Shown here: positions 1 to 64,000 of the stretch, piece by piece
Layout of the letters: the number at the start of each line of letters is the position of its first letter
How positions within the stretch are numbered: the first letter of the stretch is position 1
DNA from: a virus
IMG/VR virus record: IMGVR_UViG_3300045988_159706
Length of the DNA stretch: 64,000 bases
Reading direction: 5' to 3' (one strand)
Notes under the pieces: generated by a model
What the model was told of the DNA's origin: nothing
The model's input: only the letters and a program-made list of their open reading frames with translations
Databases searched by the model: none
Made by a program: the position numbers and the translations under genes

Positions 1-123
1 TACTATATAATCCAATTCTGAATTATTCTTCAAGTAATTAATAACTGAATTAGTAGATAACGAGATATCGGCATCAAATGACACCGATATCCCATTACTT
101 AAATTTAATTCAACACATGCCAT
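1..123 (-). CDS. hypothetical protein, N-terminal 41 codons only (gene runs off the left edge)
   Basis: ATG at 121-123, 4 nt after the TAA (128-130) of the preceding gene. Frame is open to position 1 (MACVELNLSNGISVSFDADISL...). Confidence 0.4.
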   Translation of the reverse strand, partial: MACVELNLSNGISVSFDADISLSTNSVINYLKNNSELDYIV

Positions 124-127
124 ATTA

Positions 128-3100
128 TTAGCAACTTTTTATAATTAATAATCCCCTAGTTAATGCCACATTCAGCTTTCTTTCAGATGTTAATTGTTTA
201 GCTGCACCTCTATTTAAAGCTTTGAATCGTTCATTATTTAGCGGGAATACATTTTGAGGTTTTGCTGTTGGCCCTTCATCAAAATCTTCTATATAAGAAT
301 CGTCCATAAATTCATCATCATAGTTTGATTTTCTAACTTGATAAAGTGTTTCAAAATCAGTAGCTAAGGTTTTATCTAACACAAAGTTACGATCATAAGT
401 ATCACCTATAAAATTGAAATATGAATTAATTAATGTATTATTCTTAATTACCTCAGTAAATAATTTACTAAAACTATCTCCTAGGATTTGATTTTTATTT
501 ACAATTAAATTATATAAAAACATATAATCTGCAACTGTATTATTAGGCCAATTATCATCATTTATATTCACAAAGGTCTCTCCAAGATCCTGAGATGTTA
601 CTATATCGTTTGCTATAAGATTAAAGTCTATAAGCATTTTCTCATAATAATCTTGATTGGTTTTTTCAATTAAATTAAACATAGGTTTATAATATCTTAC
701 AAAACCATCACCAGATGCGCTGTATTTTCTATCTGCAATAAGATTATTTAAGAAAAAATTTGTTGGATATTTTAATCTCAAGCTTGGAATTAATGTTTCA
801 TTTACAAAGATAACAAAATTTTTCAAACCTATTGGGCTATTAATAGAACGTAAAATTACATCATTTAAAGGATGTGTTTCTCCCATTCTATCTACTTCCA
901 CATTTGAAGGATATTTAAAATCCAAGGATTTTATAGCTTGCACAATCATATCATCCGTCGCTATACTTCTCAATCTACTTGAAAGGGTACTTTTTGGAAT
1001 AACTAATTGTTTATTAGTCATTAGTTTAGTTCTATTCATTTGCTCAATAATAGCTCTATATTTTCCAGATAAATTACCAATAGCTTTTTCTGCATTAATT
1101 GATAAAAAGTCCATTTCATAAAAATGAGGAGAAGTTTTTAATACATCAAGAACATTTATTGTGGTAGCACACTGTTGAAAAATTTTAATCATATCCTTTG
1201 CATATGATTCGTTAGAAAAGAATTTCAACTTATCAAATATAAATCTTCTTCCGATTATATATTTTCTAACAGTTGGATTACCTCCAAATATTTGATCCTC
1301 TCTAATTTTAGCATTTATTATCCGTTCAATTCCTTGCTCGAAGTTAATACGCTTTGCAACAATAGCTCCAAACTCTGTAGATAATCCCTGATTGACTGAA
1401 AGCTCCCTAGCTAATAATGTTAATTCTCCAGCTCCTTTAAATACTTCTTGATAAAATAATAACTTTTGGTAGGCTTCACTCTTTTTATCTGTAACCTTTA
1501 GTAGTTGATCAATTGCTGTAGTAATACTTACGGAGTCAATATTTTCAAACATATTACCTTTTACCATACTAATAATATTAGTCATAATATCATCAGTAAA
1601 AATCTTAACAATATCATTTAAGTCTGCACCAGTCATAATCATTCAGATAATACCTGGAGCAGTTTCTGAAGTACAGTTAATATTATTAAGAATTGGGTTT
1701 TTAGCATTATCGGTTGCCTGAGATAGTAAACTTGATAAAGTAATTGCTACTGTTCCTGAGTTTGTAAAAAATTCAGAATGGGTTGTACTAAATTCCTTGT
1801 TAATTCCAGGTCATATAATAGTCTTACCGATACGTCTGGCGTTTCCACTACTTATCCAATACTCAATTGCATATTCAGCTTTAATCGCAGATGCTACTAT
1901 ACCAATCACTTCTTTACCCACCTTATTATTACTATTCATCTTTATTTGACTTGTAGAAACAAAAGGAGAGAAATTATCACTTGATTTTGGCGATACTGCT
2001 GCAGCCTTTTCAATAGGTTCTACTGTTGTAGGTAATGTAGCATATCCTATAGTTGAGATATTATGATAGGTATTAAACATATTATTCACCAGATTATTCA
2101 TAAAAACTTTGTCCAAAGTTCTTTTAGGAATTCTGTGTGAGTTATGTCTATTTATTTGAGTTGCCAATTGTCCTCCTAAAGCTTGTAATGCTGCCACTGT
2201 ATAAGTATCCCAAATATATACATCATTAAAAAGATCATTTGAAGATTTTGATTGAACTGGGAACTTAGAAATGTCAATAACAATGTTTTTATTTCTTACT
2301 TTAGCTATTAACCTTCTTAGTCTTGGAGAATTTACTGTTAACTTATCTTCTGCTATATATGCTTCTAATAAATCACTAGTTAAATCAACAAAGTCAGTTA
2401 CTTTATTTGTTCAGCCATTAGGATTATTATCTCCCTCTGCTCCATAATATGGGGTATTCCCAGTATATTGAGCTACAAATACTCCTCTGTTTTCTCCATA
2501 AATTATTTCTGGATCTGGAAGTGGCAACTTTTTCGAAGTTTCTAAATCATTATAGTCCCAGAATAAGGACCACGCTGGGTATACCCCGTCATCAGTTAGC
2601 GCTACACCAAGGTTGTTATTTTTATCCACATCATAATCAGAACCTTGCTCATAAGTTTGATATTTATTTACTAGGCTCACGTTATATGGACTTTGAAATA
2701 TATCTACAATTTCACAAGGCATTGCAAACTGCTCACTTTGCGCTGGAATACGAGCTACAATATATTTTAAGGTTTCCCAAAAAGAATTATACTGTTTATT
2801 AGCTAAATCATTAATAAACTCTTCATTAACTTTAAAGATTTTATTTCTTTTCATTAGCTTATTAACCTCTGGGTTAACATTACCATCATAGCCAGAATAA
2901 AGGCCAGATTGCAAAATATTATCCAAGACTTGTATTGGATTATTTTGGTCCACAATAACTGCAACTTCTGTTCCATTTACCTTGTAAAACTCTATGCCAT
3001 CAATTTTATAAAGGTCTTCACCTCTATCATTAATTCTATAGATGCCTGTATCATCTGTTGGAACTGTAATTTTAGTCTCTTCAGTTAAAAAGTTTTCAAC

Positions 3101-6100
3101 AAAATCTTTATTAAAATAAATAGGTAAATGTGCTCCAGTATTTGACTTTAACACAAACTCTGAAGGTATCATTCCGTCTGGAAATATTACCTTTCTGTTG
3201 ATTAATATGCGCTCTTTAAATCATTCTGGACCTCCTTGCCTGATTTCATCAATACTTACTCCTGCTGGAATATTTAGTACAGATGAATATTTATAAGATG
3301 TACTAATTTCTGAATTAACATAATCAGTACCTAAGATTTCTATTACAGGTAGTTGTTTTCAATCCCCTAAAGGATCATATGCAATAAAACCTCCATTTTT
3401 ATTCAAGACATCAACTCTACCTTCACTAATAGCTTTATATAGCACATTATTCATGAAGGTTCTTGTTGCTTCAGGATCTTTAACTGTATCATACTCTAAA
3501 GCATACCGCAATCCTAATGAGAAAACATTAATTTTTCTATCATAGATCTCTCCATCTTCTCCTTGAATACGAACATTCACAAATACATTACGTCCTTTTA
3601 AATTTCTTGGCTTAACATAGCATTTAGTAACAGTATATAATCCTTCCTGAATTCTTAAGTACTCTTCATATGAATTTAACTCCACAGGGATGGGAACAGA
3701 ACTTGAGATTCCTTCTAAATTATGATACACTCCATCTGCTCCTTTTAGGTAATAAATATTTCCAAATTCTAGAGCCAATGGATCTACAACTTCTTTGTTG
3801 TCAATTTCCTGCAAATGTGTTAAAATTTCTGGTCTTGTAATTAAATCAAGACTATTATATTTTCTCCCAGACTCGTCTTCAAAGATCATAAGAATATCAT
3901 AAGAAGGAACCATAACATCTGCAGAACCAGCATATTTACGTTTGATAAATCCATTAGTATAAATAACTACATCGGATGCAATCTTTCCCATTAAGTTTTC
4001 ATCACTAAATGGAATTGCAATCCCAAGATCATCTAAACTAACTCCAGGATTAGCTTGAATCTTTTCATTAATCTGCTCCATTAATGCTTGAGCTAACCCA
4101 AGAACGTCCACATTATCCTTTAAGAAGGTCTTTACTAAACCTTTTCCAAAAATATCTACAAGTTTACTACGATTATCTATATTATTTACAAATTGCGCAG
4201 ATGTAGATTTGATAAGATTAGCTAAAGAGGTATAAATTTCCTTAGTGATATTCTGTACTAAACCTTTCTGAGCCATAAAGGAAATTAGCTGGGTAGGTTC
4301 ACTAACTTCAGCATCATCAACTGCGTGATCAGCATCAAGCTGGACAGCAGTATTGGAAATATCTAATCCTATAACATGTAATGGTAAAGATTTACCCCTA
4401 AATACACTATTACTTGTAATAGGTAACTGAGCTGATTTATTTGTAGATTCTGTTGGAAAATAATGAATCATTTTCTTCTTTAGAAATTGATCTACATCAG
4501 ATTGGGATAATACAGAACCATCCACACTAGTTTTCACACCAATAGAATTTAACAGATTTAGAACTTGATGTTGAGAAGCTTCTGAGTAAACAAAGGTATC
4601 TCCTCCATATTCATCAGTAACAATTTCCCCAGAAAACTCTGCACCTAATAAGTTATAAACATCCCATAGATTGCTTAATACAACTGGTATATCTATTGTA
4701 GTTGTACCTTCGGCGAGATTTTCTAAATTATAAGTATAATTGTTATCTCCTTGTCATTTTAAGTTAGACACTTTAAATACTTGTAATCCCTTTCCTGGCT
4801 CATTAATTTGATAATATCCCATAATATTTGTTCTCTTACCATTAAAATTTTTGGTAATATCAAACCAACGTCCCCCATAAAAGAAATCAGCTAGAGTATA
4901 AGACTGTCTAAGCATTTCCTTTAACTTAAATCTTCCATGAATATTTTTTAATAGAAATGCATTAGAAATACCAAATGTTGCAGATTTATTTAAAGTGGCG
5001 ACCCCCTTACCTTCAATCATAGAGTGTCCTAATGTTTTTCTAACAATACCTTCTACTTTATAGTCAACTGTAGAATTATCAGATAATCATAAAGTAGTAA
5101 TAGGTGCAAATACAGCTCCATCCCATACATTCATTTCTTGCCCTGCAGATTTATTTAAATCCGCTACTGGGGAGTTGTAATCACTAATTGTTGCATAATT
5201 GGCCGTATTTGGCAAACCTGTTAGAATTCCTCTTTGGTATGCATGTCCTGTTGCACTTAAAGCAACCATACGTTTAGTTGAAGTAACATAAGACTGTTCG
5301 GTATTTTTTGTAAAATCATCAACAGTTAATTCTCCTATTGGTTTACTATATACAGCTAGATTTTTATACTTATGTGCAATAGTACTTCCTACAGTTAGCA
5401 AAATATAATTATAGGATAATAGAGCGTGTGTATAAAAATATTTTTTAACATCATCCTGAGTCATTCCAAATCTATTCTTGAATGCTTCCATGATGTCACC
5501 TGTTCTAAAAATTTCTCTACAGTCTTTTAAAAATAAATTATACTCATTTTCAAAGAAAGAATCTGAGTTTGAAAAAGCTAAATAATATCCATATAGTAGT
5601 CTATTAAACTTAATACCAGAACCTTTAACTTTTTTATAATCAAATTCATTAGAAATTACATAGTTAGTATAATTTTTTGCATTATATTCATCAACTAAAT
5701 TGTTTAAATCATCTTCAGTTACTCCTTTCAATGCAAAATCAATATTGTTTATTCTATCTATATAATTATCAGAAGGAGTTATCTTAAGAATCCTTTCAAA
5801 CAAACTTAAAGAATTCTCTAAGTATTTTGTTTGAATTTCTAGACCTCCAGTTCTAAAGAAATCTGCAATCTCTTTTCAAGAAGCTTGTGCAATACTTTTA
5901 TTCCTACCTTCTCCTAACCCTTCAATAGCTTTAGTAGTATCAAATACTTGATACATAATAGATTTCTTATCAGAAGGAGTAATTCCCTCAATAAGAATCT
6001 CTCCATTATCCTTCATAGATCTATTATAATCCCAACCAATTGCAACTTGCAACTGTTCAGCATCAGTAAAATCCTCTGCTAATCTAAATTTCTTCTTAAT

Positions 6101-7786
6101 TTTAGAAAAAGCATCTAGATGAAGTCGACTTTCTTTATATAAAGTTGGGTTTTTATATAAGAAAGATAGCATTAATGGTGATTCAGAACCAGTTGGGGAA
6201 TTTTCTATTCTATTTTGCAGATTTGCTAAATGTTGATAGAATGTATTGGATAAATTAGCTAAACGATAATTAGGAACTTTATTTCCATCACTTCGGGAAG
6301 TAATACTTTTTATAACCTCAGGATTCTTATCCAGATAATATTTAGCTAAAGCCACTAAATTTGCATCATCTCCATTAATTTTGGCCCCTGTAGTTATTCT
6401 AGTAATTAAAGTAATAATGTCGTTTAATGGTAGATCCTGATTTTTAAATTGAAGAAAATCAAATCCTGTTAAATTTTTAAAATGATATAAAAGGGCTTCT
6501 GTTGTTAATTTTCCAATATCCTGTGGAAGTAATTTTTTACCATTTACTTTTGGAATGCCTTGTTTACTTATAACATAGTCAATGTTATTGGCCATTTGTA
6601 AAGAGACAACACCTTTATTTAGTACATCAGTGCTTGTCGTTCTATTTTCGTCCCAATTATATCTTTGATACGTTTGTTTAACATACTTTAGCATTCCTGC
6701 TAACATTGTATCAAGATAATTTATGCCATCAGATTTGATTATTTTAGAAAAGGATTTTTTATAGGCTTCCACTAAATTAATACTAACCTTTCCACTCTCT
6801 GCCCCAGTTGAATCAAAATATCTAGTTCTTATACTATAAAGAATTTTATCAACATTAGAGTTGATAGTTTCTAATGAATCTGTATAACTAATAATTTCAT
6901 CAACCAATAATCTGGGATTTTCAATAATTTTTCTAAATCTAGTTCAATCACTCCTGGCAATATTATTTAATAGAGTATTAGAAGCCTCATAAAACATTGC
7001 CGCTGTCAGATTCTTTTTAGTTTGTCTGGCAGTTCTTCTTCCATTTTTTGATTGAAATACATCATATAAAGGAGTGCTTTCTATAAGTAATTTTAAAGAG
7101 CCTGAGGTATCATCATATGCAGATCTATCATCTTTTCTTTCTCATCCTGCGACATGATGGTGTCCATCATTAATCTCAAAATTTTCTTCAGTATAATTGT
7201 ACCTAATATAATGATTACTAATTTCAGGGATTAATTCTCTATTATGTAATAACAGAATATACTGATAGTACTCCCTTTTATCAATATTATTTAAATTCTC
7301 TTTAAATGCATCATTAATCCTATTACCATACGTTGCAAAGGTATCCCCAAAGGTATCACTTAAATCACATAAGAGTACTTCTAATGATTTTTGTAATTTT
7401 TCTTTACTATCAATTACTTCATACTCTCCAGTAGCATCATTAAAAATATTTAAGATTAATGAATCACCTACTCTTCTTGCAGCATACTGCATAAAGTCTC
7501 TATATGAAGTAAAATCAAATTGAATTTTTCCATCAGGTGTATTATATGTAAAGTATCCCTTTATAGTTTTATTAATACTTCCTGCATCAACTAGATTTTT
7601 TAAACAATATCTTTTTACATGTTCGGACAATGCTTGTACGAAATCTGGTTCTACACTCATGCCATTCTCAGACAGCTGAGTTAATAATTTAGAATAGATA
7701 TCTGAGTCGTTAAAAAACGACCCAGATGTATCTATATCTAAACTTTTTGCAACGTCAACGATTATTGATTTAATTGTGCAATCCAT
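128..7786 (-). CDS. virion RNA-polymerase-like giant protein, 2552 aa when TGA=Trp
   Basis: One frame from ATG 7784-7786 to TAA 128-130. I walked every gap between listed fragments 128..1642, 1811..2197, 2411..3172, 3359..4537, 4754..5020, 5087..5803, 5876..6907 and 7142..7786. Only TGA interrupts, at 10 sites: 1643, 1811, 2411, 3221, 3359, 4754, 5087, 5876, 6944, 7142. Contains YIVARIPAQSEQF, then about 40 aa, then EQGSDYDVDKN (Asp triad codons 2624-2638). This is the R-x-P plus DxDxD signature of the metal-binding double-psi beta-barrel in crAss-like virion RNAPs (phi14:2 gp66 type). Confidence 0.75.
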
Positions 7787-7789
7787 AAA

Positions 7790-10700
7790 TTAACATTCTT
7801 CTCCTGCAGTTAATATATCTAAAAGTTCTTTAACACTACTTACTAATTGGTATTTGTTTTTCATCTTTTCAAAGATTGCAACATTTTTTCCATTATTCAT
7901 GTAAGCATCCAGTTTTTCTGCAACATCCCTACTAAAAGTAAACGATTTTACTTGATTTCCAAGTTGAAGTTTATATGTTACAGGATTTCCTGATTCTATA
8001 TTTTGTCGTGTTACAAAGATACCATTATTTTCCTGTCTTACAAAATGAACAAACGAATGAACATAATCATTATATTCATCTAATAAATCCATACACTCTT
8101 CAGTAAGGATATCCTCTTCTGGGTTAGATGGTTCCATTACTAAATTTTCTGCAGTATTATTAACCTGTTCCTTTACAGTTTCTACTGCCTCTTGTATTGG
8201 TTCAACTTTGGCTTCTTCAGTAACTTCTGTAAATACTGAGTTTAATCCTTGTTCATAGTCATAATATGACATTACGGACCATCCTCTTTCATATACAAAA
8301 TTATTATCTGCAGTATAATTTAAATTAGTAGGAACATTATTAGTTCTATAAGTTTTATCAAAATCTGTTTGATGATAATTGGCAAAGATCTTAGAATACA
8401 ATTTGAACATTGGCTCTGTATTTATACCCTCCAATAAACTTACAAAACCATCATAATCAGAATATATAGATTTATAAATATCCCAAACTTGATTAACTCT
8501 TAACTCAGTAATAGGGTCATTTCCTGCAAAGATTATTTCTGCAGATTTATCCTCATTTGAAAAATCTACTCTATTCGCAATATCTTGTAAATCTGAAATT
8601 GCAAGCTTAGAAATTCACTCTGGAAGAGGTTTTCCAGACTGTTTTAAAGCTATTAATCTTTGAGTCCATGCAGCAATATTTTTATAGAGCTTATTATGGG
8701 ATTCCTTCGTTCCTATAATTCTAACATCCTCTTTGAATTTATCCTCCCAGTCAGCAGTTGGAGCATAGTTATAATATAGCTGAATTGGTTGTACAGAGAT
8801 TCTAATTCGAGCTTTTCTTATAAATTGTTCCATAATAGCAGGAGACCATTCAGAATACTTTTTCATGTCTCTCACTAATTCTGTTAAAATTCTATAAGTT
8901 TGCTTTAAATCATTTATATATTGATTTATAGAATTATCCAAGGAGACTGCCTTATCGGTATAATTAGACCGCAGTTTAGCAAAAATAGTTACAGCACTTG
9001 CTGTAATCTTTGATACTTCTCTAACCTTTTCATTTCTCTGCTTAAAAGGATTTCCTTCAGAAGTATGAGAATCTCATATATCAGAAGCTACTTTGTACAA
9101 AGCATCTATTTCTGTATATAATTCAGAAATAGAATATTCTCCTCTTTTATCAGTTAATCATTCATCATTAACTCTAATAGGTTTAGTAGATTCAAAGAAT
9201 GAGTATTCAAAATCTGGTGTCCCAGAGCTATAACGATAAGGAGTTCAATACCTTTGATTATCAAATTCCTTATTCATTGGATCAAAGAAAATAGGTGAGT
9301 CTGGAGTGTAAAAATTAAGCTTTTCTGAATCAAATCTATAGTAAGTTGTTTGATTCTGTTTTGCATCCAATTCTTGAATTGCATCCAGTAATTTAGTATC
9401 TCCAGCAACATTTATGCCTTTACCTACTGTTTCTGCATTAGGAAAGATTGCCAAAGTTACTTCCTTATCCCCATCTTTATAAACTAATCTTCTAAAGATT
9501 TTAGCTTTAGATAAATCTTTATTTGGATCAAAATTACCTACTCCCCAAGCATTATCAATACTAGAATCATAAGGAGATACTTTTATTAAAAATTCTCCTG
9601 TATCTTCTACACCGTAAAGATTATAATTTTCTGCTCCAGTTAACTTTAAATATAAATTATTTCTCAAGGCATTTAATTGAGTGGCTGCTATTTTGAAGGC
9701 CTCACTTCGAATATCGGCATCCTCAGTTAAAAATAAATTTATATCCTCAGTATCATTGCCTCTATGATATACTTGTTCTGAATCAACCATTCCTCCTAAA
9801 CGATTAAAGAACGTATGTACTCTAAGCATAGATCTGATTAATGGGACTTCATTAACAGTTAACTGTTTTGTTGGTGCTATATCTTCATTTGGAGCTTCTG
9901 TTGGATTCTCAGTAGCGATATTTAATTCAGGAATTGATAATTTGCTTAGGCTTTCTTTTCTATATTCCTGATAAGTTTTAATAGACTCTTCGTTTATACC
10001 TATACTATAGACATCTTTCCACTCTTTTTGGGTTGTGGTAAATACAGATTGCTTTGAGCTCTTTAATAATCCATGAATTATAGTGGCATTTTTACCTCTA
10101 GTTAAAATTGTATAAACATCCTTTCTACTTGGAATCCCTAAAGGTCCATCCTGGAAATTTAAGTCTCCATTGATTAAGACATAATCAAACTCTTGACCCT
10201 GTACTGCTACTACTTCTGTTTTTAATACAACATTTTTTGGAGGAATTAACCCATTCTTCTTTATGTCATATAAAAGAATTGTACTGTCAGGATGAGCCTT
10301 TGCAAACTCATTTAATGCTTCTTGAGTTAATACTCCAGCATTATTCTTAATGCCAACAACATCAGACTCATTTTCTGCATATTGAAGTTCAAATGTAGTA
10401 CTGTCTAAGTTATATGGGAATTTAATTAATCTTCCTGAGTTCCACTTTCCAATGTTTGTAGTAACTCTTTTAGATTCATATAGACTACTGCCAATAAAAG
10501 TTAGACATCGATCAAAAGAGTCTAGCTCTCCTTTTTCATTACTATATCCAGATTGTAAAATGTCTCCAGTAGTGACAATTTTAAAATTAAGTTGTTTGGC
10601 TAATTCATCCAATAGTAGATACTGTTCACGAGATACATAGGTTCCCTCATCAATAATAATTGTTAAAAAATTATTTTGGAGTATTCCTCTTAAATCATCT

Positions 10701-13700
10701 GATACAGCTAGTCCGTAATCCTTACTATTAAACTTAACTTCAGCACCTTCAATGGTTGTATATTTCTTAAAGTCCTCTATAGTATAGTTAATTTGCTCTT
10801 GAGCATTATTATCTATAATTTTAACGCCATCTTCAAATAACTTGAACAAATTAGCTATTGTATATTTACTTGCTCTATCTGCATTTAGTTTTTCTAAGTT
10901 TGCCTCAGTAGGAGCAGAAAATAAATATTGAGAATTTTCTATTTTATTTTGAACTAATTGAATTAGTGGAAGTATAGCAACTGATTTACCAACTCCAGAA
11001 CCCGCACAGAACCTAAACATATTCTCTAATACAGAATAAGATTGTGAATCCTTTGCTTTCTGCTGAACAACAGAAATAATTCTGCGAATTTCTACCTTAT
11101 CTCCATTAAGATATTGAATAGCTTGTTTTACTAGAAACTCCTGAGAATAATAAGGGGCCTTTTCAAATTGTCCCTCTTCAATAACTTCTTTGTAAGGCTT
11201 GTAAAAAGTTGCAGGCTCGCTAATTAAGTTTGACATTAAATACCAGAAGTTTAATGCATCCATTGTATGAATATGATCAACATTCTGTTCTTTATTTAAA
11301 CTTAAGTAAGCAGGTTCAGCAGAAAACTCAGGGAATAAATCACACAGTAAACCTATGAACGTATCCTTTTGTTCTGGAGTTAATCCTCTATAATAAGTAA
11401 TTAAAGCAGCTTCATTATTAATTAGTGCCTGTTCAAATTTAATATCAGCTTCACTAATTGCATCCTTATCTAAATCATCAAGAACAATGTTATCTATGAA
11501 TTCAAAGGTAGGTAGTTCTGGTAAAGAATTCTTTGTAAATATAGAATCCTTCTCATTTAATTGTTTATAAATATCAATCCTATCTTGTTTAATACTAACA
11601 CTTAATTTTTGCTCTTTGATATTTTCGTTGTTGGCGTTAGCATCACTAATAGCCTCAAGCCCTGCAATTTGAGATTGAACTAAACTGATTCTATTAGTTA
11701 GAGCTCGTTTAACTTTGTCACTAATAATTGGAAGTTCAAAAACTGGATTTTTATGACTTTTATTAAAATCATTAATAACCTCATTAATACTGGTTAAGTT
11801 ATCAACACTTCTTGTAACTGAAGTTGCCCCTCTTAACAATGCCTCAACTTGGAATAATTGAGTATTTAGGTTATCTAGCTGCTGTCTAACTGGAGTTTCA
11901 AGAATATAAGTTTGCTTTCCACTTTCATACTTAATTAGTTCCTCATCAACTAATTTAGTGGAATTTAATCCAAGTTGTTTTAGTATATCTTCGATATTAT
12001 CATTTCCAATATCTCTATATACATTATTAACAACATTATAGACATCTTTAGCCTTTTCTAAAGCTTCCTGCCAACGTTTTACATCTGGAGCAAGATCTTG
12101 ATGTTCAGTTGCGTTAGTATCAATAAGGCCATTTATAAAGTCTGACACCATTCCAACTATTTTTGAAGATACACTTTCATTAGGATCCTCTGGAAGAAGA
12201 GAATTAACCCTTTCTTCAGTTGGCTGACCTTCATCATCAAGAATTACAACAGGATTGCCCTTTTCATCTAAATCATAAGCAGATTCTACAGCCTCTTCAA
12301 ACTCAAATACATCGAATAAATTATAACTCTCTGGAATAACATTATCTCCATTATAAACACTATAAAGATAATTAGCAAGACTTTTAATAATAGGGAGATT
12401 ATTTCTTAGAGAAGAATGTCCCACTAAGCCATGGATAATTCCAACTAACTCATTATAGGACATAAATCCATTATTCCTATCTTTATAAATAAGCCTTCCA
12501 GATGAGGGATCCATTTCTAATTTATCTGCTAAATTTGCAAGCTTTTCATCAAGAATTTCCCCCTCTCTATTTTTAAGATTATCTGCTATTAATTCAGACA
12601 TCCTTCTATATAATTGGTATGAAGTGAATGAATCTATTTCTGACTGTTTAGATTCGACGTAATTAGCATATTTTTCGTCGACATAAGCTTTAAGAGTATC
12701 ATTTAACTTAGAATAGTCATAATTAAATACCTGTTTAGCATAGTTTTCTACATTAGGTGAATAAAAAAGCCCAAACACACTTGGAGTATAAGACGCCATC
12801 ATTCTTCCAAAGTAGATTTCATTTCCTCCGCTTACTAGTTGATGAATTTGATCTTTATAATAATCAAATTGAGCTTGCGCTGCTTTTATAATTTGAGGAT
12901 CCGTTTTTTCATCCTTTTGTAATCTGAATAACTCCGAGGAAACATCATTCAATTGTAATTGAAGTTTTGTCAGATCATCTGCCATTAGATCAAGAAGCTT
13001 TCCATCATCCCCCGCCTGCTGAGAAATTTGTAATGCAGTTAAACTTCTATAAATTGGCACATTAGCTAAATCATCTTTAGAATATTTAATACCCTCTTGT
13101 TCCAAGAATAGATCTAACGTATTTATGTGATTTATAAAGGAATCTATTAAATACGAATTTTGTGTCTTTGACTTATCCGAAGCTGGGAGATATGAACCGT
13201 CTTCTGCTCTTTCATCATATGATAATGTATTACTTCCTAGAGCCTTTCCTTTAAAAGATTGTGCTATTTTTATTATTTCATCTTTCTGACCAGCATTAAC
13301 TTTTTGAAGAATTGCCCTTGCCATTTCTGGACGTTTTGATAGAGCTGAGCTTCAGTCTGCACTTCCACCTCTAGTTCTCCACCAATTTTCTAATCCAAAA
13401 ACAGTACCACCAATACCACCACCAATAAAACTAACTAAATATCGCTGAATAGGATCAGAGGCGGCATAATCAAAGTGACCTTGAGTTTCATAGCCCAGTT
13501 CCTTTCTAATAGCATTTAATCCATTACCAAGAACTCCTTGAGCAAAGTCTGTCATTAGTTCTTCCATAACTTCTTCAGTTGCTTCAGATACAGTACTGGT
13601 TAAAATTCCCCTTCTTCCACCATATACAACTGAGGTTCAAAGATCATTTATAGTTTTTGTGAAAGATTTAAACTTTCCTACAAAACCTCCTTTTACTCCT

Positions 13701-15262
13701 GCCTGAGTAAGTTCAGTCTTACCTCTATCTTTAAGATAGTTGTAGACTAGCTCTCTCAGTGCCATCCTTTCTTCATTTAGATCAACTCCAGTTAATAAGT
13801 AATGTTTAAAGTAATCAAACTGAAACAAAGTATGGAACCCAGTATATACAGCAGTTGAAATTACAGAAGCAGTTTGTCTATCAAACCCGTTTTGAATTGC
13901 GTCTCCATAAGTTTGGGCGGCTGCAGTAGTTACTAAGTAAGCTCTTGCAATTGCAGTACTAGCTTTTTGATATTTATTATAAGCATCATAAGCAGCTTTA
14001 TATTCAGGCATGGATTCAATAATAGTTTTTACTTTAGCAGGAATCTGCCCTTTTTTAAGCATTTCTTTAGTAAAAACCAGTTCCCCTTTTGAAATAAGCC
14101 CTTTTTCAACAGCTTTGTCAAGAACAGTTCCTTGTAGAGCTGCAACACCTGCTTCTAATCTTCTATCCATTCCTAGCATTTTAGGAATATTTGCAACTCA
14201 TCGTTGCTGGAATAGCTGTTGTGCAGAAGTAGAAGCAAATTGACATATGTTATCAAAGGAGAAAGAATGTACTTGGTTATATTCAGAAGGGGTACTATTA
14301 AATTTTTGCATAAACCCTTCAAATTTATTTAAAGCAGAAGAAGGGCGATATTCTGAATCTAATAATCCTCCAAATGTTTTAATAAGAGCAGGCATAGATT
14401 CACTTAAGTACATGGCTGCAGTCATTCCCGCTCAGTACTCTCCTACTCCAGGAATTAAATAAGGGGCCATTACAGCCAATGTTCTTGCTACTGACCTAAC
14501 TGGATTAACCTCTATGCTATCAGTATCAAAAATATCTACTTTATTCCATACACTTCCATCTGTTGTTAATACATCCAGAACACCTAGAACTTGCTTTCCA
14601 TAATATTCCCTTCCATTTAAAGTTTCATAATAAAACTTTCCATCAGAATCATATTTGTAATCACCTTTTGAATGCTTAACAATGTTTCCATCAATATCTG
14701 TATGCTCTCCATCCTCATCTCATTGGGCTAATACTAAAGTATCACTAGTCAAAACTCCTAATGCACCAAGATCATTTGGGGTTTTATCCGACCAAGTTCC
14801 ACTTTCAGTATCAAAGTATTTATTTTTTTGTGCAAGTTCTGCAATACTTAAAGCTCTTGGTCCCTCAGTTCCCTCATGGAAATATGAAGTAGTTTCAAAA
14901 GGATTGGATACCTTTTTAATTTCAAAAGTAGGCCCCTTTTTGATATTACTTTTGGCATCTCTGTTTATGTCAAAAGCATCATATTCATAACTATCTTTTA
15001 ACCACTTTTCTGTGTCTAAAGTTGAAAAACTAGTATAATCCTGTAGTGCTTTTGCATAAAATTGATCAAATAAAGCTTCATTAAATTTTCCACTATCATC
15101 TTTGAAAAACTCTTTTACCTTATCGGATTGAAGATAGTCCTCTTTTGGACGAATACTTGTATTTAAAGAGTTTATACCGTCTGCTGCTAATTTGTCAATT
15201 GTAACATCTGTATTTAACAGATTTATAGCAACCCAATCATTTTGTTTAATGTTATTATCCAT
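7790..15262 (-). CDS. giant multidomain virion/ejection-type protein with embedded SF1 (RecD/Dda-like) helicase core, 2490 aa when TGA=Trp
   Basis: One frame from ATG 15260-15262 to TAA 7790-7792. All gaps checked; 9 in-frame TGAs (8615, 9074, 9158, 9245, 13352, 13637, 14198, 14432, 14720). Helicase motifs lie at about 10080-11010: CAGSGVGKS (Walker A), SAPTEANLEKL (Ia), IIIDEGTYV (II), VTTGDILQSG (III), AVQGQEFDYVLI (V), VYTILTRGKNATII (VI). Gly-rich hydrophobic segments sit upstream (FIGGGIGGTVFGLENWW). Confidence 0.75.
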
Positions 15263-15267
15263 ACTTT

Positions 15268-17142
15268 TTATAAATCTCCAAATGAGGTTTGTAGCTTAGT
15301 TTGCCTTGGATTATATGCCCCATTATTATATCGTGGATCAACATAAGCTTCCTGCATCATTTGATACTCCGAACCAGTTCTTTTATCAGTTCTAGCTCGT
15401 TCATCAGATACTGCTTGAGAGGCTTGATTAACATATAAAGGAATAAATACAGTTCCGCTTAAAATTCCTCTATTCCAAATCCAACCATAATTAATCTTAA
15501 CCTTATTTTTCTTTTCTCTGCCTTGATTAGCATAATTTACATCATTCATAAACTTATCCCTACCTTGACCTGTAAGCCTATCAATAGTAGGGTTATCAGA
15601 TGAATATCCTGCAACTGCTCCTTCATCTTCTGACATTTTAGCATGTACAGCAAGGAATCGTCCAGTCATTAAATTTCCATCTTGATCTAGATTATTATCC
15701 AGAGCATATTTCTTATAAATTTCAAAAATTTCTCTAGGATCAGTTACTTTATTTTTGGCTATTTCATCAACTGCCATTTGGTAACGATTTATAGCTCCAA
15801 AATCAGGCTTTCCATTATAGTCAACTGGAACATCTATAGTTTCGACACCATCAGAAGCATCAACTAAGACTTCTCTAGCTTTGTTAGGATCTATATATAA
15901 AGTATCTTGACTATCTCCAACAACACTTCCATTAGTTCCCTTTGCATTATACATACCTCCAAAGTATAATTTATCTCTATCCATAGCTACTCCATTTTTC
16001 GCAAGGTCATTAAAGACCTCATCTAATGTAGCTATACCAGTTACTATTTCATTATCTTTATCTCTTAGAGGATTGTGCTTAACTTCTACTATAAAATCTG
16101 CAATTCCATCCCGAGTTCTAACTCTACGAGTTCTACTAGCACCAAAGCCACTAATAAGACTTTGTCCATAACCTTCTTTATCTCCTGGACCTGAACCTTC
16201 TCCTGAACCACTTTTACTACCTTTTCCTAGTGGATCTTTAACATATCCTACTTTTCTTGAAGTGTCTGTATGTTCAAATAGTGCAGCTTTTAGAATACTT
16301 GTAACATCTTCCATACTCTCTGGGTTTAGCCCCTCAGCAGCTGTAGTTGCACGTAATACATGTTTAGCATTATTATTTAAATTCTTATAAAGGTATATAA
16401 TAGCTGCATTTATATCCTGAGCAGCTTTTGAATCTGAACCCTCTATTTCATAAAGTCCATCAGGACCTAAACTCATCAACGCTTCTAACCCCCTTTGAAC
16501 TTGGCCTCCAGCTTTAATGGTATAACCTTTTTGGGAAGTGGTTCCAAATTTCTTAATAGTACCTATTACTTGGTCCATAATAGTTTTCATTCCTATTGAA
16601 TTTGATAAATCATGTAGGATAGATTCATCAAATTTTAAATTAGGATCTCTTTCCCTTAGATGTATTAGTTCTGCGTTAGTTAAAACTTGATATTCTTCTG
16701 GATTCTTACTATAATCTGTTGGAGTTACCTTTTTTACTGATTCCCCATCATATACATATAAATTTCCATCATTGGAAATAGCAACATCAGAACCAGTATT
16801 TTCTACTTTAATTCTATCTGTTGCATTTTTATATAGTGCATTATTATGTTGTAATCTATTTGCTAATGATCTGAGTCTGATTAATTGACTCATTGTATTT
16901 GTCTTTTTTCCAGAGAAGATATTAGTTGAATCTTGCAAGAAAGATTGTGCTTGGCTTAGAAAATAATCAACATCAGTAGGAATTCCATTCTCTTCTAATA
17001 CTTTAATGATCTCTTGTTCTATTAGTTTATCGTCTTTCTTTTCAGAAGAAGGAGAAGTCGCAGGTTCTCCCTGCGACTGTCCCATTACTTCTCTTGAAAT
17101 TGGAGTATATGAAGCTCCATATTGATATTTTTGAATTTTCAT
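15268..17142 (-). CDS. hypothetical large structural/cargo protein (624 aa)
   Basis: Uninterrupted ORF from ATG 17140-17142 to TAA 15268-15270. Its ATG overlaps the upstream stop (TAATG). No TGA. N-terminus is MKIQKYQYGAS. Confidence 0.6.
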   Translation of the reverse strand: MKIQKYQYGASYTPISREVMGQSQGEPATSPSSEKKDDKLIEQEIIKVLEENGIPTDVDYFLSQAQSFLQDSTNIFSGKKTNTMSQLIRLRSLANRLQHNNALYKNATDRIKVENTGSDVAISNDGNLYVYDGESVKKVTPTDYSKNPEEYQVLTNAELIHLRERDPNLKFDESILHDLSNSIGMKTIMDQVIGTIKKFGTTSQKGYTIKAGGQVQRGLEALMSLGPDGLYEIEGSDSKAAQDINAAIIYLYKNLNNNAKHVLRATTAAEGLNPESMEDVTSILKAALFEHTDTSRKVGYVKDPLGKGSKSGSGEGSGPGDKEGYGQSLISGFGASRTRRVRTRDGIADFIVEVKHNPLRDKDNEIVTGIATLDEVFNDLAKNGVAMDRDKLYFGGMYNAKGTNGSVVGDSQDTLYIDPNKAREVLVDASDGVETIDVPVDYNGKPDFGAINRYQMAVDEIAKNKVTDPREIFEIYKKYALDNNLDQDGNLMTGRFLAVHAKMSEDEGAVAGYSSDNPTIDRLTGQGRDKFMNDVNYANQGREKKNKVKINYGWIWNRGILSGTVFIPLYVNQASQAVSDERARTDKRTGSEYQMMQEAYVDPRYNNGAYNPRQTKLQTSFGDL

Positions 17143-20100
17143 TACGAAAGCATTTTTAATAATAACTTTATTAAATTATCATCCATTTTCTGAACAGCTT
17201 TTCTATAATCCTTTGCTTTATCTAAGATTGTCTGCTCATCAAAATCACGATATCGCTGAGTTTTAGTTATAGTTCCTCCTTTTTTCTTAATTACAGGAAT
17301 TGTTCTATAAAAAGAAGGATTTCTATAGTAATTTCCTATTGTACTTTGAGGCATGTCAATAGTTCTACGTCTTCCAGTGAATCTACTACGACTATTCAAA
17401 TAACTATTTAACTGAGATCTCATCATTATGTCATTTTGAAGATTTTGAATAGAGCCAGAGTAATAGTTCTCTAAGAATTTTTGACGTCCTGCCTCAGAGT
17501 CACCATAATCAGACTTCCAGTTTGGATTGGTAAGTTGCTCATTCTCCCAAGCCTTTTGAGCTTCTGCAGAATTAAATAACTCTAAATACGTTTTTTGAGC
17601 ATTCTGCTGTAAAGCAATGTTATCCCTAACTGTAGCAGCCAATTGTTCATCCTGCTGGTCTCTTACTAAATCCATTCTCTTTTGATCAATGAAAGGATTT
17701 ATAATCTGGTTCCAAGCTGTAAATTGTTTAGCTGCTTTGTTTTGAGCTAACATATTTTCCATTTGGCCAAGAACTGCCTTATTGTAATCTGCTATTTGAG
17801 TACGTTGATTAGCATATTCTCTTCTTGCAGCAAGGTCCTTATCATTAAATTCACTAATAGTTTGAGATAATCTAGTATCCCTTTCATTAGCCAATTGATC
17901 AGCTTGTTGATCTCTCATAAGTCTTTCAGCCATTACCTGATTAGGATCGCTTGTGACAGTTTTAAACTGACGAATATCCTTTATTCTATCTCCATACATA
18001 CGAGCAATTCCCATATCTGTATATGGAGCATAAAGTTCTGTAGGCATAGATTTTAATTGACCTTGAGCTGCAGCTCTGATTCCTCTTGCTAATTCACGTC
18101 TTTGACGAGCATTTGAAATTAATCCTCCTGCTAATGAACCTAAATCTAATAAATTTTTAGGATTAAACGAAAAGCCTCTTCCATCAGAAGCACTTCCAGT
18201 AGAAACTACGTTATTAGATGCAGTGTTATTAGAAGATTCATGCTTTGATACCTCCTCTTTAAGACTGGAGGTACTAATATTTCTATATGGATTTTTTAAA
18301 TCTAAATAGGCATTTTCTCTCTGAGTCCTATTATACTGAACATTAAGAGGGACTTGATTTTCTATTGGCTTGAACTGATTCCTTCCTAAGAAAAGTTGAG
18401 GAGATGAAGAAGCTTTAAACATCGTTTTTGGATCAATTCCTGTTATTTTCTCTGCCATTAATCTCTGTCTTGCCTCTTTTTGTGCTTGCCATGGTGTGAT
18501 TACTCCTGTTTCCCATGCTGATACTATAACAGGCTCTGCATCAAAAGAACCATAAACCCCTTGATTATCCATAGATTTACCAAAGAATTTTGATCCACCT
18601 TGAGCTTTAAGAATTTTGCCCCCTTTTTTATATAAACTCTGAGGTCTATAAACCATTCCTCCATCATTAGGTAATTGTACTCAAGAACCTGCAGTTTTTG
18701 GTAACATTAATCTAGGTTTGGCGGTGCGAATTTTAATAGGCTTAGCTGGAATAGGATTAGGAAACCAGTAGGGATTAAAGTAAGCTTGATCTCCATTAAT
18801 AAGTTCTCCTGTAGTTCTATAACCTCTTTCAAAGATATTAAGACCCCTAACACTAGGAGCATCAAATTCTTTTCTAAAATCAGCTCTATTTTCTAATCTT
18901 TCAACTACATTTCCAAATTCTCTATTTTGAGCTCCTCTCATCCAACTACGACCAAATCTGTTTTGTAAGAACCAAGGAAGTTCATCTTCAGTTCTGGCTC
19001 TTAATTCTTTTCTATCCCCCGTTAATCTATCAGTAATAGAAGAGTTTAGATTCTTTGTTGCCGTCTTAATCTTAGACAGTCCTTCCTGATAAAGCTTGTT
19101 CTTTGGTAGATTAGATAGTACATCAGCATCCTTTAAAGCATCTTCATAATTAATATTACCAGTTTTTGCATCATACCAAGCCTTTCCCTTAAATTGACCT
19201 GGATTTTGTGAAACAGCATCATTTAATGCTCTTTTTTGAATATCTATTAATTTTTCAGGAGTGGCTTTTCCAGAAATATCTGCTGTTCTTCCAGTTTTCT
19301 TATATCCTACTGTTCTATCTAAAGCTCTCTTTCCACCTATTAATCCTTGAACTCCCATTAATATATTTCTATAATCATCAAGAGTCCATTCTCCTTCTTT
19401 ATTAATAGAATTTAGAGCTGCTGATAGACCTAAAGCAGAGAATCCTGCTGTTAGTAGTGGTTTAATTCGTTTAATTATCCTAGCGGTTTTAGCTGCTTTT
19501 CCAGCTATTCCAACACCTGGTAGGAATGAAACAACATCTAGTCCAAGCCCCAAAGCTGCATTTCCTAAATCACCTAAATCAAAACCATCTCTTTTAACAT
19601 CAGAAATAAACTGAGTTGCAGTAGAGCCTACTCCCAAAGCTGCTGCTACAGGATTTCCTCCAGTTGGTATAGCAGCTACTAGTGCTCCTAAATCAGCTGC
19701 TAATGCTCCAAGTTGTCATTTATCAGCAGCAGTTAAATCTCCACTTTTTATTTGAGATGTAGTCGCAGCCTTTTTTTCATCACGAGTCTCTACCTTTGGG
19801 GTTGTTTTCTCAGTATCCTTAGAAATCCAATTAATTAATCCTCCAGTTTGTTGTTTTGGAACTTGACGATTGTAATGAATGGCTGGAACTCTTTTCCCAG
19901 CGTATTCATCATTAAAAAATCCTGTATTCAACCATCTGCTAAATCTAGACCATTCTCTATGCTTAATAGCATTTATTTCATCCGCACTTAAATAATTATC
20001 ATTAAGTAGAGATTTGAATCAGTTTCTATTAAATGGATGTAATTTCTTACTTTCAGTATCATAAAAGAATCCTTGATTCTCATCCTCTGGATTATACGCA

Positions 20101-21599
20101 AAACTATATCTTCCAGAAGGATCAAAATCATCCCAAATATAACCACCTAAAATTTTATCTGTTGGATCAATTCTTGAATAAAAAGCATTCCCTGTAGCTT
20201 CTCCATTATATCCTGCAGCCCTAATATATTTAGAAATATCAACAACATTCCCATTCTCATCTAACCCTATAGAAGAGATAGAAGTAGGTACTCCGAACTC
20301 ATTTCTAGGAGTATTATTATCAATAATATCCATTACTGTAACTCCTTGAGGAAGATTCTCATATAAAGGTGATGTGTAAGTATATAATACATTATCATCA
20401 TTTTTATATGTTTTATTGAAGTAGGGATTATATTGAAGTTGTGAATTATATCTCTTAAAAGGATTATTCGTTCACAATACTTGCCACTGTCCATTCTTAA
20501 CAGGATCAAATAAATTTTGACGCATCTTATTAAAAATGTCAACATTCGGAGAATTTAAAATTTGATTAATTTCTGATTCTGGATTAGCTCACTCATTTTT
20601 ACTATATAACCTGCCATTATAAAGGATATAGTCTTTGAATCTTTTTAATTCTGGGTGAATATTAACAAAGTTTTCTCCGAAATATGCATTTCTTCAATCC
20701 TTTCCGTAACCTTCTAGTCCAAATCCTTCAGTTAATAGTTCTCCTTTTGGCCCATAGGAAATTTTAAATTGATTTCTAAAATCAGTAGTAAAGTTATTAT
20801 CTTTATCCCATTTATCCTGATTTGACTGAGCACCGCCTTCTTCAGAGGTTTTTGAAGTATTAGTTTTATCAAGAATACCTAATTTAGATAATGTATTAAT
20901 ATCACTATCTGTAATACTTCCATCTTTAATTCTCTGATATAAACCATCCCAATCTGTGTATTCTTTAACGAACCTTGAATACACATCTTTAGTTTGATTA
21001 TTATACCCTTTCCAGTCTACAATATTTTCCTCTTTTTCAAGATTTCTTAAAAAGTCTAATCTATCAAAAATGCTTGTATTATCAGTGTCAGTATTATATA
21101 TTCTTCTCCCGTTATCATCAAGTACTAAGTTTCCATCCTTATCTCTTTTATATGAAAGAAATAATTTTCTAGAAACATCGACACTTTTATTTTTATTCGC
21201 TTGTGGAGTAACTTGGTTATAATTAAACCCACGTAAAGCGTTTGTTGCACTTTTAACTTGATTTACTCTTCCATTAAAAGTACTATCTAATGCTTCTCCA
21301 GTTTTTGAGGTACGTCTTGCAGCACGTCTTCTTTGGCGGGCATTCATGTTGTCAAACGTTACATCTCCTCTTAACTCGTTAGTATTAGAATCATATGATA
21401 AATCGGCACCAGATCTAAGAGCATTAACAATAGCTCCATAATCAGCTCTAGCTCTATCATCTGTGATTGAACTACCGTGTGCCGCCATAGCCTGTAGAAA
21501 GTCGTCGTCAACTTGATATGTCACACCATCCTTAGTAAAGTTGCCGTATTTTTTTACAGCTCCTCCACCCTGGAGTTTTTGTATATTTACCTGTGCCAT
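17142..21599 (-). CDS. hypothetical giant structural/cargo protein, coiled-coil rich, 1485 aa when TGA=Trp
   Basis: One frame from ATG 21597-21599 to TAA 17142-17144. It merges fragments 20694..21599, 20019..20333, 19716..19931, 18681..19637 and 17142..18656. Gaps checked; 6 in-frame TGAs (18681, 19716, 20019, 20472, 20589, 20694). Carries several K-x-Q-x-G-G / KKGG motifs. Confidence 0.7.
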
Positions 21600-21616
21600 T
21601 TTATCAATGTATTATA

Positions 21617-21651
21617 CTTAAAAAGGGAGATTGACTACTTACAATCTCCCT
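21617..21651 (-). terminator. rho-independent terminator-like hairpin
   Basis: 10-bp perfect stem AGGGAGATTG / CAATCTCCCT (21624-21633 / 21642-21651) with an 8-nt loop. On the minus strand it is followed by TTTTAAG, 28 nt downstream of the stop at 21679. Confidence 0.65.
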
Positions 21652-21678
21652 TCTATCTCTATTAATCATTAGTTAGAT

Positions 21679-22020
21679 TTATTTCTTCTTAATGATATTT
21701 AAGTCTCCGCCTTTCTCTTTCTTTCCACATTTCTTACGTCCAGCGATTTTTCCGCCTTTCTTAAAGACGGGTTCTCCTTCTGGAGCTTGTCCTACTGGAG
21801 CTTGTCCTACTGGAGCTTGTCCGCCTCCCATAGCTTGCTGAATTAAGGCAACAAAGCCTTCACATACTTGCATAGCCATCTGGCAGTCCTGCCCCTGTAA
21901 AGCTTGCATAGCCATTTCTGCTAACATCTGAATAGGATCTTGCTCACTACCTGCAGGAGCACCAGCGGGAGCAGCTGTAGGAGCGGCTCCACCTTCTTGG
22001 AATTTCTTAATATAAGCCAT
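21679..22020 (-). CDS. small GC-rich low-complexity protein with lysine-rich tail (113 aa)
   Basis: ATG 22018-22020 to TAA 21679-21681, no TGA. Visibly GC-richer than its surroundings. Ala/Pro/Gly/Gln-rich core with a C-terminal KKGGKIAGRKKCGKKEKGG...KKK. A terminator hairpin follows. Confidence 0.7.
   Translation of the reverse strand: MAYIKKFQEGGAAPTAAPAGAPAGSEQDPIQMLAEMAMQALQGQDCQMAMQVCEGFVALIQQAMGGGQAPVGQAPVGQAPEGEPVFKKGGKIAGRKKCGKKEKGGDLNIIKKK
21781..21825 (-). repeat. 3 x 15-nt tandem repeat (tggagcttgtcctac x2 plus one diverged copy) encoding GQAPV-GQAPV-GQAPE
   Basis: Read directly from the sequence; lies inside CDS 21679..22020. Confidence 0.85.
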
Positions 22021-22152
22021 ATTACTTATTGTTATTTTATTAATATAATTTAGTTTTTACTCTTTATAAGACATATTGTCATATACTCTTTTTACTTCCC
22101 AAAATTACATATATTATTTAAATAATCCAAATAATTTAAATTATAGTTCGCT

Positions 22153-22932
22153 TTACCTATACTTTCATATATAATTTTTATAGGGTTTCTGATTATGAAT
22201 TGCATGACAAATAGTTCCTGAATTATAATTATATTTTCTTGTTATATCCATTAAACAATCAAAACTTTCAATTAAAATTCCATCCAGACTGTATTTGTCT
22301 ACAATTTTTGATCTTTTATTTTCTTTGCCATATTTCCTTGAAATCTTTTTCTTTGAAGGGCAATACTTGCCAGGGTAGGTATCTTTAGCTCTTCACTGAA
22401 AGCCTTTAGAAGTTCCTTTATTGTTTATTACACAATAAATTATTTGGGATGCATCACATCCAGTTTCTCGTTCTGCTTGAGCAGCACTGGAATATTCTTT
22501 AATAAAATTTCCTTCTAAGTCAAATTGCCATACAGTTCTAGATACACTTTGTTTTAATTTAAGTTTATGCCTCTCTGATAACTTTCTGCCATAAGAAGGA
22601 TGAGTGGATCCACTTCCTGGTGTAGACCCTCCTATTGTACAATTATACCCTTCATAATAACTATTATATTGCCCAATATAGTATATTTCCATGTTGTCAA
22701 GAATCTTATGTACTTCATTAACATCATCAGAAATGATTGTATATAAAATTTCATAGTTGAAACTATCAAATCCATACTTTCGTATAGCTACGTAAAACGG
22801 CAAATAATAATATTTACTATTTATATGACTACTATTATACTTATGTTGAAGCTTCCTTTTATGCTCATTTATTGTTTGTCCAATATAAGACTTGCCTGAT
22901 GGGGAAGTGTATTTATAAATTACACCTTTCAT
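22153..22932 (-). CDS. free-standing GIY-YIG homing endonuclease with two IENR1/NUMOD-type DNA-binding repeats, 259 aa when TGA=Trp
   Basis: N-terminal GVIYKYTSPSGKSYIGQT ... KRKLQH ... YYIGQYNSYYEGYNCTIGG fits the GIY-YIG module. The frame continues through TGA 22393 and TGA 22165 to TAA 22153-22155. Both TGAs end a helix-turn-helix-like repeat: ...SKGFQ[TGA] and ...KNYI[TGA]KY. Confidence 0.8.
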
Positions 22933-22935
22933 ATA

Positions 22936-23553
22936 TTAGTCTTTATCTGGCAAAGAAGTATATTCAGGTTCGCGGGTATCTTGTTTAGATAGTACTCCAA
23001 ACATATACTTACCTAATTTTTTGTAATCACTATCTTTTTTAGATTTACTAGCTTTCTTAGCTTTACGGATTAGTTCTCGTGTCTCTTTTCTACTAACAAT
23101 TCGTTCTCCCCCAACTAAATCCATTTGAGGTTTTCCATCAGATCCAAGAATATACATTTTATCAATATCCTCTTCACTAATATCCTCTTCATCATCCTCA
23201 AAATCTAAGTCATCTCCAATCTGAATACCAGAATTAGCATTAACTTCAAGTACATACTTAGTTCTCCCATCTTCTTCATCAGGAGTAGAGGTAATTAAGT
23301 CAGAACTGTGAGCTTTACCTAATACAACATTATAAACTTCATCATCTTGATCTATGAAGACTAGATCAATATCGAATTCCATTTCCTCTGTATTAAATAC
23401 AACCTGACCCTGATCTTCAGGCATAACAAATAGCATACCTTCATCATCATCCATAGATTCTACATTAGATAGACCTTGAGTTCTTTCCTCTTCTGTTTCT
23501 GCAACTAAGACTTTATATTTCTTATCTGCTATTTCAATTATTATCTCTTTCAT
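22936..23553 (-). CDS. DUF192-family protein with acidic insert and basic C-terminal tail (205 aa)
   Basis: ATG 23551-23553 to TAA 22936-22938. Motif string VLVAETEEERTQGLS...DDEGMLFV...DIDLVFIDQDDEV...YVLEVNANSGIQIGD matches the remembered DUF192 (COG1430) pattern. Confidence 0.65.
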   Translation of the reverse strand: MKEIIIEIADKKYKVLVAETEEERTQGLSNVESMDDDEGMLFVMPEDQGQVVFNTEEMEFDIDLVFIDQDDEVYNVVLGKAHSSDLITSTPDEEDGRTKYVLEVNANSGIQIGDDLDFEDDEEDISEEDIDKMYILGSDGKPQMDLVGGERIVSRKETRELIRKAKKASKSKKDSDYKKLGKYMFGVLSKQDTREPEYTSLPDKD

Positions 23554-24971
23554 TATTTTGCTGCTTTGTTAAAAATTTCAATAATATCTAAATTTGGTTG
23601 CATACCTCCAAATAAATTTTCTTTGCTACGATTTGAAGTTAATCGATCTAAAAGAATATTAGTTGCTTCTTTAGCTCTTTCTTCTAATTTAGGATATAGT
23701 GCTTTTTGCTCAAATTTAGGAAGGCTGCTAAATTTTTCGAATCCATGAGATAATGTTGGAGAACTACTTCAATGCCGTTCATGTACATTTGGATCAATTC
23801 TAAATTGTATATCTGGACTTAATTTGAATAAGTTATTTCTTGATTTTAACACAAAGTTAGGATCATAATATATATTACTAGAATTTTTAGTTAACTCTTG
23901 CAATTCAGCAATATTAGAAGTATCATCAATAATCTGAGGATTTATATGAGTTTTAATTTTATTTCCTCTAAGTCTTTGTATTCTTTCTAATCATTTATAC
24001 CCGTTCTTAGTAGGTAATACTGCCTCCTTACTGATTATATTATCTCATTCTAATGCAGGATTTTTTGAATTATTTATAGAAATTAATTTTGCCTGTAACC
24101 CATTTTTTAAGCTATTTTCATAAATATTAGAATCTGTAGTAATAACTTTAGCTGTTCTTGGTAATTTAAATTTACCATCTAAAGATAGAAAAAACGTATC
24201 CATTGGTTCTATTGAACTAGGATATATATTAGCTTTTTCTGCATCTTTAAATGGCAAGATAACTGTAGTAGTATTATCAGTTCAGTCTCCTCATGAATGC
24301 GGTCTAACACTGACTCCTGTTGTAAAGTGTGTTGTATTAGGTATACTAGAAGTTGTAGGTAAATTTGGTCCATCATTAAAATCAATATAATTTGTTCTAT
24401 GTATCAAGCTCATGTTTCTTGCATTATTTATTGCTTTAGCTGTATTAATAGATCTTCTCACTAAATTAATTCCACCTCCAATATCTAACATATCTCCGAT
24501 TCCTGATAAAATCGCTTTTCTATAATTTCCCGCCTTAGCTTCTCTATAAGTTTTCTGCACACCGTTATTACTAATTGAGTTTCTAACCCCATCAGCAGTT
24601 AATCCAACATCAACTCCTGTTCGAATTCATTTAGGTAATTGACTATATAATCAAGATGCACCTTTTCCTGCTGCTGAAATAGATGGAGCAGCTAAAGCAC
24701 CTGCTCCTATCACTGCAGGAATATACATAGCCTTATTTAATCCTTCATATCCTCGTCTCTGCCTAGCCGCATCCTCTCCTACTTTTCCTAACAACTCTCT
24801 AGCTTCTTCATTTCCCCTATTTGCAGAAGATGTTAATGTAGAAATGTGTTCTCTATATTTACTAGGATTAGTTTCTTTTAAATCGTTAATTCTTGTCTCT
24901 AAAGATGTAGTTGGCTTTGGAGGAGTATACAGCTCTGGATTTTTTATTGATATTATCCAGAGCTGTAACAA
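23553..24971 (-). CDS. hypothetical structural protein, 472 aa from TTG 24969-24971 when TGA=Trp; start uncertain
   Basis: One frame merging 24651..24971, 24291..24560 and 24045..24257 and continuing to TAA 23553-23555, which overlaps the next ATG (TAATG). 7 in-frame TGAs (23769, 23991, 24045, 24282, 24291, 24627, 24651). No ATG in frame; see the finding on ATG 24994-24996. Confidence 0.55.
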
Positions 24972-24997
24972 CTTGTGATCTTATATCTAATGGCATA

Positions 24998-26206
24998 TTA
25001 CTCTATACTTTTAATTAAACCACTTCTATCATCAGTATTTTTCAATAATTCATAACAGATAAGTTTACCAGCCTCTATAGCAACATCATCAGACGAATCT
25101 TCTTGATATTGTTTATATAGACTCTCTAATTTATCGGTAAACTCTTTACGAAAGATAACTTCTTCCTTTTCAATTTCTGCTTGCTGAATTACTCCTCCTT
25201 CTCCCTGAGCAACAACTGGAATACCTTTGCTGGTAATTTGTCCTTCTAATTCAGGATTTACTTTTTCTAGATTGTGTTTCCTAGCATGTAAAGCTCCTTC
25301 TGGTATTAGATTCATTTTTCCTCCAAGTTGAAACTTCTGAGGATCTTCTGTAGGTTTAACTTTTCAGGAATTAATAAGACTTCTAGCCGTATCTAATTCT
25401 GGAAATTTCATTCCTTTTTTAGATAATAGTAATTGTGGAGTGTATCCAGCATATTTATTTTGATTTTGTGATAAATAAGTATCACCAGCACTATTAGATT
25501 TTCTAAGTTTACTTTCTAAACTAATATCAGTTATTAGATTATTAACTCTATTTTGCTCTCTAATAAACTTATTAGCTTTACCAGTTCCTAACATTCTCTT
25601 ACCACTTAATGCTTGAGCGGCATTAATATCTGCAACTGATCCTCCATAGGCATTTGTCATTTGATCAATTTCTGCAGATTTATAAGACTTCGCAGTTCTA
25701 CCTCCAAACATACCCACAAGCATGGATACACCAGGAAGACTATTAATAAAACCTTGAGTGGCAGCTTTACCACCAATACCTGCTCTTTTTGCAGCGTCTG
25801 CATCAATATTATCTAAATTTAATCCTGTTGCAGAACCGATTGCATCTACTACTCCTGAAGCAGCTCCAATAATAGCTCCAATAGGGCCCACAGAGCTGAT
25901 TGCACTGCGGATGCCCTCTCTTGTTGAAGCTTGTTCTTGAGTTAGTCCTGAAGTAGATAATCCTCCAAGCATGGAACTTGCTGCCCCTAAACCTGCTTGT
26001 AATCCTCCAGACATTCCCATTTTATTACCAGTAGATGCAACATTAGCTGCACTCTTGGCACTTTTTTGAACTGCTTTAGTAGATTCTTTAGATGGTCCAG
26101 AAGCCGCTAGTTTCATTTTATCTAAAGGGCTTTTTAAAGTTCCAGAAGGGTTAAATCCTGTAGGTATACTTGAGCCTGATGACGCTTTTACTATTTTATT
26201 ATGCAT
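24998..26206 (-). CDS. hypothetical protein with Gly/Ala/Ser-rich hydrophobic region, 402 aa when TGA=Trp
   Basis: ATG 26204-26206 to TAA 24998-25000. Merges 25364..26206 and 24998..25315 through TGA 25364; gap checked. Contains PQKFQLGGKMNLIPEGALHARKH. Confidence 0.65.
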
Positions 26207-29200
26207 AACTTAACCGTAATAATAATTGAATAGCATTAATTACTACTAGTTTCTCACCAGTATATTTAATTCTAATTTTAATCCATTTGTCTCTGATTCT
26301 TGTACTTTTTAATTCAGTAGAATTGTCAGTACCTACAATTCTATCTTTATAATATATAGGAGTAATTGTAGTAAACCATCGATCTTCTTTGTATTCAATA
26401 TTACCAAGTCTTCTGCCATAAGTTTTTATATTTTTAATTGGCTGTTTAACTTTTAGTATATACTGATTCAGAACATGGTCTTTCTCAATTTCTACCTGTT
26501 GCTTATCAAAAATTTGAGAGTATTTACCGTCCTTTGCAGTTGCCTTTTCTAAATCTAATTTCTTCTTAGCATACCCTACACTATCGAAATTTCCATCAAT
26601 ATCCCAAAATTTATCTGAATTAGCATGCTCTGATTTATAAAGACCTGCTTTATTAAAATCATACACATCTCCGATAATTTCAAATTCCAAAGTTTCTGGT
26701 TCTACATTATTAGAAATCATAACAAGATTATCAAAGATCTTATGAACTCCAGCTGGAGTATTTACAACAAATTCAAACTCAAAAGGCTCTTGTTTATTGT
26801 ACCATTTAGTTGGAAGGATTTCATTATCAGGATTTCCATCAAAGTAATTAATCTCATTAAAGATGCCTGCTCTGCCATGAACATAAAAACCATTTCTTAA
26901 AAGCTTTTCATAAGCTTCTTGAGATTCCTTAGGAAGTTCAGTAATATCTCGTATTAGTACTATAGATTCCTCTATTGTATTACTTAGAGCTTTAACTTTA
27001 TTTTCCCCATCCTGTTCTGAAATATTTTCCTCATTTACATAAGGATTATCAGTATTTTCTAGTTCTGTATTAATAAATGGAGTAACCTCAAAATTAATTT
27101 TTAAATATAATAATTTATCAACTTCTTCAAAACTATTTACTATAAGCTTAAGATTTTTTCCATCCTGAGTTATTCCTATTTTCTTCTGACTGAAATCCTG
27201 GTCATAATCTCCAACTAAATACTGTGAGAAACTTAAATCCTGAGCATTACTAATTTTGCATTTAATGTCATATTTAGGGTCTTCTGGTTTATCTGTGAAT
27301 CTAACTGTATGTTCCACATCGTTTTCATCTAAAACAGATGAAGTAATAGATGTAATTCTAACATTAAATTTATCAAAGAATTCATAACCTTTCATTACAA
27401 TAGTTCTTGTAATGTCACCATACTCCCAAAGATTTCCACAAGTTCTATTAAAGCCCGCTCTATCTTCAATATGAGGGCCAGATTCAGTATTTATGTTATC
27501 ATAAATAATACCATAAATAGAAGCCCTTTTTCTATCTAAAGATAAGAAGATATTATTAATATTCTCAGAAGCAAGAGGAGTTCAACTATACTTAGTTATC
27601 CATTTTTCAAGTCTCTCATTGTAGCATAAATTCCAAACTTTATCCCCATTATAGAAAGTAAACATAACATCACCTTTATAATTGTTAAAGTGTGTTTTTA
27701 CATTCTTTAAAGAGATAATAGGATACTTATCGCTTTCTTGTAAAATAATATTGTCATGTAAGAATCTTTGAACAGACATATCAGAAATTATCTGAAATCC
27801 ATTTGCATTATATCTCCAAATCTTTTTAGCATAGGTATCTACACCATAAATTCCATTTGGAGTACGTATAATAGATTCTTGCCAAATACTTCCATAGTCT
27901 GGAGATATAGGAGTTACTTGATTTTGCAGTACTCCAGATCCATACATATGAATAGCTTGACCTGTACTTGTTGCAATTAATGCTTTTTCATTAATAGGAA
28001 TAATAGCACAACCATGTTCAAATACACAGAAAAGATTTGCACCTAATGAAAGTAATTTAACAATTGCTCCATATTGACGTTCAATATCCTTATATGATAA
28101 TCCTTGGAATATTCTATATGCATTTCTAAAGTCATCTTCAATCTGTACATTACTAAACATAACTCTAGTATCAAAGATGTCTTTTACATAAGGAACATTT
28201 GGCTGAGTAAAGTATTTCTTAAATGGTAATGAAGTTGAGTATCCTGCATTTAGCAATTGTGATTCAGGAATCTTATTTACTGGAGCAACAGTCATTCCTT
28301 GTAAAGGATAAAAGCTTCTTGCATTTCCCATCAAAGCCATTTCCTCTACATTTTGTCTATTTTCTGAACGCAATCCAAGATTATAATTAGAAAGACATTT
28401 ATATGTAAACCACTGCCCCATAGGAACAGTATTAATATCAGCTCTATTGATATCCTTCCAATCTTCAGTAGATGTTTGACTATATCCCTTATAGCCATCT
28501 TTCCATGTATTTGGATTAACAATCATATCATTAGTAGGAACCTCAGAATCAATAAAGTTAGTGTTGATTCTGATTGTTACTGTAGCTGTGAAACAATCCC
28601 CTCTGAATACTGTTGGAACTACTTGGGCAAATAGTTTGTCAGTAATGTTATACGAAGTTACAGTTTTTATATCATCAACTATTTCTTCTTTAGTAGAATA
28701 ATCATCATCAATATGTTCTTCACAGTATTCTGTAATTTTAGATTTTTCTACCCATTTATTTTCTTCAAGTTGATAAGTTGTTATATACTTTTCTACTCAA
28801 TGTATTTCTACTACTTCTTTAGTTTCAGAATCTAATACTGTTTTTGGTTTTAGCTCTTTATCACTAATCTCATATCTTGGACTAATTGCCATAAATGGGG
28901 ATAAATCGTTTCCTCTAATCTTGAAATACTGCGTTTCATATGCTTGAGAGTAATTATTTACTCGTATTGTGTAAATAGTATTATCCTTTAAATCCTGATT
29001 AGTTCCTACAAAAGGACAGTAAACCCCTCTAACAATGTTATTATTGTTTTTCTCATAGTTTTTGCTTGAGAAGAATCTAAAATCCTTTGCGTCCTCTGAG
29101 GAACCCGCTCGTGTAGAAAAACCATAATCATCTACATATTTTAGAGGAATATCAGTTGGAATATAAATTAATTTACTTTGGGTATTAAGTATAGTTTTAT

Positions 29201-31010
29201 TCCAGTTAGATTCTCCTTCAGGAACCCCTATTTGATAAGTTCTTTCAAATGAAGATGTATGGGCTAATTCAAAATCAAATTCTTTAGTAAGTAAGAATTC
29301 TGAGTTATCTAACATTGACTGAATTTGAGGATTAACCATAGCATCAACACAAAGTAACCCTGAAGATTGTTTAGAACCTGTTTTAATTATTCTATCTTTA
29401 TAAGAAGTGGAAAGTACTCTTTTACTATTAATAAAAGACTCTGTAAAATACATTCCATCTTGATATTTTTCATCATTTAGTTTCTGATCAAATAACATTG
29501 GAATATATGATACTTTATCAACTCCTATAGAATACCCTTGAGCAATAACATTAGGAATTCTCTTTTGTCTAACAAAGAAAAATCCTTTTACTTTATATTT
29601 AGATAATTCTGTAATTAAATCAGAATTTAATGTGAACTTAAGACCAATAGGTTCTGTAGCTTCTTTACCCTTTTCATGATTCTGAATATTAATTCTTGGA
29701 AATTTAAATACTCCTTTAGTATTAGCTAAAAAACTACTTCCTGCTAAGAAAAAATCTTCTTTACTAATAACATTAACTTCTCCCGTTTCCCTATCTTTAT
29801 ATAACTCTGTAAAGCTATTGTTAGCATTTTCAGAAGTTCCATATTTAAAATTAGTTAAGTGATTCCTATCAGTGTCAAATGGAATGTCGTAGTCTTCAAT
29901 AGTAAATTTGCAGCCCCTTAAATTATAAACAGGGGAAATGGAATCATCTAAAAAAATATAAACAATTCCGATTCTATATAATTCCTCTGGCCAATATCCT
30001 AAAGAATAGTATATAGAAACTGGATTATAGTATTCAATTTTTCCTACATTATCTAAATTAGTCTTTCTGGTATAAGAATCAGGTCTAACATACCCAATAT
30101 CTTTACCTTTGGTGCATTCAGCTTCTATGAAGTAGGAGATATTTTGCAAATCATCATTAGCTACTACTGTCTGTTGAACATTTCCAAAGAAGAGCATATT
30201 TTGTACTTGAGCTTGAGTTTTTACTCCAGTACAAATATTATATTTTATATTTAACTCTTCTTCATTTATTGCTAATGTTTCTTCAAACCCATCTAAGGTT
30301 AGCAGTAGAGAAGAGCCCACAATTTTGTAAGGCTCTTTTACTTGAAAAGTCTCAGTTTTTAATATTCCATTTAAATCAGAATATTCTCGTCTTACATAAA
30401 CAAATACTTTAGCAAATGAGGTATCAATATTATTAATCTGCAGATTAATAGCTTTATCTGTCCTTTCATCCTCTAATGTTCCAGATATAGAATATATTTT
30501 TTCTAAAGTCCCTTTAAATACACTAATTATTCCTGATTCAGCAACGACATCTGTTTTATTATAATCATTATCAGCTAACTTTAAATAAATAGTATAATTT
30601 CCTCCTTTTAATTGCCCATGATGCGCAATATTTAAAAGTTCTATTTTAGGAATTTTGTTTATATTTCTAAATAATCTGGTCTGAGCATCCATCAAACCTT
30701 CTTTGTATAAGTTTGTTTGCTCAGTTTGGTTTCTAAGTATTCGTCTATACTTATTATCCTCAATCACAGAATATGTTGTGTTTATAATTCTGGGGGGATT
30801 CAAATCATCGTTAATAATTAAATTAACGGTACCATCATAAGAGGGCTGGCACTCTATATCCACTGGTTTATTTAAATCAAACTGAAGTTCATCAGTTTCG
30901 AAGTCTTCTATAACTCCTCCTTTAGTTAATTTATTATGTAGTGGATTATATTCATGTGCCAGATCCCCTTCTGATTTATATTTTTTAACGGTTAGTTTTA
31001 TTTTCCCCAT
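26199..31010 (-). CDS. giant tail structural protein, 1603 aa when TGA=Trp
   Basis: One frame from ATG 31008-31010 to TAA 26199-26201. Merges 28797..31010, 27582..28526 and 26199..27395. Both gaps walked; 2 in-frame TGAs (27582, 28797). The tail role is inferred from size and position only. Confidence 0.7.
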
Positions 31011-34000
31011 TATTTGTTATATTTAATTCACGTTTTTTAAATTCTGGCGAAGGTACTAATATACTACTAACATTATTTCATATAATGGCATTTCCCCAAT
31101 CAATTCCTCTAACAAATCCACTTCTAGTTTCATTATTTTTTCTGCTAAACCAAACTGCTTCTGGAAAATTAGCATAATAGAAATTTCCTCTATCATTATT
31201 GTATTCAAACCTTAATGAGTTTCCTATAAATTTTACAAAATCAATATTTACTGTTGTGGATTCTAAATCACAATAAACTTTATTTTCTGAATAGTTTCGA
31301 GTTGCTAATCAATTATTTATCTCTTTTTGTAATAAAGCATTTAATTGTGAAATAAATGATGTAAAAGTTGTAGAGTACATTGGTGCATTAACTGCATCTA
31401 TATATTGATAATTATTTGTTTTTGAAGAAATAGTAACATGTGCAAAAGTTCCATTACTCAAGTTTGTAGTACTATAAAACTTAGGATTTATATTTATACT
31501 AGAAAATAATTGATCTAAATTAAGATTAGAAAGATCCTTTTTAATATTTATCCCTTTATAAAAAATAGAATTCAAAGTATCTGTTCTTTTATAATTTACG
31601 GTAAACAAATTTTCAGAATATACCCTTATGTTTGAATCTGTGTGTTTTAGAAAATTCTTATAATCTATATGTAAATCATAAACACCGTATAATTGTATTC
31701 CTAATCCAAATAATAATGCACCAACACATTGATGCATATATTGATTTCCTGTATACTCATCATTAACTTTAAAAATATCTGCTGCGGATATTTTATTTGA
31801 AGCTACTAACCATTTAGATTCCTTATTAACTTTATTGTTTACTCCAAATCTATCGTTTATTCCAGTAAATGCTCCTTTAAAAGAAGTTAACTCAACTGGC
31901 ATAAAATTTATTACAGCTACAGTTTTAGAACCTCCTACAGAAGCTTTACAAATAATTCCAATTCCACTACAAAAATTTCCTTTTCCAGAAGTACAATCTG
32001 CACTTACATCTCCAAAATATCATCCTCTTGAAGTCCTAGTTGTATCTACAGTAGTAGTAGGGGATACAGGCACAAAAGTTCAACCAAAATCATTATTAGT
32101 AACATAATCGTCTACTAATTGCATTAATTTATTACCATCATCTTGTCTACCTTGGTTATATCGTTTATCCTTATTTTGTAATTGTAGAGTATTAAAATCA
32201 AAATTTTCTTCAGGATCAGTTTCAATAAGTCCTGCTAAAGTATGATTATTAGAAGAATCAGTTCATGTAGTGATTCTATAAGCTCTACGTAGTAATCCTC
32301 CTGCCACTAAGGTCTTTTTTTCAAGCTCTTTTAGATTTTCTTCAGTTCAAAAAGTTTCAGGAATATTAGTAATTAATTCTTTGATTTTTCATTCTTCTGA
32401 AAATTTAATAAATAAATTTTTATATAAATATCATCTTGAGCCATCTTTTCCCTCGTATTTATCGCTTATATAACCTGCTAACTCTGCTTTTGTGTAAATC
32501 GTATAAACAGAAGTATCTACTGGATTATCTTCATTCTTTAATAATTTAGTTTTTAACAAATATGGAATTTCATTTGCAGGATTATAATATGTAACTTGTT
32601 TTCCATTCTCAGATAATATAACAGATGATGATACAACGCTATCTCAGGTTACATCAGCCCACATGCCCTTATTAGTATTTAATATTAAAGGTGCAGGTAT
32701 ATGATATTTAAGGTTAGTAATATGAGTGGACATACATCCATAATAAGCATTTTTTGATAAATCTGCCCTATTGATCACCTTTGTTGCTGCAGTTACTTCT
32801 GATTGACTTAAATCCAAAATAAAATTATTCTTTGGAAAATTGTCTTCTGTTAACATATTTCCTTCTTCATCCATATAAAAGGCAATATTTAATAACTCAT
32901 TTGGATTTAAACAACTTATATATTTATTGTATATATATTTAGAATCATCATTAATAAAATTTTCAATATTTTTATTTATGGTAATATTACTCTTAATCCT
33001 AGATGTCCATTCTGTTAACTTAATGTCTTGATATCTTGATTCTTCTGAATAAAATGTATTAAACAATTCAGATGTAATCAAAAATTCAGCCGCACAATGA
33101 ATTGGTTTAATTGTAGGTTTATCAGGATATTTATCTGGATAATTTATGTGATTTTCTAAAGCTTTTATATAAACCTCTCAGTCTTTAATATTAAAGAAAC
33201 CTAGTTCAAATATATAAATTTCTTCTTTTTGAAATCAATCGTTTTTATTTTCAGTTCCATAATTAATCGTTAATATATTTTGCCCCAATAAATTCAAGCT
33301 ATCAATGTCTTGATAATCTGTATTTTTTCCGAGCTGTTTAAATTCGTTTCCAATTTCATGAATTCTATATTTACAAGTAATCTGACTTAGATTAGATGTT
33401 GGACTAATTATACTAAAATTGATTGTAACTCCTTCATCATCTGATAAGTATTTATAAATAGAGAATGTTTCTATTTCATTAATGCTATACAATTCCCCTA
33501 AATTAATAGTGTATGTTACAGCTAAATTATCATAGACAATTCCATAAGTATCATCAATGATATAAGGAGTGGCTCTAATAACAACTGTTTTATTATTTTC
33601 AATAGCCTCTTTTGAAATATCTAAACTTTTCTGATTATTAAAAGTTAAAATATCAATAGTATTTCCATAATTAGTAGGAGTTCCATTCTCCTCACTATTA
33701 ACATGTGATCCATTATCTCAATCATTCTTTCAGCTACCCCCAGCATAGCTATAATCAAAATAAACTTTAAGATTATCATAATAATCTTTTCAGTCTCCTG
33801 TAGTATTAATTGTTAACTGTCCTTGAACATTAAAAGATAATTTTCCAGTTCCCTCTCCTGTTTGTCTTGTAGAAGTACTGGTTAGGAAGCTTGGAATTTT
33901 TATATCAGTTAAGTATAAATCAAAAGAAGCTGGCTCTATAAGAGAAGGTTTATATGCTAACCATCCTGGAGTCTCTCAGGTTACGTTTCTTAACTTTTCT

Positions 34001-34698
34001 GGAGCATAATCATCAGGATCCGAAATTACTAAACCTTCTTCAATTGGTAAGGCTTCTTTAGATTCCGTTAATGTATAATATTCACAACGTTGAAATTTCC
34101 AACGAGAATCTTCCCCTTCCTCCTTTTTTAAATAATACTTATCACCAGGATTTAAAAAAGTGTCTTTCAAATCTAAGCTATCAGCAGGAAAGAAAACTCT
34201 TAAATTCTGATTAGGTTTAGTATTAGTAAATAGTACATCCGTTGCAGGGTTTTCACTTGTACCTTTTAAGTTTACAATACCATCATTTATTAAACTATTA
34301 GGATTTGTTGGTCACGTCCAATCAGGGTCTAATGTATAAGTTGGAACCCCTTGATAATTTTCGGTTTTAGAACCATATTCAGAATTATCAAATAGTGTTT
34401 GTGGAGAAGGATATGAGCCAATTTGGCATTTTTTATCAATTGGATTATATGAAACTATGTATATAATATTTCCATACTCCTTAATTCCAATAGGAATATA
34501 ATCTGCATATAATTTAGCTTTGTCCAGCTTATAGTTACCCATATCATTCTGCAGAATATACTCATTGCCATTATATGTTATAACTGTACCATTAATACAG
34601 TCTGTTAAAATGTCATTAGGTGTTGTTAATGGATGTAAATCAGTATTCAAACCACCTGTAAAAGTATTTATTGCTTGTTGTTTAGTATTATTTGCCAT
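30985..34698 (-). CDS. large tail structural protein, 1237 aa when TGA=Trp
   Basis: One frame from ATG 34696-34698 to TAA 30985-30987, walked codon by codon. 16 in-frame TGAs: 31078, 31309, 32020, 32080, 32263, 32347, 32389, 32431, 32644, 33178, 33235, 33718, 33730, 33790, 33976, 34312. Contexts are Trp-like (GDWKDYYDN, GGSWKNDWDNG). N-terminus is MANNTKQQAINTFTGGLNTDLHP. Overlaps the next gene by 26 nt. Confidence 0.7.
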
Positions 34699-34700
34699 AC

Positions 34701-35249
34701 TTAAATCATTTGTATATTTCCATTGTCATCTCTATAAGCAAAATATCTTGCTCTTCGAGTGGTTCAATTTTCTTTGTAAAACATCCATCCTACATCTTCT
34801 GGATAGTCAACTATAAAGAAATATTTACGACCTCGATCAGCAAAAGCTTCTTCTTTTATTTTGTAAGCAAACATATAGGGGTAATGAAAGACTTGTCGTC
34901 TAGTACCTCTATTTTTCTTCTGAGATTGGTAGTACTCAAATTCCTTTTCAGTCATTCCAAAATAATAATGACCATCATAGATAGTTTTTTGTCGTCTATA
35001 AAGAAATCTCAGCTTTCTTTTGTACTTTAGTCTTCAATAATGATAATGTGTAAAATCATCGTTGAATAATTTACCTGTGTACATAGTATAATATGATGTC
35101 ATATTAATGGTATCTAAACCATTCCTATGACAAGTATTAAACATCTTCAATCCATAATTTAATATCTGTTTTATCTCATGTTTGCTTAAAGAAGGAAACT
35201 TCTCATTAACTTCATCAATATAATCTGTATAGTACTTAATAATATCCAT
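34701..35249 (-). CDS. hypothetical protein, 182 aa when TGA=Trp
   Basis: ATG 35247-35249 to TAA 34701-34703. Merges 35034..35249 and 34764..34955 through TGAs at 35034 and 34764. Gaps checked. Confidence 0.6.
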
Positions 35250-35752
35250 TAGAAGTAGCTTTTTCCTGCGTTCGTATTATCACTAATAATATCTTTTAAC
35301 TTCTTATTGACATAGATGGGTTTTTCTTTCACTCCAGATTTAGTTTCAAAAGTATAAAATAACTGATGGCCTTTAAATCCAGATAATACAAAGTCAATGT
35401 CTCTAAATTTACCCTTTTTTCACATTTCTTTGAATTCATCTCCCTGAAATGTTTTCATAGCAATTTCAGAATTAAATCCAAATGTATCAGGTAATGCAAA
35501 AATAACATTATTATTTATGATATCCAAAACCACTAAATACAAACAATAGTTAAGTACTTTAGCAGCTAACTCTTGCCTTGTATCAGCTTTATATTCCTTT
35601 AAATACTGTTTTTTCGAAAGTTTTATTTTATCCTTCTTAAATTTTCTAAATAATTCAGTAGAAGTTATGCAATGGCTAGTATAATAACGCATTTTATAGA
35701 ACTGGTTTAAATGATTTTCCGTACTGCTTCCTATCTCAACGAGTTTTAACAT
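35249..35752 (-). CDS. hypothetical protein, 167 aa when TGA=Trp
   Basis: ATG 35750-35752, immediately after an in-frame TAG, to TAA 35249-35251 (TAATG overlap with the next start). One TGA at 35420. Confidence 0.55.
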
Positions 35753-36383
35753 CTAAAATGGCATCCATATCATTTTGTGTAAACATATCTGGAATTCTAG
35801 CTGCTGTGCAGGCTTTCATCCAATCAGCCTTAGCTACTTGTGCAAGTTGAACAAGATTTCCATCCTTCCTCATTAATGCTTGTTTATATGTATCCGAATA
35901 CACAACATATGCAGCTAAAGCTCTAACTTCTTTATCATTAAGTAGTGGTAACCCATCTTCATCAGCAATAATTCCATGATAAAGAATGATAACTTTAGGA
36001 AAATCTCTATCAAAAACAATCTCGTCCCCTTCCTCTCTATATTTAATCATTTTTCCAGCTTCATATAAAGTGGACTCATCTCACTTTCAAGCTTCAATAT
36101 ATTTTTCAACATATTGATTATATACTTGAGGATAAGTGGTTTGATTGGATGTCATTTGAGCATCCATATAAGGAATTGTGACTGATTCTATCTCCACTAA
36201 ATTGCAAGGCAATTGAATACGTTTGTTAACTGTATTTGTAATATACTTATGCAGCTTTGTGTGCCTATTTCCTATTAATTCCCATCCTAACATTGCAACA
36301 TCTTCAAAGTTAGTCGGATCTACTGTGATTCCATAGACAATACTTGCCATGGAATAAACTGAGTTAAAATTATGTAGTTTCAT
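35694..36383 (-). CDS. hypothetical head/neck-region protein, 229 aa when TGA=Trp
   Basis: ATG 36381-36383 to TAA 35694-35696. Merges 36087..36383 and 35736..36050 through TGAs at 36087, 36081 and 35736. The C-terminus then reads ...DVKTRWDRKQYGKSFKPVL. Overlaps the next gene by 59 nt. Confidence 0.55.
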
Positions 36384-37051
36384 TATAATGGAGTTTGAGT
36401 ATTAGGCTGAGAAGGCAGCATAAGTTGACGATAATATCTAATCTTCTTCTCAGTTAGTCTATGGATAATATCATTAGAGATAATTCCACATTCTGTTATA
36501 GCTTCTGGATCATTACAGCAATCAAATTCTAATAGTTTTCTTGGATCTAAAAAAATTGCAATTACTGAAATATATTTTACAAAAGGAACATTAAAGATAT
36601 AGCCATCAATGTTGCCATTAGAGTTTATTGTAGGGTCTATATAAACAAATGGTTTATCAGCTCCTCTCTTTCTAAAGAAATGATATTTATAACTTACATC
36701 AGTATAAACACTATATTGTTCTTGTCTATCTATACTTCCTACAAATTGAATTGTGGAAATTCCATTCATAAGAAGAACAGGAGGAATTTCAAAGTGAAGG
36801 GCTTTCTTCCCAACTGGAAGATCACAACATTTTGACATAAAATTACAATTAACTTCAACACAGTTTACTGCATTATAAAGTTCTTGTAAAGTCATAACTC
36901 CTTTTAAAAGATATTCTTTTGCAATATTATTTCTTTCTGCAACAACCTCATCAGTTAATTGTTCTAATGACATTGCTGGATTACTTACAGTTCCTTTTAG
37001 GCCGTCGTAGACATTGTTCCATACGGCACTAGCTATGGCTTCTATTGTCAT
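36383..37051 (-). CDS. hypothetical head/neck protein (222 aa)
   Basis: Uninterrupted ORF from ATG 37049-37051 to TAA 36383-36385 (TAATG overlap). No TGA. Confidence 0.65.
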   Translation of the reverse strand: MTIEAIASAVWNNVYDGLKGTVSNPAMSLEQLTDEVVAERNNIAKEYLLKGVMTLQELYNAVNCVEVNCNFMSKCCDLPVGKKALHFEIPPVLLMNGISTIQFVGSIDRQEQYSVYTDVSYKYHFFRKRGADKPFVYIDPTINSNGNIDGYIFNVPFVKYISVIAIFLDPRKLLEFDCCNDPEAITECGIISNDIIHRLTEKKIRYYRQLMLPSQPNTQTPL

Positions 37052-37060
37052 AGGTTGTAA

Positions 37061-37106
37061 TATTAAAAATTAATGGCAGGCAGGAAAAAGACTCCCACCT
37101 GCCATT
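37061..37106 (-). terminator. rho-independent terminator-like hairpin
   Basis: Stem AATGGCAGG / CCTGCCATT (37072-37080 / 37098-37106). On the minus strand it is followed by AATTTTTAATA, 19 nt downstream of the stop at 37125. Confidence 0.65.
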
Positions 37107-37124
37107 ACTGTGTAAATTATATAT

Positions 37125-38384
37125 TTATTCAACAATTACTTTAATTGTTGTAAATGCATCCTTATATGATGCTGATATAATTCCTTCATTTCCAGAAACT
37201 ACCTCATCAACATCTTTACTAAGAGTCCATGCGTTTGTATCAGAATTTTTGTTTACCTTAAATGGCCCTGATACATGCTTAAACTCAACTCCCTCATCAA
37301 CTTCCATTCCAACTACTTCAGAATCACTATAAGTAGCCTTTAAGGAAACGGTTCCTGCATTTACCTTTGCAGCAGAAACAACCATTGTTCCTGGTTCTCC
37401 TTTACCTGCATTTAAAATGGTTAACTCAGGAGTAACTGGATATACTACATTCTCACCAAATGCTTTTTTAATTTCAGCTTCAAACTGCGATGCAAGTTCA
37501 TTAAGAACATAAAAGACATGGTGAGTTACAGAAACCAAAGCTTGGCCAACAGTGCCTTGACCATGTAAACCTCTACGAGGTGATACATACTCAAATGCAA
37601 ACTGTGTATATAAAGCACCTGCAACAGGCTTCTCATCATCATTAACTCCTGCATAACGTAGGTTAGGATATGTTGGGAAGCGTAAGTTCTCAACTAGCCA
37701 CTCACCAGTTCCAAAAGGCGCAATATTTTTTGTAATATCATCTTTTGATGCAACAATCACATCTTCATATTTTACACCAGAACATCCATTAAGACATCCA
37801 TCTTCCTCTACTTTCTGGATTTTAGCAGCTTTAATAATCTGATAAGGATCAGACATTATTAGTTTTACTACACCATCTTTACTTGTAACTACAGCATACT
37901 TATAATCAGAAGGAATATACGACTTTAAAGCCTTCACAGCTGCATTTACCATAGCTGCTAAATCCATTCTAGAAACTATTTCAAATTCTGCCATAATTGG
38001 TTTATGGAATTCTGACCAAGGATATTTATAATCACTATAGTAACGCCCTTCAAGACTAATATCAACTAGAATGCGATATTGCCCAATCTGATTAACTAGA
38101 GGGTTTAGGTTAAATGCAACTTCAGCTACCTTTCCTCTGCGTCCTGCAGTTTTATATACTTTTGGTCCTTTAACACCTGATTTGGTATAATCTGCACAAC
38201 GTAAAACACGGAATACTCCTTCTTTAGGGGCACGATAATGTGCAGGATCTGAGCCGATATCTTCAGCTGCGGTATCTGGAGTTAATGCATAGAAACGCTT
38301 AAATGCATTACCAGCAGCATCAATACCTTCCTCTCTAGGAAGAGTATTTGAGTTGATTATTACCTCTTTAAAAAAATCAAACAT
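37125..38384 (-). CDS. capsid-associated protein with C-terminal Ig-like (Big_2-type) domain (419 aa)
   Basis: Uninterrupted ORF with a TAA stop and no TGA. The C-terminal ~90 aa (VTPELTILNAGKGEPGTMVVSAAKVNAGTVSLKATYSD...ISASYKDAFTTIKVIVE) looks like a bacterial Ig-like domain, as in decoration or head-fibre proteins. A terminator follows. Confidence 0.55.
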   Translation of the reverse strand: MFDFFKEVIINSNTLPREEGIDAAGNAFKRFYALTPDTAAEDIGSDPAHYRAPKEGVFRVLRCADYTKSGVKGPKVYKTAGRRGKVAEVAFNLNPLVNQIGQYRILVDISLEGRYYSDYKYPWSEFHKPIMAEFEIVSRMDLAAMVNAAVKALKSYIPSDYKYAVVTSKDGVVKLIMSDPYQIIKAAKIQKVEEDGCLNGCSGVKYEDVIVASKDDITKNIAPFGTGEWLVENLRFPTYPNLRYAGVNDDEKPVAGALYTQFAFEYVSPRRGLHGQGTVGQALVSVTHHVFYVLNELASQFEAEIKKAFGENVVYPVTPELTILNAGKGEPGTMVVSAAKVNAGTVSLKATYSDSEVVGMEVDEGVEFKHVSGPFKVNKNSDTNAWTLSKDVDEVVSGNEGIISASYKDAFTTIKVIVE

Positions 38385-38413
38385 ACTTGTGTATTTATTT
38401 AAAATTAGTACTA

Positions 38414-39355
38414 TTAATTCCTAGATTGTGCTTCTGGAATAGTCTGATTAATTGGAATGTTTGTTTGTAATCTAGGATCACTTGCATTTTCCATAATTAA
38501 TCTAACGAAAATATTCAAAATTTCGTAACACATATAATCTGGGAATTCTAAAATTTGGGATGAGTCAACAATATCATCAATTTGTTCTTGACTCAATCTA
38601 ATGTACATAGGAGCTTTGATATACTCAATATACACTTCTGTAGGCGTATATAAAGTATCGTCTCCGAATCTTAATTCCAGTCGTACATTAGAGGGATTTG
38701 CTAAACGATTGCCAGGTTCTCCTTCAATACCAGATAAATTTTTATCATTAAGATAATGGGTATTAATTAAAGCCCCATCTTTATCATATTCTCCTTCTGA
38801 ATATTTTAATAAAGGAGTATCAGTATTTTGGTTTGTAATTATACTATCCTTTATGTTAATATTATTTAAATAGTAATAGGGCCTTTTATATGAAGGTTTT
38901 TGATAATAATTATTAATTACTCCTCCATACATATCTGCAGTAAGTCGTTTAGCAGTAAAATAAACTTTGGTTCCAGCCTCATTATCACAATGAGTTTTCT
39001 TATTAGGATTTTCTGTTCTTGTAAAACCTACAATACAATTAAGCATATGCATATAGTCTTTTGGAAGATCCACATAATAAGTTGATGATAGAATTCCAGA
39101 GTTTATTTTTTCTTGAATAGATGTCAAATCATCAGCATTCTCTAACTTTTTTGGGTTTTGCAATAACGCTGTGGTTTTTAGAACTCGTAAATCATCAGTA
39201 GATTGCTGATTAGTATCGTATCTATTATAGGTTAAATTTATACATTGTTGAACCGCTTTATTTAAAAAATAAACATAGTCTTCAGTTAAGAGACTTGGCG
39301 CTTCTAACTTATTCAGTTCTATTAAACCATATTCATATAAATTTCTAGCGGTCAT
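38414..39355 (-). CDS. hypothetical head-module protein (313 aa)
   Basis: Uninterrupted ORF from ATG to TAA with no TGA. Tightly packed between neighbouring head genes. Confidence 0.6.
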   Translation of the reverse strand: MTARNLYEYGLIELNKLEAPSLLTEDYVYFLNKAVQQCINLTYNRYDTNQQSTDDLRVLKTTALLQNPKKLENADDLTSIQEKINSGILSSTYYVDLPKDYMHMLNCIVGFTRTENPNKKTHCDNEAGTKVYFTAKRLTADMYGGVINNYYQKPSYKRPYYYLNNINIKDSIITNQNTDTPLLKYSEGEYDKDGALINTHYLNDKNLSGIEGEPGNRLANPSNVRLELRFGDDTLYTPTEVYIEYIKAPMYIRLSQEQIDDIVDSSQILEFPDYMCYEILNIFVRLIMENASDPRLQTNIPINQTIPEAQSRN

Positions 39356-39369
39356 AATATTCTAATTTA

Positions 39370-40233
39370 TTATTTTTTGGGTGCCTTGGGTTTTACTACA
39401 ACATCCTCTGTCTTCATATCCCCAAATACCTCATAAACAATTGAGTCATAAATAGCCTTATTCTTAGGATCCTTTAAGAATAGAATAGCGGCCTCATCTG
39501 TAACTCCAAGAGCTGTATCAGAATACATTAAAACACCACTTTGTACTCTAATAATATTTTTTTGTTTGCCATCAATTAGCAGAAGTTTCAGACTTTGATC
39601 TGCACTGGTATAAATATCAATAATGAGTTCTGGGTTTTTTTCTGCTTTTTGATATAAATAATCCTGAATATCTGTATCAGGAGCATTTCTCATTGTCTTT
39701 CCTAGAAGTTTGCAAATAACCTTTCTATGTTCTGAACTATCCTGTTCAATAAAAGTATATGCTTTTGTTACTTGCTTAATACGAGACACACGTTTCTTAG
39801 ATTCAACTCCAGGACGCTCTACATATAATTCTGCTAATCCGTAACGTCTAATATCGCCATCAATAAGAAAATTTCCATGCTCATCTTTTGCACCTCTTTC
39901 TGGGGCAATTAAATGTGAATCTTTAATACATTCCCAAAGATTTGCTTGGTATTGATCATTTAAATTAAATGTTGTTCCATCAGTTACAATAATTTCAAGA
40001 TCTTCAGGGATAAAATAGTCTCTTTGCTCACTATTTAAATCTTGTTCACTTAAAATCATCTCTGTATCACGTCCATCAGCACTAACTCTAACTCTTTTTA
40101 CAAAAGGAGGATACATTCCATTCTTACCTCTCATTGGGTTAAAGTAGTAGGTTTTTACTTTTCCATATACACTACGCAGTGTTATGATATTACTGGCATT
40201 ATTAGTTTCCGTTACATTATTCATACTATTCAT
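39370..40233 (-). CDS. hypothetical head-module protein (287 aa)
   Basis: Uninterrupted ORF from ATG to TAA with no TGA. Immediately downstream of the capsid gene terminator. Confidence 0.6.
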   Translation of the reverse strand: MNSMNNVTETNNASNIITLRSVYGKVKTYYFNPMRGKNGMYPPFVKRVRVSADGRDTEMILSEQDLNSEQRDYFIPEDLEIIVTDGTTFNLNDQYQANLWECIKDSHLIAPERGAKDEHGNFLIDGDIRRYGLAELYVERPGVESKKRVSRIKQVTKAYTFIEQDSSEHRKVICKLLGKTMRNAPDTDIQDYLYQKAEKNPELIIDIYTSADQSLKLLLIDGKQKNIIRVQSGVLMYSDTALGVTDEAAILFLKDPKNKAIYDSIVYEVFGDMKTEDVVVKPKAPKK

Positions 40234-40287
40234 ATTTTGTCTTATTCAAAATTTATCTATACATCATATAATCTATTAATGGTGATA

Positions 40288-40313
40288 AGATTCCCCTATT
40301 ACAAGGGGAATCT
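40288..40313 (-). terminator. terminator-like hairpin after the capsid gene
   Basis: 10-bp perfect stem AGATTCCCCT / AGGGGAATCT with a 6-nt loop, 16 nt downstream of the stop at 40329. The downstream tract on the minus strand is only weakly T-rich. Confidence 0.5.
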
Positions 40314-40328
40314 CTCACACATTTCTTT

Positions 40329-41744
40329 TTAGTTCTCTGACATCAGGATGAACGATCTGTAAGGATTGAATACACCTACACCAGCGTATCCCCAGTTGAT
40401 CAGTTTAGCTCCTGCTACAGGAGTCGAAACCTCACCACCTGATTTACCATCACGTCCACCAGGACCAGTTAACCAGTTATGAACAATCTGCAGACCTTTA
40501 AATGTAAACATTGAAAGTGCAGGACGTCCAGTTTTTCCATCAGCAGTTAAGTCAAGGAAGATACCAAATCTACGAGGTGATGGGAACTCAATATCAAAGG
40601 AACGGTCAATCTTAAATGCGATGGTATTACCTGCAAACTCATAAGCATTGTAAGTAGCACCAAGATTAATATAACCATTAGTAGCCTTTGAATAAATGAA
40701 TGCACCATTAGTCTTGTAGTCACGAATCCAATTTGACATTACTCTTTGTACATCATTCCACATTGCAGTGTTGCAAATGAAGATATACTGATTTCCAGTA
40801 GGCTTCTCTGATTTAGCAACCATTGCCTGCAGAGCAGTTTCAAAGATTCTGATATTTAATTTCGTAAATACATATTTACCTGCAAAACGCTCGATCTGAG
40901 GAATAATACCATCACCAGAGATAATAGGCTGGCCAGTTTCAGGATCGAAGATCTTAGCTTTACCATACTTATCTACGTTAGTTTTACCCCAAAGTAATGA
41001 GTTGTTACGAGCTAACATGAAAGTATCCAAACAATCCTTAGCAGCAGGATTCATCTTATATGTTACATCATCTTTTCCATCACCCTTACCAATTGTGATA
41101 AACTGATCTTCCATTGCAGCATATTTAGCTGAGTAGGAAACATCACAACGGTGCATTGAGATGAAAGTTCTATGTTTCTCAGTATTGCTCTGATATTTCG
41201 TATAACCTTCCTCATGCAGCTCAGGCTGATAGTTTGTTAAGAAACGAGTATTCATACCAGGCTGGCAAGCTGAGAGATCTAGCGTTGCAGAATAGTCAGA
41301 ATCCTGAATCTTACAAATCAGCTCAAAGTCAGCATCGCTTCTGCGAACTGGACGGCTAAGAACGATTAATTGCTGACGTGAATCTTCGATAATAAACACG
41401 TCATTTTTTTGATAGTAGTTCTCAGGGAAGTGAACTACGATGTCTGTTCCCTGTGCACCATCGCCTTCTGGCACTGATAAGAAAGGAACACGCTTGATGA
41501 AATTCACATCAATATCCCACTCAACCATGAATGAGTTAATTGATTGAAATGCATTCTTACGATCTTTCTCCATCGTATAAATGTTCATCAGCGATTCTGT
41601 AAGGTAAGTTGCCGTATACTGATCATATAATGACGATACGATACCTAGTCTAGCAGGATTAGTGCCTAAGAACTTAGAAAAGTCTTCATACGTTCTTGTA
41701 GAAGCCATTTCAGGGCGTATGGTAGTAAAACCTGTAATTTTCAT
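40329..41744 (-). CDS. major capsid protein candidate (471 aa)
   Basis: Uninterrupted ORF with a TAA stop. Visibly GC-richer than its neighbours; six Trp, all TGG, no TGA. Directly preceded by a scaffold-like acidic coiled-coil gene and followed by a strong hairpin. Size fits HK97-fold crAss-like MCPs. No homology search was possible. Confidence 0.65.
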   Translation of the reverse strand: MKITGFTTIRPEMASTRTYEDFSKFLGTNPARLGIVSSLYDQYTATYLTESLMNIYTMEKDRKNAFQSINSFMVEWDIDVNFIKRVPFLSVPEGDGAQGTDIVVHFPENYYQKNDVFIIEDSRQQLIVLSRPVRRSDADFELICKIQDSDYSATLDLSACQPGMNTRFLTNYQPELHEEGYTKYQSNTEKHRTFISMHRCDVSYSAKYAAMEDQFITIGKGDGKDDVTYKMNPAAKDCLDTFMLARNNSLLWGKTNVDKYGKAKIFDPETGQPIISGDGIIPQIERFAGKYVFTKLNIRIFETALQAMVAKSEKPTGNQYIFICNTAMWNDVQRVMSNWIRDYKTNGAFIYSKATNGYINLGATYNAYEFAGNTIAFKIDRSFDIEFPSPRRFGIFLDLTADGKTGRPALSMFTFKGLQIVHNWLTGPGGRDGKSGGEVSTPVAGAKLINWGYAGVGVFNPYRSFILMSEN

Positions 41745-41765
41745 ATACTAAATTATTTATTTTAT

Positions 41766-42827
41766 TTATAATAGTTCGTCCCATTTGGAACTAAGAGAGG
41801 TTCCCTGTGATTGGGGTTTAGTTTCTTTTTTTATAGTAACATTAGATTTTGGTTTTGGAGGAGTTGCTTTGCGATTTTTCTTCAACTCTTCTTTCCAATA
41901 ATTACTAATGTCAGAAATTGTATCTTTACCAAATAATCTATACCAAGCTAGCTCAACAATTACCTCAGGTTTTGATAAATCTTCAACAAATTTAGTTACA
42001 CCTTCTGGAGTTTGCTTAAATACATAATCATAAATTAGATTTTTATCTTTCTCTTCAAGAATTAAACTATCACTCTTAGGATCTTTATAATCCAAAGAAA
42101 TGTAGTTAAAATCATTTAATGTATCTACAAACATATTTTGATATGCCTTCTGTTGCTCTTTTTCAGCCTCTTCCTGCTCCTTGATATGATTTTCTTCTTG
42201 TTCCTTATATTGTTTTCTAATTAAATCTACTTTCTTTTTAAAGAGATCTTCATTAGATTTAGCTACATCTAGTTCAATTTTTAATTCTTCCTCTGTCATT
42301 TCAGGGAATTTAGCTTTTTGATCTGCCAAATATAATTCCTCATCAGAATAACTATCAATGGTATAAGTTTCTTGGCTGCTGTTTTTAGCCTTATATTCAT
42401 CAATAGCCTGTTGCTGATAATACGTAATTATATCTTGAAATGACGAATTCGTCTTACGAAGTAAATTGATAGTTTCAATTTCATCTTCTGAAAGACCTGG
42501 ATCTGTTAAAGATTCAAGAATTGAAAGCTGCTCATCCTTACTTAGAGTTCCAAAATCAACCTCTTCAGTCTCTCCTGTTTCCTCGTTTTCATAAATGATA
42601 GTTTTTCCATCCCGAATTCCACGACTCTTTAAGAAGGATGAAAATGCATCCAGATCATCTTCTTCCCCTGTTTCTTCAGTTCCTTCTTCAGAAGATGAAG
42701 AATCTTCTTCCTCTTCCTCAGTAGAATTACCTGCTGGCTCAATAACTTCCTCCTGAGTTTCAGTATTTAGATCCTCAGTAGTCTCATCATCCAGCAAATT
42801 GTCAAATTGATTATGTTCAAATTGCAT
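41766..42827 (-). CDS. scaffolding protein candidate (353 aa)
   Basis: Very acidic N-terminus (EEEEEDSSSSEEGTEETGEEDD) and a charged coiled-coil-like body. Sits immediately upstream of the capsid gene. TAA stop, no TGA. Confidence 0.55.
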   Translation of the reverse strand: MQFEHNQFDNLLDDETTEDLNTETQEEVIEPAGNSTEEEEEDSSSSEEGTEETGEEDDLDAFSSFLKSRGIRDGKTIIYENEETGETEEVDFGTLSKDEQLSILESLTDPGLSEDEIETINLLRKTNSSFQDIITYYQQQAIDEYKAKNSSQETYTIDSYSDEELYLADQKAKFPEMTEEELKIELDVAKSNEDLFKKKVDLIRKQYKEQEENHIKEQEEAEKEQQKAYQNMFVDTLNDFNYISLDYKDPKSDSLILEEKDKNLIYDYVFKQTPEGVTKFVEDLSKPEVIVELAWYRLFGKDTISDISNYWKEELKKNRKATPPKPKSNVTIKKETKPQSQGTSLSSKWDELL

Positions 42828-42922
42828 ATTTCTTATTTTTCCTTATTAGTTATAGATTATCTATTCGCTGCAAATATAACTACATTTATTTAAATGTCCA
42901 AATAAAATATTAGAATATTTTT

Positions 42923-44737
42923 TTATTTTATAATACAGACTTCTGGAATTTGAACTTTACCATCTGCAGTAATAGTAATTTGTGTTTCTCCACTACCAAT
43001 TGTTGCTGAACCATCCTCTTCAACTCTTATAGGTCCAAAACTGCAAAATGAAAGATGATTGTTAATATTATACATCTTATCCCTTTTCATATCACAACCT
43101 CCATCAGTTTCAATAGTAATCCATTTTTCATTTTTCTTATTAATGCCAATGAAAGATTGTTCTTTATTATAGAGCTTCAGATAATTTAAATTATCAGTAT
43201 TAACTAATGCAATTCCAGGATTTACAAAGTAACAATTACCTTCAGATGTTAATCCATAGCCTTCCAAAGTACCAAAAATGGAGTTTTCAGTCCCAGAGAT
43301 ATTTCCAATAATGTTTCCTGAAGAACCTGTAAATAAAATATCTCCAACTTTAGGATCTGCAGATATTGAAGAGCCTTTTTCAGCATCCTGCTCCTCTAAA
43401 CAAGAAGTAATATTTTCATAGATGGTTTTATTTGGCTCAGTAACTGGAGGGGATTCAGCCCATTCATTATAAATATCTATTTCTGTAGTATTAGTAAAAT
43501 AGCAATCACTTCCTGAAAGAATTACTCTAGCTGAAAACTCAGTACATCCAACAACCATAACATCAATTGTGCCATCATTATTCTTCCCTGAAAGAAAATC
43601 CCCTGCCTTTAATGAGTGCTTTTCTAATGTTAATTCAAAAGTTACTCCCTGATATTTTGAGGCAATATCTCCTGTATAATCAGTTATATTATATCATCTA
43701 TTATAAACTCCTTCTAAACAAGTTCTATCTGAACCATATTTATATTGTTCATATACAGAACTTGAAACAGGTAAAAATTTATATTGTTTGTATGGATAGA
43801 TGCCCTCTTCATTTAAGACAAAGTCAGTATCATTTAGTGTGTGAGGACCTCACTGATTATTTGAATTTAATTTTTGACATGAAGTTAAAGTGTTAGCGTA
43901 ATCAACAATAGACCCTAATTCTAACAGTAATCCATCATTAAAAGCAGTATAGATAAGATCAATGATACTATATCCCCCTACTAAGTAATTTTCATTAGAA
44001 AAATATTGAATATCTGGAAGACTTATGGAAGAGTCTAATTTATCAATTATATTAATTGCCTTTATAAGAATTCCATTACTAAAATATGTCTTTTTATTAA
44101 TAATATCAAAATCAGATTCTGATAATGGTGGATTTTCTTCATTCCCTCCAGAATCATCCGATAAAATTAGATTTTTTACTCTAATAGTATCAATAGTTAA
44201 CGAGCCATTCTTTAAATTTAAACTAGACTTCCCTTCTGAATCTCTAATGGAATCGCTAATAAGGTCTGTTATAGTTCATCTAGAAATAGTTTCATTTAGA
44301 TTCTTTCTGGCAAAACTAGATGATGAGATTCCATTTAAATATTCTGAATTGAGGTTCTTAACTAAATTAGTAGAATTTATATTAAAAGGAGCTTCTGATG
44401 TTGTTATAGTTAATGGAGTGGTAAATGTAGTATTAATTTGAGAAGCAATAGATACTGGAGTATATCCTTCATTTTCAGTAATGAAGAACTCCCCATCTTT
44501 AGTTAATATAAGATAATTATCTCCAGGATATTGTAAATCAGTTAAGGAGTCCTCATTATCTACAAAAATAACCTGAGGAGTTTCTTCTTTTTCCTCATCT
44601 TTATCCTCTTCATCATCTCCTCTAAAGTTAATCTCATAGAACCTATCCTTTACCTGAACATATACTCTACCTGATGTTTGCAGAATTAAATCTTTACCTT
44701 TATCTCCAACTTTGGAGTTATTTGATAGTGTTCCCAC
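42923..44737 (-). CDS. hypothetical structural protein, 604 aa when TGA=Trp, GTG start
   Basis: One frame merging 44276..44737 and 42923..43558; the whole 43559-44275 gap was walked. 3 in-frame TGAs (43694, 43850, 44276). GTG 44735-44737 directly follows an in-frame TAA, and there is no nearby ATG. Confidence 0.6.
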
Positions 44738-44750
44738 TTAATTATAATCT

Positions 44751-44797
44751 GTATTATAAAAAAAGAAAGGAATGATATAAAAAATACCATTCCTTTC
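44751..44797 (-). terminator. rho-independent terminator
   Basis: 10-bp perfect stem GAAAGGAATG / CATTCCTTTC (44765-44774 / 44788-44797). On the minus strand it is followed by TTTTTTTATAA, 14 nt downstream of TAG 44811. Confidence 0.7.
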
Positions 44798-44810
44798 CAT
44801 CTTCTGATTT

Positions 44811-45188
44811 CTAATGCGAGAGCATGTCTTTTAATTCATTTAGATCTTGTTGATTCAAAACCAAGGATTTATTAACCATTGGGATATCCATCTTTATTTT
44901 TCCTGCACCTATTTCAAGTTGCCCAAGTAATCCAGTTTCCACTTTAAATGGTTTAGTGTTAATTATGTTATCTGACATTTCTGTTAGAATACCTTCAACA
45001 TCAACTAATCCATCTTTGTCTGAAATCTGTTTTAGCAAAGCTTCAACTTTGTACATGTTATTATCAATTATTCTAGATGCTAGAGGCTTCATTAAAGCCA
45101 TCATAGGATTACTTTGTGATAGTGAGGTTAATTTAACACTCACAAAGTTCCTTAAATTATTCATTATAACGTCTACGTGTTGCGCCAT
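44811..45188 (-). CDS. hypothetical protein (125 aa), TAG stop
   Basis: ATG 45186-45188 to TAG 44811-44813. A terminator follows. Confidence 0.55.
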   Translation of the reverse strand: MAQHVDVIMNNLRNFVSVKLTSLSQSNPMMALMKPLASRIIDNNMYKVEALLKQISDKDGLVDVEGILTEMSDNIINTKPFKVETGLLGQLEIGAGKIKMDIPMVNKSLVLNQQDLNELKDMLSH

Positions 45189-45637
45189 TGTTTACAGAAT
45201 TCTTCATAGGTTAGACTTGGGTTATCCTTAGAAAATTCGCGGAACTTATTAAAGATAGCCATCTCATTGTCAGTCTCTTGGACGATCTTATTCTTCAACT
45301 TCTTAACTACTGATAATTGCCTTTGTAATAACTCTTTACCTTCTTGCGTGCCTTCAATTTTAGCTTTAACTAAATTTAAAAGCTCTATTTGAACCATCTT
45401 TTGAAGTGATGTAGTGATTTCACTATATTCTTTATCTTCAAAAAATCGATTCTTTTGACTTTCAGTTAGAGCATTCATCTCATTATCAATAGAATCCCAA
45501 ATAAGCTCCTTTGAAGCTGTTTTCTGTAATTGCATTAATTGAGATTCATAAGCTTTTACCCTTTGAAGTTGATCGGTAATGTCAGAAGCTAATAATGGAT
45601 CTGGATTACCTAGGAAAACTTGATTCACAGGATACAT
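45173..45637 (-). CDS. hypothetical coiled-coil protein (154 aa), TAG stop
   Basis: ATG 45635-45637 to TAG 45173-45175. 16-nt overlap with the next gene. Confidence 0.55.
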   Translation of the reverse strand: MYPVNQVFLGNPDPLLASDITDQLQRVKAYESQLMQLQKTASKELIWDSIDNEMNALTESQKNRFFEDKEYSEITTSLQKMVQIELLNLVKAKIEGTQEGKELLQRQLSVVKKLKNKIVQETDNEMAIFNKFREFSKDNPSLTYEEFCKQWRNT

Positions 45638-45655
45638 CTTAAACTAAGATTTTAA

Positions 45656-46345
45656 CTAGGCTGCAGGAGTTGTTGTAGGCTCAAATAGGATGCTATTTGA
45701 ATATCCTGAGCAAGGGCATAAAGGATTATACAGTGAACGCTGTACTGTGTCAGTACCTACTTCAACAGCAGCTACACGAATAGGATAGAATGTATTATTT
45801 GCATAATTTACTATCTTATTGTCAGCACACATTCTACGCTCAGCCTCAAGTCCTACCATGCCAGCTACACTAGCAATCTCCATCTTAGTTACTTTACTTC
45901 TCCAAGGTTCTACAGCAGCTTGTACAGCAGCAGCAGTTTCAAGTTTTCCAATACGATCGGCTAATACGTCGAATTGGTCTCTCTGATTTTTGTACAGTCC
46001 GAAGTCTGCATCAATTTGGCTTTTGTATAAACCAAACATCTCTGAATTGATTGTTTGACGATCGTTGAAACGAGCGTTAGCTGACAGCAAAGCAAAGTCA
46101 TAAAGAGCTTTTTGATTTGCTAATTCAGCGTTGCAAGAATGCTGCCAAGCTTGGAAAGTTGATGGGCCTGAAATAGCCTCAGCTGCTAAAGCACCTGCAG
46201 CGGCACAGCCTGCATTTCCAAACAGGTTTGATTTGCTAAGAGCCCAAAGGCCCAGAGCAGTTCCTGCGATACCAAGACCTAAGCCAGTACCAGCGACACC
46301 TTTTGATGCATACTCTTTGCGATCCTCGTCGTACTCATGTACAAT
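45656..46345 (-). CDS. GC-rich protein with a Gly-zipper-like transmembrane segment; start codon unresolved
   Basis: Frame is open from just after TAG 46346-46348 to TAG 45656-45658. The listed ORF starts only at TTG 46090. The upstream in-frame part encodes KGVAGTGLGLGIAGTALGLWALSKSNLFGNAGCAAAGALAAEAI and has the same GC-rich composition. I counted 97 G+C in the 190 nt 46141-46330. Confidence 0.55.
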   Translation of the reverse strand: MVHEYDEDRKEYASKGVAGTGLGLGIAGTALGLWALSKSNLFGNAGCAAAGALAAEAISGPSTFQAWQHSCNAELANQKALYDFALLSANARFNDRQTINSEMFGLYKSQIDADFGLYKNQRDQFDVLADRIGKLETAAAVQAAVEPWRSKVTKMEIASVAGMVGLEAERRMCADNKIVNYANNTFYPIRVAAVEVGTDTVQRSLYNPLCPCSGYSNSILFEPTTTPAA

Positions 46346-46390
46346 CTATTTTTCTACTACGTCCATAATTTGTTTAATTTTAAAGTTAAT

Positions 46391-46418
46391 GAAAAAATAC
46401 TACACTGGATTCCAGTGT
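46391..46418 (-). terminator. terminator-like hairpin
   Basis: Stem ACACTG / CAGTGT (46403-46408 / 46413-46418) with a 4-nt loop. On the minus strand it is followed by AGTATTTTTT. Confidence 0.5.
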
Positions 46419-46628
46419 GGTTATCAAATAACACGTTTTATAACATCATGCATGGACATTTTTGGAACTCACTTGTCTAATTACGAATTTTCGTTAAAAT
46501 TTTCCCTCAGTATGATACTATATCACTACAAAACGCATTCTCGAATCCCTTTTATGTATATATTCCTCAAAGAACTTGTTTTGCGTTATATGATATAACT
46601 TTAAAACTAAATATGTAGTAGAATAAAC

Positions 46629-46937
46629 CTAATTTTGAATCAACTCTACAAAATCAAGAATATTATCTGTAATGACATGCTTCTGATCCATTATATTTAT
46701 AACAGTTCGTAAGAACTCTGTCTCAGAATCATTAAATTCAACTTCAATGTCCTCCACATTTGGAGTTCACGAAATTTTTCCATCGGCTTCTTTTAAGTTA
46801 AGAGAAGTTATCTCCTCACTTGAGAAGTCTATTTTCTTGCGGATGTTTCTAGCAGAAATCATCTCAAGAACACTTCCTTGTTCTGGCAGATTAGTTAAAA
46901 TAGCTAATCTGGTTGCAACATTCATTTTCATAACCAT
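46629..46937 (-). CDS. hypothetical protein, 102 aa when TGA=Trp, TAG stop
   Basis: ATG 46935-46937 to TAG 46629-46631 with one in-frame TGA at 46767 (...DGKIS[TGA]TPNVED...). It was missed by the ORF track because each half is under 60 aa. The plus-strand ORF 46747..46971 is its antisense shadow. Confidence 0.55.
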
Positions 46938-46980
46938 TAAAAATTCATTTTTTCTATCTCTACAAAATTAGAGATTATAT

Positions 46981-47032
46981 TTATAAAATCAAAATTTTTA
47001 GTGCAAAAATATTAAAATTCTTGCACTAAAAA
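46981..47032 (-). terminator. rho-independent terminator after the last fibre gene
   Basis: 12-bp perfect inverted repeat TTTTTAGTGCAA / TTGCACTAAAAA (46995-47006 / 47021-47032). On the minus strand it is followed by TTTTGATTTT, 14 nt downstream of TAA 47046. Confidence 0.65.
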
Positions 47033-47045
47033 TTTTGAAATTTTA

Positions 47046-49286
47046 TTAGCCATAAATAGCACCATTAACTAACACTAACCCAGTATTAATATAAGTTATA
47101 CAATAACACTTATAACTACCTCCAGTTAAATCGTCTAAACCACTCATTTTTACGTAGTTACTTCCAAATGTTACTGTTGTTGCAGTAGGAACTACAATAA
47201 CTGCATCAGGATTACTACTTGTTACATATACAGTACTTACTGAATATGATGAAGAAGAACCATAGAATATACCCGCCTTACCTGGAGTATCTACGCTAGC
47301 TAAAGGCTTTGAAAAAATACTATCTAAATTAATAGTGGATGCCGATGACCCAGTATAGTTTGTAGTTGAACCTCCTGCTGTAATGTTTAATGCATATGGG
47401 TTTGGAAGAGCTATAGGGATTTCTGGAATATCATTAACATCTGCTGGAGTATATTGAAGAGCAGCTACAACAGAACTCTTACTAACAGCGACATAAGCGC
47501 ATCCTTCACCATCTACATGTACAGGTATATTAGCTAAATTTTCATTAAACCCAGTTTTTATACCTCCTAGAGTCTCTGGATCTGCTATAGGTAAAGTATA
47601 AGCTGAACCAGGAGCGTTATTAGTAATAGTTAAAGTTCCATCAACAAATGTTAATCCTATGCCAGTGCCATTTGCAATAGTTAGAGTTGTAGAACTATCA
47701 TTTAAAGTTGTGCTTCCAACTTTAACTGGCCTTCAAGTATTTTCTGTAGAATATCCCTGACTTGTAACCCAACTTTGAGTTGCATATCCACTTAAAGAAG
47801 GAATCTCACTTTTTAATGCAAGATTAGAAAGAGTTTGCCCTGAATTTTTAACAGATTTGGCACCTGCTCCAACTATAATATAATCTGTAGCAAGGTCTCC
47901 ACTAGCCATTACATCTCCACCGCCTGCAGAAGCTATTTTGTCATTTACTTCCTCCTTAGTGTAAACTTCATTAGTAGTATAATAGTTTCCTAAAGTTACA
48001 TTTAAGTCAGCTGTTTTAACATAGCTACTTAGAGTATTGGTAATAACTTTATTTTGAACAGGATTTTCTGATGTTGCACTTAAAGCAGAATCTACAACAA
48101 CTCCTTCTGGAATATTAAAGTTTAAATCAGATTCATCTACTTTATCCTTAGAAGCTAAAGCTCCAAGAGTTGGAAAATCAGTTATCTGATTTACAGTATG
48201 TGTATGAGCAGAAGGAGTAAAAGTTGAAGGCTTATTAGCTATCTTATTCCACTCAGGTTCAAATTGATTTACAAATTCCTTCGTAGCAAGATTAGTTAAT
48301 AAGATTCCAGAATCCTTAACAGTCTTTCCAGCCCCACCTGATGTAATTACTCTGTCAGCTGTTGTAAAAGGGGCCTCTGCGATAACATCTCCTAAATTAG
48401 ATAATTTTTCATCTATCTCAGATTCAGAATAAACTGAAATTCCTTTTACTGCAGCAATTTTATGTTTATTAGAAGCATCAACGTCAATAGAAGTAATAAC
48501 ATTACCAGTCCCAGACATACTAATCTCTACATTAGGAATAGTTGGAATTTTGCCCTCAATTTCAGTAATTAATGTGCCTACTTCTTCCTGACTGTAAGTT
48601 TCAGATTTAGTATATACTTGATCTTTTGTATAATAATTAGAAAGATCTACTTCAGTATTACCAATCTTTTCCCAGTTTCCTTCCACATAAACGTATTCAT
48701 CATGTACATCTGGATTAGTTCCAGCCTTTTTAACAAGATAAATTACATTAGTTTCTCCAGTTGATGGAAGTTCATTCAATACTTCAATTCTAAGATTAGC
48801 TAAATTACTGATCATTGTTTTTAAAACCTTTCCTTGAGTAGCAGATAGGGCTTTATTTGAATCTTCTGTGTCTAAATTATCTACAATTGCAGCCTTAATT
48901 GCATTAGGAATGGCAGTTGTTTCTATCTGACTAATCTTACTACTAAGATTAGTGCTTACAGTTGAAATTTCAGTAGATAGGGTACTATTTACATTAGAAA
49001 TTTCATTTAGGAGCTCTTGATGAGTTTTCTCAGCAGAGGTTTCTGAATCCTTTAATGCCTGATATACTCCTCCAGAAGTAATCAAATTTTTACTTCCTTC
49101 AGTAGGATAACTTTCAATTGATGAGATTATTACTGGTATTTTAGATAATACTTTATTAAACTCCTCTTCTGTTCCTGTATATCCATTTAACTTTGCAGTT
49201 TCATATGCAGAACGCCCTTCTGTAGAGTATAGAGGTTCCCACTGTTGTGTCTCCTCATTAAAATATTTTTTTGAATATGTTGTCAT
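47046..49286 (-). CDS. tail fibre protein, 746 aa when TGA=Trp
   Basis: ATG 49284-49286. The frame continues through TGA 47733 to TAA 47046-47048; the extension was walked codon by codon. Fibre-type motifs: SATQGKVLKTM, DLSNYYTKDQVYTK, SLSGYATQSWVTSQGY. Its C-terminal module is paralogous to that of the next fibre gene. Confidence 0.7.
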
Positions 49287-49305
49287 GTCTATAATATTTT
49301 AAGCA

Positions 49306-51627
49306 TTAAGCATATACTGCACCATTAACAGCAATTTTTCCATTTGCCATATAACTTAAGCAGTAGATATAATAAGTTCCAGATAAATCTGCAAGACCAT
49401 CCATCTTTATAGCATTTGATGCAGTGAATGTAAGTTTAGCAGTACTTATAATAACTGAATCAGGATTAGATGCACTAAATCCCCTTAAACTTGAAATAGT
49501 TCTTGAATCAGTATTATTATAGCTATAACCTGCTGAAACTGTACTACTACTTAATGTAGTTGTGCTAAGAATCTTTGGTGTAGTTATTGAAACTGCAGAT
49601 GAGCCTGTGTATGATGTACCATTAATTGTTAATGCATACGGATTAGGTAATGCAATAGGAATTTCTGGTATATCCATAGTATTAGCGGGAGTATATCCTA
49701 AAGCAGAAGTTACATTAGCTGAGGTTAATGAAATAGTTCCAGAAGATACTGAAATATTACTTCCAATCTTCACTCCACCAAGCACAGAGGCAGTAGCTGT
49801 AGGTAAACTATATGAATATGTACAATTGATGGCAGTTCCACTAATACTTATATTAGTACCAGCAGTATATGTAGTATTTGTATCTATCCAGGGAACATTA
49901 ACATATGCTTTACCATTATCTAATTGTACAGCATAGTTTTTACCACTTGTTGTGTATCCAATTTGAATTCCTCCATAAGTACTAGAGGTTGCTGCAGGAA
50001 TACTTGTTAAATATCCTTGACTAGTTACTCAATTTTGAGTAGCATACCCTGATAAGGATGGGATAGTTGGTTTATTAGTTAAGTCATTATAAGATCCACT
50101 TGTAGCTACAGTAGCGAATGTTGGTTTACCTGTTACTCCAGACCAAGGTACACTAGTTGCACTTCCTGCTGTGAATTCTTTAAATTTAGTAGCAAAAGTA
50201 GATGCAGATTCGGATACGCAGAAGTACATAGGACCTCCTGAACCAATCTGAACAACATCTCCTTCTTGTATAGTTAAACTCATTGCGGCAGATTGAGAAT
50301 CTACTACAAACAGCCTTTCTAATGCAGCTGCAGGAATTTTTTCAATAGGAATTTCTGGCAACCTATTAGCATCAATAGTTCCAGTAAGTTTTTCAGCATT
50401 AATAGTACTTATTGTTGTGTTTATAGTCACATTTTTAGATCCATTAAATGATTCTGTAGTAGAACCAGTGACATCTCCGTTTAAAAATATCTTTCTACCA
50501 TACATTAATGTTTCTGCAGCTGATGTTTTAGAAGCATATGGTACAGTAAAGTCATCAGAGATTTTATTTCCAACAGTTACCTGTATATAATTCTCATTCC
50601 TACTAAGTATAGGTTTTGTTGCAAGATTTGTAGCTGTAGTAGCTGTAGTAGCTGTAGCTGCATTACCAGTTATATCAACTTGAGCAGGATGTACGTGATC
50701 AGAGCGTGAATAAGCATTATCTGTTCCAGGAGATGCTTGCCCTAAAGGTTTTGGATCCGTATTTGATGGCATAATAGCTGCAAAGCTTGATGTTTTTTCT
50801 CCTGTAGGTTTAATTGTTCCAACATATCCAATCGTATTTAAAGTATTAACATCATTTAAACCTGCGAATGAAAAATATACATTAATATCATTAGTAGTGG
50901 CTTCTTTTTCTATTACATTAGCTGTAAATCTGAAAGTTGGATCCGTAGAATCAAATATTGTTAATGGTTTTTTAGAATTAAATGCTTCTAAAGCAGTATT
51001 ATAATCCTCAACTGTTTGGGAATTAAGATCTATAGTAAGAGGCAGTACATCGTTTTTATTTGCAGCATCAATATTTTCACGAGCTAGAGTTTTATTAGAA
51101 TCAGAGAGTGTTTGCGTTCTATCATATCTTATTGTGCCAGTATCTACAAATTGTGAATTTGTGCTATATATAATTCCTGTAGTAATACTTATTCTAATCA
51201 ACTCTAATTGAGAACTAGAATTTATTTTAAAGAAATAATGGTTACTGGAATCACCATTACCTCTTACATATATAAGGCTAGTTTCTTTAACTAATAAAGC
51301 TGTAGCTTCTAAACGTTTAGTTTTTTCAGCAGCATCAGGAGAAGTAGTTGCATTAATGTCTGATTGAGAAATAACATGGACTTTTCACCCCAAATTTTTA
51401 AATACTTGATCTTGTTTTTCAGTAGTTACTTCTTGAGGAAGTAAAGAAAGCGAATTAGCATCACATTGATATTCTTTGCCCCAAGTACAAATAGTTGGTC
51501 CTTCATCAATAAAGGATATATAAGCATCAAATACTTTACGTTCCTCTGTTCCTGCAGTAGTCTTTGCTCTCTCAGCTTCGTACGATGCTTTAGTTTTAAA
51601 ATGTAAAAATTTTGTTTTATATGCCAT
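49306..51627 (-). CDS. tail fibre protein, 773 aa when TGA=Trp
   Basis: ATG 51625-51627 to TAA 49306-49308. Merges 51385..51627, 50029..51201 and 49306..49785 through TGAs at 51385 and 50029; gaps walked. Contains SLSGYATQN[TGA]VTSQGY. Confidence 0.7.
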
Positions 51628-51660
51628 AGCGTCTATATTTTATATAGCACCTATAATATT

Positions 51661-51702
51661 ATAGGTTAAAAATAAAGGGAATAGGGAAATCCCTATTCCC
51701 TT
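51661..51702 (-). terminator. rho-independent terminator
   Basis: Near-perfect 12-13-bp stem AAGGGAATAGGGA / TCCCTATTCCCTT (51675-51702). On the minus strand it is followed by TATTTTTAACC, 12 nt downstream of TAA 51714. Confidence 0.65.
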
Positions 51703-51713
51703 ATTATCTTAAT

Positions 51714-53600
51714 TTATTCGAATTCAACCCATTCCATCTCAGCAGTTAGAGCAACTTTTTTTGATTTGCTATCCTTTACTGCAGAAACGTTTAAAGAACT
51801 TGAAGTAAACGTAACTTCTGGTACTGCATTATCAGCTTTAGTACCTTGGGCAGATGTAGCGGCTCCAATGCTACCTGGAGTGATATTAACAGTTTTTTGA
51901 GCGCTACCGTTGAATGTAAACTTTGTAGTTCCCTCGTTACTTCCACTATTTAATGTAACAATTAAGGAATTCTTTACTTGAGTAGCATTATCCGCAGTTC
52001 CTGCAGTCGCAGGTTTACCAATTAATACTTTTTGAGATTCACCATTACGTGGTGTAACAGTAAATGATCCATCTGTGCCATTTGCAAATACATAAGTAGT
52101 ATTTGTATCAGTTGGGAATGCCCAAGTTCCATCACCTCTTAAAAACGCAGCTTGTTTTCCTGCATCAGGAGCAGGAACAATACCTGCTGCACCTGCTGTA
52201 TTTGATGTTGCGGCTGTCATTTCTGCTACTGATCCAGAAATTGTTACAGTTGTACTACTTTTAGATGCAGATAGTGTTAAAGGAGCAGTGCCAGATGCAT
52301 TTATAGTTCCAACTCCACCTAAACCAGATAAGGTTGGTGCAGCTGGTATAGTACCAGTAATTATATCTGTAATATGGCCAGAACTATCAGCTGTAATACC
52401 TGTAACAACTTTACCACCAGCAGTAACAGGAGAACCAGCGGTTCCTGTAAGAGTTGTTCCATTAACAGGTTTATAGTGATTATTTACAGAAGTTACTTTT
52501 GTGTCAGTAAAGACAGCGTTTGAAGGTACGCTAGTGGCGATAGTATATGTACCATCTTTAATAACTTTACCTGTAGCTCCATCAAATACTGCAATATGAC
52601 CTGCTGTCGCAGAAGCTGGGCCAGTTACTGCGCCATCAATATTAGCCTGAACAACTGTTCAATCTGCATTAACTACTGTAGTACCACTAACAGGACCGTT
52701 ATTAATAGCAATTAGCATATCTCCAACCTCACACTTGATTCCCGCATAAGTTCCAGCAGTAATTACTTTATAGGTCCAACCTACTTTATATCCGTTAGCT
52801 GGAACTTTAGTAACAGTACCGTCTGTGCCTAATGTTCCTTTATAAATCATTGCATCAGCTGCAGCGATCTTATTATCAATAGCTGCAACGACAGCAGCAG
52901 CAGTTGGGATTGCAGTTGAACTACTAGCTAAAGTTGTTTGTACAGAGTAACCATTTTCAATAACTCCTGTCGTATTATTAAACTTAGGAATATATCCAGC
53001 AGTTGTTGTGGCATCTGTTTTAGTAACGTTATTTTTAATACTTGGAGAGACAATTACTGTTTGAGTTTCGCCATTACTTGGAGTTACTTTAAATCCATTT
53101 GATGCTCCCTGAAATGTATACGTTGTATTAGTATCTGTAGCAGGAATACCAAGAGCTGTTATATCTGTTTTAGTTACTGCTGCTGTACTTGTGACATGTC
53201 CAAACTTATCAGTTGCAATTTTATACAACCCTGATGTTTTCGCAGCAGCTCCTGCTGGAACAGCATGAGAGATAGTACGACTTTCTGCCAGATTTCCACC
53301 TCCAGATAACCCACCTGTTCCTGTTATCGTAATTGTTTTATCTACTTTTTTATCTAACGCTGCAGCTACAGAACTTGCTGACGCTATATCATTAAAATCT
53401 ACTTCAACAGTAGTATTATCTGATCTGGTAATTGTTAATTTATTACTTAATAATTGTGCATCTTTAAGCCCAATACCAAATACATCATATCCTGTATCTG
53501 TTTTAACTTTAATAGATTGAGTTGTTGTATCAAACCAAAGATTTCCAGTTTCGATTGTAGTAGGCTCTGTCGCTTTTTTAAAAAACTTAATTGTTGCCAT
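51714..53600 (-). CDS. tail fibre protein, 628 aa when TGA=Trp
   Basis: ATG 53598-53600 to TAA 51714-51716. Merges 52659..53600 and 51714..52220. The 146-codon gap has no stop and no start codon, and there is a single TGA at 52659. Repeated Thr/Gly/Ala-rich units (GHVTSTAAVTKTDIT, SGHITDIITGTIP). Confidence 0.7.
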
Positions 53601-53624
53601 GTTTATTTTTTTTTAAATTTTAAT

Positions 53625-53633
53625 CCCCCCCCC
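53625..53633. repeat. C9 homopolymer (G9 on the coding strand) in the 5' leader of fibre gene 51714..53600
   Basis: Read directly: taatccccccccctcac. A T9 run at 53606-53614 lies between it and the ATG at 53600. Confidence 0.9.
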
Positions 53634-53665
53634 TCACTAAATGTGAGGAAGGGAGAAATTATTAT

Positions 53666-54826
53666 TTATTCAATTTCTGATCAAAATATATCAAGCTTAC
53701 CGTCTGTTCCAACTTGGATAGATGAACTTGTTGATACTAATTTAGACATATCTACAGCTAAACCTCTAGAAGTACCTTCACCAGTTACCTTAATAGTATT
53801 ATCTGGACTAGTAATAGATGTAATGCCACCTGCAACAGCAGTTTTAATACTATCACTAAGAGCTTTCATACCTTCAGCAACTGTTTGATCTGCACCAATT
53901 TCAGCACCGCCAGTAATTGCTACTCCTACTTTTATATTGTTACCAGCAACCCTTGCCCTGTTTACTCTAAGTCCACTTTCAGATTTTGCTAATATATTAT
54001 CAGAAACAGGATCAATTTTAACATCAATAACATTCGCTTCTGAAATCTCAACAGCATCACCAGCTGTAAGAGCTTCTTGCTTACCTCCAACAGATGTTTG
54101 TAAATTCGCAATATCAGCCTTATTCGTTCTAATCTGATTTAAATCTGTATCTGAAATTAGACCTGAGCCTTCAACCTTATCAACTTTATTTGCAAGTTGA
54201 TTAGTAACAGTAGTAATCTGTTCTTCTAAAGCTGTATCAGCTGCTTCAAGTTCTGTTTTTGCTGCAGAAATAGCGCCATCTACTTGTGATTTAGTATAGT
54301 AGCCTGAAAGATCAATTGTACCTCCCAGAGGGTCCCAAGCTGCACCATCCCAGGCATAATTTGTACCTGCAGGAGTAGTACCATGAGCAACAACTACATT
54401 CCAAACATCACCTTTCTTATTTCCTTTAGTAGGAAGTTCTTCGTAAGTATCTTTAGTACCTTTGTAGTCAAGAGCTGCAGCTACAGAAGCTTTTAGTTCA
54501 TCTACAAGAGTTTTTAAAGCTTTACCTTGTGCTGCAGAAAGAGCAGCATCAGTTCTATCACTTTCAAGTGAGTTAATAATCTCTACAACTGTGCCAGTTG
54601 CAAGAGGTTCCCAAACTCGGTTAGAACCATCAGCATCAAAGCCTTTTAATACATAAGTGGTTTTATTTTCCTTTACATATACTAAAAGGCCTTCTACTAA
54701 CTGAATAGTAGGCATTGCATCCCGTTCAGCAATTGTAGCCTGAACTGTTCTATTATCTAATGGTAGATTCGCACCTAAGTCAAAACCAGAACCTACCGAA
54801 ATACCTTTACCAAAAAATTCTGCCAT
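53666..54826 (-). CDS. fibre-like protein, 386 aa when TGA=Trp
   Basis: ATG 54824-54826. The frame continues through TGA 53681 for four more codons to TAA 53666-53668 (...KLDIFWSEIE). Motifs SAAQGKALKTLV and IDLSGYYTKSQVDG are shared with other fibre genes. Confidence 0.65.
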
Positions 54827-54828
54827 AA

Positions 54829-55941
54829 TTAGTTAAAGTTTACATAGTAAGTACTAGGTTGCGACATCTTACCAGATAAATATACTGTATAATCAACCGC
54901 TTGACCATCTAAACCAGTAACCGAAACTGTACTAGTAGTATATGAACTAGTTACATCAAAGTTATTACTGTCTTTAATATTTGAAACCGATCAACCTGCA
55001 GGAGCAGCAAAACAAATATATTGTTCTGAAATTGGTCCAGCTACTTTAATTGTTTTCTTTGCAGAAGTAGTTTTAGTTAATCCTTTAATTACATCTTCTG
55101 TAATTGAAGCTGTAGAAACTAAACCTGAATAAGCAGGAATATATCCTGTTACTGTAACTGCACTTGAATCTACTGATCCTGCAGCTAAAGGAGTACCATA
55201 GTCGTTACCTTTAGAATCTTTAGGTTGAGGACCTTGTGCATGAGCAGCGTGATACTTATATGACATTGAGCCTTTAACTACCTTTGCGGGAAGTTCTTGA
55301 GATGAGCCATATAAAATATACGAATTCTCTGGATCTAAAGCTCCTGCGCGTTTTGCCTGCTCTTTTCCTGCGACTAAAATCTGGCCTTGATTAAATCCAG
55401 TATTAAAATTTGCAGCGGTTGGAGCATTTGCTCCTACTTCCTGAGTATTTGAATAGCCCTTTAAAGAAATAGTTGCAGTTGGAGCTACAAATGTGGGATT
55501 AACTGTTGGGAAGATAAGAGTATCAAAAATTTCATCATAACTCTTACCTGTAAGTTGTGCTACAGTTGTACCTGCGTTAATGCCCCCAAGTTTCTCTACT
55601 GTTGCTACACTAGGATCTAACGAAGATTCATAAGAACCACTTGCTGTAGGATCTAAGCTATCAAGTTTAGCTTTATCTTCTTTAGACATTAAACCATCGA
55701 CTAAAGAACTTGCTTTTACAAAGTCTAAATTCGAAGTGGTTGAATCTGTGTATGTAATCACAATGCCGTTAGCATTCTCATTTAAGGTTACATTAGCTAC
55801 TTTCTTGCTAGAATCACCTCCATACTCGGAGCCATTCAGCATAATTTTATGAGTATCTGTTGTAAAGAAAATGCCATTAGCATGGGTTACAGGATTATAA
55901 GCAGAACTAAGTCCTCTATAAAATTTTACAACACTTGCCAT
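54829..55941 (-). CDS. fibre-like protein, 370 aa when TGA=Trp
   Basis: ATG 55939-55941. The frame continues through TGA 54991 to TAA 54829-54831; extension walked. Contains GLMSKEDKAKLDSL, a motif common in phage fibre proteins. Confidence 0.65.
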
Positions 55942-55951
55942 TGTTTAAAAT

Positions 55952-57736
55952 TTAATTAATAACATCATTTCACACCATAGACGATGTATCTTCAATAAGC
56001 TCTTCTAAATTCTGTTTAATGCCATCTACCTCGGCTTTTGTGTAATAGTTAGATAGATCTACAGTTATAGTGCCACTTCCCCATTTCTCCCACAGATATG
56101 TATCTAACATAGTTTCGGCTTTAACCACTATATATTCCTCATATAAGTCATTAACTCCAGTTTGGGAAGCAGGGACTAACCAAATTATGTTTTGTTTTTC
56201 TTTTGTAGGCTCTCCAAGAGCTTCAAAATTATCAACAATTTTAATTGAAAATCCTGAAGCATTGGTTAAATTAGCAAAAGCTTCGGCAAATTTAGATTGA
56301 TCTAAAGCAGTTCCTCCAGCTTCTTTATATGCATGATATACAGCATTTAAATGGTCGAAATCAGCTTTATTTTTGGTATCAACCCAAATCATTTGTTCAG
56401 CATTCTTGTAGGCTTCTTGAATGTCTGCATCATCTAAATGAGAATTTCTAAAAGTGACAGGATCTTCTGGACCAACATGCACAGCATGTTCTCCAGTAAA
56501 TCCTCTAGGTATATAAAAATCCCAAATAGGATCTTTAATTGTACCTACATTTTCAATTTTAGGATCTTCCCATGGTTGTAGCATTTCTACCTTACCAGCA
56601 GTAAGAGTAGCGGCTGCTTTGCCTTTAGTAATTATAGTTGATGGGATTCAGCGATCATATATGATATTTCCGTTCTCATCTTTAATTGGATTTCCATTTT
56701 CATCTGGTGTTCATGTATAATGCCCAGATGAAAGCGTTACCTTAAGATGAGCATCATCGGTAATATCTACATCATCAATACTGACTCCTCGTAGATAGTC
56801 CATATAACAAAGAACTGTCCATTGACTAGGTAGTTCTCCATCATATCCTCATTTAATTGTATCATCTGTAAAATCTCGATACAATTTTAATTGTTTACCT
56901 TTAGGGCCTTGTTCTCCAGTGTCACCTTTGTCACCTTTGTCACCTTTAATGCCCTGAACTCCTTGTTGACCTCTAGGAATAGTAAATCTGAAAGCAGCTT
57001 CAGAAGCGGTTCCGACATTTACGATAGAAGCTTGAGAACCAGGATCTCCAGTAATAACAGAATCTACTCTGATAGTTGCCGCAGTTCCAGCAGGCCCTCT
57101 ATCACCTCGATCTCCCTTATCACCTTTATTTCCTTTTTCCCCTTGAATTCCTTGAACTCCTCTATCACCTTTATCACCTTTATCACCCTTTTCACCTTTC
57201 TCACCCTGAAATCCACGGATACCTTGGTCTCCTTTATCACCTTTATCACCTTTATTTCCTTGGTCTCCTTTATCACCTTTATCGCCCTTTTCACCTTTCT
57301 CTCCTTTTACATACATGGGAGGAATAGTTTGAGAGGGGGCTTCTTCTAAGACCCAGGTAATAAATCCAGTAGACTCATTGTACTCAGGTACGTACACCTG
57401 GCCATTTTCACCAGTTGCACCCGTAGCACCTGAAAATACAAATTCCCAGAAGGGTGAGTCTACACCAGTTGGTTTAGTAGAATCCTCAGGATCATTATAA
57501 AGTAATTTTGGCTCAGATAGACTACTAGACAAGTGACTCTTATGGCAAGCTAATAAAGTTCCTCTATAAGCTACAAAATCTTGAATATAACCATCATTAT
57601 AATAGTTAATTCCTGGTGCCCATCCTTGAGCAAAGTTAAAAGATTTTCCCTTATAAAAGTCTCTTGAATTAGATACTCCATAATATTCTCTTGAATTCTG
57701 AAGGTCAATATCTGGTTGTATATTAATTTTTTTCAT
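55952..57736 (-). CDS. collagen-like tail fibre protein, 594 aa when TGA=Trp
   Basis: ATG 57734-57736 to TAA 55952-55954. Merges 56849..57736 and 55970..56584 through TGAs at 56849, 56711, 56648 and 55970; gap walked. Has two G-X-Y arrays. Its N-terminal ~100 aa are paralogous to gene 57742..60867. Confidence 0.7.
57086..57304 (-). repeat. collagen-like G-X-Y array (about 24 triplets, GDKGDKGDQGNKGDKGDKGDQG...); a second shorter array lies at 56894-56971
   Basis: Periodic GGT/GAT/AAA-type 9-nt units are visible in the DNA. The translation is uninterrupted G-X-Y. Confidence 0.85.
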
Positions 57737-57741
57737 ATAGT

Positions 57742-60700
57742 TTATATAACTTCGATAACTTTTTGCAAAATTACATTTTTAGTTGAAGAAAACAGTCATC
57801 CTTTATATTCTTTACCAGCAGTTACTACTACAGGATTATTTACTAATATTTCATAGTTTGCATATCAAGTAGCAGGTTTTCCAGGAATTACTGCATTAGG
57901 TAATAATCAGATTTTTAAAGTTATACTTTGTCTTGGTAATACTGCTACATAGCTATAAGACTCTAACATATCAAATCCTGGTCGATAAAATCCTGTAGAA
58001 TCAAATAGTAATGGGATATTACCGTTATTAAATATATCAATTGTATATTTTGATTTAGAACTCATATTATCAAATACAGACGCATCAATATTTAATAGTT
58101 GCACTTTTGATTTTGTAATATTAGATTCATTCATATAAACAGTAATATTCTTTAACCCAGTAAGAGTAACTGTTTGAGTAGTAGAGCTATATGTTAAGTC
58201 CAATACATCCTCATCTGAGCCGCTCATATTGCCATTTACAGAAATATTTTTCGCATATATATTTCCGTCTGAGTCAAAAGAAATATTTCCTGTAGACATA
58301 TGCCCTGTACCAGTTTCAAAATTGAACATAATATTTGGAATAAATGTTCTAACTCCAGGTTTTTCTGGATTTGTACTATTTGCGGGTTCTCCAGGAGTAA
58401 TTGGATTGAAATTTTCATAGTGGGTTGAAATCTCTCCATTTTCATCTACACCTTGTTGACTAAACATATAAGCATCATTAAATACAGCAGAACCAATAAG
58501 AGCGTTAGGAATAATTCCAATTTTGGCATAGAGTGCTTCAAATGCTTCTAACTTAACCCAACTGTTACTTGTATCAGTACTTGGAGATTCATTACTATGT
58601 AATGTTCCTTGCCATGTTCCCACTATATTTAAAACATAATAGTTAGCATCATTAGAATCATATACATAAGGAGTTTTATCTACAGTTCCTTGATATACAG
58701 TATTAACATTATAAATACCTTCAGGATAAATTATTTGTCCTTTAGAACCGTTCTCTCCATTTAACCCATTAGTTCCACTTAATTTAGTGGGAGTACTCCA
58801 GCTACCTTCAATTGTGCCAACTTTATCAGTATTACTTGTATAATTTACTCTGGCTTGAATAAACCAAATATAAGGAGCCTCTTCAGTAGGAGTTGGAACC
58901 GCTAAATTCCAACCTGTCGGTTGTCTTGTCGTTCCAGGAGTACTTGTTCCTCCATAAATTGTTGTAGTTCCTAAACAGTAACGAACTTCGATGCCAATTC
59001 CAGGTAATCCATCAACTCCGTCTTTACCTGCAGGACCAGGATCACCAGTAACTCCAGGTTCTCCTTTTATTTTAGTCCATTTATAGTCAGATGGATCGTC
59101 ACTATCATTTATATTAAAATCTACATATACTCCAATTCAAGCGCCTGGATCTTCTCCATTATTGCTTGTAAAAGTTGTACCTCCATCATTAGAGTATTTA
59201 ATATGTAGATAACTTGTTTTTCCGTCTTCTCCATTAGTACCAGGAATTCCTTGATCGCCCTTTTCTCCTTGAATACCTTCAAATCTTGCCCAAGTATAGT
59301 CAGAAGGATCTGTACTATCTGCTTGAGTAAAATCTACATAAGTTCCAATATATGTACTTGGAGTTTCAGTCATTTGACTTGAAGAAGTTGGATTAGCAAC
59401 AGAAGAATATTTAATATGGAAATATGTGGTTCTTCCGTCTGCTCCTGGAGTTCCAGGAATTCCATCTGTGCCATTTGTTCCATTTTCTCCGCTTATAACA
59501 ACTGGGGTAGTCCAGTTTGTATTTAGAGTATCATCAGGATTAATAGTTGCTGTAGTCATCCAAAGATATCCATCTTTAGATTTTTCAGGAGGAACTATAG
59601 ACCATCCTGAAGGAGTTCTTATTGTTGCATTTAATGTAGGAGGATTTGAATTGCTTGTATTTACAGCAAATCTAAATTCTGTAAATTTGCCATCTTGAGC
59701 TTGGCCATCTCTACCATTAACTGGTATTACTTCTGACCATTCAGTTACAAGCCCTGTCTCCCCATTAACCGTTCCAATACACTGCCACCAGTTTCCACTA
59801 GTTGTAGGATAATCTTCCCATCCAGACGGACTAGGACTATTTCCTGTAGGTTTTGATGGTTTACTATCACTTAATTTATAAACGTATGTTTTCCAATTTG
59901 GTATTACTGCATCCTGTCCCTTTTCTCCTGTCATTTGAACAGGATCTGACCATTCTCCAACAAGAGTAGAATCTCTAAAAGATGCTGTAATTGACCATAT
60001 AATTTCAGAGGATGTATGAACTGGAACCACTGTACTTCATACAGATCCAGGATTCGTATTAGTTTTGTTTACAACAGGAGGAGTATTAACATTACTACTT
60101 TTTGCATACATTAACTTAATACTTAATCCATCCTGACCATCAGAACCGTTTGCTCCATCTTGTCCATTGGTTCCATCCTTACCGTCTTTTCCGTCTTTAC
60201 CATCTGCTCCTTTAGGTAGTCCAAAACTAAATTTGAATATATCTCTCTCTAAAACTACATTAGCATTAGCCTGAGTAGTTGAAGAGACATTTACTACTTC
60301 TGCATCAAAATTAGGAATTTCTCCGCCGCCAGAAATAGTTTTCCATTCAGTATCATAATCAGTATTAGATTTTTTAACTAGAGCTTGCCCAGTAGTACCT
60401 CCTGGAATAATACCTGCTCCAGGATCTCCCTTATCACCTTTAGGACCAGTAACTGAATCACCTTTGTCACCCTTATCCCCTTTGTCACCTTTAGGACCTT
60501 CAGGGCCTTGTTCTCCAGGATCTCCTTTTGGGCCAGCATCACCCTTATCGCCTTTTACTCCTTTTCCATTTGTTCCCATGACAAATTTCCAAAAGATATT
60601 TGGATGAATGCCAACAATAATATCATTTTCAATTATAGGTACAGGCTCATTGGATTCTGATGAAATATGACTTCGTGTACAATACAATAAGCACCCTTTA

Positions 60701-60867
60701 TATGATACAAAATCAATAATGTTTTCATCATTGAAATATCGTGTATTAAGATCCCATGTAGACATCTTAAAAGAAGTTCCTGTATAAAAATCACGAGAAC
60801 TTCTTAATTTATAGTATTCCTCTGAAAGAGCCTTCTCCATAAAAGGATCCTTATTATATTTCTTCAT
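57742..60867 (-). CDS. collagen-like tail fibre protein, 1041 aa when TGA=Trp
   Basis: ATG 60865-60867 to TAA 57742-57744. Merges 60037..60867, 59137..60030 and 57907..58623. The 171-codon stretch 58624-59136 has no stop and no start codon. TGAs at 60037, 59137, 57907, 57865 and 57796. Multiple short G-X-Y arrays. Confidence 0.7.
60415..60576 (-). repeat. collagen-like G-X-Y array (GTNGKGVKGDKGDAGPKGDPGEQGPEGPKGDKGDKGDKGD...); further arrays at about 60124-60222 and scattered through 58740-59960
   Basis: G-X-Y periodicity in the translation and repetitive GGx-rich DNA. Confidence 0.85.
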
Positions 60868-61045
60868 AGTATTGTATTATTTTAATTATTTCATCATTAG
60901 AAGGATTTCCATTCTCGATATAATCAATGGCATTAACTAATTCATTCATTGTAAATAATGTTTTAGTATTAAATTCGTAGCCAATGTTTAAATTTAACAA
61001 TTCATTCGAGAATAACCTATATAGTGTATTATATAGAATTTCCAC
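60854..61045 (-). CDS. hypothetical small protein (63 aa)
   Basis: ATG to TAA ORF that overlaps both neighbours by a few codons. No other support. Confidence 0.4.
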   Translation of the reverse strand: MEILYNTLYRLFSNELLNLNIGYEFNTKTLFTMNELVNAIDYIENGNPSNDEIIKIIQYYEEI

Positions 61046-61805
61046 AGCCGCAATCGTTATTAGAATTATTTAATAAATCTCCGCATAATGAATCACAAGA
61101 AGACATACTATCTAACACTCTCTGAGCCTCAGTTAAATTCCCTATATCCTTTAAATAGTCAAAAACATACATTGCACTTAAAAGAAAATCCCTTCTATTT
61201 CTCAGAGTATTGTCTGTGTCGCATTTATCATAACTACAATGTTTGCAGTTAATAAGTAATAATTGCCGTTGTAAATATACTAAACATCTTTGCAGTTTAC
61301 AAACACTGAATATCTTTTTTACAGGGCAATAGAAAGTTTGTGATGCACCATTATTGTGAACTATTTTGTATGCATCTATATAGTTATCGATTACAATACT
61401 GTTTTTTAGCACCTCTTCATATGAATGCTCATCATCATCTTCAAACTTGCATTTATATAAAGTTTTTCCATCAAAAAATAGTTCATTACTAAGGTTATTA
61501 TAGGTAGTTTCTCCTATTTTAAAATAATCTAAAGTAGGAATTACTAATTTATAGTAACAGTAAGTGCCATCTTTGTCAAGAATAAATTCTGAAGAAAATC
61601 TTGAAAGTAATTGACCTCTCTTGACTACTTCTCTTCTCACCCTGATTGTCCTATCAATGGGAACTCCAGTTTCATTATAACTTAGGAAGTCTAACATGAT
61701 AAAGTTTATCATGTCATCTCCTAAGCTATAATAATCACTGTTATCAATTGCAATTAACTTACAATCAGGTCTGACAATCGTCTGAATAATTAAGCGTTTA
61801 TCCAT
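61029..61805 (-). CDS. hypothetical Cys-rich protein (258 aa)
   Basis: ATG 61803-61805 (TAATG overlap with the portal stop) to TAA 61029-61031. Cys clusters CKHCSYDKCD and SCDSLCG...DCGCG. No TGA. Confidence 0.6.
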   Translation of the reverse strand: MDKRLIIQTIVRPDCKLIAIDNSDYYSLGDDMINFIMLDFLSYNETGVPIDRTIRVRREVVKRGQLLSRFSSEFILDKDGTYCYYKLVIPTLDYFKIGETTYNNLSNELFFDGKTLYKCKFEDDDEHSYEEVLKNSIVIDNYIDAYKIVHNNGASQTFYCPVKKIFSVCKLQRCLVYLQRQLLLINCKHCSYDKCDTDNTLRNRRDFLLSAMYVFDYLKDIGNLTEAQRVLDSMSSCDSLCGDLLNNSNNDCGCGNSI

Positions 61806-64000
61806 TATTCAACTTGTTTTATTTTATCATTATAAGGATTGTTGTCGAACATTTGTGCAACTTGAGCTTGCAATTGTTGTTTTTTAACCTCAATAGATTG
61901 ATCCTGAAAATCTTTATCATTCTTAATCTTTTCATGGTCAAGAGCAACTCTCTGTTGTTCAATTTCAATCTTAGCTTGCTCCATTTGGCTAGCTTGATTT
62001 TGTAATTGAGATAACTGAGACTGCAGTTCTTTATTTTGTTTCAATAGCTCTTGTGCTTGTTGTTCTGTTTGTTGTAACTGCTGTTGAAGTTGCTGAACAA
62101 TAGATTCCTCTTCTTTCTTCATCTTCATTGACTGCTCAACATAACGTTTAAGTTCAGTCATATTTTTTGCAGCTACAATATTAACAATCATTTCGGGATC
62201 AGAATAACCTGCTTTAACTAACTCTGTACTTAAAGCCTTTATAGTTTCTTTATCCTTAAATGTTGCTGTACTATCCTCAATATGGACATCAAAGTCTGTT
62301 ACAGTGTAATGTTCAGGAAGTGCTGAGAATATCTGAGAATATCGATCTCCCAAAATAATAACTCCCTGTAGGCCATTTGGATATACTAATTTAGCAAGAT
62401 TAAGTAAATCATAGTTTACTTCTTTATAGACAGTATCCATGCAATCAAAATACTGCTTAGTTAAAAGACCAGAAGTTGTAACTCCTAATTTAACATTACT
62501 AACAGCATCTCGTTGTTCATATTGTGCAAGCATTTCTGGAAGTACCCCTGTGATAGAGGAGGCTTGCTGTTCAATAGATTGAATGGCTAATTGTATAGCC
62601 TGAATACTTTGTGCTTTAACAGTATCGTCAAATCCATTGAATATTGTATTTAATGGTTGCCCATCTTGAGAAGAGTCAAGAATTCCAACACCATTTTTCT
62701 TATAAGCTAACCATTTTCGGATTCTCTCTGGCAGGCTAACACCAAGAGCAGTTGGAAGGTTAGCTAAGTCTAACCAATCACCCACTGTGCCAGAAGAAGC
62801 AATTAAGTTATCCCTATAAAAAAGTAATAGGTCATATTTATCTTGGAGATTCATAGTATTTAGTACTAAACTAAAAGGATCTCCATTATGATCCAAGAAA
62901 AACATTCCATTTACAGATAACCTACATTTACTTGGATAGTCAGAAGATCTTACTACATTTTCTACTTCTCCTCTAGTAATGTAAATCTCATTTCCAATTT
63001 TAACTCCTTCATGTCTTGTTAAATATCCAGTTTTTTCATCTACTTCAAGCCACTCCACCTCATAAACTGTAATTAAATGAGGATTATAATTTGATAATAG
63101 AGCCTCATCTCCTGGCATTGCAGGGTATGCTTCAAGACCCCCTAAAATACCTGGAGTTAAGTCAGGTCTAGGTAATCCATCAGGAGGAATAGCAGAGGTT
63201 CTTACTAAATAGGTTGTTGTTCTAACATCCCCCATTTTTGGAGCCTCTTTTAGTTTAGCCACCGCCTCAGTAGTTAATTCACTGCGGTATTCATTCAAAA
63301 TCATTTCTCTTGTCATCATCTTACGAATAACTGCTCGTCTAGAATCTGCAAGATAAGGAGAATTTGGATTTCTTTCTATAAATGTATTTAAAGTATTTAA
63401 AGTTTCAAAATTAATATTTTCTCCACTTTCAGTAGGCCTTGTTCTGTAATAACAAGTTCCACTGATAAGCAGATCTGTAAATAAGATTCTCATCTTATTT
63501 TTCATATTAATATTCCTTGATTGCTTTAAATAGCGCAATATATTTTGAGCAGCTATTTCATAGTCTGAAATAAATGTTCTATCTAAATTATCCTGAATAG
63601 TTTTTAGTTCCTTTTCTATAAAAGGATCATTGACAACCTCTTTATTATCTAATAACATAGAAATTATATTATTTTGTAAATATTGATGTAACTTTTCATA
63701 TAATGTTTGATCAATCTTTAATTGCTTTTCTCGCATTATATTTGTTACTGTCAACGAGTCCTTACAGGAAATTTTTAAATCTGGTTCTAACTCAAGATAC
63801 TTTCCAACTAAAACATCAATATGTTTTTTAATTAGTGGAGTGAAGTTTACTGCTGTTGGAGTACCTACTCCATAATTAAATTCAAGACTTTTAAATTGAT
63901 CAGCATCTCGATGACAATGATAGTACTGATAGGCCTTTCTTAACCTAACTTTTTCATATACTAATTCATTAATAGCATCATCTATTAATTGGATTTCTGT
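61805..64000 (-). CDS. portal protein candidate, C-terminal 731 codons (5' end beyond the right edge)
   Basis: The listed ORF 61805..63754 starts at a TTG, but the frame stays open all the way to 64000 (...KAYQYYHCHRDADQFKSLEF...). Large protein at the head of the structural operon with a Gln-rich coiled-coil C-terminus. TAA stop; all Trp are TGG. The portal assignment rests on size and position only. Confidence 0.5.
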   Translation of the reverse strand, partial: TEIQLIDDAINELVYEKVRLRKAYQYYHCHRDADQFKSLEFNYGVGTPTAVNFTPLIKKHIDVLVGKYLELEPDLKISCKDSLTVTNIMREKQLKIDQTLYEKLHQYLQNNIISMLLDNKEVVNDPFIEKELKTIQDNLDRTFISDYEIAAQNILRYLKQSRNINMKNKMRILFTDLLISGTCYYRTRPTESGENINFETLNTLNTFIERNPNSPYLADSRRAVIRKMMTREMILNEYRSELTTEAVAKLKEAPKMGDVRTTTYLVRTSAIPPDGLPRPDLTPGILGGLEAYPAMPGDEALLSNYNPHLITVYEVEWLEVDEKTGYLTRHEGVKIGNEIYITRGEVENVVRSSDYPSKCRLSVNGMFFLDHNGDPFSLVLNTMNLQDKYDLLLFYRDNLIASSGTVGDWLDLANLPTALGVSLPERIRKWLAYKKNGVGILDSSQDGQPLNTIFNGFDDTVKAQSIQAIQLAIQSIEQQASSITGVLPEMLAQYEQRDAVSNVKLGVTTSGLLTKQYFDCMDTVYKEVNYDLLNLAKLVYPNGLQGVIILGDRYSQIFSALPEHYTVTDFDVHIEDSTATFKDKETIKALSTELVKAGYSDPEMIVNIVAAKNMTELKRYVEQSMKMKKEEESIVQQLQQQLQQTEQQAQELLKQNKELQSQLSQLQNQASQMEQAKIEIEQQRVALDHEKIKNDKDFQDQSIEVKKQQLQAQVAQMFDNNPYNDKIKQVE

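Follow-up and report, generated by a model that had tools for sequence, protein, structure and literature searches.

Evidence for tryptophan-encoding TGA codons in the late operon of a Zeta-group crAss-like gut phage, and a putative, sometimes interrupted opal suppressor tRNA

Background

Opal recoding, in which TGA is read as Trp, has been published for the Zeta group of crAss-like phages (PMC7886860, PMC12386605), and switching among the standard code, TAG recoding and TGA recoding has been published for the same group (Yutin 2021; Borges 2021; Babkin/Tikunov 2025). The opal-suppressing Zeta phages named are 3075_90106, ctddo16, ctvkg4, ctPTU4, c815351, Lera and ct1yV3 (PMC7886860, PMC12386605). 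According to three papers, many recoded phages appear to be without a suppressor tRNA; a TGA suppressor was detected in 35% of code-4 phages (Borges 2021, bioRxiv 10.1101/2021.08.26.457843), and of the five genomes that match ours in size and GC class, four have a blank entry for the suppressor tRNA (PMC12386605). A temporal model holds that recoding times the late and lytic genes (bioRxiv 10.1101/2021.08.26.457843; Ivanova et al. 2014). Hosts predicted with iPHoP for sister opal-recoding genomes are Holdemanella or Faecalibacillus (PMC12386605).

A first-pass annotation, made from the sequence alone, proposed that TGA is a sense codon throughout a 64,000 nucleotide stretch of viral DNA (hereafter the window), and noted that stop reassignment is established in some crAss-like and other gut phages, which for TGA to Trp the Zeta group literature bears out. 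Our analysis leads us to read the window, with a probability of roughly 0.85, as an operon of late genes, for virion and packaging, from a Zeta-group crAss-like gut phage in which UGA is decoded as Trp. Since opal recoding and code switching were already described for that group, the recoding in this phage is real but already known; it is the mechanism that could matter beyond it. Like the opal Zeta phages, this phage has a genome of about 150-180 kb and 30-33% GC, a late operon that runs at length along one strand, a block on the opposite strand with about 18-25 tRNA genes, and many homing endonucleases and introns. It also shares with them TGA codons in TerL, structural and polymerase-like genes that are restored by translation table 4, and neighbouring lineages that recode TAG or use the standard code. 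As far as descriptions can be compared, nothing essential differs in the window itself; what differs is that a tRNA with a UCA anticodon, sometimes split, was found in this lineage.

Results and discussion

Open reading frames and stop codons

The GC content of the window is 32.5% and every gene lies on the minus strand. When TAA and TAG alone were taken as stops, the minus-strand frames (stop to stop, at least 100 codons) summed to about 63.3 kb, with some overlap, and the longest had 2553 codons, while with the standard code they summed to 56.8 kb and the longest had 1368 codons. The standard code also breaks the late operon into about 75 fragments, so that giant proteins, the TerL-like gene and tail genes are missed in annotation. 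Within 34 merged genes (20,741 codons) we counted 78 in-frame TGA codons and not a single TAA or TAG. The off-frames of the same stretches contained 799 and 1439 TAA, 599 and 469 TAG, and 182 and 1193 TGA codons, and chance is thereby ruled out as the cause of the empty frames. The total of 78 depends on a GTG start for the gene at 42923-44737, the N-terminal part of which is conserved in relatives. TGG, with 142 codons, is the majority Trp codon; 15 of the 34 genes are free of TGA, and the 78 TGA codons are spread over 19 genes. With a 63 amino acid gene at 60854-61045 added to the 34 large ones the gene count is 35, and these end in TAA (31) or TAG (4) and never in TGA. In-frame TGA, frames restored with TGA as sense and no TGA terminators are among the marks of a code-4 phage. 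The earlier annotation had arrived at TAA and TAG as sole terminators, at 78 TGA codons, at 35 genes with these same endings, at continued use of TGG and at many genes lacking TGA, and had suggested the comparison of frame lengths; all of this was reproduced, as were the coordinates, lengths and TGA counts of its three example genes (128-7786, 7790-15262 and 30985-34698).

Gene content and assignment of the phage

The large genes are numbered here g01 to g34 by window position, and all end in TAA except g22 to g25, which end in TAG. The giant protein encoded by g01 (128-7786, 2552 aa, 10 TGA) has a DYDVD (DxDxD) motif that can be read directly from the sequence and weak homology to MT835470 and MT835492, and is a candidate crAss-type RNA-polymerase-like protein. 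It is followed by g02 (7790-15262, 2490 aa, 9 TGA), g03 (15268-17142, 624 aa, no TGA), g04 (17142-21599, 1485 aa, 6 TGA), g05 (21679-22020, 113 aa, no TGA) and g06 (22153-22932, 259 aa, 2 TGA), a GIY-YIG homing endonuclease (PHROG 314, 7168 and 5123) that represents a mobile element within the operon. Next are g07 (22936-23553, 205 aa, no TGA) and g08 (23553-24971), which has at most 472 aa, its start being uncertain (TTG or a later ATG), and uses 7 TGA against 1 TGG; g09 (24998-26206, 402 aa, 1 TGA) and g10 (26199-31010, 1603 aa, 2 TGA) lead to the most heavily recoded of all genes, g11 (30985-34698, 1237 aa), with 16 TGA against 8 TGG. Beyond it lie g12 (34701-35249, 182 aa, 2 TGA), g13 (35249-35752, 167 aa, 1 TGA), g14 (35694-36383, 229 aa, 3 TGA), in which relatives show TGA/TGG alternation at all three sites, and four genes without TGA, namely g15 (36383-37051, 222 aa), g16 (37125-38384, 419 aa), g17 (38414-39355, 313 aa) and g18 (39370-40233, 287 aa).

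The major capsid protein, g19 (40329-41744, 471 aa, PHROG 11589), has 6 TGG and no TGA, and is 54% identical to that of MT835470 and 48% to that of MT835492. Adjacent to it are g20 (41766-42827, 353 aa, no TGA), acidic and scaffold-like, and g21 (42923-44737, 604 aa from the GTG start, 3 TGA), immediately upstream of which is a terminator-like hairpin. The four genes ending in TAG are g22 (44811-45188, 125 aa, no TGA), g23 (45173-45637, 154 aa, no TGA), where a TAA follows two codons further on, g24 (45656-46345), a 229-codon open frame of uncertain start and without TGA, and g25 (46629-46937, 102 aa), whose single TGA is matched in relatives by TGA five times and TGG five times. Fibre-like proteins are encoded by g26 (47046-49286, 746 aa, 1 TGA), g27 (49306-51627, 773 aa, 2 TGA) and g28 (51714-53600, 628 aa, 1 TGA), and a phage fibre repeat occurs in g29 (53666-54826, 386 aa, 1 TGA). 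After g30 (54829-55941, 370 aa, 1 TGA), collagen-like repeats are found in g31 (55952-57736, 594 aa, 4 TGA) and g32 (57742-60867, 1041 aa, 5 TGA). The 63 amino acid gene, which has no TGA, ends in TAA and is called in public assemblies, precedes g33 (61029-61805, 258 aa, no TGA), a Cys-rich protein found identically in 456 listed blocks of a public collection. The last gene, g34 (61805-64000, no TGA, PHROG 6547), encodes the portal protein, its N-terminus cut by the window end; it matches crAss001 gp20 (PDB 7qog) with an E value of 1e-12, and the full gene matches Pfam P22_portal.

A crAss-type structural block is thus present, with portal, capsid protein and a TerL-like gene adjoining the portal. 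Regions beyond the window were read along near-identical public contigs. The contigs of relatives reach 178 kb, within the Zeta range of 145-192 kb, and the mobile load is Zeta-like, with split capsid genes and a split tRNA in relatives in addition to the GIY-YIG endonuclease. The sister genomes differ in code, MT835470 using the standard code and MT835492 recoding TAG. Size, intron load, code switching and gene content agree with published descriptions, and on this basis assignment to the Zeta group, proposed family "Echekviridae", is supported, the named Zeta genomes being compared by published description only; the crAss-like affinity suggested earlier is upheld by the portal match as well. 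Human gut data show this phage to be very common.

The amino acid encoded by TGA

Codons opposite the TGAs of the window were tabulated in 68 related loci. At these positions the relatives carry TGA 110 times, TGG 43 times, AAT 16 times, TAT 14 times and all Gly codons together 4 times; opposite TGG in the window they carry TGG 189 times, TGA 66 times and other codons 44 times. With TGA itself excluded, the residues opposite TGA are W 34, N 20, Y 17, S 8, G 4 and C 1, and at well-aligned sites W 23, Y 9, S 1 and G 0. A likelihood ranking at well-aligned sites placed W first (-80.5, versus -147.6 for Y). The TerL-like gene adjoining the window has five TGAs, and standard-code MT835470 has W, W, Y, Y and N at those positions. 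TGA and TGG therefore interchange at the same sites and homology continues across the TGAs, as judged by the kind of homologue comparison that the annotation had proposed. As far as alignments can tell, these data support the reading of UGA as Trp in this lineage.

Recoding along the genome and the host

In near-identical genomes about 25 tRNA genes lie in a TGA-poor block on the strand opposite to the late operon. The TGA share of Trp codons is 9% in this tRNA/early block, 28% in the replication block and 35-54% in the late blocks. The tRNA block holds 9 TGA and 89 TGG codons, has no TGA in 24 of its 30 genes, and includes one gene that probably terminates at TGA. TGA density is 4.5 per 1000 codons in replication genes and 3.7 in late genes, so that recoding does not follow a clean divide between late and early genes. 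The most abundant head proteins are free of TGA, an avoidance that fits a suppression less efficient than ordinary decoding.

Shine-Dalgarno-like motifs upstream of 33 starts were at or below background, as the annotation had stated, and positions -11 to -14 are A-rich. The closest bacterial relative of an ABC-transporter-like gene of the tRNA block is in a Tannerellaceae MAG. The annotation's proposal of phage-controlled suppression in place of a code-4 host agrees with these observations, with the UCA tRNA described below, with the TGA-poor tRNA block and with the codes of the sister genomes. We consider phage-driven suppression in a standard-code host to be supported; the host itself and the amino acid charged are what we infer.

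A UCA-anticodon tRNA and its insertion

No tRNA genes were found within the 64-kb window. The annotation had advised a search of the rest of the genome for a UCA-anticodon tRNA, and such a tRNA, a putative suppressor, was found at one conserved locus in 12 IMG/VR contigs. Among the carriers are contigs 134022 and 158902, the two most closely related to the window (97-98% identical over 17-19 kb), and the tRNA is linked to the window through these contigs from other samples. It has the anticodon loop CUUCAAA, discriminator G73 and a variable arm that, at about 26 nt, is unusually long. Two alleles occupy the locus, one GC-rich and the other, in L260 and L269, canonical and Trp-like, with a tRNA-Trp-like acceptor stem. 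Three sequence variants show compensatory changes in 8 of 26 predicted stem pairs. ARAGORN detects the tRNA and labels it tRNA-SeC; the Rfam tRNA and tRNA-Sec models gave no score for the GC-rich allele, the T loop of which (AUCGUUA) is non-canonical. The variable-arm loop of one allele copies the anticodon loop of tRNA-Trp CCA (CUCCAAA).

In some of the genomes only, a 600-nt intron-like insertion splits the UCA tRNA exactly between U34 and C35. Its ORF, which itself has an in-frame TGA, matches PF11645 PDDEXK_5, a PD-(D/E)XK endonuclease family that we take to be that of I-Ssp6803I. No group I intron model was found in the insertion by Rfam search, and we therefore infer both its intron class and its self-splicing. 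All clade genomes fetched also carry tRNA-Trp(CCA), in which a U11-A24 pair and G73 accompany an ordinary 5-bp anticodon stem. The search for release-factor genes, also advised by the annotation, found none in the parts fetched (all but about 7 kb of the genome), and no TrpRS gene was found there.

We think the odds slightly favor the view that the 'missing' opal suppressor is this non-canonical UCA tRNA, with its arm of about 26 nt and, in part of the genomes, its interruption after U34 by an endonuclease-bearing insertion. The tRNA would be made, spliced where interrupted and charged by host TrpRS; once charged, it would out-compete release factor 2, and both replication genes and late genes would thereby be translated to full length. 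If this is true, the reading of late genes by the phage depends on a spliced and structurally unusual tRNA. Standard scans may miss such a tRNA or call it tRNA-SeC, which is plausibly why sister genomes were tabulated as having opal suppression and no suppressor tRNA; the lineage would offer a concrete reason for the apparent absence of suppressors, and the low published detection of TGA suppressors (35% in Borges 2021; the blanks in Babkin 2025) would be partly a detection artefact.

Alternative readings

Standard-code gene callers do fragment these genes (loci L079 and L080), as they would if the TGAs were assembly or sequencing errors, marks of pseudogenes or real stops between many short genes. 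We regard that idea as refuted and its probability as negligible: the same or near-identical sequence occurs in independent ENA, Logan, NCBI and IMG/VR assemblies, the sites are kept as TGA or TGG in diverged relatives, and homology spans TGAs in frames devoid of TAA and TAG. It is improbable, too, that TGA encodes another amino acid. A long variable arm is a feature of class-II tRNAs (Ser, Leu, Tyr, Sec), so that, going by sequence alone, SerRS might charge the UCA tRNA, and the ARAGORN label would suit selenocysteine; phages using code 25, with Gly, are known from Absconditabacteria and Gracilibacteria (Borges 2021). W nevertheless leads opposite TGA, and G, S and C all fall outside the six best likelihood candidates. 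Gly stands opposite TGA at only 4 of 168 positions overall and at 0 of 44 well-aligned ones, and a pattern of 78 sites spread across 19 genes, with a single Cys opposite TGA, is unlike selenocysteine recoding. The Trp-like UCA allele, moreover, has A1-U72 and G73, presumably the identity elements for TrpRS.

Granting Trp, a C-A wobble like that of the Hirsh suppressor might allow tRNA-Trp(CCA), from phage or host, to read UGA, and the UCA 'tRNA' would then be a non-functional relic. The U11-A24 pair and G73 in all clade genomes fetched, the failure of Rfam to recognise the GC-rich allele and the several sister genomes tabulated without a suppressor tRNA (PMC12386605) fit this idea, yet we hold it unlikely, if a little less so than a different amino acid: the UCA gene is kept at one locus in 12 contigs with compensatory stem changes, a second, canonical Trp-like allele exists there, the anticodon stem of tRNA-Trp(CCA) is ordinary, and near-cognate reading is inefficient, so that a gene with 16 TGAs would yield almost no full-length product. 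A natively code-4, Mollicutes-like host, which the phage merely mirrors with no suppression of its own needed, is as improbable as a different amino acid. Low GC, window genes that never end in TGA, replication genes that also contain TGA and predicted hosts of sister genomes among the Erysipelotrichaceae, a Mollicutes-related lineage (PMC12386605), all speak for such a host. It would lead one to expect an even use of TGA and host-type Shine-Dalgarno motifs, but TGA makes up 9% of Trp codons in the tRNA block versus 28-54% elsewhere, and the starts lack the motif, unlike those of Mollicutes and Bacillota and like those of Bacteroidota. The phage encodes a UCA tRNA itself, TGG is still the majority Trp codon, and relatives of the same gene order, with capsids 48-54% identical, either keep the standard code or have TAG recoded. 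Cultured crAss-like phages all infect Bacteroidota, and this phage is very common in the human gut. Suppression by the phage's UCA tRNA in a standard-code host remains the reading that we prefer.

Comparison with known systems

The timer model of Borges predicts recoding in a standard-code host, the same reading as ours, and as in that model an early block compatible with the standard code carries the putative suppressor tRNA while recoded codons are concentrated downstream. Unlike in the model, replication genes are recoded here nearly as densely as late genes and TGA is absent from the most abundant head proteins. Unlike the Jade phages, ours has no RF1/TrpRS 'code-change module' in the parts of the genome fetched. 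As in code 4 (Mycoplasmatales, Entomoplasmatales) and code 25 (Absconditabacteria, Gracilibacteria), UGA is sense and a UCA tRNA is present; in contrast to both, the recoding is owned by the phage and uneven along the genome, with TGG in the majority and Gly excluded. Group I introns with PD-(D/E)XK homing endonucleases occur in the anticodon loops of cyanobacterial tRNA-Leu(UAA) and tRNA-fMet, as with I-Ssp6803I, and the insertion between positions 34 and 35 presumably occupies the site of the tRNA-Leu(UAA) intron. Like those bacterial tRNA introns, it lies in an anticodon loop and has intact and interrupted alleles that coexist; unlike them, its carrier is a putative phage opal-suppressor tRNA, and its endonuclease ORF contains an in-frame TGA.

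Reading frames and TGA codons in the window

The window has a GC content of 32.5%, and its long open frames all lie on the minus strand. Measured from stop to stop with a cut-off of at least 100 codons, minus-strand frames totaled approximately 63.3 kb when only TAA and TAG were treated as stops (longest 2553 codons), compared with 56.8 kb under the standard code (longest 1368 codons). Across the 20,741 codons of the 34 merged genes there were 78 in-frame TGAs and no TAA or TAG; the two off-frames of the same DNA contained 799 and 1439 TAA, 599 and 469 TAG, and 182 and 1193 TGA. The first-pass annotation had likewise counted 78 TGAs, and the coordinates and TGA counts of its example genes were reproduced. 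With a 63-aa gene at 60854-61045 the gene total is 35. TAA ends 31 of the 35 genes and TAG the other four. The original observation, TGA as a sense codon with TAA and TAG as terminators, holds in full.

Window genes differed significantly in their TGA:TGG ratio (permutation p = 0.0002). No TGA and 17 TGG codons were counted in the head-gene block (36383-42827 and 44811-46345, minus strand), which encodes the capsid protein, a scaffold-like protein and their neighbors, while the ratio was 7:1 in g08 and 16:8 in g11 (genes numbered by position).

Several other features of the late operon were noted. The only four window genes terminated by TAG, g22-g25 (44811-46967, minus strand), are all adjacent, and an in-frame open stretch without an obvious start codon lies at 46091-46628 (minus strand). 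A terminator-like hairpin at approximately 44745-44800 (minus strand), GGAAAGGAATG...CATTCCTTTC followed by a T7 tract, directly precedes the GTG start codon of g21 and suggests a transcript boundary within the operon. Also inside the operon, at 22153-22932 (minus strand), is a gene for a GIY-YIG homing endonuclease (PHROG 314, 7168 and 5123), which contains two in-frame TGAs.

Amino acid encoded by TGA

Using the capsid protein as query, we gathered 68 related IMG/VR loci, the majority of which were TGA-recoded too, with a few, more distant, loci using the standard code. An X was placed at each TGA for tblastn, the subject codon facing the X was read, and identical contexts were collapsed. 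The codons facing window TGAs were TGA (110), TGG (43), AAT (16), TAT (14) and four Gly codons (jointly 4), making TGG the dominant alternative. A substitution table derived empirically from these alignments was used to rank the 20 amino acids as candidates for X. Trp was first across all sites (-605 versus -627 for the runner-up) and, at well-aligned sites, by an overwhelming gap (-80.5 versus -147.6 for Tyr); Gly, Ser and Cys were outside the six top candidates. In the reverse direction, window TGG codons were opposite TGG in 189 cases, TGA in 66 and other codons in 44. The TerL-like gene, which lies upstream of the portal gene and just beyond the window in exact-match contigs, contains 5 TGAs, and in alignment with standard-code MT835470 (47% identity) these faced W, W, Y, Y and N. 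Taken together, the codon counts, the ranking, the reverse pairing and the TerL-like alignment argue, at the level of sequence comparison, that TGA in the window genes is tryptophan.

Identity of the phage

The portal protein matched crAss001 gp20 (PDB 7qog, E 1e-12) and PHROG 6547, and the capsid protein matched PHROG 11589 with no PDB match. PHROG scans of 20 window proteins gave names for the portal, the capsid protein and the homing endonuclease only, and Pfam had no match for the TerL-like protein or the products of g08 and g11. A near-identity DNA search with 24 kb of the window against GenBank phages gave no match, and tblastn with the capsid protein against the searchable GenBank phage collection found only two unannotated human-faecal records, MT835470 and MT835492, both with the same gene order as the window. 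Their codes differ, MT835470 being standard and MT835492 recoding TAG. ARAGORN gives only 5 tRNAs and no CUA suppressor for MT835492.1, which makes it another recoded genome in which no suppressor was detected.

The contigs of close IMG/VR relatives reach 178 kb, and in several of them insertions split the capsid gene. In a series of related loci (L056-L064), the capsid-protein match lies in pieces across approximately 2 kb rather than 1.4 kb, a layout consistent with the introns that Yutin 2021 describes as splitting Zeta capsid genes. An identical copy of one window protein was present in 456 blocks of public assemblies, and some of these assemblies already call window-type genes with code 4. 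One contig with the phage (ENA ERZ28593478 scaffold_65) is 280,302 bp long, compared with approximately 178 kb for other long contigs. Its extra length may mean a mis-join or a concatemer, or the contig may belong to a larger relative. Zeta genomes are 145-192 kb with many introns and inteins, and their branches have reassigned TAG, reassigned TGA or kept the standard code (Yutin et al. 2021, PMC7886860); opal-suppressing members are 173-177 kb, 30-33% GC, with 18-25 tRNAs (Babkin/Tikunov et al. 2025, PMC12386605). The traits of the window phage match these published descriptions of Zeta-group crAss-like phages.

Genome organization beyond the window

Exact-match contigs and concatenated two-protein queries, extending both frontiers per scan, covered nearly the whole genome of the near-identical relatives, all but approximately 7 kb between the tRNA and replication blocks. 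The closest relatives (contigs 134022, 142240 and 158902) were 97-98% identical across 17-19 kb. The late operon extends past both window ends, with two further genes of 459 and 1606 aa (2 and 11 TGAs) downstream of g01, the first window gene. A long block encoded on the other strand converges on this operon, with replication and nucleotide-metabolism genes followed by approximately 25 tRNA genes, which are accompanied by ABC-transporter-like and NAD-salvage genes. TGA made up 35-54% of Trp codons in the late blocks (3.7-6.3 TGAs per 1000 codons), 28% in the replication block (4.5 per 1000) and 9% in the tRNA block (1.2 per 1000), where 24 of 30 genes had no TGA. The sole TGA of one tRNA-block gene is three codons ahead of its TAA, so this gene may truly terminate at TGA.

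The ABC-transporter-like set in the TGA-poor block (L170:16478-19681; L256:17934-20417) consists, as judged by eye, of a substrate-binding protein (508 aa) whose C-terminal domain is OmpA-like, together with a permease and an ATPase of 278 aa each, and is followed by nicotinamidase-like, NAMPT-like and NAD synthetase-like genes. A Pistol ribozyme (L170:11045-11115, plus strand; Rfam RF02679, 73 bits versus a gathering score of 34.5) lies just upstream of the block's first tRNA in the same phage lineage. Between tRNA-Trp(CCA) and tRNA-Pro is a YrlA-like (bacterial Y-RNA-like) element (L256:6990-7115, plus strand) whose T arm, D arm and closed acceptor-like stem are enclosed by a long helix, AAAGTCTCTT/AAGAGACTTT; it scored 39.9 bits against Rfam RF02553, under the gathering score of 69.

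A candidate UCA suppressor tRNA

ARAGORN found no tRNA gene in the window, the structural loci or the first walks outward, and in the first tRNA-bearing stretches it found tRNA-Trp(CCA) and several oddly looped tRNAs with no UCA anticodon, in agreement with published entries of the type "opal, no suppressor tRNA". A regular-expression search for YUUCAR loops returned only chance matches and the antisense of tRNA-Ser(UGA). Blastocrithidia has a shortened tRNA-Trp anticodon stem; that of the phage tRNA-Trp(CCA) is 5 bp, ruling out such a shortening here. Three tRNA-like genes have anticodon loops of abnormal length, of 6 nt (CUGAGG; L170:13437-13510), 8 nt (GUGUGUUG; L256:12610-12682) and 13 nt (L256:8938-9018), and all are above the Rfam tRNA gathering score (39-48 bits). 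ARAGORN assigns the anticodon CUA to an odd tRNA of the relatives whose anticodon loop has 13 nt.

Past tRNA-Leu(UAG), ARAGORN reported a 91-nt "tRNA-SeC(tca)" with a 7-bp acceptor stem, discriminator G73, an anticodon stem of 6 bp that closes the loop CUUCAAA, a variable arm of approximately 26 nt, T loop AUCGUUA and 61.5% GC. Its 3' part was found in 12 near-identical IMG/VR contigs, 11 with intact copies, and an exact-match scan for it across 185,579 reference genomes of bacteria and archaea gave no match. A scan for the GGQ release-factor motif in the parts of the relatives' genome that were read gave nothing convincing. In two of the 11 intact copies a compensatory change has replaced a G-C pair of the anticodon stem by A-U, and across three sequence variants compensatory changes occur in 8 of 26 predicted pairs. 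Rfam tRNA models gave the GC-rich allele no score, and folding z-scores of both alleles were approximately -1, not significant.

In contig 154597 the gene is interrupted by an AT-rich insertion of 600 nt, which falls exactly between U34 and C35 and whose ORF starts with an in-frame TGA and matches Pfam PDDEXK_5 (E 1.5e-10); no Rfam group I intron model matches the insertion. Two other contigs (L260:18999-19700; L269:19786 onward) have a different UCA allele at the same locus, with a tRNA-Trp-like 5' half, an A1-U72 pair, canonical D and T arms, and an insertion of the same kind after U34. Joined by hand, this allele folds into a clean five-arm cloverleaf with loop CUUCAAA and a long variable arm. 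Its variable-arm loop, CUCCAAA, has the same sequence as the tRNA-Trp(CCA) anticodon loop of the phage, and it is pure speculation that this is a partial duplication or a mimic for synthetase recognition. The function of the UCA tRNA, its splicing and the amino acid with which it is charged are inferred.

Host

Shine-Dalgarno-like motifs before 33 starts were at or below background, as had been claimed, and positions -11 to -14 were A-rich. A-rich starts without Shine-Dalgarno motifs are the pattern of Bacteroidota, unlike that of Bacillota or Mollicutes. For the substrate-binding protein with the OmpA-like domain, the bacterial relative that came closest (61% identity) lies on a 5-kb contig of a Tannerellaceae MAG, and iPHoP predictions for sister genomes were mixed, being Holdemanella or Faecalibacillus, or none (PMC12386605). 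The host is therefore an inferred one. The UCA tRNA and the TGA-poor tRNA block support the first-pass reading of phage-controlled suppression in what would be a standard-code host.

Comparison with published recoding

Recoding of TGA to Trp in Zeta crAss-like phages, phage-encoded suppressors and standard-code-compatible early genes have been published (PMC7886860; bioRxiv 10.1101/2021.08.26.457843; PMC12386605), and the TGA to Trp finding here is therefore already known. A UCA tRNA with a long variable arm, occurring as two alleles and in some genomes interrupted by an insertion, is not in those three publications, which flag undetected suppressors as an open point. Such a long-armed, sometimes split UCA tRNA would account for the undetected suppressors in the window lineage.

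Follow-up and report, generated by a model that had tools for sequence, protein, structure and literature searches.

In Mycoplasma and Spiroplasma, genetic code 4 is an organism-wide, host-native reassignment in which RF2 has been lost and TGA is the main Trp codon. Bacterial tRNA genes, for their part, can harbor group I introns in the anticodon loop, examples being the cyanobacterial tRNA-Leu(UAA) and tRNA-fMet, the latter with the PD-(D/E)XK endonuclease I-Ssp6803I. Among phages, TGA-to-Trp recoding was described in the Zeta group of crAss-like phages, whose genomes are of 145-192 kb (Yutin 2021, PMC7886860; 'Lera' phage paper 2025, PMC12386605). For similar opal-recoded genomes of ~176 kb, Faecalibacillus, Holdemanella and Parabacteroides were proposed as hosts, and several of these genomes were tabulated without a TCA suppressor (PMC12386605); the opal-recoded Zeta genomes so listed include 3075_90106, ctddo16, ctvkg4 and ctPTU4. 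The same recoding is found in other gut phages, and only some ~35% of code-4 genomes yielded a suppressor tRNA (Borges, 10.1101/2021.08.26.457843).

The stretch of DNA that we analysed, 64 kb in length and referred to here as the window, corresponds to the module that encodes the structural and giant proteins of a phage. The codon comparisons given below show TGA to behave throughout the window as a sense codon that stands for Trp and is never required as a terminator, and they make it very probable that this phage, a human-gut crAss-like phage of ~175 kb and ~32% GC, most probably of the Zeta group, translates TGA as Trp (genetic code 4). The finding is correct yet already known, since TGA-to-Trp recoding in the Zeta group has been published (Yutin 2021; Borges 2022; Zeta/Lera 2025). 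The features on which the analysis centers are listed in Table 1.

Table 1. Location of the features analysed in the window.
Feature	Coordinates	Strand	Description
Gene array	128..63736	-	Spans the window; ~75 in-frame TGA, ~141 TGG
Head-gene block	36383..46039	-	0 TGA among 19 Trp codons
Major head protein	40329-41744	-	PHROG major head protein; inside the head-gene block
Fibre gene A	47046..49286	-	746 codons with TGA = Trp; terminator TAA; minus-strand translation
Fibre gene B	49306..51627	-	773 codons with TGA = Trp; terminator TAA; paralogous to gene A over the C-terminal ~270 aa
Motif copy A	47751..47804	-	IPSLSGYATQSWVTSQGY
Motif copy B	50011..50064	-	IPSLSGYATQN[TGA]VTSQGY
TGG (Trp), reference column	47769..47771	-	Gene A codon 506, within IPSLSGYATQS-W-VTSQGY
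In-frame TGA facing Trp	50029..50031	-	Gene B codon 533
Second in-frame TGA of gene A	47733..47735	-	Codon 518, 12 codons past the motif Trp
Other in-frame TGA of gene B	51385..51387	-	Codon 81

Judged by the sequences of its TerL and portal, the phage is a divergent crAss-like one. The TerL of L133, a near-identical relative (99.96% identical to the last 7 kb of the window), had its best annotated matches among Crassvirales TerL proteins (29-31% identity, E = 1e-49), and the portal matched Crassvirales only, at 23-27% identity. The contigs of relatives measured 172-179 kb, GC ranged from 0.29 to 0.37, and ENA/Logan contigs were 99.6-99.97% identical to the end regions of the window. A 258-aa protein of this phage is indexed in 456 collection blocks. 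The window capsid matched only two unannotated GenBank records and gave no Pfam Crass_capsid match at E <= 0.01, a weak one being seen in a homologue only; a Pfam search of nine TGA-free window proteins returned P22_portal only, and a megablast of positions 44000-54000 against GenBank phages returned no match. Related capsid genes were found in metagenome-assembled genome (MAG) bins of Faecalibacillus, Lactobacillus and Oscillospiraceae, binning being weak evidence. The size of ~175 kb, the GC content of ~32%, the TGA recoding and the introns of relatives together point most probably to the Zeta group.

An earlier note on this DNA had taken two adjacent fibre genes as an internal calibration, claiming that a TGA in one of them aligns with a TGG-encoded Trp in a motif duplicated between the two. 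The coordinates that it gave for the motif, the TGG and the TGA were all exact, and so were those of the genes, but it left unstated the minus-strand orientation of the two genes; on the plus strand the same coordinates are noncoding and contain stops only. The TGA at codon 518 of gene A was absent from that note. Pairwise alignment of the two translations by blastp (E = 2e-46) gave clear homology over the C-terminal ~270 residues and placed the TGA of gene B exactly on the Trp of gene A, as had been claimed. Gene A reads ...EIPSLSGYATQSWVTSQGYSTENT[TGA]RPVK... around codon 518 and gene B ...TIPSLSGYATQN[TGA]VTSQGYLTS... around codon 533, the gene B peptide across the latter site being ...GYATQN?VTSQGYLTSIPAATSSTYGGIQIGYTTSGK, where the question mark stands for the TGA. 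A degenerate version of the motif, with NNN at the test column, matched the window twice (47751-47789 and 50011-50049, both on the minus strand), against a chance expectation of 0 matches (100 shuffles).

At the DNA level, the two motif copies were identical at 53 of 81 nt and differed by many synonymous changes (ATT/ATC, CCT/CCA, TCT/TCC, AGT/TCA, GGA/GGG, GCA/GCT, GTT/GTA, ACA/ACT and CAG/CAA), and therefore the motif peptide was kept by selection and not by recent DNA copying. The TGG/TGA pair in the motif looks like one further third-position difference: the paralogues have a conserved aromatic column in common, within GYATQxWVTSQGY, for which gene A uses TGG and gene B its synonymous variant TGA. 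As to the further claim that the pair assigns Trp without any external database, the column is indeed aligned, but the pair alone cannot separate Trp from Phe or Tyr, both of which are also tolerated at this column across the wider family. The label of fibre gene is reasonable for both genes. Gene A matched Pfam Phage_fiber_rpt (E = 1.9e-10, 40.7 bits with a cut-off of 27), as well as tail-fibre and minor-tail PHROGs; gene B, which has more than 4,700 database homologues, harbors a phi29 head-fibre-like motif, YSLP..LGGVK.G, and it is this motif and the paralogy to gene A that suggest its identity as a fibre.

Trp stood at the motif column in 100 of 100 database homologues having the motif, a figure that is partly circular, some contigs of the lineage having been gene-called under code 4, and so a check at the DNA level was necessary. 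In the DNA of relatives, the column of the fibre-B motif was TGG in L004-L007 and TGA in L001-L003. Scanning IMG/VR with NNN at the column recovered 128 distinct instances, with TGG in 91, TTY in 23, TAT in 7, TGA in the remaining 7 and no other codon, the TGA-bearing instances coming solely from contigs of 31-36% GC. Across these viral contigs the column is thus TGG, Phe, Tyr or TGA only, and instead of Gly or another residue dominating it, which the earlier note had named as the outcome that would speak against its claim, TGG prevailed (91/128, with Gly in 0/128). Beyond the motif, the codons opposite 28 TGA sites of the window, selected by a strict local-context filter, were TGA (127), TGG (33), GCA (1) and GTT (1), and the BLOSUM62 scores summed over these sites were 93 for W, 15 for Y, 6 for F and -21 for G. 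For the TGA at 47733-47735, the aligned residue was W in one orthologue, P0101, whereas 63 homologues of the fibre-B type had Y, and the codon of L002 was TGG; the TGA at 51385-51387 was kept as TGA in three relatives. The assignment of TGA to Trp thus holds also on evidence independent of the paralogue pair, namely the codons of relatives, the window-wide sites and the NNN scan.

We also compared the window with the distant MT835470, a syntenic relative of 117 kb that apparently uses the standard code. Window TGA sites were TGG at 4/18 and Tyr at 4/18, evidence that is weak at such an evolutionary distance because the window TGG sites themselves were TGG at only 26/52.

The same codon tables bear on two other amino acid assignments. 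TGA is read as Gly (code 25) in phages of Absconditabacteria and Gracilibacteria; such phages are known from human-associated samples (Borges preprint 10.1101/2021.08.26.457843), and the genome studied here is low in GC. Yet Gly occupied the motif column in none of the 128 instances, no GGN stood opposite any of the 28 TGA sites (with the BLOSUM sum at -21 for G versus 93 for W), TerL and portal are crAss-like, and the bins into which related capsid genes fell were Bacillota MAGs rather than those of CPR bacteria. The codon tables effectively refute a Gly assignment, which we regard as exceedingly improbable. They do the same for selenocysteine or cysteine, whose probability we consider practically negligible: ARAGORN calls the UCA tRNA of relatives (described below) 'SeC', but it does so because of the anticodon and the long extra arm only, ~75 sites in 64 kb are far too many for selenocysteine, no Rfam family, SECIS included, matched in the window, and no TGY was found opposite any TGA site or at the motif column.

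With TGA assigned to Trp, the ~34 genes of the window all terminate in TAA (the majority) or TAG, with short intergenic gaps. Reading through TGA extends the longest window ORF from 1369 to 2554 aa and yields a contiguous gene array, in which giant ORFs of 2552, 2490 and 1485 aa are present. Were the TGAs true stops instead, the fibre genes would be split or pseudogenised, or the TGAs would be assembly errors, and the downstream parts would be separate ORFs. Many gene calls of the lineage do look this way, the database calls of the gene B-type fibre being fragments of 166-512 aa, compared to 773 aa in full, that begin just past TGA positions; we attribute these fragments to a code-11 artefact, because other contigs of the lineage were called full-length. 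Moreover, the TGAs recur across many independent assemblies (127 aligned TGA), their replacement is specifically TGG (33 of the 35 non-TGA codons), both frame and protein conservation run on past them, and it would take ~75 such stops in 64 kb to interrupt an array that read-through renders contiguous, all of which makes true stops highly improbable. For annotation, the consequence of the Trp assignment is large, as the standard code breaks the window into fragments, and the paralogue pair serves as an in-sequence control that justifies translation table 4 for the whole contig.

TGA accounted for ~35% of the Trp codons of the window and was unevenly distributed, with 75 TGA and 122 TGG counted outside the head-gene block and no TGA within it (Table 1); gene 30985-34698 is one of those with TGA sites. 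In relatives, TGA was also found in the opposite-strand replication block and in ORFs adjoining the tRNA gene, although the automatic merging of ORFs in the opposite-strand block may overcount. A recoding confined to late genes is unsupported, because TGA occurs in the opposite-strand block as well. This spread over structural and replication blocks, rather than late genes only, together with the ~32% GC, would also suit a phage whose host natively uses code 4 (Mollicutes-type), with no phage-driven recoding. We nonetheless consider such a host very unlikely, given that TGA supplies just ~35% of Trp codons and is missing from the head block, whereas it dominates among the Trp codons of code-4 Mollicutes, that the lineage has its own UCA tRNA, that the standard code is used by crAss-like phages and by the hosts put forward (PMC12386605) for comparable opal-recoded genomes of ~176 kb, and that the MAG bins containing related capsid genes, weak evidence as binning is, were those of Faecalibacillus, Lactobacillus and Oscillospiraceae.

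In the proposed mechanism, TGA would be decoded by a phage-encoded opal-suppressor tRNA with the anticodon UCA, as judged from near-identical relatives rather than from the window itself. ARAGORN found no tRNA in the 64-kb window and no Rfam family matched there; in relatives, the ±10 kb around the window, a further ~45 kb leftward and 10 kb past the origin-side end were likewise free of tRNAs. A tRNA with a UCA anticodon was present, however, in 20 of 20 related contigs spanning a site at a distance of ~55-60 kb from the left end of the window, among them the IMG/VR contig 3300045988_136281, which is 99.2% identical to the window where the two overlap. The tRNAs of this lineage lie scattered deep in the replication block, and a search of MT835470 found none. 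The UCA tRNA occupies a single conserved locus in two interchangeable forms, A and B, and bears the tRNATrp-like mark G73, joined in one form by A1-U72 and a CU-NCA-AA anticodon loop. Form A, borne by the closest relative, is GC-rich and non-canonical, with an ATCGTTA T-loop, and had no match in Rfam, tRNA family included. Form B is tRNATrp-like, and its long extra arm looks like the anticodon arm of tRNATrp, the CUCCAAA loop being conserved and its stem covarying. Support for the cloverleaf comes from compensatory changes at 12 of 25 pairs and, in the other form, from a compensatory replacement of G-C by A-U.

The UCA tRNA gene is split in its anticodon loop in 8 of the 20 contigs of the lineage, as well as in more distant relatives, by an insert of 346-633 nt that falls after position 34 and before position 35; spliced and CCA-tailed, the tRNA would measure 91-94 nt. 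U is the last nucleotide of the 5' exon and G that of the insert, whose ORF bears a motif resembling PD-(D/E)XK. A 346-nt variant of the insertion gave a full-length but sub-threshold match to Rfam Intron_gpI (below the gathering score), a 600-nt variant had no Rfam match, and group I intron matches were present in relatives. By these features, this mobile insertion is probably a group I intron that carries an endonuclease ORF. Standard tRNA finders miss UCA tRNA genes split in this manner, and a gene hidden by its intron from tRNAscan-type surveys would explain opal recoding without visible suppressor tRNAs in Zeta crAss-like phages. We tentatively propose that the lineage may read TGA via this atypical, two-form and partly intron-split phage tRNA(UCA), with the extra arm of form B perhaps keeping TrpRS recognition. 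The tRNA would presumably be charged by the host TrpRS, and suppression is likely to be less efficient than normal decoding, which would account for the complete lack of TGA in those head genes that are most highly expressed.

A further possibility accepts TGA as Trp but regards its role as chiefly regulatory: as in the phages described by Borges, TGA would act as an early stop that is read once the suppressor tRNA appears, gating late and lytic genes, and a TGA before the C-terminal domain could give rise to short and long fibre isoforms. Recoding is enriched in the late and lysis genes of other recoded phages (Borges preprint; PMC7886860), codons 518 (A) and 533 (B) both precede the common C-terminal domain, and the intron-split tRNA gene of some relatives would add a maturation step. 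We find such a role rather unlikely, as TGA is also used in the relatives' opposite-strand block and in ORFs beside the tRNA gene, the motif TGA is not conserved, being TGG in L004-L007, and the late head genes are precisely those without TGA. We prefer the reading of TGA as a minority codon for Trp.

This reading adds nothing new to code biology, TGA-to-Trp recoding having been described in large crAss-like gut phages since 2021. Its useful by-products concern how suppression is done and how efficient it is, namely the TGA-free capsid block and the odd, probably intron-split UCA tRNAs of relatives. What may be new is the atypical tRNA(UCA), located outside the window.

Compared with the opal-recoded Zeta phages of Yutin 2021 and of the 'Lera' phage paper, the present phage is alike in its human gut origin, its size and composition (~173-180 kb, ~30-33% GC) and its richness in tRNAs and introns, and in both cases table 4 restores structural genes, TerL and giant proteins, with homologues having Trp at the suppression sites. 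It differs in that its tRNAs are scattered in the replication block, whereas theirs form one block that opens the genome, in its TGA-free capsid block and in a UCA tRNA that is non-canonical, intron-split or both; its membership in Zeta is one that we infer. With the Agate and Jade phages of Borges it shares the approach by which the code was read, in-frame stops being translated as X, aligned and read off as Trp, and close relatives that vary between TGA and TGG; these, however, belong to other phage clades and were calibrated on database terminases rather than on an internal paralogue pair, and in the present lineage TGA is not restricted to late or lysis genes. As in Mycoplasma and Spiroplasma, a tRNA with a UCA anticodon would read UGA as Trp, but in the present virus, the likely hosts of which follow the standard code, TGA is a minority Trp codon whose use depends on the gene. 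The insert in the relatives' tRNA resembles the bacterial tRNA group I introns in its anticodon-loop position, 5' exon U, terminal G and PD-(D/E)XK-like ORF, the difference being that here a putative intron interrupts a phage opal-suppressor tRNA, outside the window. Finally, the YSLPTATASVLGGVKIG of gene B resembles the YSLPAATTTTLGGVKKG of the phi29 head fibre gp8.5 (PDB 3qc7), a match at the level of the motif only (E = 0.1), without global homology.

Fibre genes A and B lie on the minus strand, which the earlier note had left unstated, and its coordinates for both genes and for the two codons proved exact on translation of that strand; the plus strand of both intervals offered no open frame and many stops. 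The in-frame stops within A and B are TGA without exception. In the pairwise alignment that the note had proposed (blastp, E = 2e-46), homology was clear over the last ~270 residues and poor over the N-terminal two thirds, and the gene B TGA fell exactly opposite the gene A Trp. A degenerate DNA motif with NNN at this column matched the 64-kb window twice (47751-47789 and 50011-50049, both minus), against a chance expectation of zero from shuffled sequence. Compared codon by codon, these copies share 17 of 18 residues and differ at most synonymous positions, including a six-fold serine codon switch (AGT versus TCA), with 53 of 81 nucleotides identical. The motif peptide is thus under purifying selection, and TGG/TGA, which differ by a single transition, behave as another silent third-position difference.

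The pair had been taken to assign TGA to Trp by itself; TGA does align to Trp, but a lone pair cannot separate Trp from Phe or Tyr. Seven related loci were obtained by way of database homologues of the fibre; at the codon orthologous to 50029-50031, three (L001-L003) have TGA and four (L004-L007) have TGG. When all fetched loci were compared window-wide, with a filter of at least 5 identical residues among the 10 flanking ones, 28 window TGA sites had aligned relatives, carrying TGA 127 times, TGG 33 times, and GCA and GTT once each, with TGG present in at least one relative at nine sites; BLOSUM62 sums over the aligned sites were W 93, Y 15, F 6 and G -21. W also occupies the motif column in 100 of 100 database homologues carrying the motif, a count only partly independent, as some lineage contigs were gene-called with code 4 (TGA read as Trp), and so the DNA test carries the weight. 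Signs of such calling are the 'does not translate to query' status of L001 and other products that are full-length with TGA inside. The phage is abundant, and public databases are inconsistent in how its genes are called (homologues P0001-P0120; loci L001-L007, L131-L136): code-4 calls give full-length products and code-11 calls split the 773-aa fibre into fragments of 166-512 aa, and because the two codes are mixed, W in a database homologue is not always independent evidence.

An unbiased scan of IMG/VR with the pattern GGNTAYGCNAC-N7-NNN-GTN-N6-CARGGNTAY returned at least 120 stretches. Among the matches listed (at least 128 distinct instances), the free codon was TGG in 91, TTT/TTC in 23, TAT in 7, TGA in 7, and no other; the contigs span 29-65% GC, every TGA case falling in contigs of 31-36% GC. 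Among these instances the column is strictly aromatic, and glycine, which the earlier note had set against Trp, was never seen. Codon 518 of gene A, a second TGA, aligns to W in the orthologue and to Y in 63 fibre-B-type homologues, and is therefore an aromatic position too. The observation is confirmed, and with orthologue DNA, protein databases and the unbiased scan agreeing, the reading of TGA as Trp is supported.

All long ORFs of the window lie on the minus strand. Reading TGA as sense lengthens the longest ORF from 1369 to 2554 aa and yields a nearly gap-free array of ~34 genes, each ending in TAA or TAG, with ~75 in-frame TGA to ~141 TGG; reading through TAG or TAA gave no comparable gain in the window. 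TGA usage is uneven (see table). Outside the head-gene block, the window's Trp codons comprise 75 TGA and 122 TGG, and a TGA-free head block would arise by chance with a probability of 0.62^19, ~1e-4 (our own arithmetic). That the most abundant virion proteins avoid TGA may indicate that suppression costs more than normal decoding. Recoding is not confined to late genes here, because relatives have TGA in the opposite-strand replication block as well, possibly overcounted by automatic ORF merging. Amid the otherwise tightly packed array, a ~700-bp stretch (43559-44275) has no minus-strand ORF; it is overlapped only by plus-strand ORFs of 109 and 138 aa, gives no Rfam match, and is matched by an equally long gap in relatives (L004, 16072-16788).

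Features of the window and of related loci
Feature	Coordinates	Strand	Remarks
Fibre gene A	47046-49286	-	746 sense codons, TAA end; includes ...EIPSLSGYATQSWVTSQGYSTENT*RPVK... (minus-strand translation)
Gene A motif Trp codon, TGG	47769-47771	-	
Gene A second-site in-frame TGA	47733-47735	-	codon 518
Fibre gene B	49306-51627	-	773 sense codons, TAA end; includes ...TIPSLSGYATQN*VTSQGYLTS... (minus-strand translation)
Gene B motif in-frame TGA	50029-50031	-	
Gene B additional in-frame TGA	51385-51387	-	
Head-gene block	36383-46039	-	ten genes, including major head protein (40329-41744); 0 TGA/19 Trp codons
Gene with extreme TGA preference	23553-24728	-	7 TGA/0 TGG
Gene with extreme TGA preference	30985-34698	-	16 TGA/8 TGG
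Collagen-like repeat protein	55952-57736	-	GDKGDKGD / G-x-y tracts; 4 in-frame TGA
Collagen-like repeat protein	57742-60867	-	GDKGDKGD / G-x-y tracts; 5 in-frame TGA
Giant ORF	128-7786	-	2552 aa, 10 TGA
Giant ORF	7790-15262	-	2490 aa, 9 TGA
Giant ORF	17142-21599	-	1485 aa, 6 TGA
UCA tRNA-like gene, relatives L407-L426	L409 8527-8617; L426 9697-9790; L407 7927-7956 + 8557-8617		examples
Split UCA tRNA loci	L407 (insert 7957-8556), L408, L411, L413, L416, L421, L422, L425; L369-L377		

For gene A, matches were to Pfam Phage_fiber_rpt and tail-fibre PHROGs. In gene B there is a phi29 head-fibre-like motif, YSLP..LGGVK.G; residues ~600-630 of this gene, YSLPTATASVLGGVKIG, resemble the motif YSLPAATTTTLGGVKKG of phi29 head-fibre gp8.5 (PDB 3qc7, E = 0.1). 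Motifs related to xLGG[IV]K.G are repeated in both genes, and the codon-518 TGA is the aromatic/hydrophobic position directly preceding one of them. Further window products are a portal (P22_portal; PHROG portal) and a major head protein (PHROG). Both genes with long collagen-like tracts lie upstream of the fibre genes, the Pfam Collagen match being on a homologue in L131, and the three giant ORFs are probably a crAss-type transcription and virion-RNAP block.

A phage suppressor tRNA is expected, yet often not found, in recoded phages (including in the Borges preprint, 10.1101/2021.08.26.457843), and tRNA and Rfam family searches of the window found none. Walking related IMG/VR contigs outward from both window ends, we covered about 130 kb with no tRNA before reaching a scattered tRNA region ~55-60 kb past the left end. 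There, between tRNA-Leu(UAG) and tRNA-His, a single site holds, in all 20 of the lineage loci that cover it, a tRNA-like gene with the anticodon loop CU-UCA-AA, in two forms. Form B (93-94 nt; A1-U72, or G1·U72 in two variants; G73; canonical D arm) is tRNATrp-like, scores 57 bits with the Rfam tRNA model, shows compensatory changes at 12 of 25 pairs across six variants, and has a long extra arm whose conserved loop CUCCAAA mimics the tRNATrp anticodon loop. Form A (91 nt, 61% GC, non-canonical T-loop ATCGTTA) is recognised by no Rfam model; it folds as a cloverleaf plus extra arm, and in one variant a G-C pair of the anticodon stem has become A-U by compensatory change. IMG/VR contig 3300045988_136281, 99.2% identical to the window across their overlap, carries form A intact. 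The UCA tRNA of the relatives is probably an opal suppressor, its identity elements suggesting that it would be charged with Trp, and the phage very likely encodes such a suppressor outside the window.

An insert of 346-633 nt interrupts the gene, exactly between U34 and C35, in 8 of these 20 lineage loci and also in more distant relatives; U ends the 5' exon and G the insert, and most inserts contain an ORF that has a PD-(D/E)XK-like motif. With the insert removed in silico, ARAGORN recognises a tRNA(tca) gene in all 15 cases. Rfam Intron_gpI yields a full-length match to the shortest insert that stays below threshold (18.5 bits, E = 0.024) and covers the core elements GACUAAA and GAUAUAGUC. 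Split genes escape ordinary tRNA finders, an invisibility that may explain the 'missing' suppressors of published tables; we found no description of intron-split suppressor tRNAs in these phages in the limited literature searched. TGA-to-Trp recoding itself is already known (10.1101/2021.08.26.457843; PMC12386605; PMC7886860). The value of the paralogue pair is as an annotation control for translating the contig with table 4, and the unusual, partly split UCA tRNAs of relatives, outside the window, are the only potentially new element.

The capsid's sole GenBank matches are two unannotated human-gut records, including MT835470, which is syntenic with the window and appears standard-code because TGA read-through lengthens none of its ORFs; a tRNA search of it found none. 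The portal's remaining matches are all Crassvirales (23-27% identity), and TerL, read from a contig that shares 99.96% identity with the window's last 7 kb, is 29-31% identical to Crassvirales TerL (E = 1e-49). By these tests the phage is a divergent crAss-like one. Capsid-gene relatives fall in MAG bins (L428-L431, GTDB genome contigs) of Faecalibacillus (a 154-kb contig, probably a whole phage), Lactobacillus johnsonii, Oscillospiraceae and Ca. Scybalousia. The bacteria so named use the standard code. As weak evidence, the bins hint at a possible Bacillota host, or may be a binning artefact; their names agree with the Faecalibacillus/Holdemanella hosts predicted for similar genomes (PMC12386605). 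Contigs of relatives measure 172-179 kb. The Zeta crAss-like group comprises deep-branching, intron-rich genomes of 145-192 kb with TGA-to-Trp or TAG-to-Gln recoding (PMC7886860), and opal-recoded genomes of ~173-177 kb and 30-33% GC are tabulated in PMC12386605; the present phage fits this group, to which it would belong, and especially those opal-recoded genomes.
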